A stretch of DNA of 64,000 bases from Psammoneis japonica. Lineage: Eukaryota. The stretch covers positions 198,874 to 262,873 of the forward strand of contig QPGO01000029.1 of NCBI GenBank assembly GCA_008632985.1, written 5' to 3'. Below are positions 1-64,000 of the stretch, piece after piece. Below the pieces are notes generated by a model, which was not told where the DNA came from, did not search any database, and saw only the letters and a list, made by a program, of their open reading frames with translations. A program made the position numbers and the translations under genes. How positions within the stretch are numbered: position 1 is the first letter of the stretch; each line of letters starts with the position of its first letter.

Positions 1-389
1 TGCAACAGAAATCATTGGGAGTAATCCTACAGCAGAGATCATTCAAGCATCGCCTTGTACTTACGAAGCCATGATTGAAGAGAAAGAGAAAACGACGGAA
101 CAGTACTCGTGCAACAGTGTCTTGGTTGTGAGAGGCCGGGAAAGCGAAGATAGAGAAGATTCGCTTCACGTGTCTGCCGTTTCGCGTAGAATCTACGCAA
201 ATCTGTATGGCACGAAAGATCCAACGCGCGGACGAAGCTGATTGGCTGGAAGATTTGTTTGATGACGCACTGCAAAAGGGTTATGACGCGACGCATCAAC
301 GACGAGGACCACCACGACAGGACCAGCAAGTGCTACCATACTGTAATTGTGCAGGCCCAATAGATCATTCTCGTGTTTCTGTGTAGTGT

Positions 390-1965
390 TTATGATGTCT
401 CTTTAACCCAGTCAGCCAAGGAATCAATGGCGACAGTTTTCTGTTCACTAGCTGCCAAATCTTTGATTGAAACTTCTCCATTCTCGTACTCATCAGGAGC
501 GACAATGACAACATTTCTCGCACCAATCCTATCAGCATGCTTGAATACCCATTTGGCCTTTTTGGGTTCCAGAATGACATCCACACTCTGCCCGGCTTCT
601 CGAATTCTGCCAGCCACATCAATCGAAGCGCCATAAAGATCCTTTGTCAATGAAAATACAACCGTATCGATTCCAGAATCATCAAATGCAGGAAGGACGT
701 TACGCTCCTTGAGCAACTCCACAATGACAGCGTCTCCAAATCCAAAGCCAGCTGCAGGTGTAGCATCGCCACCAAAGGTTTCAAGCAACTTGTCGTATCT
801 TCCTCCACCGGCAATGGCGCGTAATTCACCTTTGCGATCAAAAGCCTCGAACACGACACCAGTGTAGTATGCAAGACCTCGCACAACGGAAGCATCAAAC
901 AAAATCCAATCTTCGATACCATAAGCCTTACATAGATCCATTAGCGTCTTGAGCTCTTGAACGGCAACAGAATCGGGTCCCAATACCTTTTCAATGGATT
1001 CAATAGACTTGTTTTCTAACACCTCCGTCAACTTCTCCACCACTGCTCGATCTAATCCCAGCTCCTCCAAGTCATCTTGAATCGCATCCAACGGAACCTA
1101 AAAACAAACTCACCAATCAATAAGGACCTTTCCTACATGCGCATGTTGCACGCTAGCTTCATTCTTACCTTTTCAAGCTTGTCAACGAGCACACAAGTGG
1201 CAGCGAATTTTTCTTCAGGAATGCCTAGCTCCGTCAAGACTTCGGCAAGAACCAATCTGGAGTTGACCTTGATGCCCACATCTTCACTAGTGATACCAAC
1301 GTTTTTAAAGAAGTGACCATAGCACTCAGTAGCTCAGCCTCAGCCTGAACTCCAGCGACTCCCCAAACATCCATGTTCCATTGGAAGTGTTCACGTCGCC
1401 GTCCGCGTGTCATTCGTTCGTACCGCCAACATTGTGGTATTGAAAACCACTTGAGGGGAAGCGGTAAGCCACCTTTTTTGGCCATTACCATTCGTGCCAA
1501 ACTAGGCGTCATTTCAGGACGTAACGATACCGCACGGTCTCCCTTGTCGACGAAATTGTACAATTGTTGCGTCACCTCTTCACCGGCCTTTCTCGTGTAG
1601 AGCGCCTCGCTCTCGAGCATGGGAGCATCGTACTCGGAAAAACCATAGGTCTTTGCTACAGAACGCCAATGATCAAAGAGCCAAGTCCTCAATCTCATAT
1701 CTTGTGGATAAAAATCTCGTGTTCCTCTCGGTGGGTTGGTATCAAGCTTTGGTTGCTTTTTCTGCTTCTTTTTCGAATCCGTCTTGGCCAAGACATCGCC
1801 ATCTGCAACGGCACTCGACACGCGACCTCCATTGGCAGCAGCTTTTAATGACGAAACTTGCAGTTGCCTTGTTCTTGTTGTCGTCAGTCTTGGACTTGCG
1901 ACAAATGCAGTAATTGGGCGTCGAAGCAACGCAAGCGAAAAACAAAAAACCATGGCTCGCATCAT
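390..1965 (-). CDS. hisS: Histidyl-tRNA synthetase, probably organellar; intron 1098-1168 and one apparent frameshift near 1305
   Basis: Motifs PRGTRDF, LRPEMTPS, RYERMTRGRRREHFQWN, RGLAYYTG, GGGRYD, GFGFG and a C-terminal anticodon domain. N-terminal signal-like peptide followed by AFVASP. GT..AG intron read directly. Confidence 0.93.
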
Positions 1966-2940
1966 TCTGAATCAAAATGTACTAATAAGCTTTCGTGGCT
2001 GAGCGATGTAAAAATCAATCCAGAAACTCAGAGAAACTATAAACTACCAACCCGACCTACACTCCAAGGACCAGCTTTTAGTTCAAGTGCGCTTCTATTT
2101 TCCAACACCGTCGTCCAACCGGCAGGAGAATGGATGATGAATGAATGAATGAAGTGTGACTCACTCGTCGTCTGTGATCGTCACTAATTTTTCCCGCGCA
2201 AAAAAGATGCCCGCCGCCGGCACTGTCCAAAGAAGCTCTGTCCGCCCGCCCTCCAATGCGTTTTGGAGGTTGGCTCTGGTGCGGTGGACGGTCGGTCGTT
2301 GTTACAGTAGAGCCTGTCCAAAGCATCATAATGAGAAAAGAGATTGTTTTAACGTGTTAGGCCTACAGAAGCGCATGCTAGTAGCCCTCTAGGTTAGCTC
2401 ATTCGCGACGAGCCACAAAGCACCTTTCTCACGCCACCTTGGCAGAATCATCCATTGAGTTCACGAGGTGTTTTCAACAACAAATCTCCATGGTTTCTTA
2501 TGTTACGACTCTCAGGGGGCTTTGCTAGGGGGTTTATATGGCTCGTGTAATGCGTAACATAAAAAGCCGTGGACTTTGGAAAAACTATGAGCGTCATCGT
2601 CGAGTGACGATTGCGTGGTAATTTTTCGTGCTTTGGGAATTTTCGACCGAGAAATGAAGTTCAACGTTGCTGACGTGGAATACGAGGCACGTAGAAATCC
2701 ACTCCAAGTTTCTGGCAAAGGCTCAACTCGTGCGCGAGATGTGCGCGCGAAGCAGAACGAACGGAATCCATTCCGTATCGTACGTACGTCATCGTGGTAA
2801 AAGCAGTACGGAAAAGATCGCGGGAAATTCCACGTACGTCTCAGTATACATTCTACGTAAGTGCAACATGGTCACAAAGATCGGCGCCACGATTTTTTCC
2901 ATCGCACTTTTTTGCATCTGCAAATCTTGCGAAGACCAAC

Positions 2941-4604
<1,664 letters not shown>

Positions 4605-4892
4605 GCTTTCATATGAATTGCCTATTTTTGTGAGCTTTACCCTGGTAGAGCTCGATGTATCAAGGATATATAATAAAAAACGCAAACCTGAACGTTGTGG
4701 GCAGTTTATTTTACAAGTTCAAAAGTTGGAATTTCAAAGGACAAGGTCAGAAAGACGATTCCAAGTTTGCACGCACATTCACAGTCACAGACACGCTGAC
4801 GCACAGATACGAAGCACTCAAGCCCAAACTGGAAACCAACAATTCATCGCCACGCGCAACAACACACAAAAAACACAAGAACGTTCCTGACA

Positions 4893-6092
4893 ATGTCGAA
4901 AGCACCGCCGCCCCCTCAATCAGGGGCTCCTCCTCCACCCGCCACCAAACCTGCTGCCGCAAAGAAAAGAAGCAGCAAATCGTTTGATATCTCCCAGCTC
5001 CCATCTCTCAAGGATGGAATGACGGCCGAGGAGGAAATGACGAGGCGACGAAAAACGTGTCGATACCTCGAAGAGGCCGGTCGGGCCTGTCTCAAGCTTC
5101 CTCGTGTGGCAGTGTCAACGTCCATGGTGTTTTTCCATAGATTCTATGCGAAGCATTCGTTTGAAAAACACGATCGCTTTGAAGTGGCAATGGCGTGCTT
5201 GCTGCTTGCGGCGAAAACGGAGGAGTCTCCGAGAAAGCTCAATACGGTGATTTTGGAATGTTACAAGCTCAAGGCCCGCGGGTCGGCGGGGCGTAGCATG
5301 AGTCGAAACAGCGACAAGAGTGCTTCTACTAGTGCAAACAATGGAGAGCTTGATCCCAAGTCGGCGGAATTTGAGAAGCTCAAGGAGCGTATTTTGCTGT
5401 TGGAGCGAGTGATTCTCCACACGATTGGTTTTGAGCTTAGCGTGGATCATCCTTATAAGTTCTTAGTAGACCAGGTAAGGTCACGAAAACATATACAACA
5501 CTTTCTCACAATCTTCTTGATGCTAAGCTATGGCCACGTCTGCCTCCTTATCGGCAGATTCAGAAACTGGTTGCGACTCGTCAAGTGGAGTATGAAACCA
5601 AGATTGAGAATGCTACTCCCTCCCAGGTTTCAAGCAAGCTGTTGAATGAACTGATTCAGTATTCTGTTAATTTTGCGAATGATTCGATGCACACTTGCCT
5701 CTGTTTGCAGTTTCCCGCAAAAGCCATTGCCTCGGCTTGCGTTTACCTCGGTGGTCAGCATAGCAAGGTCAAACCGGCAGGCAACAAGACATGGTTCGAT
5801 GTACTGGGCTGCAGCGATGCGATTTCATTCTCTTGTAAGTTCATAAATGCTGTTGCGCTGACTGCATGTTACGTGAAGGCAGTATTTGTACTCTTGTGTG
5901 CGTTTTTTTCTCAGATTCCGTTTGACGTTCTCCCTCAGCGATTTGCGAGCAGATCATGGAGGTTATTGCCGAAAAGAAAGGTGCAAATACCGATGCCTTT
6001 CCAGCGATCCGGAAGACTTGGAAAGAATGATTGAGGAGAAGGAAGCTGGGGCTGTTCCAGAGAGAGACGCGAAGCGCCCACGGACCGCCTAG
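4893..6092 (+). CDS. Cyclin T/K/L-family (transcriptional CDK) cyclin; introns about 5475-5557 and 5835-5938
   Basis: Cyclin box FFHRFYAKHSF...ACLLLAAKTEESPRKL...ERVILHTIGFELSVDHPY, and second repeat NDSMHTCLCLQF...IASACVYL. Confidence 0.85.
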
Positions 6093-6631
6093 CTAGGATT
6101 GGCTGAGGGGGTTGGAGATTTGCAACCCATAGTTGTGGGGCGTCTAGTAAATTGGTACAAGTGCCTGGTGGGGAAGCTTTGGCAATAGGAGGCTGTTTCT
6201 CTTTCGTTGTTCTATTCTTTTGCTGGATTCCAACCGACGCTGAAGTACGAGACGCTAGAAGTATGTTTCATTCTGGTGTAACCTAGTATATTACTAAACA
6301 ATAACTCTAACCGCATCCGTCTTACTTCCTGCTTTTCTCCATTAGCAGAGAGAGTTGACTAGCTAATGTAAAGTACAAGTACCGTTGAGAAGTCGATCCA
6401 TGTTCAACTTGTTGCCAGTTTACCAGTGAACACAATATAGAAGTATGTCTGTCTGCGGTCTTGTTTGTGTGTCCTGATGATGTGTGCACAGTGACCGAAC
6501 ACATGTCGACGCCGACGCTGGTTGCGTTGTGGAGGAGGAGTCGCGAGAGTCGCGCCGCCGACAGATGAGGCGCAATGACGATGAAGCATAGGCTCAACGG
6601 TAGAAGCCGCAACCGTTGAACCTGTTTCAAG

Positions 6632-9600
6632 ATGGATCTTCAAGCCATTCTAGATGAAGTAGATTCAAGCTCAGATTCTTCTGTGCAAGGGCTTGGTAAT
6701 TCATCAAGCCTGGACGATCTGGAACGGATCTTGCGCGAAGACGACGATGCCTCTGACGGCGGCTTGAGGACGTCCACTGGCGGGTCGCTGTCATCCTCCG
6801 TTGAAACTCCCACGGATCATTACAATGTTTTATCGTCACTAAAGACTGGATTATTGAATCCATCCATATCATATGATGTTGATGATGCTCTGGAATCCAC
6901 AGACGCTGAAACAGGCGGCGTTGACTTTTCTCCAGAAGATCCTGTTTACACGTCTGCGACTCACAATGCCGAGGACTGGGCGGTCCTTCAACAGATTCTG
7001 GGCGAAGACGACAAAGACGATGAGGAAGACTTTGGTTGGATGGATAAGCATTCGCTATCAACTGGACCGAGTTTGCAAAAGGACGGTTTGACAATTACAT
7101 CCCATAATCCAGAGGTTGATGCAATCTTAAATTCGAGTGATGACGATGTGGACTTGGATGTTCCTCTTACGTCTCTAATCCCAACTTGGTCGTCCGCAGA
7201 TACTGATATGAACCAGAACCACGAATTGTTGCCTTCCTGGTCTCAGGAAGACAAACCTCGACCCGTGTCTCCGCCTCTTATGGAATCACAACTTGCTTCC
7301 AAACCGCATCTTTCAAAATCACCAAAGTCCGGAGGTGTCGATCAATCCTTTGAACACTCACCAGAACTGTCCGATTCTGAACATTTGGCGCTAACAGATG
7401 CTGCCATGAAGTATGCAGAAGCCTATGAACGCCGACTCTTACGGTCAGGCCACAGGGATATCGTGTCGCCCTTGCTTGTCAAGAGAAAGATGAAACCTCG
7501 GTTCGAAGTTGGTACCCGCAGCCAGAGAATGCTGTCAAAAGAAAGGTTAAGCAGTGTGAGTCAACAGCAAGTACTGCCACACTTTGATTTCTCGGGACTG
7601 ATGGAGTCAAAGAATATGCCAAAGATCAGTTCGTATTTGATGCATCCATTGCCGACACACGGTTTGCCAACAGCATTGGCTGTCAATTCCAAGTTTATCG
7701 CAATCGGTTTCCAAAAAGGAATCATTTGCGTTTTTGATCTTTTTGAGGTGCTGCGACAGAGACTGGGAGTGTTGATTGATCGACCAGGATCTTCCGATTA
7801 TGCGCTTGGGAATGTAGGCTCCGTCTCCTCGATTGACATTGCGTCAAATGGGGAAACGTTGATTGCAGGATACACCAGTGGGGCTGTTGTACTTTGGGAT
7901 ATCATAAAGGGATCCATTCTTCGAAGCGTGACAGAAGCTCACCCATCTCCCATTACAATGGTTCGTTTCTGACAGACCGCGACAGTAAGGTAGTCAGCGT
8001 AGACGCGGGTGGACTCGTCCTCAAACAAGTGTTTACAAAGAACCTTTGTGGGCAAATTACTCCATGGATTACGAATGCCTCTTGGACGGAGCAGCTGGAC
8101 AAGTACTTGCCATGAATATTCTGTCTCCGTTTTCTTCTATAGACTCAAGTACATCGACAGTTCCCAAGAGGGCGCAACATCCCTTTCTGCACAAGTTGGT
8201 TTTGATCGCCTTGTCATCAGAGCGGAGCTCATTTGTTGTGGCTGTGGAACCCGATATCAATGTCCTGCATCGGTGGGCAAGGCCGCCAGCCGATAGAATC
8301 CGCCCCAAGCTAGAGGGAGTGCAGTCACCAACCATTACAGAACTGCCGTGTTTGTCTTGGGGGTGGGCCCTTGTTTCTGGCGGCGGCAACGTAGTGTCGC
8401 CCATCCTTGCACGAGCCTGGGGATGTTGCATACAGCTACTTCAAGCACACTTTCCAGAGAGTACACCGGAGGTAGAGAGTGAGGAAGAGGGACACTTTTG
8501 GCCTGCTTTTGGGGTGCATGACGAGTTTGATGTTTCTTCCCCGGTAGTGTCACTAGAATGGCTTGGTGAGCGATCGCTTGTGTACCTGACAGTTACAAAT
8601 GAGTTTACGGTGGTTGATACTGTTATGATGACCTTGGTGGAGCGACTTGACTTCTCGGGTCTGCAACTAGTTTACGCTGAATTTTCCTTGAGCAGAAGCG
8701 CCAACAAGGAGGACGAGGGGACTGTTTCAATTGACTTTTGCACCACCTTCCAGAACAGCATTCGCTTTAGTGATGGCCGAATCCTTATTCTTTGCCAGGA
8801 TGAGATAAAGAGCGTGTCAATCATCGGAGCAAAGCGACGAATTTCGACTCTAGAACATGATGGAGAATGGCTTGAAGCGCTGGCACTAGCTCTGGATCAC
8901 TACGAGAATACGATTAAAAGCCAGGAGGACCGAAAGAGGGATCCGGATGGCATGCCGGATTTGTCAAAGCACCCCGAGTTCTCTTCGATGATTCGCACGG
9001 AGAAGAGGAATGGATTGCCAATTGCTTCTTCGCTATCTTGCCTTGGCCATCGAAAACGCTCCAGAGGCGAACGACTCGTCATGAACGACGGTGTACATTC
9101 GCCGTCAAGGAGAATAAACCTTGCTCAGAGTCATTTCCAGATGTTGGCCGGTGTTTGCATGAGTTCTGTGTTGTGACGAGAAGGCTTGATCTACTTTTCG
9201 GACCGATCTTTCGTCGTTTCTTTTCTTCTGGTAATACTTCTGTTTTCCTCGATGTGTTGGAGCCGTACGTGCTGAATGATAAGCTACCCTATATCGCGCC
9301 AGAAGCCATGGTTCACTTTATCGAGCACTGCAAAGCTACAAACGGCGTTGCGACAGTTGAGCGATGCTTGCTTCACATGGATGTGACGATAATGGATTTG
9401 ACAACATTCTCAATCTACTTCGAAGGAATGACATGTATTCAGCACTCATCCATGTGTACACGCACGGTCTCAACGATTTTGTGGCACCTCTTGAAATATT
9501 GCTAGAGAGGGTCTTCGACGCTGCTGACGAAGGAAGTGTGAGTTCGACTCGTCGACGGGATGGTGTCCTCACAATGCCTTTGAGCGATTTGGTTACAAGG

Positions 9601-11902
9601 CTATTCTGTATTGCGACGTTGCTTCGAGGGAAAGACATTTACAAAGGAGGAATCGTTGAAGCCGGACGATCGACTACAGACTCTGAGGCCCCAGCTCCTA
9701 AGGTATCTTCTCACAGAAACTTACACGCCTTCATCGAACGTTAAAGACAGGAATAGCCACACCGACCTGTTGGGCATCGGGCATACCTGTTTCCTTATAC
9801 ACATATGCTACTGATGGTGGATGCAAGAGCTTTTCTAGATATGCTTAGCATTGCGCTTGATGCACCGGATGCTGAGTTTGTCAACTCTAAAACGGTATTT
9901 GAAACCGTGGGTGGTTGGGAGGCAGAAGTAGGCGCAAGTATACCGGGCTCGGTTTCTGAACAAGCAGAGGTTGACGAACCGGAAAATTCTACCCGTTGTC
10001 CTAGTATTCAACGTATCATCAACATGCTGTCAACTGTTATTCTTCCAGACGACGACACGGAGACTCACTCTACATTCGGGAGCATAGGTCAATCAAAGGA
10101 TACCATCAATGCCTATCTCGATTTCCTTTCAAAGTATCTGATGAAGGGCGTTGCTTGGACTAGCAAAGCGACAACGTTCTTGATAGTATCGCGACAGACG
10201 GACCGCTATGTCTCTGCCAAGTTGGATTCTGTTCGCGAACGTTCACAGGACCAGCTTATTGAGCTTCTCACAGCTCTCCCGCGGAATTCATACGACTCCG
10301 ACGACTTGCTCGCTCTTGTAGACAGTGCGGTATTCACAGGGCGTCGCTTTTGCTTCACCAGGAAGGTGTGACATCATGGCAAGAAAGCAACGACGATAGA
10401 GACCGCAGGTCTGAGCATCTTCGTCGAGCTATTGATTGTTATCTAAATGATGACGAGCCCGACTTTCGCAAGGGTGTGTTTGCATACGTGAAGAAGGAAT
10501 GCACTGCAGATACATCACAGCTCGGCGAAAGCAACGATGGTGATTCTCCCACCTTGCGTGGTGCTCTTTCTGAGAAGATGACGGATCTCGTCCACCTCGA
10601 CCCACTGCTGTCTGCTCAACTAGTAGCGGAGATATTCATTGAGGAATTGGACGATATCATAGAAACACTCGGCCGCGATACGGATAGCGTGGCTCAGTTT
10701 CTATTCCTCCACGCCGTAATATCGGGTGACTTATCAAAGATAGATGCGGTTGCTGGCCCCGTGCTCTCCGCCAACCTTACGATGGACCATCATCAACGGT
10801 ATCTTGTCCTTATGGCCAAGTTGTACCCCGATAGGATGTACGAGTACTTGTCGACCCATGACAACTACCGACCTGAAGAATGTTTGAAGCTTTGCCAAGA
10901 ACACGATATTGCTGACGCATCTGCTTATCTACTGGAGAGAATGGGGAATGTGTCGAGTGCACTCCAGCTCATTCTTCAAACCTTGGAAGCAAGGTTGATG
11001 GGGCTTAAGCGTGTGATTCGTGGGATGAATACAGACAGCTATGAGACAAGTCTGATGAAAAAGATCCACCGAGACTGGACCAAGGACCTAGATCCGAAAA
11101 CAAAGAGAGGAAAGGAGGTGAAAGGAGTCAAGAGAATACTCGTTGTTGCTCTAGATTTGTGCGAGCGAAATTCAGGAACACGGTCATCGAGATCAGAGCA
11201 AAGTTCGCAGCTGTGGTTCAATGTTCTCGATCGACTGATCAATGCAAAGGGCTTTCTGAGACTTTCAAAGGAAAAACCCGAGCAGGCCAAGATGATGGGA
11301 GTTATTTTGAGTGACCTCCTTCAGATGACAATGCAGAGAATGGTTTCTTGTGTTCCTCTTCCTGACCTTGTTCGAAAAGTCACGACGGAGCACTCGGGAG
11401 CCGACTCGGCGAGTTCCGCGAGATGTTAGTCAGTATGCTAAGCACCTATGGGTTTGAACACGATGTGTCACTGGGAGCGGTCAACGTTATGAACCACGAT
11501 ATCAGAAGAATGGAAAGAGAGCACAGGAGACTGAAGATGACGGGATCTAGCGTACAGACAATTATGAACCAACCGCTGTCTGGTAAACAAATGTTGAGTC
11601 TCGATGCAACGTTGGTCCTTCGCGACAGAGGCGATGCTGTGTTTGTTGACAGTGCCACATCAACCGGAAAAAGTAGAAGCACCGGAGGACTAGAGAACGC
11701 TCGGTTGCGCCTTCGTTCTCGAAGAGATGGTGGTAACAAAAACACAGATCCATGGAGTTGTGCTAAATCCAATCTGAGCCTCATGACCGTTTCAGATAGG
11801 CAGTACCAGGATGGCGAGTCGGATGAAATGGCGTCTTTCGGAGAGAGATATGTGGGGATTCTGGGTAGTGCAGAGCATTCAGGAAGATTTGGCTACCTGT
11901 AG
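6632..11902 (+). CDS. VPS8: VPS8-like CORVET subunit (WD40 plus alpha-solenoid/CHCR), broken by several apparent frameshifts
   Basis: Consecutive same-strand ORFs with GLPTALAV/IAIG WD region, PCLSWG, FLDVLEPYVLND, ERCLLHMD, YRPEECLKLCQEHDIADASAYLLER and LWFNVLD. Confidence 0.8.
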
Positions 11903-12381
11903 TAATGATCCTTATTGCTCGCGCCAGCAATTTTCGCTATTTCATGAGTTTTCCTCTCTAGACCAGTCTAACTGATCATCGTAACGCACCTCCTGTTACA
12001 TGGCACTCTCAACTAACTCTAGTAGTAGCTAGCTAGAGCTAATAAGAGAGCACAGTAGTGTAGGTAACAGATGAAAGGAGTCGCAAATGTGAGCGAGGGA
12101 CGCGGCAAACATACTTGAGGAATTAGGAATCGCTCAGTCGTTGATGCAAGCAAATAGGAAGTGACGTCATTTACGTCCTTCCGGCGTACGTGTCTCCAAA
12201 TCTTCTTGCACTTTCGCGCCACGAAAGCAACATCAAAACTGCCATCCATCACACACAAGCTTTCTCACAACTTATATGCTGTGAATCGAAATTGCAAAAA
12301 GCGCCGGAGAACTTGATCAAGTCTCTGCCACTCAACCTCACTAAACTCGTTTTGTGTCTTTCGTCAATCCAATTTATCGTG

Positions 12382-14030
12382 ATGGCTAGCAAAGGTGCGC
12401 TGATCTTATCGTACTACTGTTTTTGACGGAACAAAATGATTTTCTTACAGTCGAATCCTTTTCTTTTCGTTGTCGTGCAGGTTCTGGAGCACGTGGTGGC
12501 TTGTTTGGAGCGGGGGGACGCTTCAAGGGCGGCACAGACCCCGTCATGGAAAAGTTCAATGAGAGCATTAGTGTGGATCAACGGTGAGTGAAACTCACAA
12601 CCCGAGGTTTCCGATTGCGTTCGACGCTCGACTGATCATTTCCAATTTTTTTTTTTGTCGCGATACCAGAATGTGGGACCAAGATATTCGTGGATCAATT
12701 GCTTACGCAAAGGGAATTGCAAAGGTGGGCATCATTACAAAGGAAGAGGAAGCACAGCTTCTGGAGGGTCTTGAAAAAGTACGACAAGAGTGGGCGAACG
12801 GATCTTTCGAGATTAAACCAGGCGACGAGGATATTCACACGGCAAACGAACGCCGTCTAACGGAACTTATGGGCCCAGTAGGTGGAAAGTTACATACGGG
12901 AAGGTCCCGAAACGACCAAGTGGCAACGGACACTCGCCTCTGGACCGTGGAAACTGAGCGTGATATTCTAAAGGATTTGAAGACCTTACTCCAAGCCGGA
13001 GCGGAGTATGCCAAGGAGCATTCTGACATTCTCATGGCGGGTTACACCCATTTGCAGCCTGCACAGCCCATTCGCTTCTCTCACTGGCTTTTGAGCCACC
13101 TTTCACCGATTATGAGAGATGCGAGTCGCCTCCAGGAGCTGATCCCGCGTGCCAACCAGTGCCCATTGGGATCTGGTGCCCTTGCGGGTAACGCCTTTGG
13201 TGTAGATAGGAAGTTCTTGGCAGAAGAGCTCGGTTTCGAGGGCGTGACACCCAACTCCCTTGATTCTGTCTGTGATCGCGACTTTATTGTCGAATTCCTA
13301 ATGTGGAGTACCCTTTTGCTGACGCATTTATCTCAGTTTGCGGAAGATGTGATTATCAACAATCTCCTCCGGGGCATTGAAATCGATGATGCGTACGCCA
13401 CAGGATCGTCTCTAATGCCACAAAAGAAGAATCCTGATGCCCTTGAGCTCTTGCGTGGCAAGGCTGCAAGTGCCCTTGGAAGGGCCGTTGGCTTTACTGC
13501 CGCTCTCAAGGACTCCCCCGTGCTACAACAAGGACTTGCAGGAGGACAAAATCCTACTCTTTGCGGCGGTAGATAGTGTCAAAGATTGCCTTGCCATTAC
13601 CACGGGCGTCATTGTCACTATGAAGCCCAACCCCGAAATGTTGATGAAGGCTCTCTGTCCGGAGATGTTGGCCACTGACCTTGCCGACTATTTGGTGAGG
13701 AAGGGAGTTCCCTTCCGTGAGACGCACCACATTAGGTGAGTTTGTGCTTTAATTGGGCCTTTGCCGATGTTTCGCATCTTTGCTCTAACCTCTCAGTTTT
13801 CTTCTTTGAGCAGTGGTGCGTGTGTGAGAATGGCTGAGGAGACCAAAGTGAGCATCGACACGCTCACGCTTGAACAGTTGCAAGGTATTGATTCTAGATT
13901 CGAAGCCGACGTCATGGAGGTTTGGGATTACGAAGTTAGCGTTGAGCGCAAAAGTTCTATCGGTGGAACTGCCAAAGCGTCGGTTCTCGAGCAAATTGAA
14001 ATCATCGAAGCCTTTGTCAACACTTTGTAG
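12382..14030 (+). CDS. argH: Argininosuccinate lyase; three short introns and one apparent frameshift near 13515
   Basis: [68 protein letters not shown]. Confidence 0.95.
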
Positions 14031-14128
14031 GCTTCCAAAATTTTCACGAAGCTTTTGCAATTCAGTCTACTAGAACGCTGCACACGCCAATAATATTTTA
14101 AAGAAGATTCACCTCAGTTCAGCAGTCT

Positions 14129-15943
14129 CTACTTATTGTTAAATTTTCCGTGCGCCAAATATGCTTCAAGAAGGCTGCTTGTTGACGAATTGAATCCTTG
14201 CACAGATGCACCTGTTTTACGAGATGCGCTCAGCTGTGATCTAATTTGTCTTGCAAGAACCTTCCCCAGTTCCACACCCCACTGATCAAAGCTATTGATT
14301 CCCCAAATAAATCCTTGCACGGCTGTTCGGTGTTCATAGATAGCAAGAAGCTGTCCAACGGCAAAGGCATCAAGCTTGGTCAAAAGCATGGACGACGAGG
14401 GACGGTTTCCCGGAAACACCTTGTGATCCCTCAGCTCTTCCGGGACGCCTTCTTGAATAAGCTCGTTTAGAGTTTTGCCGTACGCAAGTGCGTCTGGTTG
14501 AGAAAAGAAGTTTGACATGAGTTCGTCGTGATTCGAGACTGGTTCGCCGTCGAGTTTCACCGGAGCTTGCGATTCCATAAAGCCGATAAAGTCAGCAGGC
14601 ACCACCCGCCCCTGATGCATAAGTTGGTAGAACGAGTGCTGTCCATTGGTTCCCGGTTCGCCAAAGTTGATCTCACCCGTCGAGTGAAAGAGGGCGGAAC
14701 CGTCCAGCGTGACGCGCTTTCCGTTGCTTTCCATATCGACCTGCTGAATGTGCGCAGGAAATCTCTTCAGAGCCTGGGCATAAGGCAGAAGAGCACGAGT
14801 TTCGTAACCCAGAAACGTCGAGTTCCAAACGCCAAGCAACCCGAGAAGGAGCGGGATATTGTCGCGAAGTGGAGCTTCGAAGAAGTGTTGGTCCATGTCA
14901 TGGGCGCCGTCGAGGAAGTCACTCATTACATTGTAGGAGTACTGGATTGACAGCGGCAGAACGCCAACAGCTGAGGTGACAGAAAAACGTCCTCCTACCC
15001 AATCCCAGAATCCAAAAACGTTAGACTCATCGATACCAAAAGAAACACAAGCGGGAATGTTGGTACTGACGGCGGCAACGTGCTTCGCAATAATTTCCTC
15101 CGTAGCTGCGTTTCCCTCAAGGCCTTGCAAAAGCCACTTTCTAGCAGTTCTGGCATTGAGCATTGTCTCTGCTGTGGTGAAAGTTTTACTGATGACAATC
15201 ACCAAAGTTTCCGCCGGGTCTAAATCCCTTGTACACAATTCAAAGTCGACCGGATCGACGTTTGCGAGGAAGCGGAGTGTCCTCCCTTTTGATGCTTCAG
15301 ATGCCACTGGATCGGCCCTAAGAGCTTCATTCACAAACTCAGGTCCAAGTTGAGAGCCTCCGATTCCAATGCATACGCAGTTCTTGAGGGGCTTTCCCTT
15401 GACGCCCAAGTGTTCGCCTGAGCGGATCCTCTCACTAAACGCTTCAATCCTATCGCGAACCGCGTGTACTTCTTGTAAGAGAGATGCACCTTCCCGCGGG
15501 TTAATGTAAGAATAATCATAACCTTTCGGCATACGGAGGACATGATGGAGCACTGGTCTGTCTTCTGTAACATTTATCTTAACTCCAGCTCTCATGGCTG
15601 CTCGACGGTTAGTGAAACCCAGCGCATCCGCCAGATCGAACAAGAGCTCCATGGTTTCTCCTGTCACTTGCTGTCGGCTGTAATCAAGGATAATTCGTCT
15701 CTTTTCTCCTTCTCTCGTATGAGTTGTCGTCAGACCTGCACAACGAGCTGAATCATTGCACAAGTTGCGAAGATGAAGCTTGTCGTCCGATTTGAAAGAC
15801 GCAGCCGCTGCTTGGAGTGCATCGTATTGCGGCACGTCAGTGCACCGGATTGCAAACATCTTTGTCGGACTTTTTGTTGCAAACGTGGATGATGGTAGGA
15901 GCGTCGAGGATGCTATAAGAAAGGCTGTGAAGCTCAGTCGCAT
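14129..15943 (-). CDS. GPI: Second glucose-6-phosphate isomerase with an N-terminal signal peptide (plastid or periplastid targeted)
   Basis: Intact 604-aa ORF with [43 protein letters not shown] and [10 protein letters not shown]. Hydrophobic N-terminus [13 protein letters not shown]. Confidence 0.95.
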
Positions 15944-16330
15944 ACTTCAGGGCGAAAGGACGATGATCTTTCGAAACAGGGGGTTGTGACAGCAACACCG
16001 CCGCTAATGATCATTGCGTCGTGCGTACCGTATCTGGATCTTGTTTCAAGAGTGCCCACTTGGGCCTTGGTGAGTGACAAGAAGCTCAAAGTGTCGTCGC
16101 AAGGCTAACTGCTGCTTCTCGTGCACGAGCACTACTGTACTCCCAGTTGGGATTGGTTTCGTGTCGATTCCTAGCTAGAGCACATGATGTTTGTACGAGT
16201 GAGTATTTCGATACTTTACATGGAAAACACGAGAAATAGCTCTCCCCAATCTGTCTACGGTCTAGGTCACTTCGTTCTTCGTTCTCAGGTCCATTTCGCA
16301 GCAAGTCTGGTTTCTTTTACTCATTGTTTC

Positions 16331-17074
16331 TCAGCTTCCCTCATGTCCGTCTACCCACTTCACATTAATTCCGCAACCACTGGCAATCATCATGTTTGCA
16401 ACAGGACATCTCGCTTCTGTCTGCTCGGACAATAGTTCAAGTTGCTCGGCAGATATCGGCGCGTTCCGTCTTGCGTAAACACGAATTATTCCCGACACAG
16501 ACTGCAAGCGGGCGGGAATGCTAGGTAGACTTTCAATGGGTAATTCTAGTGCCCCTCGTTCGTCCCGACACGCGGATACATCAAACTCAATCTTTTCAAT
16601 CAATAGTCGAGGCTTCATTTGTCGGCCAACAAAGATAGCAGTAGCTTGAGTACAACCAAGAAATGCCCCGAGGAGCATTTCAACCGGTTGTGGAGCCGAA
16701 TCTTTCCCTCCCATCTTTTTCGGCACGTCAGTCCTCAACTGGTGGCCAGTGCTTGTCAACATTTCTACTGCGCTATTTTGTCCTATTCCCGATATCTGAT
16801 ATGATTTAGTAAACTCTTCTGGTATTTCATGACCACCGCTGGTACCAAATAGACTTTTCCCGAAAACTCTTGGCTGCGAATTACGGAAGATATGATTTAC
16901 AGAATGACGCTTCACCGTTGACTTGGACTTGTGAAGGAAACCCGCCGACGAGTACCCTATCCTCGTCGCAATTACAGTCGAAAAAATCATGAACAGTTTG
17001 AGACACGAGCTTTCTCCCCATACCGGTATGTGCTCGGTCATTGACACCGCAGTATATACCAACGATACCTTCAC
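16331..17074 (-). CDS. OsmC/Ohr-like protein with probable organellar presequence (start uncertain)
   Basis: TDVPKKMGGKDSAPQPVEMLLGAFLGC and EARCPVANM, the two-Cys OsmC signature. Confidence 0.8.
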   Translation of the reverse strand: MKVSLVYTAVSMTEHIPVWGESSCLKLFMIFSTVIATRIGYSSAGFLHKSKSTVKRHSVNHIFRNSQPRVFGKSLFGTSGGHEIPEEFTKSYQISGIGQNSAVEMLTSTGHQLRTDVPKKMGGKDSAPQPVEMLLGAFLGCTQATAIFVGRQMKPRLLIEKIEFDVSACRDERGALELPIESLPSIPARLQSVSGIIRVYARRNAPISAEQLELLSEQTEARCPVANMMIASGCGINVKWVDGHEGS

Positions 17075-17426
17075 TCTGTTGGCTCAACAGATGAGCTTGA
17101 TCAAGAGTGAGCTGTGGGCAACATGCATGCATTTCATTCATTTTTCACTCTTTCCCACATACCTAGCACAAACGCTCATAAAACATAGATGGCCCAAAAC
17201 GTGCTGCGCATCGCGGCGCCGCGCGATGCGCATCACAGTGCGCGCGTGTCTGCGCGACGCCGGCCAACGCAAAACGCAACACACAAAATGGCGGTCGGCG
17301 TTCCCACGCTGTTCTGCCAACAACTATTAGCAACAAAGGCAAACATCCCCATATTCCGCCTCACCTGGCAGTGTCGAATAATTCTTTACTTGTATAGACT
17401 TCTAACGTCGAAAGTACAACTGAATT

Positions 17427-17958
17427 ATGGTGTTTTACGAGAGTGTAATGACGGTCAAAAATACGGCACGTAAGTTTTCCTTTCCGACGTGCAGTCAACT
17501 TGACCTCGTCTCTGCGCTCGTTGCTTCTCTATTATTGTCCTAACAGTACGTCTGTCTTTCTCTTTCTTTCAGATTTTGCTGAACTCACCCATCTCATGAA
17601 ACAGGTGTCGCTTAGGGTCGTTGAGGGCGGTGGAATTGTTCGTAGCATTCAGAACCACGGGATCCGAGATTTGCCGCATCGATTCCGTGCCAAGTACGCT
17701 GACAAGGAGGGGAATCGATATTACAAAACGGGTCGTTTCGTTTCTGTTTTCTATGATGCTAATCCGAATGTAATGAGACAGGTCGAGGGGATTTTAAAGA
17801 TGGATGAGCAGGTATTGAGAAACACCCATCTCAAGGCAAGAAACAAGCTCTGGTATGTCAACATTGCACGAGAAGATCGCAATCCATACATTCAAAAAGT
17901 TCTTGAAATGGAAGCTGCAGAAGCAGAAGCGAAAAAGGCAACACAAAATCCCAATTGA
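17427..17958 (+). CDS. Ribosomal protein bS6 (mitochondrial type); intron about 17470-17572
   Basis: Exon 1 MVFYE followed by GTAAG donor. Exon 2 GGIVRSIQNHGIRDLPHRF...DEQVLR. Confidence 0.8.
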
Positions 17959-19167
17959 AGCAAGTGCATTCTTCTCGGTCGTCACTGTTAGCTCGTCGGA
18001 GAAAGGCTTCTTCAGACTTTGCTACGACAAAAGAATTAAGCTCATGTCAGAAGATTTCTCTATCATAAAGCGCACGATATAGCTTTTACCTTATTCTTCT
18101 TTTGGATCTTTCTGACCAATTTGGCGTCGTTTCAAAGGTCAACGTTTCCGGAATGCCTTACCAAAACTCTTCGTTCGCGTCATCATCCGGAAGCACCTCT
18201 CCCTCGTGGTCACACCTTTGACACTAAAGAAAAAAATTGGTGTGCGGCATCTTAGATGGCTAGCTCTACAGGTGGAGCCCTAGCTACTTCTACCTACCAG
18301 AACTACCAATAGAGCATTGGTGCATCCACACACTGCTAGGCCCTACCGGTACAAGCTGGGTATGAGAAGCGGCGACCTACCCCTCCCCAAGTCGTGCCAT
18401 AACAACTAACCACAGTCAGGTGCTAAAACCCAGAGCTACCATGTACGACAAATGTATCGCGGGGCAAAGGAACTCGGCGCCAATCGCCACACCCGCAATC
18501 TCAGTAATGGAACGTTTAAGAGCAAGGCTCATCTCCACATCCAGACTCAACCGAGAAAAATGAGATCGATTCGACTTGTTGTGGATCGCTATCCCACGCA
18601 GAAAGTTGGTCATAAAAGATTCGTGCAGTTCCAAGCTTGGAGCTAACCCGTCGCGAAAGCTTAAACAGGAACCGGTGGTCTGTCGAACTTAGACAGCCAA
18701 ACCACTTCACGATCGTTGAATTGCCAACCTTTGCCAATGTTGAGATGGTAGATGGTAGAACATCTGCACCCTTCCTGACTGAGGAGAGAACAAGCTCAAG
18801 TCCCCGTCTCGTCTCAAAGCGGGTGACGTGCAACTGAATTCCGAAGGGAAGCTCGCCACTGCCAAGGCGACGTTTTCAGGATTGCTCAGAAAGGGCCTTC
18901 GGGCCGGGTGATGCCGCGTCAAGAGGTCCAAGATCGGCAATCAACCGCTGTTCAGCCAAGCCAGACAGTGGCTCGATGATTCCAGACTTCGGGAGCGAAT
19001 CGGAGGAAGAGTCCGCCTTCATTCTCGACAACCAGGTTACCATTCGCGAAAATGATGGTCTCCAACAATGATGCACGCTCTAGCTAGAGGTAGAGCAGAT
19101 CATATGAACCCTTTGGTTTTGATATCAAAAGTATTATAATTACTGGCATACATTTAAAAGCAATCAT

Positions 19168-20121
19168 TCAATACAGTTTCGTGTCAAACAATGTCCTTGT
19201 CAAAAGCTGAGACATTTGGGGATGAGAGGGAATATTTTTGTGAGTCGTATCCACTGATGGAGGTTCTTTCTCACATGGTAGCGGTGTCGCCTCCTGAATA
19301 TCAACATAATCGCTCAATTTACGCCTCAAGACTCTCCGTATTGTAAACAGATACGCACAGAGACCGGTCGCTATGCCAATCACAGTGAAGGTAATGTAGT
19401 ATGATGCATAAGAATCACTGTCGTCGCCGTCTTGTACAAAACCGAAAATGAGTCCCAAATTTACCAGGTGCAGCAGCATCAGGAGCCAGCCAGACCGAAT
19501 CAGTCTCTTCCTTCGCTGCTTTGCTTCAAGCCCAGAATAGATAGCACTCTTGGGTTTTCCTGGAACGTACATGACAGAATCAAGATGATCTCCAATTCGA
19601 AGCCAGTCGTATTCCGACTTGTGCACATGGAAAATCTTCAAGTACGAACGACCATCGATTCTGTATTTCACTAGCAAATGGTGCGACTTTCTCCACTGAA
19701 GCTTGAAACGCTTGGAGATCTTTTGCAAGACTTCAGCACCATCTTCGACTCGATTCGTAAAAATCTTTCTTAAATTTCGTTCTGCCCTCATCATAATGAT
19801 GACCAGCGGAAAGAAAACTTCTTGAACAGCGCAGGTTGCCGTCCCGAGGAAATAGAGTGCACCAACCGAACCGACAAAGATCATAATTGCGTGAAGTATC
19901 TCCAGGAATACACATATAGCGACAACGATGGTTCTTCGACGCCTTTCCGTGGACAGAGCATGAGCCAATTGACTATCGCGTTCCTCTTCGTTGACTACGA
20001 TTGCAACAGCATCTGCCTCTGGGATAACATCATCATCACACGGCATGTAGCCATTCTCGTCAAGAAACTTTTTGATTTCTTCATCCGAAAATGAATTCCC
20101 CACAGGATGAAGCTCTGCCAT
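19168..20121 (-). CDS. Hypothetical multi-pass membrane protein
   Basis: Intact 317-aa ORF with about four hydrophobic segments flanking a soluble loop (YVPGKPKSA). Normal TpA content. Confidence 0.6.
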   Translation of the reverse strand: MAELHPVGNSFSDEEIKKFLDENGYMPCDDDVIPEADAVAIVVNEEERDSQLAHALSTERRRRTIVVAICVFLEILHAIMIFVGSVGALYFLGTATCAVQEVFFPLVIIMMRAERNLRKIFTNRVEDGAEVLQKISKRFKLQWRKSHHLLVKYRIDGRSYLKIFHVHKSEYDWLRIGDHLDSVMYVPGKPKSAIYSGLEAKQRRKRLIRSGWLLMLLHLVNLGLIFGFVQDGDDSDSYASYYITFTVIGIATGLCAYLFTIRRVLRRKLSDYVDIQEATPLPCEKEPPSVDTTHKNIPSHPQMSQLLTRTLFDTKLY

Positions 20122-23067
20122 TACGGCTCAGGGATGTTAGCGATTGCAAGAATAGTTCTTAATGAGATCAATGATTGCTGTTCCTTTTAGATGGTACTTC
20201 CTTCAATGACACGCCCAAGTTCGCCTGTTTCTGTTATCTGCGAAAAAACGTGTCGATCGCCGCGTAAGACTTGGTAGGTTTTCTACGGGCAAGTGATGGC
20301 ACGACTCAGGTGTTGCGGACCGCACTGGGACGGAATGATTCATTCGAAGTCTGCCTCAGCCAGTCACACCACCAGCACAAAGTGTCAATCAATCAGTCTT
20401 CTGGATTGTCCAGTTTGCAGGTTGGATGGATGGCATCCTTGGTGCAACCCACGCCACCCCATCTCCTGGCAGTGGTTGCAGCGAAGTCTGGCTGGCACCA
20501 GCTGTTGGCATTTCCACAGACCCTCGCTTTGCTCCAACACGGCGTTTGTCTGTGACAACTTCATGGAGAGTCCAGCCACACACTGGCTGTCAGCACTTTG
20601 TGATGGATCCTGCAAGTGTGTTTGTCTCAGCTGCATCATTTGACCTTGCCGCCTGCTGCATTCATTGAATCTCCTCCCACACACAATGCAGTCTCACCCT
20701 GCTGGCGAATGCCGCCAATGTGCCCTGAGCTGTGCTGGAGCTCACACATCTTGTTTGTCACAGTTGAGAGTGCTGTGTCTCATTGTTCTCATCATTGCTC
20801 TCATCAGCAATGAAAGTTTCTACCTTTGCCCTCATGTCTGCCCAGTCATCACCAGCATGTTGTTGTCTTTTGCTCCTGGCAACTTTGTCTTTGCCTTCTT
20901 TCTTGATTGTCGTCATTGACGGGCTTGTTGGTCTTGGCAGACCATCCCCCTTGGCAGCACCTCATTTTGTCATTGTCACTCTCTTTTTTTCTTTGGTGCT
21001 CTGTGAACAGCTTTGCAATGCAGAAACCTGTGTGCGACATTTAAGAAGTGATGGCAAACAAGCAGCACAGCTCTCTGACACCTTTGGTGACTCTCCAACA
21101 AGACGAGTTGCTTGTCTCAAGTTTGGTGCCACTCATGACTGTTGGTTGCACTTGATGTGTGCACCAACAATGGCTGGCATGATGCTGTTGTGCAAGGACA
21201 CCAAGACCCCTTCTTTGGGGCTGTGGCTGTTTGCTGCTCAGACCCTTTTTCTTCTCAAGCAACACGTGCCTGAGACATCAACAAGAACTCTTGGCGCAGT
21301 GGTGCCCAGCTTGATCTCCCAAGATGCACCAAGCTGCAAACAAACCATGTGCATGCAGGTGAGCCAATGAGCTTGTCATGCAAACTTTTGGATCCTTGTG
21401 GTGGTGAACACAGAGACTGTTGTGTGCCCCCAACTCTCTGCTTTCCCTTTTTCCTTGACAAAGGTTGTAAGAAACAGCGCTGCTTTTGGCCAGCTCCCAA
21501 GAATGTTCAGTTTCTCCCCACACACACACACACACACACACCACCACCACCACCATTGTGGGTGACACTCAGGCAGCATGCAGCTGACCCCAACACCCAC
21601 TTTGCAACCCACCAGCATGTGCGACAATGTCTCCTCATTCACAAAGTCATTGCATGAGCAGACACCAAGCCAAACAGAGACATTGACAGGTCAGCTTCTT
21701 TGCTGTCTTCTTGCTGCTGTCAATTTTTGAATGCTTGCCAGGATCTCTTGAGCCAATGACAGGCCCGTGTTTCTTGCAAAGCACATTTGCTTTGAACCTC
21801 TTTTAAACACTGCCCAAGCTGGACCTGTCAGGCTGTTTTTTGCACCGGCAGCTTGTTGTTCTCAGCTGCTTCAATCAACTCATCCTTTCTCCCCTCTGGC
21901 AGTGTTTTTGTGTGGTTTTGCAGAAGTTTGTTGAAGACATCATCTCTTGCAAAAACTCCCCCGAGTTTCTGTTGCCCCTCCCCCCACTGTTGGTTGGCAC
22001 GCTCTTTGCCAATCTTTCTCAATGGTGCAAGAGCTCCATTTCAGTCTTTAGAGTGCCCCCCTGGATGCACCAACATTTTTTCTTTGTCAAACATGTGCAA
22101 CTCTTTCAGCACATGGGTCACCATTTGCCTGCCTCAACCCACAATGAACTTTGGGAGAGAGCATCTCTGGCATGTGCCTGAGGGATGAATGGTCTGAGTT
22201 GGGTGCTGATGTCTGAGAATTTCTGATGTGCTAACATGGAAAATTCAACTTCTGTTTGAATGATCACTCAACTTGTCAATCTGCACCACATGGTGCTGGT
22301 GGCCAACCAACAGCGGTGCAATCTCAACCCCACAATCCCAGGAAAAACTCACCCACCAGCTGGGTTTTTGTTGTCTTTTGGTGGCAACACTCCACCCAGT
22401 CATCTGCTGAACCCCACATCTGTTGAGAAACTCACCTGTTGGTTGTTTTGCTTGCCTGCAGCAACACTCTCTTCCCAATCATCTGCTGGAATCCCCACAA
22501 CCAGCAATGAGCTCCCATCTCATGTGCAAGATGTCAAAAAGTGTCCTGCTTGTGGTGGCAAGCTTTGTCATGGAAGACTGGCTCATCACCTGCATCACAA
22601 CATCAGGTGCAGATTGGAGTTTTTGTCTTTTGGCAAACCTTGCACATTTTCCAACAGTCTGTCACCAACAACTCTCACCACAGCTCTGGTGCTCCAATGG
22701 GGAAGATGTTTCTGAGAGGAGTTTTGGGGGCAAATGTTCTGATGTGACAGCAGCTCCCACTGTTTGCAATCAACAACCAACTCCACCCAGTCATGCAGCC
22801 CTGGTCTTTCCAATTGAATTTCCAACAATGAGCTGAGATGGGTGGTCCCAGCAACAGCTCTTTCTGCAGTGGTGTGGACTCTGTTTCCCAAACTGATGCA
22901 CCCAGCAATTCCCACCAAGCCCACTTGGCAATGGTTGAGTCTCAATGCAACCATGTTGACTGTGAGGGGGGGTCCACAGCCACTCTGTTGGATTGCAGGG
23001 AATTTTCTTTGCCTGAGTTGGCCTGAGGAACACAACAGCAAAATGACAGCTGTGGCCTGGATGTGGA

Positions 23068-23081
23068 TGTTGTTGTTGTTG

Positions 23082-23121
<40 letters not shown>

Positions 23122-23222
23122 GCTGTTGCTGCTGCTGTTGCTGTTGCTGCTGCTGTTGCTGTTGCTGTTGTTGTTGCTGTTGTTGTTGTTGTTGCTGTTG
23201 TTGTTGTTGTTGTTGTTGTTGT
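23068..23222. repeat. Compound (GTT)n/(GCT)n microsatellite
   Basis: Directly visible; produces spurious poly-C/L/N/T ORFs. Confidence 0.95.
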
Positions 23223-23232
23223 CAACCACAGT

Positions 23233-23508
23233 TGTTGGACTTTCATGGCTTGCTGACCAGTGTGCATTTGGTCTCACAGACTCCTGACTTGTTGCTTGTT
23301 GCATGGCTTGCAAACACATTGCCATTGCTGTTGATCACTGTTGCCACATCAGCCGGGTGCAGAAAGTAAAAAGTGAGCACAAGACCCACAACTCAAACTA
23401 AGCTGCCAATGCAAATTCACCACATCATCCACAATCATCAGCATGTCTTTCCCCACAATGTTGTCTGTCTGTCCTGTGAAAACTGCCTCTCACCCCAATG
23501 TTCCAATG
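23233..23508. repeat. LTR-like repeat, copy A (related to 25311-25552; partial third copy at about 23786-23889)
   Basis: Starts TGTTGGA and shares blocks with copy B (ctcctgact, ttgcaaacacattg, aaaaagtgagca..agacccacaactcaaac, accccaatgttccaa). Confidence 0.65.
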
Positions 23509-23994
23509 CTTCTCTTCAACACATCCAGGTTCCCTGCATTTCCCACAATGGTCCCATCATCTGTTTGTGGGCATGCACAAATTGTGGAGCACAGTGCATG
23601 CTGCAACTTGAGGCTGTCTGAACTTGCTGGCCATTCTCAAGGACAACACCCAGACCATGATGCCAAATTCTCACAATGCAAGAGGAAAGCTGGACATTGG
23701 AACTGCAAGCTTGTCCTTCTGGTGAAGCTCATTGTGTGGCGCAGTTGGCAGTGCAGCACTGTGAAGATGAAGACACCAAAACAAATGACAAACTCACCAC
23801 ATTGTTCACAATTGTCAGCCTGTCATCTTTCCACCACAACTTTGTCTGTCTGTCCTGCAAAAACTGCCTCGAATCCCAGTGTTCCCACAAACTCCTTTGT
23901 GCAAGCATTTCATTGATTGACCTTGTGCTCATCAAGAAGTGAGCAAGGACAACACTTGGAATCCATGCCACCCAACACCACATCAACCACTCTG

Positions 23995-25000
23995 TCAATT
24001 CCCACAGTCTGCATCATCTGATTTTGCCAACAAATGATCATTGTCAGGGCAATCCATTCTCACATGCCCAACCTCACCACATTTCCAGCATCCAATCAGC
24101 CTTTTTTTGTTCTGTGCAAAACTTGCACCATCAGGTTTCTTGTTTTTGGTCCTGCAAGCATCCAACACCTGCAATGCCTCCTCAACTGAGTTGAAGCCAC
24201 AACATGTCAACCCCCAAGGTGAGCTGCAAACATGGGTCTTTCAAGACGTGCCAATGTTCCGTGGCACCTTCCACTGGCATCACCACCAACAACTTGTTTC
24301 TTTCTTTGTTCTGGGTGTTGTCAGCATCCCTGCTGAACCCATCTTCTTTCTTGGCAATTGCTTCTGGGATGATCCCATCACAAGTTGTTTCTGCTGCTTC
24401 CACCACACTCATGAGCCAACTGCAGTGATCTTGAACAAGTGCCTCTCCTTCATCTTGACAAACAAGTGCCAGCTGCTTTGTCCAAGCCTTGACCATCTGG
24501 ACATGTCTTCTCATTTGCACTGAACAAGATCAACTTGAGAACATCCAGTGGTGCTGCTGCACCCCACTCCTTCATGACTCTAGTTGACTCCATCACTCCT
24601 TTAATTTTGTGATGGACGGCCTGCTGCACACATTGCCCACAACAACATCAAATGCCTTTGCCTTTTGCATCTTGCAGATTGCATTCTGTTTTGCATGGTG
24701 GCTGCATTCCTTGCCTTGGATTGCCTTGTCCTTCTCAGACATGGTGATTCCCGATGGCAAGTGCACTGGCTCTTTTGGGGTTTCTCTCCTGGATGCCAGC
24801 ACCCGCATCTCTGGCCTGGGCATTCTTCCAACATGCTCACCAATCTTCTTTGTGGTTTCCATGCAACCATCTGCATGTCATCCTGACTTGGCAATGGCAT
24901 CATGCACCCACTTCTTTGAATCTTTCATGCTTGTGCACTCAGCTGTGTCCTTGCCCATCTTTTCTGGGGGGGATTGCTTTTGAGTTCCACAGCTCACCAA
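23995..25000 (-). pseudogene. Degenerate Ty1/Copia (CoDi-like) gag remnant
   Basis: Zinc knuckle CWKCGEVGHVRMDC and upstream gag-like segment TTKKIGEHVGR...EMRVL...QKAKAF. Frameshifted. Confidence 0.7.
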
Positions 25001-25310
25001 CAGCTGTGCACTCTGTCTCACCAACCCCAACACAGCTTTTCCACCACACCCTCCTTCAGCAGACCTTTGACAGTTTCTTCAACAGCAAGGCTCTCCAGAG
25101 ATTGCTTCTTTGCCCTCATCCAGCCAGCTTGTTCACTTTGTTTTGCCAACATGAGGCAGACCTCTGGATTCCTGTTGACTTCCCAGCCCACTCCTTTGAA
25201 CTCCTCTTGACTTCCCAGCCCTTTTCCTTTGGTGGATTCCTCTTGACTTCTTCCCAGCCTTCTGACAACACCACTCCTTTGAGTGTCATGTCATGCCTTT
25301 TTGGCTTCTG

Positions 25311-25552
25311 TGTTGGAGTTTTGTGGCTTGCCAACAAGCACACATTCAGTCTCACCAACTCCTGACTCGCCGCGCAGCTTGCAAACACATTGCTGTTGCT
25401 GTTGACCACTGTCACCAGGCTAAAAAGTGAGCATGAGACCCACAACTCAAACCAAGTTACAGTTCCCACATTCTCCACAATTGTCAGTGCATCTTTCCAT
25501 TGCAACTTTGTCAGTCTGTTCTGCAAAAACCACCAACCCCAATGTTCCAACA
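25311..25552. repeat. LTR-like repeat, copy B, 242 bp with inverted termini TGTTGGA...TCCAACA
   Basis: Perfect 7-bp inverted ends with TG..CA, lying upstream of the minus-strand gag remnant. Confidence 0.7.
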
Positions 25553-25859
25553 CATGCTGGATCATGCAGGCTGAGTGCCATGACTGTTGAGACACTCGGG
25601 TCAATGTGTTGAGCATGTGGCACACACCAGAAGGGCCACATGGCTCTGAATGCCACATCAGTCGAGACACACAGGTCAGTGTTTTGAGCATGTGGGGAGC
25701 TTTTGTTTTGGTTTTGGTTTTGTTTTGTTGTGCACCAGTCTGATGCAAAGCTTCACAACAAGCAATGTCCAGGCCACAGCAGCCCTTTGACAATGCAGAA
25801 TGCAGCATGAGGATGCATGCACACTGTGGTGCAAATGTGACCAGCTGTGTCCCCACAAT

Positions 25860-26560
25860 GATTGGGGCACAGCTGTTGGTGTTGGGCGGGCCAGCATTGG
25901 AGCAGCTGATGTCAAATCAGTTGGTGGCACTGGAGTGGTTGGCACTGGAGCACAATTTTGGTGTTTTTGCAGCTGGGTGGCACTGGTGTGGTTGGAGTTG
26001 GGTGCTGCTGGGCCAGCCAGTGCTGAAGACCAGCTGGCGCCAGTGCTGGGCTGGACAAGAACACTGGAGCAATTTTTTGTTGCAGGTCAGCTGGCACCAG
26101 AGCAGCTGCTGGAGTCCAAGCAGTTGGCACTGGAGCAGCTGGCATTGGAGCAGCTGTTGGCAGCTGGCACATTGGGGCAGCCATGGTGGCACAAGAGCAG
26201 CTGGCACATTGGGTGCCAGAGCAGCTGGCATTGGACCAGCTGGTGTGATGTTGGGCCAGCTGGTGCTGGTGTCAGGCTGGCCAGCACTGCAGCAGTTTGT
26301 GTCAGACCAGTCTGCTGCATCCGAGTGCTGGAGTGGCTGGCATTCTTGGGCCAGTTTGTGTTGGAGCAGTTGGCACCAGACACCAGTTGATGTCAGAGCA
26401 GTTGGCATTTTGAGTGGTGGCTGGTGCCAGGCCAGTTGGTGCTGGACCAGCTGGTGCTGGACCAGCTGGCATTTGGGGGTTCTTCATTGGACTGGCTGGC
26501 ACTGGGCTGGTTTGCACTGGAGCAGTCAGCGCTGGAGCAAATGGAATTAGAGCCAGCTGT
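25860..26560. repeat. Degenerate short-period tandem repeat (units like gcagctggcactgga)
   Basis: Recurrent cagctgg/ttggcactgg/gagcag words over about 700 bp. Confidence 0.75.
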
Positions 26561-27948
26561 CACTGGATGACTTGGCATTGAAAAACTGCCATGGTGCCAA
26601 ACAGATGGCCTGTGTGAACAAGGTGCAGGGCAGGAGCAATCTTTGCTGCCCAGACAAGAACAAAACAGGCCACTTCTGCCCTGGAGTGGATGCAGAGGAA
26701 ATGGATGACAACAGCTTGTGTTGTTGCTGTGCAACAAAACACAACTTCTGCCATGAAAGCTCTTGTTCATAAAAAAATTGCTTGTGCCATGACTGATGAC
26801 TGCCTCAACAAATTGGAGCTGAACAAAACACGACTCTTTACAGGAAATTCAGCAGCCAAAACTTTGTTGAAAGGATTTTGTGCACACTGAAATAAAACGA
26901 TCAGTCTCAACAAAGCAGAGTTGAAGAAGATGTGCACTCTCTTCACAGGATGTGTTCAGCACCTGGAACTTCATGTTGAAAGGATTTTGTGCAAAGCTCA
27001 AAAAGGGCAGTGACCACCATCAATGAACTGGAGTCTTTGACAAAATGTGAGTTCTCTCAAACATTCAGCAGCCAAAGGTTCATTGAAAAATTCTTGCATG
27101 CACTTTGAACACAAATGGTCAATCCATGCCATGGAAACTTTGACACAATGTCAACTCTCTTTGTCTGGTGGCTGTGTGCAAATGGAGCAGCTTTGTGAGT
27201 GATTCCCATGTCACCCGTGGATGCATGTGACATGGATGTGATCAAAGCTGATGCACACAATTTCACTCAACAGAGTTTCAAAAATGCAGGCTGGTTTAAA
27301 TTGTTTGTTCATGTGCAGAGTGAACCCTCACAAATTTTTGGATTTGATGATGTGGAGTGTTTCTGGGAAGGTGGGTTTGCAATGACCAGCCAACTTAAAT
27401 GGTTGGGTTGAGCGCAAGCAACCAACATGGCTGTGACAGCAGCCACGTGCAAAGAACTGAACAGAGTGCATGAATGATCAACATCTGGTGGGAAAATGAT
27501 CTCTTCCACAGCTTTGCTGTCTCATGAATTGCAGCATTGCTGCTGAGTGCCATGAGCTGCCAAGCTGACAAAAATGTGAGTGCATTGTTGTTGCCTGGCT
27601 TTCCGACTGAAGAGTGAATGCTGGTTGGACACCACAGTCTCTTGCAAGCAAGAGGAAAAATGCGCAAGTTGCAAGGCTGTTGGGGCCCTGCAGAGCTGCA
27701 ACAACCTGTTGCTGAATTTGAGAAATGCCGCCCCAGCAAAGCTCTGTGTCTGCTGGGGCTGGCAATCCTTGCACCAATTTCTTTGTTTGCCTCAACAAAA
27801 TGGCACAGGGTCTGCGGGAAATCACGGATTGAGGCGAAAAACGCACACAAATCTTGCAGAAATGTGACGAATGCGGGTCTGGTCTCACTTGTCTTACGGA
27901 CGCCTGCCAGGTGGGCCCAAGCTGTCGAAGCCAATTGCATCTACAACA

Positions 27949-29311
27949 TCAGGCTAGAGATTGCAAACTGCGCTGTTTAGAAAAACAGAACAATGCCTGC
28001 AAGCAATCATCATCATCTTTGAGGTTGCCCTTGCTGTCCGAATCGGAGTCCATGTCATCACAGCCGCTGACGTGCTCTCCCGCCGCCGCTGCACGTCCGC
28101 ACTGTGCCTCACGACTGCGCCTCGCTTCCTTCTTGGCAATTGCGGCATCTAGAGGGGACTGACCAAGAAACTTGATCCTTTCAACTGCCTTGCCCTCTTC
28201 TGGTGGCTTCTCCACCACCACCAGCTCCATCGAAAGGAGCATGTGACCTTGCGCCTGCTCCATGGGTTCTTCGTTGACATGAACAAATGCTTCGAGCTTC
28301 CAACCGGCCTTGCTGCTTGCAGAATAAAAATCACTCTCACAGGGGAATGGAAGGCGAACAGTGTGGGGGCGGCAGAGAACCATGCGGCGTTTGCCGTTGC
28401 CAACGGTCTCTTCAATGCCTTGAGACTTGAGCAGCGCCTGTCCGGCTTGCTCGATTCCGCTTTCCTTCAGGACTTGGTCTTCTGTAGAGAGCCTAGAAGC
28501 AAGAACAGATTCGCGCACACGATCCTTCTTAAACATCCAAGAAGGGATGCGCTCATTGATGGTCACCTTGGTGCTGCAATCAGACACCTTCGGGTGCCAG
28601 TGTGACGTGGTGAAAGGCAGAACAAGGACATCCACAGTCACGTGCATGCGCTTGTCGGACGCCGCCCATGGAGACGCTAAGAAAAAGTAGCCACACTCAC
28701 GAGTCATCGCTCCCTTCTTCACAAAGGCGTCTGCCTTCTTGTTGCTCCCCACCTTCTTCTTGCCAGAAGACGAAATCGTAGCAGATGACTTGAACTTTGA
28801 CGCGAGGTCGTTGTTCACGTCTTGGGACTTCTTGGGGGCAGTCTTTGTCTTGCCCGGCACACTGGTGCCAAATTCCTCGTCACTTGAGCACGCGCCTTTG
28901 TCTTCTGAGGATTCGTCTTCGGTTTCCTCTTCCTCGCTCGACTCCTCTTGGTCTTTCACTTCTTCCTCGGCACGTCGCTTGGTGCCTGTGGCAAGTCTTG
29001 CAATCAAAGCAGATGCCGGCAGACGATGGCACGAGCACAAGAACAACAAAACAAGCAAGAATGGCATTGTTGTGGTGCTTGCCTTGCTTCCGCCTGCCTG
29101 CAAGAAGTTCGTCGACTTCCAACTGCTTGCACTTCTTGCGGTGCTGCTGAGCGAAAGTCTGGCACTTCGGAAGGTCACTGAAGTGCTTCTCACATGCCTT
29201 CTTGACGTGTTGCAAGTCAATGAGCTGCGGATCAATCTTGCCAGCTTTGACAAGCTCTGCAAGCCTTTTGTTGTGTTCTTTCGTCCAACGAGCAGAGCTG
29301 CCGTTGCTCAT
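27949..29311 (-). pseudogene. Harbinger accessory ORF (N-terminal helical domain, possibly Myb/SANT-like, then acidic tract); inferred intron 28986-29082
   Basis: Exon 1 MSNGSSARWTKEHNKRLAELV joins in frame to GTKRRAEEE through a GCAAGC..CAG intron. Lies inside the TIRs. Confidence 0.65.
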
Positions 29312-30081
29312 GGCGTTCGTCGTGGCTTCCTCCTGTTGTGGGTTGTGGGCCGTGTTGAGTGTGCCGTGTGAACAGCAAACAGCAGAGCTGCTTTGGTTTT
29401 TCTGAAACGATCGATCAACAAAACCGACACCAACGGACAAATGGCGCGATCTCTAGCATGTCTCTACGACGAACTCGTGAAAACGACATTTTTGTCACAC
29501 ATTTTTGGGCCCCCAATTATGTGGGCTATTTGGTTGCGTCACAGCTTTTCGACAAAAAACTTTGATGGCGCAACTTTGGCTTTGCATGTAACCCGGACAT
29601 TGCGCAGAATCACTGCCAGCAGCTACGTCACACAAAGACCCGGATGTAAAGCTTTGGTCACAGTTTTTCACTGTACATCCGGGTTCTCTAAGCTCGTGTA
29701 GAAAGTGCACTGAGAATCCTGTGGGATTGAAGAAGAAACCCGGATGTGCAGCGAAATGTCTGTGGCCACAACTTTCCGTTGAGCCAAAGTTTTGTCTCAC
29801 TTTCTAAAAATGTGTGGCAGAAAATGCGCGAGCTCACCTAAAAAAAAATGCGTCTTTTCTGCGCAAGAGCTGCAAAAACATCCAACTGCATCACGTCGTG
29901 CACCTGGCCAAACGAGAGATCTGTGCATCATGGAGGTGGCATCCCACGTGCGCACTGCGCAGCAGTGCTGCTACAGTCCACACTGGAAGACATCCCAGTC
30001 CCACCAATCGTTGAGATTTTGTTGTTGCGCTTCGCGCTTCATGCTGAGACAACATCATTTTGCTCCGGCCCGCCACTCGCC

Positions 30082-31084
30082 ATGGCCGCTTTTCAACCAG
30101 ACAAAAAGAGGATGTGCTGGCTTGCCCTCGGACTGCAGGACCTCATGAATTTGGGGCGTGGAATGATGAACAGAGGCGACAAGAAGTTTGGCGCCACAAT
30201 GACCGAGGACAGGCATTTTCGTGAGTTTTTTGGTTGCGGCCCAATCGTGGCTCTCACGCTGTGGAACCTCCTCGTCCACCACGATGTGCTGCCCCACGGA
30301 GCAAATGCCTGCCACATGCTGTGGGCACTTGATTTTTTGAAATCTGATGGCAAGGAAACTGACCTTGCCGGCAAAGCTGGGGGAGTCGACGAAAAAACTT
30401 TCCGAACGTGGAAGTGGCCAATGATTGAGGCCATTGCATCACTCGAGCCACACTTGGCAAGTGCCCAATTGTGACAATGTTTCCACATGTTTCAAAAAAT
30501 TGATTCTCACCCGCATCATTTGTGTTGTTGTTTGTTCTGCCCAGACAATTTGGGAGAATCGCCGCACTGGTGATGTCGGAAACGATTGTCTGGTTGCTGT
30601 GGATGGAACAGACTTTCGTGTCCCGAATCACGGCAGGAAGTTTTGCTCTCATAAATTCAACGACTGCGGACTTCGTTACAAAGTGGCAGTGTGCATTTTG
30701 ACCGGTCACATTGTGTGGATTAATGGGCCCTTTGTGCCCAGCGTGTACAACGACTCAGACATTTTTCGATCGGCATTGAAGACGGAACTGGACAAGGGGG
30801 AACGCGCAGAGGCTGACGATGGGTGCGTGGGTGAGTCCCCCATCTGTGTTAAGTGCCCCAGCAGTTTTGCAAACCCGAAGGAGATGGAAGAAATGCAGAG
30901 GCGTGCTCTCAATCGACAGGAGATGTGCAACGAACGCTTCAAAAATTGGACAATTCTGGAGAAAAGGTTTTGCCACAAACCGCTGTCGAAGCATGCCGAT
31001 GCATTTCGGGCTGCAGCTGTCACAACACAGCTTGCGATTCAAAATGGTGAACCGCTTTTTAATGTAGATTACAAGGATCTATAA
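30082..31084 (+). pseudogene. Harbinger DDE transposase, mutated; inferred intron 30457-30544
   Basis: VDGTDF, SHKF..GLRY.V, WINGPF, EADDGC (expected DDGY), RQEMCNERFKNW. Phase-0 intron GCAAGT..CAG. Confidence 0.85.
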
Positions 31085-34000
31085 TTGGACAGGACAATTT
31101 TCTTTAGAAACATTGTTTTTCTTTGTTCCAGCCCTGCGAACAGACAGTGAACCAAAGTTGGTGCCATCCATGGCAAATTGGCATCCACCAGTTGAAGGTG
31201 TCAAGCCTGGCACAGCACCAATGCTTGGCGACGGCGCAGGGACTCGACGGCTTTCACGACATGCCGCAGTTTCCGATTCTGAGAACATGACAGTGCGCAA
31301 GGCAACCTCAAAAGCAACAATGAGCATTTCTACAAAGGCCTGGGCACTGTTCTCTTTTTGTAAAACAGCACAGTTCGTAATCTCCAGGCTGAAATCGCAC
31401 CGGTGCTGCTGCTAGATGCAATGTGTTGTCACACCACTTCTGACATTTCTGCTGTAGATTTTTTGCGTTTTTCGCCTCAATCCGCGATTTCCCGCAGACC
31501 CACACAGAAGTGAGCGCAAGTGCACGCATGTGTGGATCAAATGTGCACATTCCCATGTTGACAACATGCTTTGGCTGCTGTGCACACACATGGAGTTGGC
31601 AAGGAATGGAAAGCAGATGCACCACAACAATTCTCAAATTTGGCATGAGCACCTTCACAAGCCTTTTCCAGAAATTTAAAATCTCATGCCGGGTGCAGTG
31701 GAAGCACCTGCTGCATGACAAAAGCACCATGGATTTCAACCTTGCAACAGCAGCAACAATGTTCTCAGTGTCACACAGTTTTGCTTCTTCGCTTTGCTGT
31801 CATTTGTGCAATGCAAGGTGTGCCAATCTGAGTCCCCTTAGAATGCCCCAACCACTGATGTGTGCCACATCAAAATCCCCCAAATTTGATCAGCATTTGC
31901 TTGGTCCCTGCAAAACAGCTGGCTGTGTGATGCCAAAGTGTCCAACACATCCAGAAAAACCCCGTCACGGGAGGCAAAATGTTGCAAATCCAGTGAAGAC
32001 AAGCCTTGGCCTCCCATTCTTGACAACTGACCTGGGAAGACTGAAACACATGGGCAGTGTGCCTCAGGCATCAGATCTTTGGCATCAGGACCAGCAATGC
32101 TGCGACAATGCCCAAATGTCAAAATCACAATTCACAGTCAAAAATTGTGCACACCCAGCTGCACCAAACTGTCTCACCTGCAGCTCCCTCAAATTGTTCA
32201 AAGTGTTTGTGCAATCAATTTGACCATCCCTGTCCAACAGCATCCTCTGTGTGACAATCAAATTGCCCACAATGCAGTGACAACAAATGAACAAAACAAA
32301 CCCCATGCAGCACACGAGTTGCCAGAAATGCAAGTTTTTCAAATCCCAAGCCACCCAAATCCTCTCAAATGCCAAACTTGCACTCTCTCTCAACCAGCTT
32401 TCCCCACTCCAAACACACAATGCATGCATCATGACACCTTCACTCTTCCTGCTGTTGCCCAGCTTCCTGACCTCATTTGCTTGTGCTGTGCCTCAAGAAC
32501 CACTCCACCATTGTCAGCTGTTTCTCCACCAACAACAGCCAGAGAAACAAGCCTGCACAGAATGCAAAGGGCATCACCCACAACAAACTCAAATGTCCAG
32601 TGCTCCCAGCTCCCATCTCTCCAACATTTTGTTCAATGTTCCAAAACACAGACAATCATTTGTTCACTTGAATTGCCACATCCAAACATCTGAAACATCA
32701 GCTGCATGCCCCACTCCATTCCTCTCAGCACAATCCAGAAAACACAGCAGCTCCCCTGCTGATGCAAGCAACACCACCCACACCCAGCCAGCGCGCCACC
32801 GTGCGTGGCACCATGTGGCAAAGAGAGCCAATGAAATGGGTCTTTTGAAGATGATGACAATGATGGTGTGGTGACACAACAACAAAACAGGACTTCAGAG
32901 GAGCAGCACAACATGGGTCAGTGTGCAGCAAGGGGGCGGGCGCAAAAGGCTGGGAGGCAGCAGCAAATGATGGCTGCAGCAGTGCAGACAGGGGCAAAAG
33001 AGCAACAATGACAATGAGTGCACAGCAAAGAAGTGGTGGTGATTGCAACAGCCAGGATGAAGACAGTGAGGTCAATGACAACAGGCAGAAAGAAAACACC
33101 GAGAGAGAGAAAAAAGAAACAAGTGAGAAACCCAGAGCCCACACAAACCATCATGAAACAGGCTGCTGCACCAGCAAACACAAAACTGAGCTGGCAACAT
33201 CATCCAGACAACTGACTCCAGGAAAACCCAAGCACACTTGAAAACAAAAACAAGCTCTCAGCTGGGCGCTGCAGATGCGTCATTGACTTTCAAACATGAG
33301 AGCAAAGATTGTGGTCAAAAACCAATGTGTGGTGTTTGTGGGTTTGACCCAGGGTTGATGACATGGTTGATCAAATTCTGTGGGGCTGAACATTTTTGCA
33401 TTTGGAGCAAGAAATCCTGCCACCATGGTGGAACAACCACATCTTCCCCCCCCCCTGGCTGTGTAGTGCGGCGGCGGCGCTGCTCTGGGTTGACATCTCT
33501 GGCTGCTGGCACTCCTCATCTTTGGCTCGAGACACTCACAGCAAATTGACCAGTTGGCTTGTGATGATGTGAGTTTGTTGGTGACATGCAAAATGACTTT
33601 TCCAGTTGGCACAGCTGCAAGACATTGAAGTCCAACGATTTTTTTGGGCATCGCAGCGGCTCAGAGTTGTCGTGTGTTGCCGCCGTGCCTTTGATGCCAA
33701 AAGCTGCCTCTGATGAGGACACATCAGGAATGAAACATCACAAAATTCTGGTTTGTTCTGCACAACAAAGTAACTGAAAAGTGATGTGCTCACTTGAGGA
33801 GCTGCACAAAATGTTGCTTTCAACTCTGGACAGCACCCGCGCACAGACATGGCCAAATCAATCGTGCCAAAAAAACGATGGCGCCGTCACCAGAGTTGAT
33901 TCGCGGGCGCTCGCGTGTGCCTGCTCACACGAAGGAAGTTCATCGAAAGTGAAGACGATTCCGCAACATTATTCATTTGCAAAGTTGTATAAAAATGAAT

Positions 34001-34352
34001 GAACCACAAACAAATGAGGCTTCTGGCACACGACAAGGGCAGGGCGGCACGTACGCAGGCTACTACTTCGGCTGGCTGGCGGATGGCGGGCTTCTCGTCG
34101 CCGGACGTTTTCTGTATTTTGCGAAGTCAACCAATCAATCAAGTGCTGTCCGCAGAAGCATGATGTAGTCGATCGTAAGTGTAGGGTAGCGAACGTTTTC
34201 TGAAGTCTGAAGTAAGAACAAGCAAAAGCACAACTTAGTTGCACCACTGACCCTTCATCTGAAGTGCAGAAGGAACAAAAGAAGAGCAAAACCACAACGA
34301 ACGCAGGCCCACACCACTACTGACCTTTCGCAGGTCAATCAAAGAATACGGT

Positions 34353-35536
34353 ATGGTTCCATCGGAAGAACAAGAGAGGTTATCGCCTCCTCGATTCACG
34401 ACTTTCGAGTGGGGTGGAGGAGTCGATGACGCAGTCCTAGGCAATGATTTTGAACCTCTCGCTCTCGACAAAACCCAAGAAGGCATGCCGGTTTTGCCTT
34501 CATATGATGAGCAGCTTATGGATTCGCCTCCCTCTGTGCCATCATCAAAAAAGAGGAGCAACACTTGTGACCACAAGTCAACACGCAAACGGCTCAAACG
34601 GAAAAAGAAGCCAAAGGGCATTCCTAAACGCCCTCTCAGGTAAGAGCGTCTTCAAAGACAGTACTAAATCTTCTACTCTTCAGCGACATTCCTAAACCTG
34701 CTTCCAGTGCATACAACATTTTCTTTCAGCGAGAGCGGCAGAAATTGATGGAGTCGTCTCATGGAGGCGTGAAAATTGATTTTGCTGGCGTAGGAAAGAT
34801 CATCGGAGAGCGCTGGCGAAATCTGGGAAAGGATGAGTTGGCATCGATCGAAGAGCTTGTAAAGAAGGATAAAGAAAGATATCACAAAGAGATGCAGGCG
34901 TATGGGGATGCAAAGCGCAAATCAATGGAAGAATCGCAGGTAACTACCAAGCCTCCAGCTTCCTTGATTACTGGAATTCCGGTGTCTACTTTCGACAAGA
35001 CCAGTGACCTAAAACCAGATTCTAGAGCTGGTGACAATCTGAAGGATCCCAACATCAAGAATGCGAACTCCGGTGAGTTTTCATGTTTCTCTTCGTACCA
35101 GGAGCGGCTATCACTCCCAGAGTCCTCCATCCATGAAAATGTGATGTACCATCGTGCTGTCATGGGTAATCAAGACCTTTCAAGGGCTCGTGGTGGTGAG
35201 GGAGTCTTTTCACAGCAACAACATAGCGAACGCTGGTCTGAAGCCACTACCTGCAGCATGCGCACCCCTACATCTACAGACATCTTTGCACCTCAATACC
35301 CAGTTGGTGACGGATCTTATGTCAATTCATTGAACATGAGTCCGATTCCACCAGGAGGTGTAGTAACGATTCAGGATTCAGATGGTGTCATGAGGCCATA
35401 CCGAGTCAACTACACGGCTGTTTCGGTGCCGAAGGAAGAGGCGATACAGTTTCTACAGCATCCACAGATGAGGCCGGAAGAAATGAATCGGTTCTTGCAG
35501 AGCATACACGAACGAGCACGGGAGTCTGATATGTGA
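34353..35536 (+). CDS. HMG-box protein; intron about 34640-34709
   Basis: KPKGIPKRPLS|AYNIFF...FAGVGKIIGERWRNL...KDKERYHKEMQAY. Confidence 0.85.
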
Positions 35537-35931
35537 GTGCGGATCGACTCTTTTTCTCTCCCTGTTTTTCTCCTTTTTCATTCATGTGACCATTTCTTTT
35601 GTCATTGTCGTCTTCGTCTTCCAGGAGAAGCCCACCGACTTAAACTTTGATTGACAAGGGCCTATTATACATCATCTCCTGCATATTGGGAAGGTGTTTT
35701 CGCTTTTCCATCCTTTTGAAAATCCCCTGCAACATACAAGATGTTTCTCTAGGGGCTTTCGGAACAGATCCCCATTCTAGAAGACTGAACTGAATGTTCC
35801 AGTTTCATGACATGATGCATAATGTGATTTCTCTATCAGCTTATTTCTGTACCTACATCATTTTATAAGTGTCAGTTCGATGTTACATGTCGAGTATTAA
35901 CGAACCTGTGCATCTAGAGAATGATCTGCTC

Positions 35932-38900
35932 TTAGTCGAGCTTCTTCCCTTCTTCGCTGAGCGGATCGATTTCGCTCTTTCGATCAAGCAGGTAAAATAC
36001 TCTGCCCGCGCTCTTTTCCGTCTCTTTTCGGTCAGACATGCCCTGGAAGGCAGCACCGAGGCCGAACAACGAAAAGAGCAACGCAAACATCGAAACCAGA
36101 AAGTCGTTGAACGAAAAGGTAGTCGGGTAGTTGAACAACAGCCACCCACCCCACCATAGCTGAAGCGCATTCACCCACTGTTGGATGAACATGGACATAC
36201 CGCTCGTAAAGCCGGTCTTGAAACTGTTAAACACGTAGTGCTCATTTTCTTTGTCAAGCGCAGCTAGGTAGTCGCGGAACCTAGCCTTCTCGAGTGTGAG
36301 AGCAGACACAGTTCTCATATTCAGTAAAGTCTCGACAATAATTCCTCCGGGGCTGTTTAGCTCATCTTGTGTGTCGCTCTCATCTTCACCCAGCATTGTT
36401 CTCATTTCCACTTCGGTTGCAAAACCCATAAACGGAATGGTCGCGAGAGACAGCAAAGCGAAAGGCCACATGTAAACGAAAGAGATGATCACACCCGTGA
36501 GGACAGAGCTCATTGCTACAAGAGCACTACGGATGGGCTCGCCGGAGAAAGTGTGGATACGAGCTGCATCTTCTTCCAGCTGAGACGTGATACCCCCGAC
36601 ACTCCGTCTGTCGAAGTATGCCACTTCTTGGCGAAGAAGAGATGCGAAAGCTGAATCACGGACACGTTTGTTCAGTCGCTCGCTTGCCATACCAAAGCCC
36701 CAGAACACAAGCATGTTCCCAACAACGCAACCGACAGCAACAACTACCCAGTAAATGGATAGCTCATACGATTTGTCTCGCATGTCATCCGCTTCATTAT
36801 CCCAATAATCCTCGCAACTAGTGAAACCAAGCAACAAAGCATCTTCATCAGTGTTGCAGCCAAAGACACGAGTGAAGAGTAGGTCAAGGGTTTCAGCGAA
36901 TAGAATGCCCCAGGAGGGGAAAACACCGCCAGCCATGATGGATCCCACTGATCCAACAAGCATGTACCACGCATCTGGGCTGGCCATCTGCCGGGCTCGC
37001 TTGACAGAAAAGGCCTTCTTCTCTTCCTCTTCTTGTTGCGCCTCAAATCAATTTCTTCTTCGTCCTCGTCTTCTTCGTCAGCTTTCTTCGCGCCAAGCTT
37101 CCTCAACGCATTGGCGTCAATCGTGGATCCGCGGCGCTGTGTTTCGACGAGACGTTTGTAGAGGCCTTTGTGCTTCTCCATGAGGGTGTCATGAGATCCA
37201 AATTCCTTGACTTTCCCGTCTGCAATGTAGGCAATACGATCGACGTCGCGAATCGTGGAAAGCCTGTGGGCAATCACAATAGTTGTGTGATCCTTCGAGC
37301 CCATCAATTTATCAAGAGCATCTTGCACAATAGATTCTGACTCTGAATCCAGGGCGCTAGTCGCCTCATCAAGTAGCAGAATTCTCGGCTTTTTGCCAAA
37401 GCCCTGCGTTTCCGCAAACAAACACATTATGAGAACCAGGAAATTCACTGTGCATCGCCCGAACTCAATTCTCGGGAGACCTACCTCGCAATAGCCACTC
37501 GTTGCTTCTGGCCACCCGAAAGCTGTGTTCCACGCTCACCGACGCTTGTGTCATACCCATCTGGAAAAGACATGATAAAGTCGTGGGCATTTGCCATCTT
37601 CGCAGCCTCTTCAATGTCCGCTTGGGAAGCGTTTGGTGCTCCGTACGCGATGTTCTGACCGATTGTGGCGTTGAAAAGTGTAGGCTCCTGACCGACATAG
37701 CCTGCGGGGTCGAGATGAGAAATGATGATCTTGTTAGGGGAAAGATGAGGTGATGTCGGTTACTACAGGGCGCAGAAAGCACCTACCAATTTGGTCGCGG
37801 TACCATTTGACATTCAGCGACTTGATATCGACTCCACTGTACGCGACCACGCCGTCCATCGGGTCATAGAATCGTTCAATGAGCGACACCGTCGTCGATT
37901 TACCTGTCAAGAGGAAATAGAGCGCGGTATGTAAGCTAAGACAAACAACAAACGTAGAAACGATTGCCAGATTCTACTCAAGACATACCTCCCCCGCTAG
38001 GTCCGACGAGAGCAATCGTCTCGCCTGCACGCACGGTAAGATTAAAGCCGTCGAGCACAACCTTTTTCGGTCGAGATGGATAGGCAAAAGTCACATCCCG
38101 GAACTCAAAATGAGCAGTTCCTGCCGCTACCGAGGCTCTACGCTGAGAATCAATGTTAGAATGGGTGGAGTTATCCATGCCCGAAAGATCCGCCTCACTG
38201 CTTTCACGAGATCCCAGTGTTGAACTGGTCCGTCCTTCTTGCTTGTCCACAAGAGCGCGATATTGTCCTGTCTCGGCCACCATCAAATCTTCGTGTGTTC
38301 CTGTTTCCACCACCTTGCCACCTTGGACAACGGCGATAACGTCTGCGTTACGAATAGTGGAGAGTCGATGAGCAATGACAATAGTGGTTCGCTTGTGCTC
38401 TGCGAGCACATTGTCCAATGCATCCTGCACGACAATCTCCGACTCCGAATCGAGAGCTAGACGTCAAGAAAAAGCGAAAACGTGTGAGTATCAACGTCTG
38501 GTTTCAGAATCTATCGTTAATCGAAACTTACCAGACGTGGCTTCATCCAACAAAAGGATGCTTGGATTAGACACCAGAACTCGAGCAATCGCTATACGTT
38601 GCTTCTGGCCTGAAATACGAAGGCGAAATCGAGGCAAAAGATGTCATCAATGAAGATTAGGTAAAGCATTTGACCAGATGAAAATCATGATGCATGCTGT
38701 ACTTACCTCCTGAAAGCTGAGCACCCTTGTCTCCTACTTGAGTTTCGTACCCGTCGGGGAAACTGGAGACAAAGTCATGCGCGTTCGCCATCTTTGCCGC
38801 TGCTTCAACTTCCTCTTGAGTTGCTTCAGGGTTACCGTAACGAATATTTCCGGCAATAGTTGTGGCAAACAAGGTGGGTTCTTGGCCGACGTAGCCAATC

Positions 38901-40501
38901 TTGTGGCGAAGATGCGACACATTCAAATCCTTGAGATTAATTCCATCCAACTCAACACTACCAGAAGATGGGTCATAGAACCTCTCAATCATTGCGACCG
39001 TTGTGGACTTTCCACCGCCACTACAGATTGCAAAGAGAAATCACATTGTGAGCAAACCACGGTATTCAATCGCTGAACAAACTCTATGGCAGGAAAAATG
39101 CAAGACTGACCTTGGTCCAACAATCGCTACCGTTTTTCCCGCTTCGATCTCAAGGTTGAAACCCGACAGGACCTCGCTATGTGGCCTCGTTGGGTACGAA
39201 AAGGACACGTCCTTGAAAGAAATGGCACCCTCGATCTTCTCAGGCTTCAAACCTTCGGACGAAAGGGCGTTGATTTCATACTTAGGAAGAATCGCTTTCA
39301 CCTTGCGAGCCGTGCCTTCTTCCACGTCTCCCTTCTCATCAGCATCATCCTCGTCATCTTCGAAGATCTCTTCTTCCGGAGCTCCAGGGACGCGGTTGAT
39401 GGCAATCATTGCTTGATAACAAGCAACACGAGCAGCCGTAAATGTCTCAAGAAAGTTGCCGACTTGACTTACACCTTGCGCCGCAAAGGCGACTCCGAGC
39501 ATTGCCCCGAAAACGTCTGGACCACTGTTGGGACAGGTTTCGTTTCCTGATACACTGTTGGATGGATCACATCCCGTTCCTCGTACATCTCTGTACAGCA
39601 AGAAAGTTCCATACAGCGTCAAAATGCAGTAGAGCAGAATGAAAGTTCCCAACATGGAGCCATTCGCAATTCCCTGCTTCCACAGAATTGTAATCGACTC
39701 TTTGTAGGCTTCCAGAGTTGCTTCTGAGTACTGACGGATCATTTCTGTAGTCGCGTTCAGGGAGAGGACAGTCTTGATGGAAGAAACTGAGCTATAAGCG
39801 ACGGATCCTGCTCTGGAGTATGCCTTGGCTGCTCTAGAACCTTTTGTTTGGTTCAAGACGAGGGTGAAATAAGCGGCAAGGCTCACAAAAGGAAGGACAG
39901 CCAAAACAACAAAAGCTACTCTCCAACTGGAGTAAAAGGCAAAGGCAATACCACCGAGAAAAGTCGTGGTGAACTGAATGCCTTCACCAAACTTACGCCC
40001 AATTCCACGTTGAAACTTGCGACTGTTAGGACCAACAGTCGCCGCAATTCCTGATATGTCGTAGACATCAAAGAACGCCGAGTCTTGACGAAGAAGTGCT
40101 TGAAACCACTGAAGACGAAACGATTTTGAAGCACGATACGCTACACTCTCGAGACAGCCGGTTTGCAGAGACGCCATGACCAGAGCGAACACGCCAACAA
40201 TCATAAACGTGTAAGCGGTTTCACGAATGCTCTTGAGGCCACTGTCCGCATCTGCGATATCAGACCACGCGGTAGAGAAGAGATACGCAAGAATTGGATA
40301 AACCATACCGTTTCCCAAGGCCCCCAAACACCCAACTATGAAGAACAACTTGGAACTTCCTCCGAGATGAAATATGAACGACATTACTTCGCCGGCGCTC
40401 GACATGGGCTCTTTCTTCTTCTTGTCCTCCTCCTCATTTTTCGACTTATCATCAGACGACGGAGGAGGACCCGCGTCCGATTTCCCGTTCATCTTGGGCA
40501 T
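35932..40501 (-). CDS. ABCB (MDR/P-glycoprotein-like) transporter with domain order TMD-NBD-NBD-TMD; several introns and one apparent frameshift near 37045
   Basis: TMD1 ([10 protein letters not shown]), NBD1 ([21 protein letters not shown]), NBD2 ([26 protein letters not shown]), then TMD2 ([10 protein letters not shown]) ending [16 protein letters not shown]. Confidence 0.9.
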
Positions 40502-41195
40502 CTCGACACGCTTGTATGCCTTGCAATGACAATCTCCTTTACAAAGTGCCACAGTTCTGTTGAAAAAATGAATGACGATGAACGGCAGAACTGCAATCGA
40601 ATTCCCCGTTGTTCCTGCGTTGATCGATCACGCACGGCCCTTCACACGTCATTGCATGCATCACCAGCCCGCCACCAAAAGCCAAGACTGATTCATTCAG
40701 ATTTTAATCACATATATTATATTCATTTTATACGAGTATGACTATTTTTCGAACGCCGCACTTCAACCCCCTCCGTAAAACGCACAATCGAACGAGATGA
40801 GGAAGGGATCACCGGTAAATCATCAGTAAAAGGGCCCTCTAGAGAGTAGGCCCTAAGTGACCAGCTACGTTAGCTCTATAACGTTGAGCACAATACGGTA
40901 GTAGTGCGGTGGTACAGAAGAGAGCAGCAGAGAAAAATTCGCACAAGGAAACCACAAAAACATGGCTGCTACATTATTAATATTGGATGTCGTACAAAAA
41001 AAGATGGACACCATGGACTTTACCCCACCCAGTCAACATTCCAAACCTAGTCCAATGCCGCTATGTTTGTTAGTGGATTCTCCCTTGCAACTCGTTCACG
41101 TTTTGAAACGCCCTAGGTCCACCAAATATGACGTGCTCAACCCTCATTAGATCCGATAGCATTGTTCTAAGTCTCACGAGAACAACCCAATATTC

Positions 41196-41523
41196 CTATT
41201 TCTGCCTTCTATCTGGAACTGACTCGAGCCACTTGACAGGGTGTCTATTATAAAATGGCCAATCCGGTACACATAGCTGGAAAGGGGTGAAAAAGAACGA
41301 AAGATGTTGTAAGCGAGGTGAGAATTGTTGAATAAGAAAAATAAGTACCATTTGAATAGGAAAAGATACTTACAATTACAGATATTACGACTCCAATCAA
41401 CCACGCAACAAACACCAGTCGGAAATCCTGGTGGACGTATCCAATCACCCACCCTACTGCACCGAATGCGATAATGATCCAGTAGAAAAGAAGCTCCGAG
41501 AGCTTTTGACCTTCGTAATCCAT
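41196..41523 (-). CDS. SPCS1: Signal peptidase complex subunit 1 (SPC12); one intron
   Basis: MDYEGQKLSE, two TM helices, then exon 2 LCVPDWPFYNRHPVKWL. Confidence 0.88.
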
Positions 41524-41899
41524 ATTTGCGGCAAGTATGGAAAGGACTATGATTGCGGTCAACAGCCGACAAGATTTTGTGTCGTTGTGTCGTTGAGAGA
41601 AGTCTTCCATTTTACACGTGGAAGATTGATTTGCCGGTAGGAGACCAGACCCTATTGTAGTCATTTCGGCGCGGCTCGCTCGGATCGGGCGGGCGTGTAC
41701 GTACTGTACGTCGGGCGTCCATCGATTCCGAATTCTGAGCCTGTGGTTGTGCGAGAGGAGTCTCGGTGGGAAAGCTACTTCTAGAATATTACTCCAGAGA
41801 GTCTAGAATAGTCTAGAAGGAGAGCCGCACGTAAATTATAGTTGTCTGCACCATCAGAATTACCGGTATAACTACAACTCAAAATTAACTCAATGACGC

Positions 41900-43171
41900 T
41901 CAACGAAACACAGAATCCAACGGATCTTCTGGCAAAACCAGCTCCTCATTGCGAACCTTGCGCTTTTTCTGCCTCTCTTTACGATCCTCGTATGAGTTCC
42001 CTTTCATACGCTTCTCTTGGGCACGGATTTCGTTTGGAGAAATAAAGTCGGGGTTCTGATACAGTGTCTGTCCTCCAAAAGAACCGCGAAAGATGCGGAT
42101 TGGATTCAAAACAAACCGAGGACCAATTTCAACAAGCGACGTATCATGTGTCAATCCCAAAGTCTTCTTGGCCAAATGCGCCTCACGTGCGTTACTGGCT
42201 TGCTTTTCAACAATCTGGTAGTTTCTAACCCAAATCTAGTATTCGCAAGTACAAGCAGAACGGAAGAGACGAAAGTGTCAGATGGATTCGAGAGGAAGTG
42301 AATCGTCCATCGCCCTATCTTGTGAATCTCATTCCATCGTAGTCAAATGAAGGTGTATTCTCATCCCCAAAGGTCGGATATACGCTCATCTTTCATTTTA
42401 AAATCATCGATATCGCAAAAAGTATCATCTCAAAGGCGAGAGCATGAAAAATGATGAAACATACCTTTTTGTCTGCATAGTAGAAACCCATGACGTGATC
42501 GACGAATGGTTTGCTCTTGGGATGGCCCCTTGGAGTACCAAAGATGTCAACAAACAGCTCCTTCAAAAGCTTAAGGTGATTAACACGTGAAAACGAATCG
42601 TCAAAGCTTAGTACGGGTCGACTTCCCTTCAAACAGTTTCCCGTAAGACGGAGCTCATCCATTGTGTGAATGTTGCTGACGTGAAAGCGCACACTTGGTC
42701 CTTGCAGCTGACCAGTCCTTCCCATCCAAAGATACGCATCTTGTCTCTTCCGACATTCAAGGAACAGAAAAGTGTTGCAACTCCGAATCTCGGAAATGTC
42801 ATTGACAGCTCGTCCCACTCCGTCATCACCTGGATCTAGTTTCGACTCTTTCTTGTGGTGAGGCATTAGCGTTCGCAAATCTTCCAGCAAATGCCGGTAC
42901 CGAGCAGTAACGCCCCTGGAACACAACACAAGACAACGCTGTTTATTGCGGTATCGACCATCACTCACAAATGGAGCAATAGCCTCGTCAAGTTCAGCTT
43001 GAACATTGCTTGCATCGTCGTCTTGGCCCTGAAATGACGCGGATTCTTCGTCGTGAGAAACTTCCTTTTCAGCATGTTCAAACTTCCTGTTTCTTCTTCG
43101 GCTGGCTTCGACTGTGCATCCTTGTCATCTGTCTCGTGCTTACGCCGCTTGTGGCCCCGCTTCTTCGCCAT
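41900..43171 (-). CDS. BRX1: Ribosome biogenesis protein BRX1 (Brix domain); one intron and an apparent frameshift near the 5' end
   Basis: RYRHLLEDL, MPHHKKESK, NIHTMDELRLTGNCLKGSRP, HPKSKPFVDHV, LVEIGPRFVLNPIRIFRGSFGG. Confidence 0.93.
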
Positions 43172-43408
43172 CTTCACAATCTTCAGTCGACTGCAGTACT
43201 CGATGTGAAAAGGAGTTCAAAGTTGGAAGTGGTGAAGGCAAAAAAAAAAGTGCGCGAAAAAAGTGACAGGTTGTGGTGGAATAGGTTATGTGTCATGTCG
43301 AAAACGAAGGGAGAAAGCCTCGCTCTCTAGAGCTAGAGTAGATAGCTAGAGAGTAGAGGTATTCACTCGAATTCAATCCTTTTATTCTATTGATTAGATA
43401 GTTTATTA

Positions 43409-44439
43409 TTATTTGTCGTCCGACCTTGGTAGTTTACGTCGTCCTGCACTACTGCTGTCCTCGATTGCGTCGACATCGATAGCACCCTCACGACCAAACT
43501 GTCCGAGGCTCAACGCCTTTGCCACATCAGTATCCGCATAGAATGTATCAACAACCCAGCTTCAAATGAACATTCAACATTTAAGAAAAAATAACGCTCT
43601 AGTTAGGACAGACGTCGTGACCTTTTCTATCCGAAAGGACCAAGAAAACTTACCACAAGGTTGCCAAGGCAATATGTCTGTAAGCGGGAGAATCTCTTCC
43701 GCAAATTCTAGAACAAATAGAATGTTGCTCCCATACAATGATCGCAGCGCCAAGCCTGCAATGGGTGCCCATACAACATCTGTAACCTCTCCCAATATCG
43801 GGACTAGTTCGGATGAACTACCAATGACATCAATCGCTATGCACAAAAGAAGTTTCCCAAAATCAGGTTGGACGGTGCCCGACTTGATTTCGCTATATTT
43901 GAATGAGAACCCGAATCGATGAGCAAGGAATCAACAATGACGAGTGGAATATGTCTTTCTCAGCGCAACAAACTCACGTTGCTTTGACAAAAGGCTTTTC
44001 CCCGCCTTTATCTTCTCGAAGCGCCGGTATGTTGTCCGAAATAAAGGATCCAAGTTTAGAAATCTGTGTGCAGCGACGGAGGCAATTATAGCAAATACCG
44101 CAGCAGCCAAGACTTGTCCAATAATGAAAGAAATGAACTTTGCTTTCAGTCCAGCCCAAAACACATTGGAGACGACGACCGGATCAACACCACTGCCATC
44201 AAAAACTTCAACAGCCGTCAAATGTGTACTCCCAAAGGACATATCATTCAGTAGAGGGGGAAGCGCTTCTAGAGTTACAGAATTCACGGTCTCTGCACAA
44301 GCTGGGGTTGCTTTGGCGGAAAACACGTCTTGTGTTCACTCCGCGGTGAATCCATCCACGAACTCCGATTGTATTATGAACGCCGTCAAAAGCCATTGTG
44401 AACGGAATATGAAAGACCGATATCTACCGCATATTTCAT
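43409..44439 (-). CDS. Hypothetical membrane protein, probably plastid-targeted; one intron and apparent frameshifts (start approximate)
   Basis: Coding-like fragments VDPVVVSNVFWAGL and CIAIDVIGSSSELVPILGEVTDVVWAPIAG...EEILPLTDILP. Confidence 0.55.
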
Positions 44440-44967
44440 GTTGTGTTATGAAAGTTGCGATTGTCGAAGATGAACAGATGACAACACTCCTTCGAACCTG
44501 TTCCCTCACTCCTCACCCTTCCACGTCTCGATCTCGGATGTCGGAGCGAGGGAGAATCGAAAGTTATGCGCGAGTGTGCGCGCGAGTAGTAAGTAAAGTG
44601 AGTCAGAGGTGTTAGAAGCACTAGCGCTCAAATTCTATAGATCTCATCTGACGTACTTCGCTCTGGCACGCAGCACGTGGTATTGTTTCTACGTAGCGTC
44701 TAACCGTCACATGTTTTGCGCCAAAAAATTATGGAAGGCGCGGAATCATCATCTGGCGCCACTGCCACTTGTCAACTCTACCTTAGCAAATGTTCAGGGA
44801 TACAACTGACACGTTCCATCGGCCAAGAGAGAGCGAACGTCGAGCACCTAGCTGACGCGGTTTTGGAGAATCCACTATTTTTCAAAATTAATTTGATTTT
44901 CGTACACCATTCGATGATACTCAAAATGATGAAAGTTGGTAGCTGCAACGAAAGGAAGGCACGATCC

Positions 44968-46191
44968 ATGAGGGCTTCATTCTTCCAAGCTTTTTCCCTC
45001 ATCTTCGTCGTGTTTATGATGGCAGTTTCACAGCTGGCCGCAGCTTTTTCTCCTCTGTGCTCGACACCCACGAAAGCTGGGTCAGTGTCACTTCATTCCG
45101 CTCGCGATAATGAAGAAACCCATACACCAAAAAGTATTGATATGAGACAAAGCGGCGAAACTACGCGACGAATGGCAATGGCCCAAGCCGCCGTTGCTAC
45201 AATGGCGGGTATTTTGGGAGTTCAGCCAGCCAGAGGGGCTGTTGGATCCCTGCCAGAATATTCTGATACCAATGCTATCATACAAGGAGTCACCATCAAT
45301 GTGGCTGACCAATCTCAGCAGGATGCCATGATTAAGTTTTTGCAGGAAGCCTTTGATTTCCAAGTGCTGCGTCAAATCAAAGCAGGCGGCAATGCCGACA
45401 CGGTGAGTATTGACTTTGGGTGTCGTTGATACTTGTGCTAGTCTCTATCTTATACTTTTCACGACGATGTGTTCTCCCTTCATGTCGGTGACTTGCAGTG
45501 GATGGGATTTGGACGGGAGCAATTGAGCATTCCGTCGGATTTCACGTTGCCTGTGTCTTCTTTTGCAAAGTATGGTGGTCATGCGTCAATTCACATTCGC
45601 TACGATGCTCAGGCCACTGATGTTTACTACAGGAGGGGCGAGGAGGCCCCTGGTGACAACCTCGCGTACTTACAGGTTGGTGTTCCGCAATACAGAATAT
45701 CGAAAATGGTTGAGAACGGTGGAAATATTATTGATGCTTTTGGAATTGTGAATGTCGTATCCCCCTGTGGTTTGCCAATGAGAGGAATTGTTGGGATTAG
45801 CCCGGATCCAATCATGTTTGTGGCTATCAACTGTCAGGATGTGCAGCAGAGCCGTGCCTTTTATGAGCATCTAGGATTTGTGGAGCAGGAATACCCGTAC
45901 GCTAGACCCTCTAAGGGAACGGGACAGTTTGAGCCTCCACAGCTTGCCAAGTCAGTCTATTTGGCTCCCTCACCAAACTGTATGGGCGTTCTGTTACTGC
46001 CGACCCAGAAGAAACGGAAAAACCTAAAACCAAACCCCGTTCTCCGGTCCTTGAATGTTGTCTACACACCTTCCGAAGGAGCGGGTGATTCCGGAGATGA
46101 TACAACGGTGACAGACCCATCTGGTATTTCAATTTCATTCCAGTCCGTGTCGCAGTTTGAAGCTGAACAGCAGAAATCAACAATGTTCTAA
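44968..46191 (+). CDS. Plastid (possibly thylakoid lumen) protein with glyoxalase/VOC-like repeats; intron about 45403-45498
   Basis: Signal peptide + AAAFSP, twin-Arg TRRMAM followed by a hydrophobic stretch and ARG, and VOC-like motif INCQDVQQSRAFYEHLGF. Confidence 0.7.
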
Positions 46192-47481
46192 TCGAGCGTC
46201 AACAGGAAAGCATTGACATAGAAGAGCCAAGCATTGTCATCTACGACTTCTTGAACGCTAGCAATTATTACTTTAAAAAGAAGAAGTCACGCCTTACAGA
46301 ATACCTTGCAAGTGACGGTTCTCATTCAGTCTGATAACTTTGCAAGGCTTTACGCGCAGTTCAAAGTCGGAAGGCGCTTGAGAAATCAGACCTCCAAATA
46401 ACTTGCATTTCGGTCCCAGGATTTTCTCACGCCCCGTTGTATCGATATCAATCACATTTATACCTCCATTCGCTTGTGCCAATGTAGCAACTTGCGCTAA
46501 CGATACATCCAGTAAAACCGCTAGAAGCATTCGCAAGTAGGTAGAGTGGGATACCGCAATTATGGACCCGCCATTTTCGACTGCACCTTGCTCCAACATT
46601 GACAACGCATCAACGGCACGGTTGAGCACCTCCCGCCCACTTTCTCCGCCATCCTCTGGCCTTGTGTCAATGAAACCCGTCGACCAGGCTCCGTACGTAC
46701 GAGCCATGTCGGCTCTAACTTGAGCGACTTTCTTTCCCTCCAGCGCCGGACCAAAGTCAACTTCAGTTAACAATGGCAAAGTCTCCAGTTGTGTGCTTGT
46801 CGGTATTTGTTTAGAGGCAATTTGTGCGGTTTGAGTTGCTCGCAACATGTTAGAATGCATTATGAGATGCGGTATGTTTTCTTCATTCAGTCGAGCAAAG
46901 GCCATGCCCAGAGTTTCAGCCATGGCTTCTCCATTGTTGTTTAGCGGTGGATCAACTCGTGCACCTTGAACGCGGCGCAATCGATTGTTTTCAGTTTGAC
47001 CATGGCGACAAAGATATAATCGGACACAGTTTCTGGAAACGGGTGGAAGATCGAGCAAACAATCGAGATTGGCAGTGGCGACTTCTTCTTCTTCTTCAGA
47101 CGCCGCGCAGGCAGAAATATTATATTTTCTAGGGCCCTATCCCAAACTGGGGTGATTTCTATCCCACGTGTTTCGTCTGTCGGATGCCCGTGTTTCGGAT
47201 AGAATCCGTTGCGATCAATATAGACTATATAGAGCATGAATAGTTACATGTTATTTGAAATTTTTCTTTCTGCATCATTCATTTTCCAATTCCAAATTTA
47301 GTAGTAGGAAAACGGCGCGAACACTTTCTCGGCACTCCAGGGAAAAAGCGATTCAGCTACTCATAACGCTGACAATGCATTAGGGCCCTATGCGTTTTGC
47401 TGTCTTGTTGCATTTCATTACTCTCATGACTGCTCACTTTTCTGTTCTTACTTTTTGTTTGCAGGAGCAAACCATCAAACC

Positions 47482-50400
47482 ATGAGTGATGCAGTCAACA
47501 AGAGCGTCGTGATCGATCTTTGTTCCCACGATGAAGAGTCGTCTTCCGACGAGAAACCCGCTGCCTCCAAGAAACACAAGTCGTCTGACGATTACCCATC
47601 CAGTGACGAAGAAATTACCTTCTTGCGGGAGGTCATAGTTATTTCATCGGATGATGAAGAAGATCCTTCGAAGAAAAAGGCTCCAAGTTATTCCGCTTCG
47701 CCTCGCTCCAATCTGAAAGTAAGGGGCAAACCCGCCGCCGCCAGCAACAACAAAAAGAAAGGTAAGCGTCAGGATAATGTCAAAGTGTTGTTTCTTTCAT
47801 CCAATGGCAATGAGCTTACGAAACAACCGCCACGTCTTCTGCTGTTTCAGCTGCTGACGCACTTGGAGCCATGACGAAACGCGCCGCCAACAAGACTGCG
47901 AATGCTGGCACCAAAAAGAATACGAGTGCGAAACGTCGTACTTCTGCAAAGAAAGACGTAACCAGTGATGTACTTGGAGTCATGACGAAACGCGCCGCCA
48001 ACAAGACTGCGAATGCTAGTACCCAAAACAATACGAATACGAAACGTCGTACTGCTGCAAAGAAAGACCAAGCCAGTGACGCACTTGGAGCCATGACGAA
48101 ACGCGCCGCCAACAAGAATGCGAATGCAGGTACCAAAAAGAATACGAATACGAAACGTCGTACTGCTGCAAAGAAAGACCAAGCCAAAAACATCAAGGAG
48201 GAGAAGGTCGATTGCACTTTGGTCAAGTTGGATCCTTCTCTTACCTGCAACAACCCCGCCAATCAAAGGCTTCATTATGATTTTGCACGACACATCAATG
48301 ATTGGATCGACACTATTGTTGAAAGCTCCATGTTTAATACCAGGCAGTACCGCGGCAAAGTGGACGTTATGAAGGGTTTTTCCCTATCTATTTCTGCTGT
48401 ATGTGAAATGCTTCATACCTTGCTGCTTTTGATCTTCTGATACTTACACGGCTTTCATTTTTTATGACTGTTCCTTACTCACAGACGTCTGCTACCCTTG
48501 ACACTGTCGGCAAAGTGAAGAAACACGTTAGTGGACTTGGCCCGAAGTACACGACCTTATTTGAGGTCTACTTTCACCACGGTCGTTTTATTGACACGTC
48601 ACTCAATATTAAGGACTAGTTGACGACAAGACAGAGCCACCACTGGAGCGCAATGATAGTAACAAGAAATGGAAGCCACGCCACATTTGTCGCGTCTTCG
48701 TTACAAATGTTGCAATGGCCTCTTTTGTACCAGCCATTGCGAGTCGTGGAGATGTCCATTCACGGATAGTGTTGTCCGCTGACACAACACACAAGACCTT
48801 TGTTTGCGCTGGCTTCCGTATCCTTATCGTTTTTGTGAATGACGCGACCCTGTCAGCAAAGATCCTTGGGTTCCTCGTCACATGTACGGAAGATGGCGGC
48901 GACTACTGCTTTGCAACACGTGCAGTCCGTAATGTGTCCGAATACATTTGTTCTCTGCCAAACAGTGAGCTACCTGGCAACATAACGGAACTGCCGTTCA
49001 ACCTTCCATCTCCTGTTCCACCGTGTACCATGGACAAGCCATTTTCGTTCGACGCTGACGAGGTAGCACTGGAGCAACGGTGCAACGACGACTTTGTCAC
49101 GATGCAGTCGCAACGATATCGATCCCGACTGTCGGAAGACACCCGACGCAAGATTACCGATTCAGCTTCCTATTTCCCTGAACTGATTCCACAACCTCAA
49201 GATGGATCTGTGCACTCGACATTTCGGTGGGACACCAAGGGACTCGTATTTACGTCCAACTCGGACGGTGACAAGGCAATACCGAATGGGCTAGGTGCTG
49301 CGGTACCTGCAATGATCTATAATCACAACGACTGCTGGGCTCATTTGCTCCGACATTTAAGAAAAGTCATGGACGGAACCGAGCATACGCAGTATTGTCC
49401 AATCACAATACAGGAACCCCGATTTCAACGCATCTCTGACAAAGAGAAACGGAAAGAAGAACTCAAGAAGGTTAGACAAAAATTGTACAACTACGTCAAG
49501 GATTCTCTGTACGAGGTAAAGTTCGTTACCTCTCGCTCTCTTTCGACTCTTCTGTTTGAGGAGCTCGTATCCGACCTGGAGCACGGAGATGTCCCTGGTG
49601 TGCCAGGATCATTTGCCAATTTCGCTGAGTATATCAAGACTACATTTGCCCGTTGCACGAATAATGGATCTCATGGCACCTGGCGTTATTCGGACTTACT
49701 TGATGTGACCAACAGTTGCTGCGACAGCCACAGCGGTGAGTTAGTCAATACAACAAACGACCCGACTGACCTCCACTTTGGTTTGCCTGACAACACCAAT
49801 TCTGATGAGGCTCACAACAAACTCCTAAAGGAAGGCATGGAACGTCGACGCCAAACCGTAGCAGGAAATTTGAGCTTCCTGATGGACTATGGAAAAGAAT
49901 ATACAGAAAAAGAATGCCTGATGCATGGTGTTAGTTATCTTCCAGTCCCATACGGTAGCGAAAGAATCCCGACATCAAGACATGCAGAGGACTTACGTGT
50001 TGGAATGCAATTTCTCGGACACGATCCCACTCCAGGCCTGCAGTACCTACGCCAAGGAGGGGTTGTTTTACAGGAGGGACGCGGCATGGACTCCAAAGTG
50101 TACATGCTCAGTGGCGACCATGAGTTACTGTATCTTCATCAGCAAACAACAGGTGAAGTTGACCCCCCCATTCCGCGTAAAGGGTGCGACACAAAGAAGG
50201 CGCAAGTGAAACTGTGGTACAAGAAATACAAGCAAGTGACCAAGGCAACTGAAGAACAACTTCGTGCAATGGCGACAAGAGGTGCAAAACAAATATACAT
50301 GGAGGCCAATGGCTTACGTACCCTTCCAGACCATGTTGACCCAAAGAAATGGAGGCTGGCATGGGGAAAAGCAGTGGACGAACTTCATGAATACCAACGA

Positions 50401-50706
50401 TCATTCGCCGTCGTCACTCCCTTAGATGCAAACTTTGAAGGTATTCAGGAGTGCGAACCGTTCCGAGTTCAGCACAAATATCGCGACCAAAACGTTGTAT
50501 ACAAATGGCGATGCACGTGTCGTAAGGCTCTGCAGTATGGATTCTGTCCCCACATATTCTTCATGACGCACACGAACCACAACATTCTCGAAGGATATGG
50601 TAACCAGGACATCCCTCCTGCAGCCGCAACCTTTGCTAATGGACAAAAACGTAAGCCTGGCCGGCCAAAGAAAACACCCGGCGCTTTGATCCGCATGGAA
50701 GACTAA
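47482..50706 (+). CDS. MULE transposase with SWIM zinc finger and C-terminal AT-hook-like motif (5' exon structure uncertain)
   Basis: LSADTTH (D), SDGDKAI (D), HNDCWAHL (CxxH), TNSDEAHN (E), CTC..FCPH (SWIM), KPGRPKK. Confidence 0.82.
47856..48186 (+). repeat. Three tandem 111-bp coding repeats (37 aa, Lys/Ala/Thr/Asn-rich)
   Basis: ATGACGAAACGCGCCGCCAACAAGA recurs at 47871, 47982 and 48093. Confidence 0.95.
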
Positions 50707-51912
50707 TCACTAGATAACTTTTGAAATCCCTGGTTTATGGAACGATGCATTCGGTGAGTTGAGATAATTAATTCAAAACAGACAGTGCATTCAATGACAA
50801 GTACTTACTGCCACAAGCCAAACAAAGGCATCCACAATGAATTGAGCCTGAGTTCGTCAATAACTAAAGATTTTACTCGACAATGTATCGCTCAAACCGA
50901 GCTGCAACAACTTCGATTGAAGCAATGTAGTATACCAGCAGAAATGTGGACCTTCAATCATACCGGTAGAGTACATCATTGTTGACTGCGCTACTCGTGA
51001 TGGTTGTCAACCATATAGCAACATTTCAAGCAATAATCATATACGTCGTATTATATATAACACATTCCCAACTTGTCGTGAGCCAAATCTTTGTCGTAAC
51101 GGCGTAGTACGGCGCCGTGAAAACACGCCATTGTGCTGCGTTCGTCTGAGTGCTCTGGTCGCGGCTGCGGTCGCTGCAGTCGCGGGAGTCAGCAATTTTT
51201 GTATATGATCTACATGTCATTTATGTTTTAATTATCTATCTGCACCGTTAAGAATGCCGTATGCACTGGTATTAATTCTACGTATGGAAGTGATACACAT
51301 GCTTTCAATTATGGATAGAAAATATCGCCAGTTAGGATAGAAAAAAGGTGGGATAGAAAAAAGGCAGGATAGGATAGAAAAATAAATAGGAAGGCCGCGC
51401 AGGAACGTGTACCACCAAGCATAATTGCTGCTGAGCTGAACTGAAGGAATTGCCTGCGATCTGTCAAACTGTCGTTGGATGGAATATGTGGTTCTCCGGG
51501 AACCCGTTTTACACCTTCATCAAAGGCATCATTCAGGTTGTTTCCTGAGGATGCCCAACGTGCTGTGTTGCACGAGTTTCTCACGCCATCGAACGAGGTT
51601 CGCAAGTCTTTGAAAACGCCCACGGGGCTTTGGGAAAAGCTTTCAACATTGCAGAAAATGCCAATAACCCAAATTAAGGTTGTTAAAGTAAAAGCAGCAG
51701 ACAAGTGCCGTAGAACACCCCCCACCGCCATTGTTCCTCCGATCGGGCGCAGGACAATTTGATTTTTGACAGAGCTGATCCTGACGTGCGCCACGCCGAC
51801 ACGTGGCACAATCTTTGCGTAGAATTCTACGACGAAAATTTTGAAATATCCTGAGAAAAAGATTCCGTCCACTGTTTTCAGTCACATCGACAACGACGAC
51901 ATCAATGCCTCT

Positions 51913-51987
51913 CAGACCCACGAAAAAATGATGTGTTGTCTCAATGACACCATGAATGAAAACATTTCTCATTTTTTCGTGGGTCTG
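51913..51987. repeat. Perfect 19-bp inverted repeat with 37-bp spacer
   Basis: CAGACCCACGAAAAAATGA (51913-51931) and its reverse complement (51969-51987). Confidence 0.9.
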
Positions 51988-52561
51988 GGATGTTCTCGCA
52001 TGAAATAGAAGTCGCATTCGTCGACTGATGACAACAGTGGTTTGGAGCAATGAAAAAGATTTGCGCGGTGAAGTGTGCACAGCACACATGGTTTGTGAAT
52101 TCAAAGTTCCAGATTCCAATTTTACGACGCACACCCAAGTGAATTTGACACGGACAAACAAGCTCACCGTTCGCCTGGTCAAACGCCAAAACTTTTGACG
52201 CAAGATAAGCCATGTGCACTGGCACTAAATTCACACACAAAAATTACGTAGAAATTTTCCTAAAAATCAGGGTTTGGGCCGATTTCGCTCGCCAGAAATG
52301 AGCGAACGTCGCCAAAGGCCACCTGTCCACTGCCCACCATGACGACTTTTCCCGTTGCTGCCCACCCACACCCTGAATTGTGCCATCAAGGGACGGTCAA
52401 TGTTTGCTGATGCATGCCCCCAGTGGTTCATTGCACTGAGATGGGCAAAGCAATTCGATGGCATTGCATCTCGAAGTGCCCGGGTCTTCGTCACTCGCGA
52501 GAATGCAACTTCGCACGTGCATCGGAGTTTGCAGATTGACCGATCCACGGAAACTTCCTCT

Positions 52562-52928
52562 TGCACTGTGCTCGAAGAACGAGTGCAAACGAAAGTAGAG
52601 TGGTGTGCGAAAAGTGGAAATTATAAGATCAAATTTTGCTCTGTGATTTTTGGTTTCTCCGAACGAGTTCTCAATGGCCCAAAGCTTCTGCACTGCTTCT
52701 GCAGACAAAAGGCCTTTCGGAGAATACATTCGTGACAACAGATTGTCCGGATGTGATTGCTGTTGACACGCAAGATGTCAACATCGTCAATCGATCGTAT
52801 TTGCAATTCTCGACATCCGATCAACTCTGTGTGATCGTTCTGTCCTTTGTGCGCATCCACGACTGTGGTGCGATTGACGTGTAAATGACATGCAATCATG
52901 GGCATGTGTGTGACAGTCGCACACTGCA
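52562..52928 (-). repeat. Gypsy 3' LTR
   Basis: Ungapped match to 56919-57285. Confidence 0.93.
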
Positions 52929-55900
52929 TTCGCCTCCCTAATTGCACATTGGAGTCATTTGTAAGTGGACCATTCGACGGACATCAACAGTGTCAACAAT
53001 GTCTCCACTTTCACTGCACTGTGCCATCAGCAATGACTGTTGTTGTTTTGTACAGGCAACACAGGGCCGTTCCAATTTCCGAATGTCTTTTGAGAGTGAC
53101 ATTGTTTGTTTCTCACTTAACATGCACACACACAGTGTTGCGTCGAGCATTCTCATTGACGTTCTTGTTGATGTGAACACAAGGACCAATTGTCCTGGAG
53201 CAAGTGTTTTCCTGATGTCGATTGTACATGGCATCGTGCCCAGCACTTAATGTGCGCTCTTAATTGTGGCGTTCACTTGCTTGCTTGTGGATTTCATGTA
53301 GTTTGGCGGGCTCACTTTATGTGCCACATTGCTCTGCTGCACTGCCACGTTTCACAAGCAACAACAAACGATGGTCAAAGATGTTGTGACCATTTCGTCT
53401 TGACAATCAATCCTGTGATGGTTGTGAATTCCATCATGGATTTTTTTTTGCACTTCAACCATCTATCAGTTGGATTTTAATTGTCATTTGGATGTTTCTT
53501 TCTGACATGCCGGTGTCATTTTGTCATTCCGAAGGCACTGGTTTCGTGCACTGAGTGGACAAATGTCCATTTTTCTTTTCTTTTTCTAGATCTTTGGCAC
53601 ATCTCGTGTGTCGACATGATGTGTGTTTTAATGTCTTGCCTCGTACATTGTACAACACAACCGTGCGGGTGTTGTGAGATTGTCTTTTGCCAGTGTGAAG
53701 TGGACACGTACAATGTGTGCCAATCTGTCACTGTTTTTTCCTAAATCGTCCTTTAAAAAGGCGATTTTATCCTTGTGACATGAGCATTTTTCGATCTCGC
53801 TCGCCTCCACGAAAAGTGTTCGTATGACATGTCGCGTCCGACAATTTGGAGGGAATGTCTGTGTCCCGTTTTAACGGCAGGACATTGTCGTAGGATTCAA
53901 TTTTCCACAGCAAGTCGGCTGATCGCGTCTGTCGCGACGATGTTCGCCTTGCCCTCGTTGTGTTCTAATTCGGGACTGAAGTTGTCAACGTGTGACTTTG
54001 TCCGTTGTGTCTTGTGATCCGTTCATGCACAAATCTGTTGGCCAAACAGCACATTTCGGAATTTTGTGAGTGTTTTCACCATGGACAGAAGTTCTTTTTT
54101 CTGTTGCAACACATGACATTGTAATCCGTGTGTGACAACAACACAGTTTTTGATTTGATGCGCTCCACATTTTCGGAGACTTTTCGTTCCGTACTTGCAC
54201 TTTTGCCGTTTGACCTTCATTGAGGTGAATTTGGCTAGCATTGCACAGGAGATCGTTGAGACTGCATGTCTCGACAATGGCAACGTATGACAACGAGATG
54301 TCGCAGTGTTCTTTGCGTTTTTCTCGTGTTGCGATTGGTTGAATCGCCTCCATTTTCTTTGCAATCGATTGCATGTCGTTGCGCATGGAAGTCTTGACAG
54401 TTCATTTCAAGTTAAACAGTGAAGGACTTTTGTTGTTGACCTTCTAAGCAACTGTTCCAGTCGTTTGAATGCCGCACCAAGCTGTTGCTTGTACAGGTGA
54501 CATTTTGAAGTTACTTTTGTCAGGCACAAACGATCACATGCAGTCGTTCTGACAACTTCAAACCTGTCATGAGTTCACTCAAGTGTTGCACAAAAATGTC
54601 TGGGGCTCCACAGATTCTCATTGGAAGTCCACAGCACTCATTTTCTCCCCACGGCATGATTTTCGTGTGAGCACGACGTGTGCTTTTTTCATTTGACATG
54701 GTGGCATTCCATGTTTGAATCAAACAGATTGCATGCATGAAACGTTCTTGCTTCAACGGCATTTCCTGAATGTTGGGTAAAGGATGCACCACCTGCACGA
54801 ACCTCATGCCAAGCTTCTGAGTGTCAGATGCGGTCGAACTCGACCTGTTTTCTTTGGACAACGAGTCTCAGAGTGACTCATTCAGAGCAACTTCATTCTT
54901 GAGACTTCAATCTTTCACAACAGGTCAAACTCCTTTTGATTGGACGCCTCCAAAGACTGTGACAGGAGAAGGTTCTCACGCGTCGTGGAATCGCGTCAGA
55001 TTTTCCACGATGAGATCCACTGATGCTTCCCATGCATTCGTCTGAGGAACTTTTCAAAACGATTTCAACCTCTTGAGAAGAAGATTGAGTTGGTTGTGTT
55101 CATTTGGGTCAGATGCATCGCCGTAGTTGTCACTTGATTAAGATCGATGGCGTGACAATGTGAGTCGAGGACCATTGGCTCCGTTATTGACTCTGTTCAC
55201 GGCGTCACATTTTTCAATGTGATCGGTTTTCAGCTTGAAAACATCGGCGTCGAAGAGTGTGTGAACATTCTTCATAAGGTGATTGCTTCTTCCCATTAGA
55301 TTTCTTCATTTGCGTAGTCCAATGTGACTTGCAGGACTGGACATTAAGTCACGTCCCATGATCGTGTCATTTGAACCTGAAGAAAATTTGGTGTTTTCAA
55401 CATGTGATGTTTGCACGTCAGCATGCCTTAAATTTCGCATGGTGAGAACTGAATTCGGTGTTTACTGTCAGTCGTAAAGAGCTCACCCTTGGTTTCCCAA
55501 GTTTTTGGTGGCGGATTCTTGTGTTCTCAACTTTCGCACGAATTTGCGCAAAATTGTGGTTGACGATGTTCCGTTGTCGATGGGAACACGTAGATGCTTT
55601 TTTTTTTTTTCCTTTCCCAAGGAAGCATTCATATAAATGATGACTCCTGGACTAGCATGAATTATTTCTGCCTTTTTTCTAGGCTTCCTAATGTCCAGTA
55701 AAGCACACAATTCGTGAACAGACCAAAATTATTCTTCGGATTCAGTCTGGATCATCCGATCAAATTGGTGTTTTTCTTCACTGAGGGCATCAGAATCTGA
55801 TTCTTTGCCCCCATGCTCTTTTTCTTTGTTCAAGGAACTCGCTTTGAGTGTTTTTTGAACCGCCTGATCAATCATGACGTTCATCTCTTTTTTTGCGAGC

Positions 55901-56918
55901 GGCATTTTCGTTGTCGCGACGCGACCGCGTGCGATTGCCATTTGAACGGCGCATTTTTGGGTCTCTTTCAGAGTCACCCTTGCACTCTTTTGCTAGTTCA
56001 TTTTTAGAATGGCTTCAATCCGTGATGTGGGTGTTCTTTTTTCAAAGACAAGACCTTGCATTCACTTTGGATTGTTCTGGTACCATGTGGGAGACCATTT
56101 TTGGAACCAAATTTGGAACCTTTTTTATTTTGGAACCAACTGCGCTGTCAGAGCCTGAGTTGATATGTTTTTTCGTCACGGACGTCATGAACGACCTTTA
56201 GATGACTCAAAACTTAATCAGCTCATCAAGGATGAGTTGCAACAGTTGATTGTTTTGGACAGTAGACTGATGCTGCCATCCTTGCGGTGCGAGTGATAGC
56301 TGATAAATCAGCGCTCGGTTTCCCGCTAGATTCGACTTAGAATCCATCTGAGGGTCGCATGGACTCTCATCATTGACCTCTTGGGTCTAACAGAGGCTTT
56401 CTTGCTGTCAAGCAGCTCTGGTTTCTTCAGGTCGTCTCGAAAATAATTTCCCTGATTCTGAAGTGCATTTCCTCGGAGGACATGAGTTGTGAGACGCTTG
56501 AGGTACTTTCCAACGATTCCCTCTTGCTCCTTGAACTCGAGGATCATCGATTCGGTCTCAAAAAACTCTCCAATGGTCTCTCCTTGCATGGTAGACGTAT
56601 TTCTCGGATCTGATCGACTCGGAATTTGCATTCTCTGCAACCATGACTTGGTGTAGATTTTTTGATAATGCGGTGTGCTTGAGAGCCCTTGATCCTTGGG
56701 TGCTTGGAATAGACCGCATTGGAGTGAATCCTCTTGTCTGGTAGACGAAAAACAGCGTTCCATCTTGAGGTGCTGCTCGGCTTGAGCTTCTTCCGCTCCG
56801 AAATCGATTCCAGCAGAACTGATGCGATTCGTTCCTGTTTATAGAAGAATTTGCAAAGGCACACTAGTTAAAATTTTCATTTTCCGTGCTTTTTACCTTC
56901 TGTGGTGTGTGTGCACAA

Positions 56919-57285
56919 TGCACTGTGCTCGAAGAACGAGTGTAAACGAAAGTAGAACAGTGTGCGAAAAGTGGAAATTATAAGATCAAATTTTGCTCTG
57001 TGATTTTTGGTTTCTCCGAACGAGTTCTCAATGGCCTAAAGCTTCTGTGCTGCTTCTACAGACAAAAGGCCTTTCGGAGAATATATTCGTGACAACAGAT
57101 TGTCCGGATACGATTGCCATTGACACGTGAGATGTCAACATCGTCAATCGATCGTATTTGCAATTCTCGACATCCGATCAACTCTGTGTGATCGTTCTGT
57201 CCTTTGTGCGCATCCACGACTGTGGTGCGATTGACATGTGAACAATGTACAATCACAAATGTGTGCACAACAGTCGCATGCTGCA
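56919..57285 (-). repeat. Gypsy 5' LTR
   Basis: Ungapped match to 52562-52928. Confidence 0.93.
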
Positions 57286-59079
57286 CTCTGCTGAGAACTG
57301 CTTGCAACCAGACAAGAATTTGGGTGTCTTTTGGTGATTCAGATTTGGGTGGAACCGTGCCGTGTCGGCGAAGCCCCGATCAGAAAGCATGCTGTGCCCC
57401 TTTGGACACTTTTTCAGTCGTGGTGCCCACAGCTCGACCAGAGCTTTCTCTGACACTCGTGCAAGGAATGGATCAGTGTGCTCAAAGGAAAGTCCCGCTG
57501 GTGTAGACCAAGAGATGCAACGGACGGCACTGGCAGGTGCTTTCTCTGAGCGACATGCTCGTGTAAAAAGGGTGCTCTTCCGGGGCGCGCACATTTTGAA
57601 GTCTTTTCCGTCAGGCACGGCGCCAGTGTTTTGCATGTTCTCATCCTCGCAAGCTTGAGGGCAAGTTGCATCAAGGAATTCAGCACTTGTGTCTAAAATT
57701 GAAAGATCCTTGCTGGCCTCTCCCCACTTCTTGATCCAACAATTGACATGCCGACCGACGGTTGTCCTGTCGAATTTTCCCCACATGTGGGCCAAGGACA
57801 TTGTGCTGTGCGGTCCATGAATGTGAAGCTTGGCAAGAAGACAGCCCTCAAATTTTGTTGTTCCATCTTTTCCATTTGGAGGAGCAGCTGGTGGCTTAAG
57901 ACCAAACAGGCCGTGGACGTAGAGCACACAGTCCTTCCAAGTTTTAAATCCGAGATGATGGCGCGCTGCGTCTGGATTTGCAGCATGCCATTTCTTGCTG
58001 GTGAGTGATCGACGAGAAAGACCAAGGTCGCAAAGAGCCAGCTTTTCATTTGCTTGTTGCATGAGGAGCTGCACTTCTCTCATCTTTTGTTTGATTGCTT
58101 TTTCTTGGTGCTTTCGTTTGTCAATGTGTTCCTTTTCCCTTCTCGTGCACTCAGCTTTTACGTCTTCTGTCTTCTTCTGCAGCTCACTCTCCTTGGCCTC
58201 CAGTTGTTGCTTGAGTGCCTCAAGAGTGTCTTGCTTTGCGGCAAGTTGGTTGGTGGCGGAGTTCACAGCTGCCCCCTTTCGAGTGATGGCGGGGGCATGG
58301 AACTGTGTTGCCGATTCGATGGCAACTTTCTGCTCCAATTCATCTGCCGAGCATTTAAACTGTGTGGCTGGGTGGTTTGGAAGTGGAAAGCATGTTCCGT
58401 CATTTCGAGGCAGCTTGTCGGCCTCGGCACAAGCCAGGCCAATGTTGTTGAGCTTGAAACCGACAGACCTTGGAATTGATTCTGGTGCTAGCTTCCTCTT
58501 TCCGTCGGCTGACACTTTGAATGGATTGTGTGCATCCTCTGGAAAATGAAGAGATGCAAACACATGCTTTGTGTTGGATGAACAGGATGGATCCTTGACC
58601 CTCTCCTTTGCTTTTGGACCAAGTTGCTGAAGAAACCTGGCTCGTCTAGCTGCCTTTGTGTCACGGCCGAGCTTCACAGCCTTGGGAACATGGCCAGTCT
58701 TGAGTTCCTCTTTTGGTTCTGCTGGAAGTGTGAAGCAATTGTGGCGTTCAGGACAAACTGTCAGCAGTCTCGCCATTTGAGTGTCACAGTCTGGGTTGCC
58801 ACAAACACATTTCGTTTGAGATTTTGCGTGTCGCTTTGGTGTGGTCCACGTTTTGTGTTTCGCCGATGACTTTCGCACAGGCGACTTTGCATCGCTGAGG
58901 GTGGCGTCTGGTTCAATCTCCGTCACGGCGCGCTTGGATTGAGAGCGCGTTGTCGCGGGCATGGTGACAAAGCTTCACAGATGCAGCAGCAACCAATTGT
59001 GGCTTTGAACGACCAGATGCTGGACTGCACACATTGACAGAGAGTTGTGTCAGGCATGCTGCCAGTTGGAAAGCGAGCG

Positions 59080-59306
59080 TTGCATTAATCGCACTGCCAC
59101 GAACGCAAGTGTTGCATCATTCGCACTGCCACGAACGCAAGCGTTGCATCATGCACACTGCCAGGAATGCGAGCGTTGCATCAGGGCCACTGCAAGAAAC
59201 TCGAGCGTTGCAATGGACTTTCAGGAGGTGTCCTTGCTGTGCATCCACTGCCAGAAACTCGAGCATTGCAATGGACTTTTAGGAGGTGTCCTTGCTGTGC
59301 ATCATC
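59080..59306. repeat. Tandem repeats (about 32-bp units, then two of about 58 bp) between the divergent transposon genes
   Basis: Recurrent cactgcca.gaacgcaag.gttgcatca and gcaatggacttt.aggaggtgtccttgctgtgcatc. Confidence 0.85.
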
Positions 59307-59405
59307 CATTGAGAAAATCATTGGATGGCACTTGTCGCCAAAAAGATTCGGTGCTCTCTTTCCGCGATCTTGCGTTCTCACTCATGCATCACACCGCACC
59401 ACACG

Positions 59406-61919
59406 ATGGGAGCAAACAAGCTTTCAGCTCTTCTGCGGTCGGCTCATGATGCCAGCGACAAATTTGCAGACAATGCCACCATCAAAGGAAAGGTGTTCGG
59501 ATTCGATCTAAGCGTCCTTCTCCATCAAGCCATCAATGGCATCGAAGGAGCAAGCGACTTTCACATGCAGCCGCCAATGCCTGTCAGACAGGTTGACGTG
59601 TTGTGCCGAAAACTCATTCGACTTGCGCGAGAGGCAGAGGTGACGTTGAAAGTGGCAGCAGACGGAGCGCATCATCCCGGAAAAGCTGGCGAAAATGAAA
59701 GCCGTCGAGCTGAGCGACAAGATGCATTGGAGAAGTTACTCGACTGCTTCGCTCTTCCAAACCCAGAACAGCACCACGCAGAAGTCGAGAAAGTGATGAA
59801 AAAGGCGGCTTTTGTTGGAGAAGATGCGATTGCTCAAGCTGTCAAAATGTTCCAGGAGGAAGGCATCGACGTGTTTGGTGCCCCGTTCGAAGCCGATTTT
59901 CAACTGGTGTTTTGGGAGTTAAAGGGCGTGACAAATGGCGCCATCAGCATCGACTCTGACATGTTTGCCATGGGGTCAATGCTGTTTGTTGACTTGCTCA
60001 AGCTTCGAACACAGGATGGAAAATGCAAAGCACTTGTCCGAGATGATGCAATGAAGACGGATCGATTTGCCGAAGGGAGCAGCGGGTGGTCACATGACGA
60101 CTTCCTCACATGTTGCATTCTCAACGGATGCGACTTTATCCCGAAGCTGTGCAATCTTCAGAAGAAAGAGATGCGATCATTCATGAGCAAGTGGGTTGCA
60201 GCTGATGCAACAACAAAGGACAGCATGTTGATGGACCTTGGCAATGAGCGCCACTGGCCGCCAGGAAAGAAAAAAGGTGGAAAGCTGGCGACGGACTGCC
60301 TGGCATGATTCAAGACAAGCATGGCACTTTTCATGCACTCGCCCGTCATTGACATTAAAGAAGACGGCGCCCATGTTCTTGTGCCAATGCGACCTCTCCC
60401 AAATGACGAGGCATCATGGAATTCACTCCTTGGACACAATCCATTGCACTGGTTCTCTTTGAACAAAATTCCTTTCAAAGATGCATGCGAGCTCAATGTG
60501 TGGGCTCGCACTGGGAAGCCACTTGAAAGTCTTCCTCTCCCACGAGACCCCGACGACCCAGAGAGGGAGATCCCATTTGGATCCATTGTCGACTTTGATG
60601 TCATGCCTCTCCATCACTGCCGGCATTCCTCTCTCTTGTTGTGGCTGTGCTGTCATGGCATCCCGCATCCAAAGGGTGCCAGCATTGCTGAGCTCGTAAA
60701 ACAAGTGCAACTCGCCGTAGAGGTTGGACGACCACTGGACTGTGACCGAATCGCAGTGGAGCCTGCCAACGCGGCACAGTCATGCACATCATGGGAAAAG
60801 CTGTTTGTTGAGACAGAGCTTGTCTGGAATGATTCTCTTCAGGATGCCCTTCAATTTATGCGCAGTTCTTCGATCCCAGAGGTCAACATGGAACACATCA
60901 ATGACACATTTGGAAACGGAAAGAATGGCACAAGAGAGTGTGCGTGGATGAGATGCACCAGCGGACACCTTGACATTTCTGCGCTCCGGACTGCAATCAC
61001 ACAGCTGCAAAACATAAAAGGCAAGGTGAATGTGGTTGATTTCAAAGTCACTCCGAGCATGAAGAGCGAGACATGCGGAGTTTACCTTGCGTTCGCCGAG
61101 AACGGCACATTTCTACACGACGCCTCAAAGTGCAACTGCCCCAATGGATGGTTGTTCTGCAGCCACATGCTGGCAGCATTTCTTCTTTTATTTTTGATTC
61201 AACTGATGTCGGAATGGACTCCTGAGGATCTGTCGCACTTTCTGCCAGAGCCAATCAAATCATTGCAATCTGCACCACTTTCTGCAGAATTCGTGTTCGT
61301 CGAGATGAAAGCCAAGGATAAAAACGAGAGCAACAACAAGAGCAAGAATTCAGAAAGTAAAGAAACAGATGAGGAGCGAGAAGAAAAGAAAAGGGCCGCT
61401 TGCACAAAGCGAGTGGGGAAAGTGCTCGCGAAAGAAGTGAAGAACTACACCCGAGAGACGAATGAACGAGACACGGATGAACGGGACGAGCGCCTTGCGA
61501 CAGAGGACGATGTGAAGAAGGGAAAGAAGGATGGTGACATTGAGAGCATTGACCCATGTGCAAGGCTCCGCAAACACTTGGGAGACAGCAATGCTGCAGC
61601 CAGCATTGCCGCCGGGAAAACTCCGAAGGGGAAGGTGTCAGGGAGCGCCGTCCAGGAGCACAACAAGAAACTCGTCTATGGAGAAGAAAGCGTTGAACGG
61701 AAAATTGAAAAGATCAGATGACACAATCGACTTCATAACATGATGAAGGACAAACACATTTCAAACGACAACTCAATCTTTCATCACTTTGAGCACTTCG
61801 AGAAGCAGCATCAAGAGGATGCAGCGCGGCCAAAACAACAACTTGGAGGTGATGACATGTCTCTGCCCGAAGAATGCGACAAAGAGTTCATGGACGAATG
61901 TTTTAAGGAGGGTGGTGGT
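59406..61919 (+). pseudogene. XPG/FEN1/EXO1-family 5' nuclease fused to a SWIM-type zinc finger; two in-frame TGA stops; truncated by the Copia insertion
   Basis: MGANKL, FGFDLSVLLH, ADG..HPGK..EN..RR, APFEADFQL, SIDSDM, ILNGCDF, CNCPNGWLFCSH. The three ORF pieces are in one frame. Confidence 0.82.
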
Positions 61920-62258
61920 TGTTAGATTCACAGTCTTTAACACACAGACACTTGCATGTGTGGGGGTGCTTTGTTGCAGCGGATGAAGCTCATGGTTCGT
62001 TGCTGCGTTTTGATGCTTGTGTTGGTCGAGACACAGTCCTGCAGCTGAGCAGGATGGACAAGACCTCGGAGGTTGGCAGCAATGTGAATGGCGACAGAGG
62101 CAAACAGACGCTTGTTGAAAGTCGTTGTCTAGAAAATTATGATGAATGTCGTTGCTTCTGTTTGAATCGATTTTGTGATGAGCTAATTGTTTCGAAGAGA
62201 AAATCTGAGTCTGGGTTGCAGTCGTGAGATGCAACCAGAATGACGTTGAGTCGTGACT
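61920..62258 (-). repeat. Probable 3' LTR of the Copia element
   Basis: Follows the purine tract GAGAGGGAG on the minus strand and ends ...CTAACA exactly where the nuclease ORF breaks. Partner LTR is outside the window. Confidence 0.7.
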
Positions 62259-64000
62259 CTCCCTCTCAACCGAGAGAGCTTGCCAGCCCACAAGAGCCTT
62301 TCTAGCCGTGCGGAACGCATCGGTCCGTAGTCCCTTCGTGAACTGATCGGCTAGTTGCTCTAGAGTGCTGACAGGTTGGATGTCGATCTCCAATTGTTCG
62401 ACTTTAGTCCTAAACCAGTGGCAAGGGATGCCGATGTGTTTGGTTCGCGGAGACAACTTGGGCATGTGTGCGAACTTGAGGCACGCGGAGTTATCTTCGT
62501 ACACAACGGACGCAGGTGGGACATTCTGCTCTACAGGCGAGTCATCGGTGCCTTGGGTTGCGAGCTCAAAAGCCTTGGAGTGAGTCGTGACAGGGTTTTG
62601 GCGGTCAGACTTTCCGAATGCGTGGTGGTTGAGCTCCTTGAGAACTTCACGAATGGGGATGAGATCGCGCACAGCTTGAGAAAGTGCGACACACTCCGCT
62701 TCCACAGTCGACAATGCTGCAAGAGTCTGCAGCTTGGACACCCAGATGAGCGGGCAGCCGGCGCAGTAGACAAGGTGTCCAGTCCTGGACTTGACAGAAA
62801 CTGGGTCTTGACCATCTTCCACACCAAATGACCCCGCGAAGTCAGAATCGACGCAACAATCAACTCGATGATCTTGCACAGGCTTGAGAATGAGACCTTC
62901 AGCAGCAGTTGCTTTGAGGCATCGGAGCATCCACTTCACTGCAGCAGCGTGGGACGCTCGGGGCGCAAACGAGAATCGAGCCACTTGATGTGTGGCATGT
63001 GCAATGTCTGGCCGGCTGTTCGCTGCCAAGTGCATCAACATTCCAACAACTGAGCGACAATCGCAGGGTTCATCAAAAGGCAGGCCGTCCGTGTCGGCAC
63101 CAACAGCCGCAGGCAGAGCTGGAGCAGATGCTCCATTGCAATCCTGCATCTGTGCGGTGCGCAGGACCTTGTCAATTAGACCGGGTTGAGTGAGTGGAAA
63201 TCGACCCTCGGAGAGCTTTTCGATCTTGACACCGAGAAAGTCACCGACTTCTCCTTCGTCTCTAAGTTCAAACACGTGGCGATGTTCGTCATCGGAGACT
63301 CCTAACTTGCGAATTTCGGCTTCTAGAGCTTCAGCTGAAGCTCCAGCAAAAACGGTGTCGTCGACGTGCACCACACACATCATGCCCTCTTTGAAATACA
63401 AACAGGGATCTGTGGCTGAAGGCACCCATCCGCGCTCGGTTAAACCAGCTCGTAACTTCTCGTAGAAGCCCTTGGGAGACTGTTTTAGGCCGCACAGTCC
63501 TTTCAAAAGTTTGAGAACCACACTGAGTCCCGACCTTGGCGCAAATCCCTTCGGCGGTGTTGTGCAAACTTCCTCGGCGACATCAGCTTGGCAAAAGGCT
63601 GTGGCACAGTCCACCTGTCGTGTGGTCCATCCCTCCTTTAATGCCGCAGTGAGCATGAGTCGGACACTGGACCATTGCACAACCGGCGCGCAGGTTTCGA
63701 AGTGGTCGACTCCTTCTTTCTGCAAATCACCGCGGACGCAGTGTCGGGCCTCATGCTTGAGAGGGGTTCCATCTGGGAGTCTCTTGAGCTTCAGCGCCCA
63801 TGTGCCTGGAAGTGCATTCATGTGCGGCTGACGCTCGACTGCTTTCCAGGCTCGACAATGTGTGAGTGCGTTGACTTCAATTTTCATCGCCTCAATCCAT
63901 TCGTCAGCATCCGGACCTTTCAGAGCATTGTGTGACGAAGGCATGTCAGGGTCCTTGGTTTTCTTGCTAGCTGCGCAGGCTCGTGGATCGCCGACATTGA
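61920..64000 (-). mobile_element. Ty1/Copia (CoDi-like) retrotransposon, RT and RNase H region, mutated, running off the window
   Basis: VRGDLQKEGVD, GLKQSP, DPCLY, HVDD (for YVDD), SRPDIA, DSDFAG, SRTG, STVEAE, EDNSAC, RTKHI, ADQFTK. Confidence 0.95.

Follow-up and report, generated by a model that had tools for sequence, protein, structure and literature searches.

Islands of transposon DNA in a 64-kb stretch of the genome of the diatom Psammoneis japonica (64,000 nucleotides, analysed as a whole and referred to here as the window) have very probably undergone local, in-place hypermutation of TpA to TpG or CpA at the level of the DNA, with genes being spared and an adenine-modifying enzyme as the likely agent. 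The change runs from TpA to TpG or CpA, is restricted to TpA, has acted on both strands after insertion and stops at sharp borders, and both LTR retrotransposons and a DNA transposon are affected. This diatom would thereby represent a second lineage with TpA-specific hypermutation, which was first described in Bigelowiella natans.

TpA content was expressed as an observed/expected ratio (O/E), and the TA count of each transposon segment was set against the count expected given the O/E of gene regions (the gene ratio). The gene regions have a TpA O/E of 0.55 in 1-20,289 (751 TA) and 0.57 in 33,901-47,091 (517 TA), versus 0.03-0.27 in the TpA-poor blocks, i.e., low TpA is limited to mobile DNA within the 64-kb window. 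The seven transposon segments are given below with their TpA O/E, their TA count against that at the gene ratio, and their TA+CG deficit over their TG+CA excess:

20,290-27,750: old transposon relic, unrecognisable; TpA O/E 0.04 (CpG O/E 0.11); 18 TA against 272; 647/720
27,751-31,500: TpA-poor, CpG-retaining segment; TpA O/E 0.18 (CpG O/E 0.80); 41 TA against 127; 132/134
31,501-33,900: old relic, continued; TpA O/E 0.03 (CpG O/E 0.24); 4 TA against 88; 188/219
51,650-52,561, minus strand: left part of a PIF/Harbinger-like DNA transposon (tblastn and reading of the flanks); TpA O/E 0.24; 15 TA against 36; 18/28
52,562-57,285: LTR element of 4.7 kb, nested inside the Harbinger-like transposase ORF; TpA O/E 0.27; 94 TA against 202; 121/181
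57,286-62,020: right part of the Harbinger-like element; TpA O/E 0.11; 32 TA against 166; 206/191
62,021-64,000, minus strand: 3' part of a Ty1/Copia element (RT-RNase H; RVT_2, E 5.6e-33), continuing beyond the window; TpA O/E 0.23; 24 TA against 61; 54/48

In all seven segments the TA+CG deficit roughly matches the TG+CA excess (dinucleotide mass balance); across them the O/E of TG and CA rises to 1.3-2.2, and the remaining 12 dinucleotides lie at 0.86-1.15 of their gene-region values. The edges of the TpA-poor blocks are sharp at the 250-nt scale in windowed composition, and the stop codons TAA and TAG are nearly gone, e.g., 21 TAA and 8 TAG versus 342 TGA in 20,290-27,750. The first-pass annotation, made from the letters of the window, had reported that TpA is almost absent from two blocks with unaffected genes on their flanks, and the counts per segment bear this out; the second block was found to start near 51,650 instead of 51.9 kb.

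In the first block, CpG is nearly gone too (O/E 0.11 at about 20.5-27.7 kb and 0.24 at 31.5-33.9 kb), a depletion that had been overlooked. Most simply, the CpG loss of these oldest blocks represents a separate, slower decay of methylated CpG, which probably accounts for the missing CpG of both segments and is unable to remove TpA. The CpG-retaining segment between them probably entered the relic at a later time. Three features were located in this block:

23,058-23,248: (TTG/CTG)n run (repeat search)
23,998-24,240, minus strand: zf-CCHC gag remnant (Pfam, E 1.9e-05)
30,425-31,081, plus strand: ORF with DDGC at 30,815-30,826; its match to PF13359 (DDE_Tnp_4) has an E of 0.021, below the cut-off

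A tblastn search of the window with eight Copia and six Harbinger-type proteins gave no match in 20-34 kb, and Pfam searches of 40 + 120 + 84 ORFs from both blocks returned only RVT_2, XPG_I and zf-CCHC above the cut-off. Among the tyrosine-replacement motifs listed by the first-pass annotation, HVDD, LCGLKQ and DDGC were all located; no Gypsy-type domain was recognised by Pfam in the ORFs of both blocks, and the EY>EC change that had been ascribed to Gypsy was not found there.

The polarity of the change can be read from the Copia element, of which the following parts lie in the window:

61,776-63,998, minus strand: Copia ORF, open beyond the point where homologues end
63,357-63,368, minus strand: HVDD, derived from YVDD (motif scan)
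63,480-63,497, minus strand: LCGLKQ, derived from LYGL(R/K)Q (motif scan)

This ORF shares 50-60% identity with polyproteins of 1,300-2,400 residues over their C-terminal 570 residues, and an alignment of 77 homologues yielded 304 columns conserved at 70% or more. All 14 columns of conserved Tyr have lost it, 10 to Cys, 3 to His and 1 to Trp, while Ile is kept in 7/16, Met in 5/8 and Thr in 11/17, versus 227/249 for all other residues; the 77 homologues themselves keep the conserved Tyr at a median of 92% (minimum 69%). Changing TG or CA back to TA reverts 27 of the 54 substitutions, whereas control rules revert 0-2, with the exception of AT>GT/AC, which reverts 13 and overlaps the same events; the other 27 substitutions have no TpA explanation. 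The TA frequency of the element is 0.0122, whereas 40 related loci average 0.0458 and none falls below 0.0220. None of 66 related metagenome Copia loci has a TpA O/E below 0.3 (median 0.635), and the signature is therefore not general among diatom Copia copies.

Conserved tyrosines are likewise replaced in the Harbinger-like DNA transposon, the coding parts of which are:

52,384-52,561, minus strand: C-terminal ~60 codons of the transposase (tblastn)
57,256-58,974, minus strand: ORF for the N-terminal part of the transposase (homologue alignment)
59,313-61,718, plus strand: second ORF, with XPG_I (E 1.9e-10) and an in-frame stop at 60,306-60,308

The transposase ORF has 485 homologues, with alignments reaching an E of 1e-90, and keeps one of five conserved Tyr columns (e.g., ARLYPN>ARFHPN and KLRYTCE>KLRCTCE). 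DDE_Tnp_4 was found in 10 of 22 scanned homologues (E 1e-3 or better), and the ORF in the window itself has no Pfam match to DDE_Tnp_4 up to an E of 1. No homologues of the XPG_I ORF were found among longer proteins, in a type of search that is weak evidence by nature.

The timing and strandedness of the changes follow from the LTRs of the nested element:

52,562-52,928 and 56,919-57,285: LTRs, 367 nt each, with TG...CA ends and CTCT on either side

The pair differs by 34 mismatches over 367 nt, all of which are transitions (0/34 transversions). These mismatches comprise 11 swaps between TG and CA, 7 sites with TA versus TG/CA, 2 with CpG versus TG/CA and 3 others; counted by column, 29 of the 34 mismatches fall in TA/TG/CA sets, 2 in CpG and 3 elsewhere; none of 20,000 random-transition shuffles reached 11 or more swaps. 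LTRs are identical when inserted and these differ at 18 ancestral TpA sites, and the changes consequently postdate insertion. The products are balanced between strands (TG:CA ratios of 9:8 and 6:6 for the two LTRs), and TG and CA alternate, with no runs of same-strand products seen in the LTRs. The estimated loss per LTR copy is 0.73 for TA versus 0.045 for CpG, i.e., about one sixteenth. The 3 differences that lie outside TpA are A/G changes adjoining one.

Sequencing runs X1-X3 derive from one sample, possibly the very sample behind the assembly of the window, and their library type is not on record; X3 gave no contig on the window. Contigs were built from X1 with exact 31-letter words at a depth of ~38. 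One contig of 4,799 nt corresponds to 57,256-62,054 with 0 differences, and another match of 432 nt likewise has 0 differences. In X1, nothing else resembles the Harbinger-like part at 90% or above, which lends no support to the repeat chromatin that the first-pass annotation proposed as the target. Contigs without difference end at 52,589 and resume at 57,256 around the nested LTR element, which is present in many copies in the sequenced sample. Where X1 contigs do differ from the window, 184 of the 214 places are transitions. At three edge sites a second haplotype reads TA: 51,651 and 51,682, both TG in the window, and 51,695, which is CA in the window. At 52,986, 56,725, 62,467 and 63,857, other copies have CG where the window has TG or CA, probably as a result of 5mC CpG decay. 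The second haplotype also lacks a further insertion, which serves as a contrast:

47,092-51,393: insertion of 4.3 kb with a normal TpA O/E of 0.67

The joint from 47,091 to 51,394 that marks the haplotype without this insertion occurs in both X1 and X2. The insertion is mobile DNA with normal TpA, showing that some mobile DNA escapes.

Together, the loss of Copia tyrosines, the LTR pair and the TA of the second haplotype indicate an in-place change, on DNA and on both strands. The Tyr codons and the LTR pair bear out the proposal of the first-pass annotation that A>G occurs on either strand at TpA in transposon DNA, and also that the direction is opposite to that of repeat-induced point mutation (RIP): TpA is lost, CpA and TpG are gained, and the Tyr codons give TA>TG/CA. 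The process appears to far outpace every other substitution while leaving neighbouring genes alone. We infer that its cause would be an enzyme modifying adenine at TpA, the likeliest candidate being a TadA/ADAT2-type adenine deaminase with activity on DNA, which chromatin or small RNA may direct to silenced foreign DNA; the outcome would be a defence in which catalytic Tyr codons are lost and reading frames stay open. TadA, ADAT2-ADAT3 and TadA-derived base editors act on an A preceded by U or T and convert it to I, which is then read as G, and the natural tRNA target of this kind of enzyme, A34, comes after U33. The natural enzymes act on tRNA, whereas the target here is DNA. No deaminase gene lies within the 64-kb window.

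A>G on one strand is T>C on the other, and the modified base is therefore not identifiable from sequence. Thymine could accordingly be the base concerned, if T at TpA is enzymatically oxidised or glycosylated (5hmU or base-J-like) and mispairing or faulty repair then gives T>C, or else adenine could be N6-methylated at TpA and then deaminated; TpA is palindromic and the strand-balanced products fit this equally well. Dinoflagellates are known to hypermodify thymine, preferentially at TpA; no such modification is known to us in diatoms, and repair by a glycosylase should leave some transversions, of which the LTR pair has none, making this alternative unlikely. Another conceivable source is error-prone synthesis during repair of silent chromatin, with a Pol eta-like polymerase acting at WA motifs or a Pol iota-like one placing G opposite T; in its favour, the spectrum of Pol eta includes A>G at TA. 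It is nevertheless very unlikely, as AA is not depleted in the transposon segments (1.09 of its gene-region value), the LTR differences are exclusively transitions, and a TA loss of 73% per copy stands against 3 LTR positions changed outside TpA and CpG.

ADAR and fungal ADAT-type mRNA editing typically prefer a U 5' of the edited A, and A-to-I editing of transposon RNA by such enzymes could have been fixed via reverse transcription. This is highly improbable, given that the LTRs of one inserted element differ at their ancestral TpA sites, which dates the changes after integration, that both strands are equally affected, and that the Harbinger-like DNA transposon is affected as well. ADAR is also discussed in the B. 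natans preprint (bioRxiv 10.64898/2026.01.13.699255). A sequencing or base-calling artefact on modified DNA would be favoured by the unrecorded library types of the assembly and the runs; it is just as hard to sustain, since the X1 contigs agree with the window over 4,799 nt and 432 nt, and since identical local sequence reads TG in one LTR and CA in the other 11 times, which a systematic miscall would not produce. An adenine-modifying enzyme acting on DNA remains the preferred explanation.

The first-pass annotation knew of no characterised pathway of this sort, but one has since been described: a 2026 preprint measured local TpA>TpG/CpA hypermutation in mutation-accumulation lines of B. natans, where integrated viral DNA is the target (Mettrop et al., bioRxiv 10.64898/2026.01.13.699255). 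According to its main text, A>G/T>C made up 230 of the 231 mutations gained by two viral regions, and all 230 fell on TpA; the rate was ~1000 times background, in some lines only; low-TpA coding sequences were enriched for RT and DDE domains; and the candidate enzyme is an ADAT2 homologue (bioRxiv 10.64898/2026.01.13.699255). As far as that main text goes, the two systems share A>G/T>C at TpA, on both strands and in foreign DNA only, and the rates in B. natans, which exceed those of the remaining genome by orders of magnitude, have only a proxy in the diatom, a TA loss of 0.73 per LTR copy against 3 other changes in 367 nt x 2 copies. They differ in lineage (a diatom, i.e., a stramenopile, versus a chlorarachniophyte, i.e., a rhizarian), in targets (LTR retrotransposons and a Harbinger-like DNA transposon versus viral DNA), in extent (near saturation at a TpA O/E of 0.03-0.27 versus 0.45 in the B. 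natans NCLDV region) and in evidence (comparative here, mutation-accumulation lines there). CpG co-loss and flank preference are absent from the main text of the preprint, in which 'CpG', 'diatom' and 'trinucleotide' have no hits, and its supplements may hold flank preferences. Literature searches for TpA hypermutation in diatoms found none, and nothing surfaced beyond the B. natans preprint and papers on RIP.

RIP changes C to T mostly at CpA, which raises TpA and creates stop codons. The diatom signature resembles ascomycete RIP in being an in-place transition hypermutation of mobile DNA that has sharp borders and inactivates coding capacity; unlike in RIP, TpA is destroyed, TAA and TAG stops vanish and frames are open.

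Occurrence in a second, distant lineage would mean that the B. natans finding is no peculiarity of a single species, and would suggest that a genome-editing defence opposite in action to RIP is widespread among eukaryotes. Genetically tractable diatoms exist, so that the enzyme and the targeting signal should be easier to find, and a natural DNA adenine editor working on chromatin would be of interest to base-editing work. For annotation, islands poor in TAA and TAG yield long false ORFs, and profile searches miss the transposon domains within them; Pfam left most of 20-34 kb unassigned. More tentatively, a guided adenine-editing defence might be common to diatoms and chlorarachniophytes and may be old in SAR; it would recognise silenced mobile or viral DNA, deaminate A at TpA on both strands and kill enzymes via their Tyr codons with frames left open, and a single ADAT2-type deaminase acting on A as well as C might underlie the TpA loss together with the extreme CpG loss of the oldest blocks.

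Two minor observations concern the surviving TA sites and run X2. Among the TA survivors, ATAC, ATAT and ATAG are scarce (0.22-0.31 of their gene-region share) and TTAA is 4.5-fold enriched (chi-square p 6e-21, with gene DNA rather than ancestral transposons as the baseline). ATAA does not fit a model in which one flank determines TA survival, and a flank preference of the hypermutation process is at this stage a lead only. Run X2, recorded as 'DNA?', covers 52.0-64.0 kb barely or not at all, and in 49.4-50.8 kb it contains CT..AC joints of 79-164 nt that resemble spliced RNA.

Mobile DNA in this 64-kb window has undergone, in situ, a TpA-specific transition process that far outpaces CpG decay and background change. 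The TpA observed/expected ratio (O/E) is 0.55-0.57 in gene regions and 0.03-0.27 in seven contiguous segments over 20,290-33,900 and 51,650-64,000, which bears out the first-pass annotation, where TpA was described as nearly lost from both blocks and not from the flanking genes. In the same seven segments TG and CA are raised to 1.3-2.2, and in all of them the TG+CA excess roughly equals the TA+CG deficit when gene-region ratios are taken as reference, the dinucleotides other than TA, CG, TG and CA staying at 0.86-1.15 of those ratios. The segment borders are sharp at 250-nt resolution, and TAA and TAG stops are almost gone from the TpA-poor blocks, so that long six-frame ORFs arise there. CpG, a point absent from the first-pass annotation, is almost lost at 20.5-27.7 kb (O/E 0.11) and 31.5-33.9 kb (0.24), and near normal (0.75-1.04) in the remaining TpA-poor segments.

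The second block was found to be a nest of three elements, namely, a PIF/Harbinger-like, an LTR and a Ty1/Copia element:

51,650-52,561 and 57,286-62,020: PIF/Harbinger-like DNA transposon, by transposase homologues
57,256-58,974, minus strand: its transposase ORF, with 485 relatives at E <= 0.001
52,384-52,561: last ~60 transposase codons, 4.7 kb from the rest of the ORF
59,313-61,718: second ORF of the Harbinger-like element, with one in-frame stop and an XPG_I domain
52,562-57,285: LTR element with 367-nt LTRs, TG...CA ends and CTCT at both flanks
From ~62,020 past the window end: Ty1/Copia element (RVT_2, E 5.6e-33)

The LTR element is inserted into the Harbinger-like transposase gene, between its two parts; DDE_Tnp_4 is present in 10 of the 22 scanned relatives of this transposase. 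The usual second protein of Harbingers is Myb-like; here an XPG_I nuclease domain takes its place, in an ORF that resembles the N-terminal part of one relative, P0269, where that part is fused to the transposase.

Both LTRs of one element are identical at insertion. Mismatches between them now number 34 in 367 positions, every one a transition: 22 pair up as 11 adjacent TG-versus-CA swaps, seven have TA in one LTR where its partner has TG or CA, two are CpG versus TG or CA, and three are A/G differences directly adjoining an edited TpA (at 52,600 and 52,901-52,902; AATA versus AGTG-type, TAAA versus TGGG-type), which may reflect relaxed specificity next to the primary site. A TG/CA swap is expected when the same ancestral TA is hit independently in each copy, and 11 swaps were reached in none of 20,000 random-transition shuffles of the pair. 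Under a simple model, the loss per LTR copy is 0.73 for TA versus 0.045 for CpG. The products are balanced and interspersed (TG:CA 9:8 in one LTR, 6:6 in the other). The LTR differences thus place the changes after integration, on DNA, on both strands, and at many separate times or sites, in agreement with the earlier proposal of a TpA-specific A>G change on either strand.

The direction of change can be read from proteins. The Copia ORF was aligned with 77 homologues at 50-60% identity (those among 120 listed whose match ran from query residue <=5 to >=560), and 304 columns conserved at >=70% were analysed. Tyr is retained in none of 14 such columns, being replaced by Cys (TGY) in 10, His (CAY) in three and Trp in one; the motif changes first pointed out by eye recur here, with YVDD read as HVDD at column 211 and LYGL as LCGL at column 169. 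Ile (7/16 retained), Met (5/8) and Thr (11/17) are altered where T precedes a codon beginning with A, and the remaining residues are retained in 227 of 249 columns. Reverting TG/CA to TA undoes 27 of the 54 substitutions, compared with 0-2 for six control rules; a further rule, AT>GT/AC, undoes 13 of 54, mostly the same Ile/Met>Val events. When each homologue was treated in the same way, Tyr retention had a median of 92% and a minimum of 69%. The homologues stop at residue 572 and the window ORF runs on to residue 741 (~170 codons), reading TGG CAA at the homologue end point (62,274-62,285); loss of a TAG or TAA stop by editing would account for the read-through. The family is not natively TpA-poor, since 66 related metagenome loci have a median TpA O/E of 0.635 (minimum 0.42), and in the 40 loci matched at full length the Tyr content is 2.1-4.4%, versus 0.7% of residues in the window copy. 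For the Harbinger-like transposase, the alignment took, from 150 listed homologues, the first 45 with lengths of 400-700 residues; Tyr is retained in one of five columns at >=50% conservation, and no Tyr column exists at 60%. These numbers are small and point the same way as Copia; two examples are ARLYPN>ARFHPN and KLRYTCE>KLRCTCE.

The first block is mostly unrecognisable, its sole match above cut-off being a zf-CCHC remnant; the ORF containing DDGC matches DDE_Tnp_4 only below threshold (E 0.021). CpG is retained at 27.75-31.5 kb between segments without it, a contrast suggesting that this segment inserted later, into a relic already old. Inside the old relic, a (TTG/CTG)n run of ~190 nt (23,058-23,248) locally inflates TG counts.

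Three coded sequencing runs (X1, X2 and X3) were compared with the window; they come from one sample, possibly that of the window assembly, and are of unrecorded library type. Two X1 contigs, of 4,799 and 432 nt, are identical to 57,256-62,054 and 52,158-52,589, respectively, and 4,645 match the window at 90-99+% likeness. Summed X1 depth runs into thousands at 52.0-57.3 and 62.0-64.0 kb, which indicates many diverged copies of the LTR element and Copia in the sample. At 57.3-62.0 kb it equals the depth of the single contig, and no second copy at >=90% likeness was found there in X1, a level below which independently mutated copies could fall. Of the X1-versus-window differences, 184 of 214 are transitions. 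Site-by-site reading covered 40 of 231 differences: the second haplotype has TA at three adjacent differences (51,651, 51,682 and 51,695), against TG, TG and CA in the window; at four sites in high-copy elements all other contigs have CG and the window TG or CA; and at three of six differing sites in an insertion at 47,092-51,393 the window has TA opposite TG or CA in the other copy. These differences, small in number, fit ongoing or recent activity. The second haplotype is strongly diverged at 51,394-52,032 (39 other letters and eight gaps in 637 nt, one X2 contig), with transversions mixed with transitions up to 51,618.

Several explanations were weighed. Native composition and RNA editing before reverse transcription are both excluded by the post-integration origin of the LTR pair differences. 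Systematic base-calling error is argued against, as it would read identical local sequence identically and the LTRs show TG versus CA. Pol eta-type repair, a candidate in the first-pass annotation, fits poorly, given that AA is not depleted and transversions are absent. An enzyme modifying one base of the TpA step would fit, and an adenine deaminase of the TadA/ADAT2 kind would be the most economical candidate; the natural target of this kind, A34, comes after U33. Thymine modification (T>C) is a live rival to A>G, because A>G on one strand is inseparable by sequence from T>C on the other. That such an enzyme is guided by chromatin or small RNA would be a guess, prompted by the sharpness of the borders. 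For the CpG loss in the oldest blocks, gradual decay of methylated CpG is the simplest account; a deaminase with activity on A as well as C would be a bolder alternative.

A comparable process has newly been described in Bigelowiella natans, where two integrated viral regions mutate in mutation-accumulation lines at ~1000x the rate of the remaining genome, 230 of 231 mutations there being A>G or T>C and all of these GC-biased mutations lying at TpA (Mettrop et al., bioRxiv 10.64898/2026.01.13.699255). RT and DDE domains are enriched among low-TpA coding sequences, and an ADAT2-type DNA adenine deaminase is proposed by the authors; a text search of the preprint returned no mention of diatoms, stramenopiles, CpG or trinucleotide context (bioRxiv 10.64898/2026.01.13.699255). 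A literature search for a diatom counterpart found none, other matches being RIP papers only. The process in the window is filed with this B. natans-type hypermutation; what is new is a second, distant lineage (a diatom), transposons as targets, and TA loss near saturation. Unlike RIP, it removes stop codons and kills proteins via Tyr replacement, including the catalytic YXDD.

The 47,092-51,393 insertion (4.3 kb) has normal TpA (O/E 0.67) and is absent from the second haplotype, in which X1 and X2 contigs join 47,091 to 51,394. Mobility or moderate copy number is thus insufficient alone, or the process lags insertion. GCCGCGCAGG at both ends is a target duplication of ~10 bp, from which a Mutator-like element might be guessed. 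Three 111-nt tandem repeats lie at 47,855-48,186, and its 697-aa ORF has no Pfam match. X2, recorded as 'DNA?', shows CT..AC-ended joints of 79-164 nt at 49,435-50,808 that look like spliced RNA of a minus-strand gene; the long ORF there is on the plus strand.

The TpA-normal parts of the window carry ordinary eukaryotic genes with few introns:

Histidyl-tRNA synthetase, two phosphoglucose isomerases (PGI), cyclin, VPS8, fumarase-type lyase, OsmC
HMG-box protein, ABC transporter, Brix, histidine phosphatase

The PGI at 14,132-15,946 has no introns and no identical protein in the collection searched, its best diatom matches there having 74-79% identity (named matches include Eucampia, Dactyliosolen, Proboscia and Seminavis), which assigns the window to a diatom and not to Bigelowiella. 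The two PGI genes (2,695-4,128 and 14,132-15,946) lie on opposite strands with ~10 kb between them, one full length and intron-less, the other split.

Follow-up and report, generated by a model that had tools for sequence, protein, structure and literature searches.

Introduction

The closest described system is that of the chlorarachniophyte Bigelowiella natans, in whose mutation-accumulation lines integrated giant-virus and virophage DNA undergoes TpA-restricted hypermutation (Mettrop et al., bioRxiv 10.64898/2026.01.13.699255). In the two viral regions, A>G and T>C made up 230 of 231 mutations, and every one of these 230 occurred at TpA. The process acts de novo in chromosomal DNA and is episodic, with a rate per site and generation of 1e-7 to 1e-6; reverse-transcriptase and DDE domains are over-represented among the TpA-poor CDS of this alga. 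Diatoms, LTRs and retrotransposons are not mentioned in the part of the preprint available to us (bioRxiv 10.64898/2026.01.13.699255). A second group of known systems edits retroelements before integration, as described for APOBEC3 (G>A) and ADAR (A>G), e.g. PMC4866542; ADAR is noted to prefer a 5' U (bioRxiv 10.64898/2026.01.13.699255).

Here we describe a locus in a diatom, Psammoneis japonica, for which a reading of twin LTRs had suggested a comparable process. Protein homology likewise assigns the window to a diatom. We report the spectrum of changes, their sequence context, their confinement to transposon-derived blocks and their direction in an adjacent copia element. All positions refer to the window, a stretch of 64,000 nucleotides analysed at its full length.

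Structure of the element

A repeat finder applied to the 64-kb window returned a direct repeat at 52562-52861 and 56919-57218, which an alignment (MAFFT and ungapped overlay) extended to 52562-52928 and 56919-57285 without indels. Both 367-bp LTRs begin with TGCA and end with TGCA, i.e. they have TG..CA ends, and the terminal inverted repeat matches in 6 of 7 positions. The pair is bounded by a target-site duplication, CTCT, at 52558-52561 and identically at 57286-57289 (both read directly). A 4-bp match has a chance of 1 in 256, and the matching duplication on both sides points to one insertion. A polypurine-tract-like run at 52929-52939 (10 of 11 purines on the minus strand) lies beside the left LTR and thereby places the element on the minus strand: the left LTR is the 3' LTR, with the run directly upstream of it, and the right LTR is the 5' LTR.

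The internal region (52929-56918, minus strand) is degenerate, with stops in every minus-strand frame and a TpA obs/exp of 0.12-0.37. Over the whole 4,724-bp element each minus-strand frame contains 45-59 stops; since A:T>G:C changes make no stop codons, other decay or a non-coding progenitor is also needed. The sole match among the 63 ORF pieces of the element is a sub-threshold RT_RNaseH_2 domain at 54026-54406 on the minus strand (E = 0.012, 16.1 bits against a cut-off of 29.8), and neither integrase nor RVT_1 was found among these pieces. No primer-binding site was recognised on reading the sequence beside 56918. We classify the locus as a degenerate minus-strand LTR retrotransposon, possibly Ty3/gypsy-like.

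The family to which the element belongs is highly abundant, with a summed contig depth of 7,500-47,800 on the element versus 37 on its flanks (4,940 contigs). Its variation comprises 684 variant places, namely 579 transitions and 105 transversions, plus indels. We note that the sequencing run behind these figures may be the sample behind the assembly of the window, and hence not independent evidence, and that the per-site family figures below stem from 40 of 697 variant rows.

Differences between the two LTRs

The computed alignment reproduces the hand alignment of the original prediction: 367 bp without indels and 34 mismatches, all of which are transitions. The probability of 34 transitions and no transversion is 1e-6 under an assumed transition share of two thirds, and 0.0035 at the share of the family (579 of 684 variant places). 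The classes of differences likewise have the same counts on recount. They consist of 11 reciprocal CA/TG dinucleotides (22 nt), 7 sites with TA versus CA or TG (3 CA/TA and 4 TA/TG), 2 sites with CG versus TG or CA (52754 and 52879), and 3 A/G differences with A as 5' neighbour in the right LTR (52600, 52901 and 52902). When 34 random transitions were placed on the LTR in 20,000 simulations, the number of differing bases within TA/CA, TA/TG or CA/TG pairs had a mean of 8.0 and a maximum of 18, against 29 of 34 observed; reciprocal pairs averaged 0.42 and never exceeded 4, against the 11 counted in the LTR pair. Only five TpA are common to both LTRs. Most CpGs had been said to be kept in both copies, and this holds: each LTR has 21, 20 of them identical.

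Reciprocal sites would also result if methylated CpG had lost its amino group on one strand in the left LTR and on the other strand in the right. Diatoms methylate the CpGs of transposons. CpG decay is active on the element and nearby. The 26 best-supported changes private to this copy include 9 polarised G:C>A:T changes, 7 of them at CpG, and 12 A:T>G:C changes, 6 of them at TpA; CpG obs/exp is 0.02-0.15 across 21-27 kb; and one other family copy, among the variant rows listed, has CG at the reciprocal site 56958/56959. In the LTR pair, however, 20 of the 22 CpG-bearing sites are intact in both copies and two are CG/X. The resulting per-copy decay of about 0.05 predicts, by simple arithmetic, about 0.03 reciprocal pairs versus the 11 seen. 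Moreover, the LTRs have a CpG obs/exp of 1.1-1.2 and the element interior one of 0.79-1.04, the family has little C at 57048/57049 (see below), and the neighbouring copia ORF has no unambiguous G:C>A:T change. CpG decay driven by 5mC was rejected as the source of the LTR differences, as the pair has neither a depletion of CpG nor a dominance of CG/X sites, and we consider this origin of the reciprocal sites very improbable. Among the unambiguous pairs, the per-copy change of TA is about 10 times that of CG (arithmetic on the LTR counts), so that an ancestral TA at a reciprocal site is about 50 times likelier than an ancestral CG.

The original prediction had also proposed polarising the differences with the family consensus. 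Family data exist for at least 4 of the 11 reciprocal sites among the variant rows listed, and they are mixed. At 57048/57049 the family has T at 93%, A at 57% and C at only 7%, such that TA makes up at least 50% and is the majority; at 57129, A accounts for 77%; and one other family copy has TA at two reciprocal sites (again among the variant rows listed). These positions agree with an ancestral TpA, whereas 57118, where the family has C at 86% and not T, and the single CG copy at 56958/56959 do not. The family A at 52902 makes up 100% of the depth, hence the G of the left LTR is derived.

Under a TA-ancestor model, a hand count from the alignment listing yields 8 T>C and 9 A>G changes in the left LTR (17 TA-type changes) and 6 of each kind in the right LTR (12 TA-type changes), with both kinds intermixed inside each LTR. 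According to the established scheme of retroviral replication both LTRs are copied from one template, and editing before integration predicts only A>G or only T>C in each copy. The occurrence of both kinds in each LTR therefore means that one-strand editing of RNA or cDNA cannot be the source. Pre-integration editing of the ADAR/APOBEC type was rejected on these grounds, and because the LTRs differ at 34 sites.

The pair might also have acquired its differences by gene conversion or recombination with separately mutated family copies. In favour of this, the family is very abundant and the differences are patchy: 19 of the 34 fall within the 45 bp of 52879-52923 (right-LTR counterpart 57236-57280), and none within the 106 bp of 52773-52878. 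An imported tract, however, should bring some of the transversions (105 of 684 variant places) and indels of the family, and the pair has none of either (p = 0.0035 for the transversions); the matching 4-bp target duplication speaks for a single insertion. That the LTRs did not diverge in place, be it by such exchange or by editing before integration, thus appears highly unlikely. Divergence between the twin LTRs of a single insertion indicates indirectly that mutation took place in situ. The patch is also distinguished by its density of changes, with 16 of 18 TA-type copy-sites changed versus 13 of 28 in the remaining LTR (Fisher p = 0.005). A single rate misfits the pair: its 5 TA/TA, 7 TA/X and 11 reciprocal sites need two per-site probabilities of being hit, about 0.9 within the 45-bp patch and about 0.4 in the rest of the LTR.

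Composition of the window

In a 1-kb profile of this one 64-kb window, gene blocks have a TpA obs/exp of 0.41-0.79, versus 0.00-0.38 in the transposon-derived blocks (20.2-34 kb and 51.5-64 kb), where CA+TG reaches up to 2.13. Near-erasure of TpA together with inflated CA+TG is restricted to the transposon-derived blocks within the window, and 14 of the 64 1-kb intervals reach the extreme thresholds of the B. natans paper (TpA <= 0.43 and CA+TG >= 1.52). The block that harbours the element (51500-64000) is depleted in TpA (0.06-0.38), enriched in CA/TG (CA+TG 1.19-1.6) and retains CpG (0.6-1.2, all obs/exp). The flanks of the nested element are more depleted in TpA than the element itself, with 0.06 at 52250-52561 and 0.07-0.16 at 57286-59000.

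The second block (20250-34000) is more extreme. TpA is almost absent throughout, and CpG is nearly absent at 20.5-27 kb and low at 31-33.75 kb. The 6 kb of 21000-27000 contain 15 TA and 30 CG (obs/exp 0.04 and 0.08), with a CA+TG of 1.93. The only Pfam domain found in this block is the relic of a gag zinc knuckle (zf-CCHC, PF00098) at 23998-24240 on the minus strand (E = 1.9e-5, 24.9 bits versus a cut-off of 20.8). A second direct-repeat pair, 23233-23509 and 25311-25553, aligns with 188 matches, 47 transitions, 7 transversions and 36 gap columns, and has 16 reciprocal CA/TG pairs (score 281 versus a shuffle maximum of 53). As a control, a 111-bp tandem repeat in a gene block (47855-48186) has ordinary spectra, with transitions/transversions of 8/5, 5/5 and 5/4. 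In this one 64-kb window, hypermutation is confined to mobile DNA and the remainder is ordinary.

A side observation concerns the search for repeats: recoding the DNA into purines and pyrimidines recovers repeats that are missed by ordinary searches.

Direction of change in a neighbouring copia ORF

A copia-type pol ORF at 61773-63998 on the minus strand (RVT_2, E = 5.6e-33) is open over 741 codons and was compared with 69 homologues as an outgroup, using 308 columns with at least 70% consensus. None of the 14 conserved Tyr is kept in the ORF (10 are Cys, 2 His, 1 Trp and 1 Val), and at 12 of these columns the change is TAY>TGY/CAY; all 69 homologues retain 11-14 of the 14. Tyr makes up 0.5% of the residues of the ORF, and the motif YVDD reads HVDD. 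Conserved Cys are kept in 6 of 6 cases and His in 5 of 6, and none became Tyr. Inferred single-step A:T>G:C changes number 26, of which 23 are at TpA: they consist of 22 A>G (5' neighbour T in 19, A in 2 and C in 1) and 4 T>C, all with a 3' A. The copia alignment contains no unambiguous C>T or G>A, a single R>W column being either C>T or A>T; the 12 transversions may be lineage differences.

Further long ORFs with few Tyr exist in the window: counting the copia one, their lengths are 741, 573, 470 and 452 codons, and Tyr accounts for 0.2-0.6% of the residues. A:T>G:C at TpA never gives rise to a stop codon, hence ORFs stay open over long stretches. Fungal RIP was rejected as a candidate, given the depletion of TpA (0.00-0.38), the absence of Cys or His changed to Tyr, and the lack of unambiguous C>T or G>A in the copia alignment.

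Chemistry and proposed process

The same post-integration process at TpA could in principle rest on chemistry at thymine, with an enzymatically modified T (e.g. hydroxylated to 5-hydroxymethyluracil) mispairing with G and giving T>C. Thymine hydroxylation with a preference for TpA exists in some protists, and since the TpA step is palindromic, a T>C on either strand looks the same in these data as an A>G on the opposite one. The three LTR changes outside TpA, however, are A>G runs directly 3' of TA, on the same strand and in the same copy (52600; 52901-52902), and the non-TpA transitions of the copia ORF are A>G after A or C. Such changes in both LTRs and copia are simpler to read as an attack on A, and we regard the thymine route as unlikely.

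The original prediction had seen in the AA-context changes a hint of the WA motif of Pol eta. Pol eta-like error-prone repair synthesis at WA motifs in transposon chromatin would fit the strong excess of TA over AA (W being T or A), with 29 TA-type and 3 AA-type changes in the LTRs and 23 TpA and 2 ApA in copia. Yet A>T and A>C form a substantial part of Pol eta errors at WA, and there is no transversion among the 34 LTR differences; the B. natans mutations, too, are transitions in 230 of 231 cases. The per-site probabilities of 0.4-0.9 look saturating, unlike scattered repair errors, and the three AA-context changes directly adjoin TA-type changes in the same copy. The hint is therefore not favoured, and repair synthesis of this kind seems quite unlikely.

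The probable explanation is a post-integration process that converts TpA to TpG or CpA in transposon-derived DNA, separately in each LTR, an assessment that holds at the level of the process and leaves the enzyme step apart. A single integrated copy of an abundant, degenerate LTR retrotransposon in the diatom nuclear genome would have been subject to a process at the level of DNA, limited to transposon-derived chromatin, which on either strand replaces the A of 5'-TA by G (an A:T>G:C transition). Changes on opposite strands of the two LTRs would then give CA versus TG, a change in one LTR would give TA versus CA or TG, and same-strand changes in both would be invisible; slower methyl-CpG-type decay on the same DNA would account for the two CG sites. 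Independent conversion of TpA in each LTR, in genomic DNA and after integration, was the core of the original prediction. It is supported by the two types of change in each LTR, the compositional mosaic, the direction in copia, the higher per-copy change of TA than of CG and the precedent of B. natans. We infer that the same direction holds at each LTR site; the ancestral state at the individual reciprocal sites is established in part.

With regard to chemistry, adenine may be deaminated to hypoxanthine (read as G) by a deaminase with a preference for T, and to a slight degree for A, on the 5' side; enzymatic adenine deamination is a serious candidate, if short of a probable one. More tentatively, the process could be a dedicated diatom genome defence that finds transposon chromatin and deaminates adenine at 5'-TA in double-stranded or transiently opened DNA, by a natural DNA adenine deaminase shared with chlorarachniophytes, thus old in the SAR supergroup, and acting beside cytosine methylation. 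If so, proteins would be killed via loss of Tyr and other TA-containing codons, never via stops, and dead transposons would persist as long open 'orphan' ORFs.

Such a genome defence has so far been reported only in one unrelated alga, in one 2026 preprint, and the present locus would extend it to diatoms. As diatoms are ecologically dominant and have genetic tools, the responsible enzyme would become findable. To our knowledge, none of the natural enzymes characterised so far replaces A by G at a defined dinucleotide of DNA, and one that does would be of interest to the base-editing field. There are also practical consequences. Since 29 to 32 of the 34 differences here would stem from hypermutation and about 2 from background, dating by LTR divergence is invalid in such genomes; gene callers will report long, stop-free hypermutated ORFs as orphan proteins; and twin LTRs offer a control-free readout of the process in any assembled genome.

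Comparison with known systems

RIP changes CpA to TpA by C>T, so that TpA accumulates and stop codons appear. The process described here resembles it as a transition-only hypermutation at the DNA level that affects both copies of a repeat, wrecks transposons and involves a CpA/TpA context, but its direction is opposite: TpA is destroyed, and His or Cys never become Tyr. Deamination of 5mC at CpG likewise gives TpG/CpA, and reciprocal CA/TG in duplicated DNA, and appears to be active here too, as seen in the 7 private CpG changes and the CpG-free block at 21-27 kb. It fails, however, for the LTR pair with its 20 of 22 intact CpG sites, and for the loss of Tyr codons. The hypermutation of retroelements by APOBEC3 and ADAR is similarly clustered, transition-only and context-dependent; these enzymes edit a single strand, RNA or cDNA, with one kind of change per copy and LTRs alike, whereas here the kinds are mixed and the LTRs unlike. 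Pol eta in somatic hypermutation likewise targets A after T or A, but the transversions expected of it are absent among the 34 LTR differences.

The similarity is closest to B. natans. In both cases changes are almost only A>G or T>C at TpA, leading to TpG or CpA according to strand, and foreign DNA is affected, with a deficit of TpA and an excess of CpA+TpG, while the rest is ordinary. The restriction to TpA is near-strict here (23 of the 26 copia changes and 29 of the 34 LTR differences), with a minority at ApA (2 in copia, 3 in the LTRs) and CpA (1 in copia). The restriction to A:T>G:C is as in B. natans, with 26 such changes and no unambiguous G:C>A:T in copia, and 34 of 34 transitions in the LTR pair, where the direction is inferred. 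The two cases differ in host (by homology a diatom, i.e. a stramenopile, versus a rhizarian chlorarachniophyte), in target (high-copy LTR retrotransposons versus a single-copy viral insert) and in evidence (historical, from twin LTRs, outgroups and composition, versus de novo mutations). Unlike in B. natans, there is a minor ApA component and CpG is lost alongside in some blocks, and the depletion is far deeper, with TpA obs/exp down to 0.03 versus 0.45 in the B. natans NCLDV region. By analogy with B. natans, we take the process in this diatom to be of the same kind.

Divergence of the LTR pair

A repeat finder reports a single long direct repeat in the region (52562-52861 versus 56919-57218), which extends without gaps to 52562-52928 for the left LTR and 56919-57285 for the right LTR, both with MAFFT and by plain overlay. 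Over these 367 bases the two LTRs differ at 34 positions, comprising 34 transitions and no transversion. The differences consist of 11 reciprocal dinucleotides (CA in one LTR, TG in the other), three CA/TA and four TA/TG sites, two sites with CG in one copy only (52754 and 52879), as well as three A/G differences following an A (52600, 52901 and 52902). The computed realignment thereby reproduces all mismatch counts and classes of the original prediction. Identical in both LTRs are 20 CpG and only 5 TpA.

When 34 transitions are placed at random (20,000 simulations), at most 18 differing bases are of the TA/CA/TG type and at most 4 reciprocal pairs arise, versus 29 and 11 observed, respectively. 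As a control, a gene-block tandem array of three 111-bp units (47855-48186) exhibits ordinary substitution spectra, with transition/transversion counts of 8/5, 5/5 and 5/4. The LTR differences are patchy: 19 of the 34 are located within 52879-52923 and none within 52773-52878. TA-type sites, counted per copy, are changed in 16 of 18 cases in this 45-bp patch versus 13 of 28 elsewhere (Fisher p = 0.005). The patch was formerly very TA-dense, if all its variable sites once were TA; easy melting or a processive enzyme may explain its origin.

Direction and timing of the changes

With TA as the ancestral state and changes read on the plus strand, 17 TA-type changes fall in the left LTR (8 T>C and 9 A>G) and 12 in the right LTR (6 T>C and 6 A>G), according to hand counts, with both kinds interspersed in either copy. 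Since each LTR carries both kinds of change and the LTRs are unlike, the changes point to double-stranded chromosomal DNA after integration, as had been claimed from the initial inspection. Editing of RNA or of one-strand cDNA would give a single kind of change per copy and LTRs that are alike, neither of which is observed. An assembly artefact is rejected as well, as the left junction is matched difference-free by a read-derived contig, possibly from the assembly's own sample.

Among unambiguous pairs, TA is changed in about 0.41 of copies (5 TA/TA, 7 TA/X) and CG in about 0.05 (20 CG/CG, 2 CG/X). A reciprocal site is therefore approximately 50 times likelier to derive from a TA than from a CG ancestor, and CpG decay is rejected as the main cause of the LTR differences, the CpG of the LTRs being intact. 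We note that a single TA rate fits poorly, predicting about 1.2 reciprocal pairs versus the 11 seen.

The three A/G differences after an A each adjoin, on its 3' side, a TA-type change that affects the same strand of the same copy. In the other copies of the element, its family, position 52902 is A in all covering depth, hence these differences represent A>G changes. The original prediction had taken them as a hint at the WA motif of Pol eta. The spectrum expected of Pol eta includes transversions, whereas the LTR pair contains none, and a Pol eta-like polymerase is not favoured as the source.

Polarisation by the copia ORF

The neighbouring copia-type pol ORF (RVT_2; 61773-63998, minus strand) is open over 741 codons and encodes 0.5% Tyr, 4.9% His and 4.0% Cys, versus 1.2-3.7% Tyr in host ORFs. 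Its first 560 residues were aligned with 69 homologous copia polyproteins, corresponding to the 72 best hits except three without an alignment of more than 500 residues, and 308 columns with at least 70% agreement among the homologues were scored. Most residue types are retained in 79-100% of their columns; retention is lower for Ile (8/18), Thr (10/17) and Met (5/7), chiefly from A>G changes. None of the 14 conserved Tyr is retained: the replacing residue is Cys in ten columns, His in two, and Trp and Val in one each, and the catalytic YVDD reads HVDD. Each of the 69 homologues has 11-14 of these 14 Tyr. Cys is retained in six of six and His in five of six columns, none having turned to Tyr.

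The single-step changes comprise 22 A>G, of which 19 follow a T, two an A and one a C on the 5' side, four T>C, all followed by A, and 12 transversions; 18 further changes are multi-step and two are ambiguous. Neither C>T nor G>A occurs unambiguously among the single-step changes, one R>W column being either C>T or A>T. The polarisation therefore provides direct evidence, independent of a majority rule within the family, that the process acting on the block is TpA to TpG and CpA.

Tyr is replaced by Cys or Trp in 11 cases versus His in two (binomial p = 0.02). The skew hints at a bias towards A>G on the coding strand, although CA versus TG counts across the block are without such asymmetry, and composition reveals no clear strand asymmetry of CA versus TG in any block. 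The relatives of the copia ORF include Fragilaria crotonensis; in viral contigs, 57 pattern matches yielded no confirmed relative.

The LTR element and its family

Both LTRs have TG and CA as their first and last dinucleotides, the tetranucleotide CTCT borders the pair on either side, and 52929-52939, which abuts the left LTR, has 10 purines among 11 bases on the minus strand. The element region has a negative AT skew, as expected of an element encoded on an A-rich minus strand. Taken together, these features identify a minus-strand LTR retrotransposon that derives from a single insertion. The 4,724-bp element contains 45-59 stops in each minus-strand frame, and the 63 stop-free pieces of its interior give one sub-threshold Pfam match (RT_RNaseH_2, E = 0.012, 54026-54406, minus strand). 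On this single domain match below threshold, the element is no more than a putative member of the Ty3/gypsy superfamily.

A blastn search with both LTRs and the interior found no further copies in the 64-kb window. The family is nevertheless abundant: 4,940 contigs from a public run, which may derive from the sample used for the assembly, match the element, and summed contig depth is 7,500-47,800 on the element versus 37 on both flanks, values that do not represent copy number. Variation within the family is transition-rich (579 transition versus 105 transversion places), and only 19 indel places separate the element copy from other family copies. Given the abundant family, the stops in every frame and the few indels, the progenitor may already have been non-coding, that is, non-autonomous. 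A degenerate 22-mer from the LTR retrieved one locus in metagenomes (L001), a chance match over 23 bases only.

Family data at individual sites are given here for the 40 of 697 variant rows listed. Among these, positions 57048/57049 have T in 93%, A in 57% and C in only 7%, hence TA is present in at least half of the family. The reciprocal sites 57129 and 56959 have A in 77% and 87%, respectively; at 57118, C reaches 86%, a majority that lends T no support. One other family copy (a contig of run X2 with 14 differences) has CA, TA, TA and CG at these four reciprocal sites. The core interpretation is supported for process and direction and partly for individual sites, where the family data cover four of the 11 reciprocal sites and are mixed.

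Among the rows listed, at least 92% of family depth differs from the element copy at 26 sites, namely 12 with A:T>G:C in the element copy (six at TpA), nine with G:C>A:T (seven at CpG) and five transversions. Hypermutable sites are under-represented among these rows, since most family copies have themselves mutated there. The rows nevertheless show CpG-type decay to be at work as well, and this decay explains the two CG sites of the LTR pair.

Compositional mosaic of the window

A 1-kb composition profile divides the window into gene blocks (1-20 kb and 34-51.5 kb) with TpA observed/expected of 0.41-0.79, CA+TG of 0.99-1.31 and CpG of about 1, and two TpA-depleted blocks. The highest TpA value of the gene blocks, 0.99, is found in the 500-bp stretch 51000-51500. 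The block at 20.25-34 kb has TpA of 0.00-0.24, CA+TG of 1.28-2.13 and, over 21-27 kb, CpG of 0.02-0.15, with 15 TA and 30 CG in the 6 kb of 21000-27000. The block at 51.5-64 kb has TpA of 0.06-0.38, CA+TG of 1.19-1.6 and CpG of 0.6-1.2. A process that generates TpA (RIP-like, CpA>TpA) is excluded by this composition, as TpA is depleted. By the thresholds that a mutation-accumulation study on Bigelowiella natans sets for the extreme 5% (bioRxiv 10.64898/2026.01.13.699255), 14 of the 64 1-kb windows are extreme.

Both depleted blocks are transposon-derived: the first contains a gag zinc knuckle (23998-24240), the second the LTR element and the copia ORF. The flanks of the LTR element are TpA-poorer (0.06; 0.07-0.16) than the element itself (0.12-0.38), which marks the element as the younger insertion, nested within DNA rewritten earlier. 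Within 20250-34000, CpG is near-absent at 20.5-27 kb and low at 31-33.75 kb, the sequence being complex rather than microsatellite; the sub-block at 28-31 kb has kept its CpG (0.82) and may represent a younger nested insertion.

For 44 and 103 ORFs taken from the depleted blocks, the Pfam cut-offs are exceeded by zf-CCHC and XPG_I only. Three long ORFs without Pfam domain (57253-58974, minus strand, 573 codons; 60309-61721, plus strand, 470 codons; 27949-29307, minus strand, 452 codons) share with the copia ORF a Tyr content of only 0.2-0.6%. A:T>G:C changes abolish TAA and TAG stops and can make no new ones, so that long ORFs persist or arise in rewritten DNA, and gene callers would list them as orphan genes. 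The 470-codon ORF lies downstream of an ORF encoding an XPG_I nuclease domain (E = 1.9e-10), from which a single in-frame stop separates it (together 59313-61721, plus strand); the DNA of both is poor in TpA, and their Tyr content is 0.0-0.6%. The XPG_I ORF has no homologue among longer proteins at E <= 1e-5; it may derive from a transposon, a virus or a host gene in decay. Further tandem arrays are found in the TpA-poor block (59068-59303, 32-bp and 58-bp units) and in the most depleted block (23068-23222, 52 units of TGT).

The genes of the window are eukaryotic and nearly intron-free, and encode two phosphoglucose isomerases (PGI), VPS8, an ABC transporter, and fumarate-lyase-type and HMG-box proteins. 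The best named relatives of the PGI ORF (72-79% identity) are from the diatoms Eucampia, Dactyliosolen, Proboscia, Stephanopyxis, Seminavis, Grammatophora and Cylindrotheca, with no near-identical match among the database hits. On this homology and that of the copia ORF, we regard the host as a diatom with proteins that the database does not include, distinct from Bigelowiella. The PGI genes (2695-4131, plus strand; 14129-15946, minus strand) are in opposite orientation and 10 kb apart, the first spanning just profile positions 1-330 of 486. With 247 transitions and 348 transversions over 1,279 aligned bases, the paralogues are too diverged for use as a spectrum control.

A second repeat pair

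The window was recoded into purines and pyrimidines and realigned in a transition-tolerant manner. After recoding, the LTR pair is identical over 370 positions (52562-52931 and 56919-57288), and additional transition-only matches are exposed in 23-26 kb. A direct repeat, 23233-23509 versus 25311-25553, comprises 188 matches, 47 transitions, 7 transversions and 36 gap columns, and scores 281 versus at most 53 in shuffled sequence. It contains 16 reciprocal CA/TG pairs, so that the sole other repeat pair available shows the signature of the LTR pair. The second pair is much older than the LTR pair. Repeats masked by transition-only hypermutation can be detected simply by such recoding.

Mechanism and comparison with known systems

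The pattern is probably the result of a TpA-directed process that acts on DNA after integration and would target transposons. Its chemical step might be deamination of the adenine in 5'-TA steps of either strand, an assignment to an adenine deaminase that we regard as tentative and somewhat doubtful; methyl-CpG decay would be a slower companion.

In the B. natans lines, 231 of 302 mutations are located within an integrated giant virus and virophage, and 230 of these 231 are A>G or T>C, each of the 230 on TpA. Rates exceed the background about 1000-fold, in some lines only, and reverse-transcriptase and DDE domains are over-represented among TpA-poor coding sequences; the study proposes an ADAT2-like DNA adenine deaminase (bioRxiv 10.64898/2026.01.13.699255). 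The accessible text of this preprint, the only literature found on TpA-directed hypermutation, with none found for diatoms, mentions neither diatoms, LTRs nor retrotransposons. By term search, dinucleotides, deamination and RIP are likewise absent from two papers on diatom transposons (10.1101/2025.10.24.684338; PMC2806351).

The case described here differs from RIP, which makes TpA and hence runs in the opposite direction, from CpG decay, as CpG is intact in the LTRs, and from pre-integration editing of the APOBEC or ADAR type, as both strands are changed and the LTRs are unlike. It probably belongs to the very recently described kind found in B. natans, whose defining signature it matches, although host lineage and depth of TpA depletion differ, the targets here are high-copy LTR retrotransposons, and the loss of TpA co-occurs with a loss of CpG.

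Follow-up and report, generated by a model that had tools for sequence, protein, structure and literature searches.

The window analyzed here is a stretch of 64,000 nt from the genome of the diatom Psammoneis japonica (contig QPGO01000029.1), in which gene-dense host DNA alternates with two blocks that are strongly depleted of the dinucleotide TpA (Table 1). The genes recognized in the host DNA encode two PGI proteins, a cyclin, VPS8, a fumarase-type lyase, an ABC transporter, and a phosphoglycerate-mutase-like protein. For the PGI gene at 14129–15943 (604 aa), the named best matches were all from diatoms (Eucampia, Dactyliosolen, Proboscia, Grammatophora, Seminavis, Cylindrotheca, and Nitzschia), at 63–78% identity. 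In a protein atlas, the nearest cluster of PGI was dominated by diatoms, and the phosphoglycerate-mutase-like ORF matched bacterial clusters only. The TpA-depleted transposon blocks account for approximately 26 kb of the window. The first block has a nested structure, with a DNA transposon bounded by terminal inverted repeats (TIRs) in its interior; a six-frame Pfam scan of 20–34 kb found no family there, and its one low-complexity Mucin match lay below the cut-off for that family. The second block contains a pair of LTRs that belong to a degenerate LTR element, several long open frames, and, at the end of the window, part of a Ty1/copia retrotransposon. Between 51 and 62 kb, XPG_I and a weak match to RT_RNaseH (E = 0.0063) were all that the Pfam scan identified.

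Table 1. Features of the hypermutated DNA in the 64,000-nt window (TpA and CpG values are observed/expected ratios)
Feature	Positions	Strand	Remarks
Hypermutated block 1	~20300–33800		Delimited by dinucleotide profile; nested structure
Nested DNA transposon	27808–31501		43-nt TIRs (27808–27850 and 31459–31501), 93% complementary; TpA ~0.15, CpG ~0.8
Hypermutated block 2	~51600–64000		TpA 0.05–0.4, CpA/TpG 1.3–2.2, CpG mostly normal; sharp left edge
LTR copy A of degenerate LTR element	52562–52928		Weak RT_RNaseH trace (minus strand) near 54.1 kb
LTR copy B	56919–57285		34 of 367 positions differ from copy A
Open frame, 569 aa	57253–58962	-	No known family; Tyr 0.2%; inside TpA-depleted block
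XPG-I nuclease/CxC..CxH frame, 798 codons	59325–61721	+	One in-frame TGA (60306–60308)
Read-through extension, 168 codons	61773–62279	-	Enters presumed 3' LTR; ends at TGA 61773–61775; TpA 0.17
CAA (Gln) directly after ..GW	62280–62282	-	Stop position in relatives; one TA>CA step from TAA
Ty1/copia pol remnant (RT and RNase H part)	62283–63998	-	RVT_2 match and alignment; frame cut by window end
CAC (His) replacing Tyr of catalytic YVDD (HVDD)	63366–63368	-	Tyr in 46 of 49 relatives

The frame that drew attention to this locus extends over 61773–63998 on the minus strand, with 741 uninterrupted codons, and is still open where the window ends; position 64000 falls inside pol, so that the integrase, which in the Copia domain order precedes RT, would be located beyond the window. 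Residues 50–295 of the frame matched Pfam RVT_2 (Ty1/copia RT) with E = 5.6e-33 and 115 bits, against a gathering cut-off of 31.6. A search of a protein collection returned 300 relatives, the best of which was 60% identical; the best 120 of these 300, which are the ones listed, were almost all derived from marine or other metagenomes and transcriptomes. The search for close DNA relatives in metagenome contigs produced 61 pattern matches, which reduced to a single weak locus with 37% identity over 51 residues that was of no use for ancestral states. Judging from its sequence, the frame is the pol gene (RT–RNase H) of a Ty1/copia retrotransposon, a member of the family by descent and probably not an active copy. 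It resembles the diatom Ty1/copia elements of the CoDi groups (PMC2806351) in being an RVT_2-type pol in a diatom genome, and differs from them in that the present copy is hypermutated. Because the best relative was only 60% identical, the family consensus, together with the LTR pair belonging to the other element, supplies the presumed ancestral direction of the changes in this element.

To locate the altered residues, we aligned the first 573 residues of the frame with 49 relatives, which were chosen by eye among the 120 listed for a coverage of at least ~98% (71 were left out), and defined as conserved those columns in which at least 80% of the 49 relatives share the same residue. This yielded 234 conserved columns, 34 of which differed in the query. 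All 12 conserved Tyr columns were altered, nine to Cys (TGY codons) and three to His (CAC), whereas the query retained the conserved residue in 200 of the other 222 columns (12/12 vs 22/222; Fisher p = 1.3e-11). The columns of Pro, Gly, Asp, Arg, Ala, Gln, and Cys were 100% kept, all invariant Asp, Glu, and His columns were also retained, and the worst of the other classes was Ile, at 60%. With a looser cut-off (Tyr in at least 50% of the 49 relatives), the query carried Cys in 11, His in four, and Trp, Val, and Tyr in one each of 18 columns. Four Tyr residues survive in the frame, and one of these, in a TAC context, occupies a column in which Tyr is the majority residue. In the 49 relatives themselves, the 12 Tyr columns were kept at a median of 92% and a minimum of 58%, and the residue found in the query at each of these columns occurred in none or one of them. 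In terms of overall composition, the query contained 0.70% Tyr, and the 120 listed relatives had a median of 3.33% and a minimum of 2.26%, so that none of the best 120 of the 300 Copia proteins was depleted of Tyr; the contents of Cys (3.66% vs 1.60%) and His (3.66% vs 2.41%) were higher in the query than in the relatives. The catalytic YxDD motif of RT reads HVDD in the query, with both Asp residues kept, and the copy has probably lost its enzyme activity. The initial annotation, made from the sequence alone, had proposed that Cys and His stand in a frame that remains open at positions where Copia elements have Tyr. The alignment bears this out, and the His codon of HVDD lies exactly where it had been placed. 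One of the motifs that it listed, DIAHA, lies at a column (column 334) that is not diagnostic. Among the 49 relatives, that column is occupied by Tyr in 20, Phe in 20, and His in eight.

The codon changes themselves were classified by asking whether the query's codon can be reached in one transition from a codon that encodes the consensus residue. Of the 34 conserved-column differences, 20 can be explained by single TA>TG or TA>CA steps, two by A>G outside a TA context, and none by G>A or C>T, and the remaining 12 are not single transitions. The 20 TA-type changes comprise the 12 Tyr columns together with Val>Ala (from GTA), Ile>Met (from ATA), and first-position A>G changes at Met, Ile, Thr, and Lys codons that follow a codon ending in T. 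Thus, substitutions are concentrated at TA, as had been anticipated, and neither of the two outcomes that the initial annotation named as counting against its reading (relatives with the same residues, or changes scattered away from TA) was observed. All 22 single-transition differences were A>G or T>C, with the direction taken as described above. Throughout the frame and its extension, 27 TA dinucleotides remain, 18 of them within CTAG, TTAA, CTAA, or TTAG. The 3' end of the frame appears to have been changed in the same manner. In 47 of the 49 relatives, the frame ends exactly at ..GW, where the query has CAA and continues; a purine tract (62257–62267) begins 12 nt past the former stop, and the frame reads through it into the presumed 3' LTR, a second copy of which was not found within the window. 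The suggestion that a TAA stop was converted to CAA, opening the frame through the purine tract into the presumed LTR, is therefore supported.

To compare the dinucleotide composition of the different parts of the window, we took 20400–33700 and 51700–64000 (25.6 kb) as hypermutated and 1–18400 and 34200–50700 (34.9 kb) as host, omitting the boundary stretches. The observed/expected ratio of TpA was 0.13 in the transposon blocks and 0.56 in the host blocks, and that of CpA/TpG was 1.61 and 1.14, respectively; host CpG was 0.98. The excesses of CpA and TpG were symmetric on both strands, and some 500-nt windows in the hypermutated blocks contained no TA at all. The initial annotation had recognized neither this regional cause nor its extent. 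The edges of the blocks, at ~20.3, ~33.8, and ~51.6 kb, were sharp to within a few hundred bases, and the noncoding host DNA adjoining them (18001–18750 and 50751–51500) had TpA ratios of 0.87–0.99, indicating that the pattern is not a genome-wide bias, although the low TpA of the host blocks themselves makes some genome-wide component possible. Within block 1, the outer parts (20.3–27.7 and 31.5–33.6 kb) had lost both TpA (~0.05) and CpG (~0.14). The nested TIR transposon has lost TpA and not CpG, and thus appears to be a more recent insertion in which TpA depletion has already taken place. Its depletion also implies that the process is not limited to retroelements. TpA loss in this block evidently runs ahead of CpG loss, and the CpG loss in its oldest part may represent ordinary methyl-cytosine decay.

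The LTR pair in block 2 provides information on the timing and strands of the changes. This pair belongs to a different element from the Copia copy, the 5' LTR of which is located outside the window, and its limits were set by eye on an ungapped alignment. The two LTRs of a retrotransposon copy are made from one template at reverse transcription and are identical at integration, so that every difference between LTR A and LTR B postdates integration. All 34 mismatches over the 367 nt were transitions, of which 31 lay inside YpR steps and three outside. The 20 YpR steps that differed between the copies included 11 with CA against TG, four with TA against TG, three with TA against CA, and two involving CpG. 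Each site with CA against TG requires that an ancestral TA was hit once in each of the two LTRs, independently and on opposite strands. In total, 29 of the 34 mismatches fell in 18 sites that were formerly TpA, and the events at these differing sites alone gave nine TG and eight CA in copy A and six TG and six CA in copy B. Among the YpR steps that were identical in both LTRs, there were 20 CpG and only five TpA. Most of the ancestral TpA was therefore changed, compared with two of 22 CpG sites and three mismatches outside YpR. This mismatch spectrum indicates that TpA decayed much faster than CpG or the background, on both strands and after integration.

The bases surrounding TA influenced the extent of its loss. 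When the frequencies of NTAN words in the hypermutated blocks were expressed relative to the host, GTAT/ATAC were reduced to 0.05, ATAT and CTAT/ATAG to 0.08, GTAC to 0.16, CTAG to 0.34, and CTAA/TTAG to 0.47, and TTAA showed no depletion relative to the host (1.2). As judged from these words, the preference for the 3' neighbor of the changed A falls in the order T > C > G, and A comes a distant last. For the 29 events inferred from the LTR pair, the 3' neighbor was T in 12, C in nine, A in four, and G in four. The favored word, 5'-TAY, is also the Tyr codon, and Tyr is thus hit hardest. According to the codon table, TA>TG and TA>CA steps convert TAA to CAA or TGA, TAG to CAG or TGG, and TAY to TGY or CAY, and they never make a stop from a sense codon, so that frames stay open. 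In line with these expectations, TAA and TAG together occurred 5.6 times per 1000 positions in the hypermutated blocks and 16.5 times in the host, and TGA occurred 21.6 and 19.4 times, respectively. Stop-to-stop frames of at least 100 aa numbered 37.1 per 10 kb in the hypermutated blocks and 21.8 in the gene-dense host blocks. The hypermutated blocks also contained 15 stop-to-stop frames of at least 200 aa, all with a Tyr content of 0–1.4% and 11 of them with 0.0%. Inside the window, the idea that dead elements of this kind set a trap for gene annotation consequently holds. The XPG-I frame offers a further comparison, since the single relative found for it, a transcriptome-derived protein of 756 aa (46% identity), has 24 Tyr residues, of which two were kept, the lowest of the residue classes. 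Six of the others were replaced by Cys and two by His; a further eight were replaced by Phe, which is beyond what the TpA process can produce.

We consider it highly probable that the Copia element was hit by a DNA-level mutation of TpA to TpG/CpA that is confined to transposons, acts after integration, and proceeds faster than background and CpG decay. The substitution pattern, the specificity for TA, the restriction to transposon blocks, the action on both strands, and the post-integration timing are all evident from sequence comparison within one window. The Copia element would have been intact when the process struck. In the targeted transposon DNA, the A of 5'-TA would then have undergone A:T to G:C transitions, irrespective of strand and with the 3' preference T > C > G > A, and the host genes a few hundred bases away would have been spared. 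The element would have been crippled by missense changes, including YVDD to HVDD, with its frame remaining open and running past the lost stop into the LTR. Most likely, the A of 5'-TAY in transposon DNA would be deaminated to inosine and read as G. By analogy with the proposal made for the alga Bigelowiella natans, this deamination would be attributable to a TadA/ADAT-type deaminase. To our knowledge, all known TadA/ADAT substrates carry a U before the edited A34, which would fit the TA rule. Such a process presumably serves as a genome defense.

The target might instead be thymine, if a TpA-specific, transposon-targeted DNA process oxidized or otherwise modified the T in 5'-TA, which would then mispair with G. 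As TA is self-complementary, A>G and T>C on the opposite strand leave the same sequence, and the context preference can be read equally well as 5'-(A>G>C>>T)TA. However, the U that precedes A34 in the deaminase substrates would favor adenine. The only published proposal is adenine deamination by an ADAT2-like protein in B. natans (bioRxiv 10.64898/2026.01.13.699255). We regard a thymine target as unlikely.

Neutral decay under a genome-wide bias against TpA, with a Copia copy that is merely old and no targeting of transposons, would agree with the reduced TpA and the slight CpA/TpG excess of the host blocks, but it is difficult to reconcile with the TpA ratios of 0.87–0.99 in the adjoining noncoding host DNA and the sharp edges of the blocks. 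Neither does it account for an LTR pair in which most of the ancestral TpA has gone and so few mismatches lie outside YpR, nor for a Copia frame that has no frameshift, stop, or CpG-type change and only 22 differences at its 222 conserved non-Tyr columns, none of them G>A or C>T. We therefore consider neutral decay very improbable.

We give no more than a slight chance to ADAR-like A-to-I editing of the retrotransposon RNA before reverse transcription, by which the copy would already have been mutated at integration. The UA>UG change corresponds to the neighbor preference of ADAR, as quoted in the preprint on B. natans (bioRxiv 10.64898/2026.01.13.699255), and sense-strand Tyr>Cys changes (nine) exceed Tyr>His changes (three). 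Nevertheless, this split does not differ from 1:1 (binomial p 0.15), and the CpA and TpG excesses are strand-symmetric. Furthermore, independent TA>TG and TA>CA hits distinguish the two LTRs of a single element, and TpA is depleted to the same extent in the TIR DNA transposon and in sequences that bear no trace of a retroelement. An equally slight chance attaches to a sequencing or assembly artifact, in which modified bases at the TpA sites of silenced transposon DNA lead to A being called as G. A miscall that is set by the context should give the same letter in both LTRs, whereas 11 sites have CA in one and TG in the other, and the signature in B. natans consists of real de novo mutations detected with short reads (bioRxiv 10.64898/2026.01.13.699255). 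Finally, it is hardly credible that selection maintains the Cys/His-rich frame as a functional, domesticated, or lineage-specific variant, despite its 741 open codons and the retention of all invariant acidic residues, since an open frame is expected without selection from a process that cannot make stops, the surrounding nonhomologous frames are equally free of Tyr, the stop has been lost so that the frame enters the LTR, and the new residues occur in at most one of the 49 relatives per Tyr column.

Among the known systems, RIP (repeat-induced point mutation) in ascomycete fungi changes CpA to TpA, and thus raises TpA and introduces stops, for example CAA>TAA. RIP resembles the diatom pattern in that dinucleotide-specific transitions arise at the DNA level, only in repeats and transposons, and generate sharply bounded compositional blocks. 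It differs in acting in the opposite direction, because the diatom change is from TpA to CpA/TpG, stops are lost, and frames are preserved. Fungal RIP itself was rejected as a source of the pattern, since TpA is at 0.13, with no excess, and CpA is at 1.61. Animal APOBEC3 converts C to U on cDNA, and ADAR converts A to I on dsRNA, with a preference for a 5' U. Both are deaminase-type systems that hypermutate mobile elements with a neighbor preference, as here, but their targets are replication intermediates, on a single strand and prior to integration, whereas the changes in the diatom postdate integration, affect both strands, and extend to a DNA transposon. Pre-integration editing of the ADAR or APOBEC type was likewise rejected, as there was no bias to one strand and the LTR copies differ in their edits.

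The signature has one recent precedent, published in 2026, which comes from another algal supergroup, with the diatom case coming from a single window. Of 231 new mutations that arose in B. natans during mutation accumulation, 230 were A>G/T>C changes, every one at TpA, with both strands affected (bioRxiv 10.64898/2026.01.13.699255). The targets, an integrated giant virus (NCLDV) and a virophage, mutated at a rate ~1000x the background (bioRxiv 10.64898/2026.01.13.699255, Mettrop et al.), and RT and DDE domains were enriched in the low-TpA coding sequences of this species (bioRxiv 10.64898/2026.01.13.699255). The two cases share near-exclusive A>G/T>C changes at TpA on both strands, in foreign or mobile DNA only with the host spared, and a depletion of TpA with a gain of CpA/TpG in clustered windows. 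They differ in that B. natans is a chlorarachniophyte (Rhizaria), whereas the present host is a diatom (Stramenopila), and in that the process has here struck an LTR retrotransposon, a TIR DNA transposon, and unclassifiable repeats. In addition, TpA is reduced much further here, down to 0.00–0.05, compared with 0.45 given for the NCLDV in the preprint, where the evidence is experimental, from de novo mutation; the diatom evidence is comparative only. The 3' preference expressed in TAY and the coding effects (the loss of Tyr, the loss of stops, and the open frames) are described here for the diatom. The openly available full-text literature yielded no report of TpA hypermutation in diatoms, and the words "hypermutation" and "dinucleotide" are absent from the CoDi paper (Maumus et al. 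2009, PMC2806351).

If the pattern holds genome-wide, it would represent a second, distant algal lineage with this type of mutation, which would argue for a widespread eukaryotic defense and not a one-species oddity. LTR pairs would then provide a natural clock for the process, the TAY motif would help to identify the enzyme, and the editing of adenine on DNA in vivo would be relevant to the biology of base editors. In that case, diatom gene catalogues and the protein sets derived from metatranscriptomes and metagenomes probably hold Tyr-poor pseudo-proteins, for which we suggest a Tyr content <1% combined with a TpA observed/expected ratio below ~0.2 as a flag. A broader proposal, which we advance tentatively and consider somewhat less probable than its negation, is that diatoms run an enzymatic defense directed at silenced mobile DNA, in which it edits the A of 5'-TAY, that this defense shares its origin with the chlorarachniophyte process and is old within SAR, and that it is the mirror image of RIP, disabling genes by missense changes while erasing stops. 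If this is true, the genome would be continuously seeded with long, Tyr-free, Cys/His-rich frames that are called as genes and are open to evolutionary recruitment.

In the outer parts of the first hypermutated block (20300–27700 and 31500–33600), TpA and CpG were both nearly gone, with observed/expected ratios of approximately 0.05 and 0.14, respectively. Nearly all pyrimidine–purine steps there were CA or TG (CpA/TpG observed/expected of approximately 2). The sequence was complex and non-repetitive, and no recognisable protein family was found in any frame. These parts may represent the end state of prolonged exposure to the TpA process, the proposed transposon-restricted mutation of TA to TG or CA after integration, combined with methyl-CpG decay. 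The (TTG)n/(CTG)n microsatellite in this block could originally have been a (TTA)n run, altered by TA>TG.

In the second hypermutated block, the two LTR copies of a degenerate element differed at 52900–52903 and 57257–57260, where one copy read TGGGCA versus CAAATG in the other. The A/G differences at this spot span an A run adjoining two inferred former TpA sites, as if editing had at times reached the adjacent A. The XPG-like frame in the same block is interrupted by one TGA (60306–60308); its CxC..CxH motif was called SWIM-like by eye, and its sole relative in a large protein collection was a complete 756-aa transcriptome ORF with 46% identity.

Coordinates of the features discussed
Feature	Position	Strand	Description
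Phosphoglucose isomerase gene	2794–4131	+	
Phosphoglucose isomerase gene	14129–15943	-	One exon, 604 codons
(TTG)n/(CTG)n microsatellite	23058–23248		~190 nt, within hypermutated block
Tandem units	59068–59302		4 × 32 nt + 2 × 58 nt, immediately upstream of XPG-like frame
XPG-like frame	59325–61721	+	798 codons; XPG-I nuclease domain + CxC..CxH motif

In the gene-bearing host blocks, the two phosphoglucose isomerase genes are in opposite orientation, and the approximately 10 kb that separates them holds genes for a cyclin, VPS8, and a fumarase-type lyase. TpA was fairly low in these blocks (1–18400 and 34200–50700; 0.56 overall), ranging from 0.41 to 0.59 in host coding frames (n = 10) and reaching 0.9–1.0 in adjoining non-coding stretches. 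This low host-block TpA may stem from codon usage, or the TpA process may leak weakly into host DNA.
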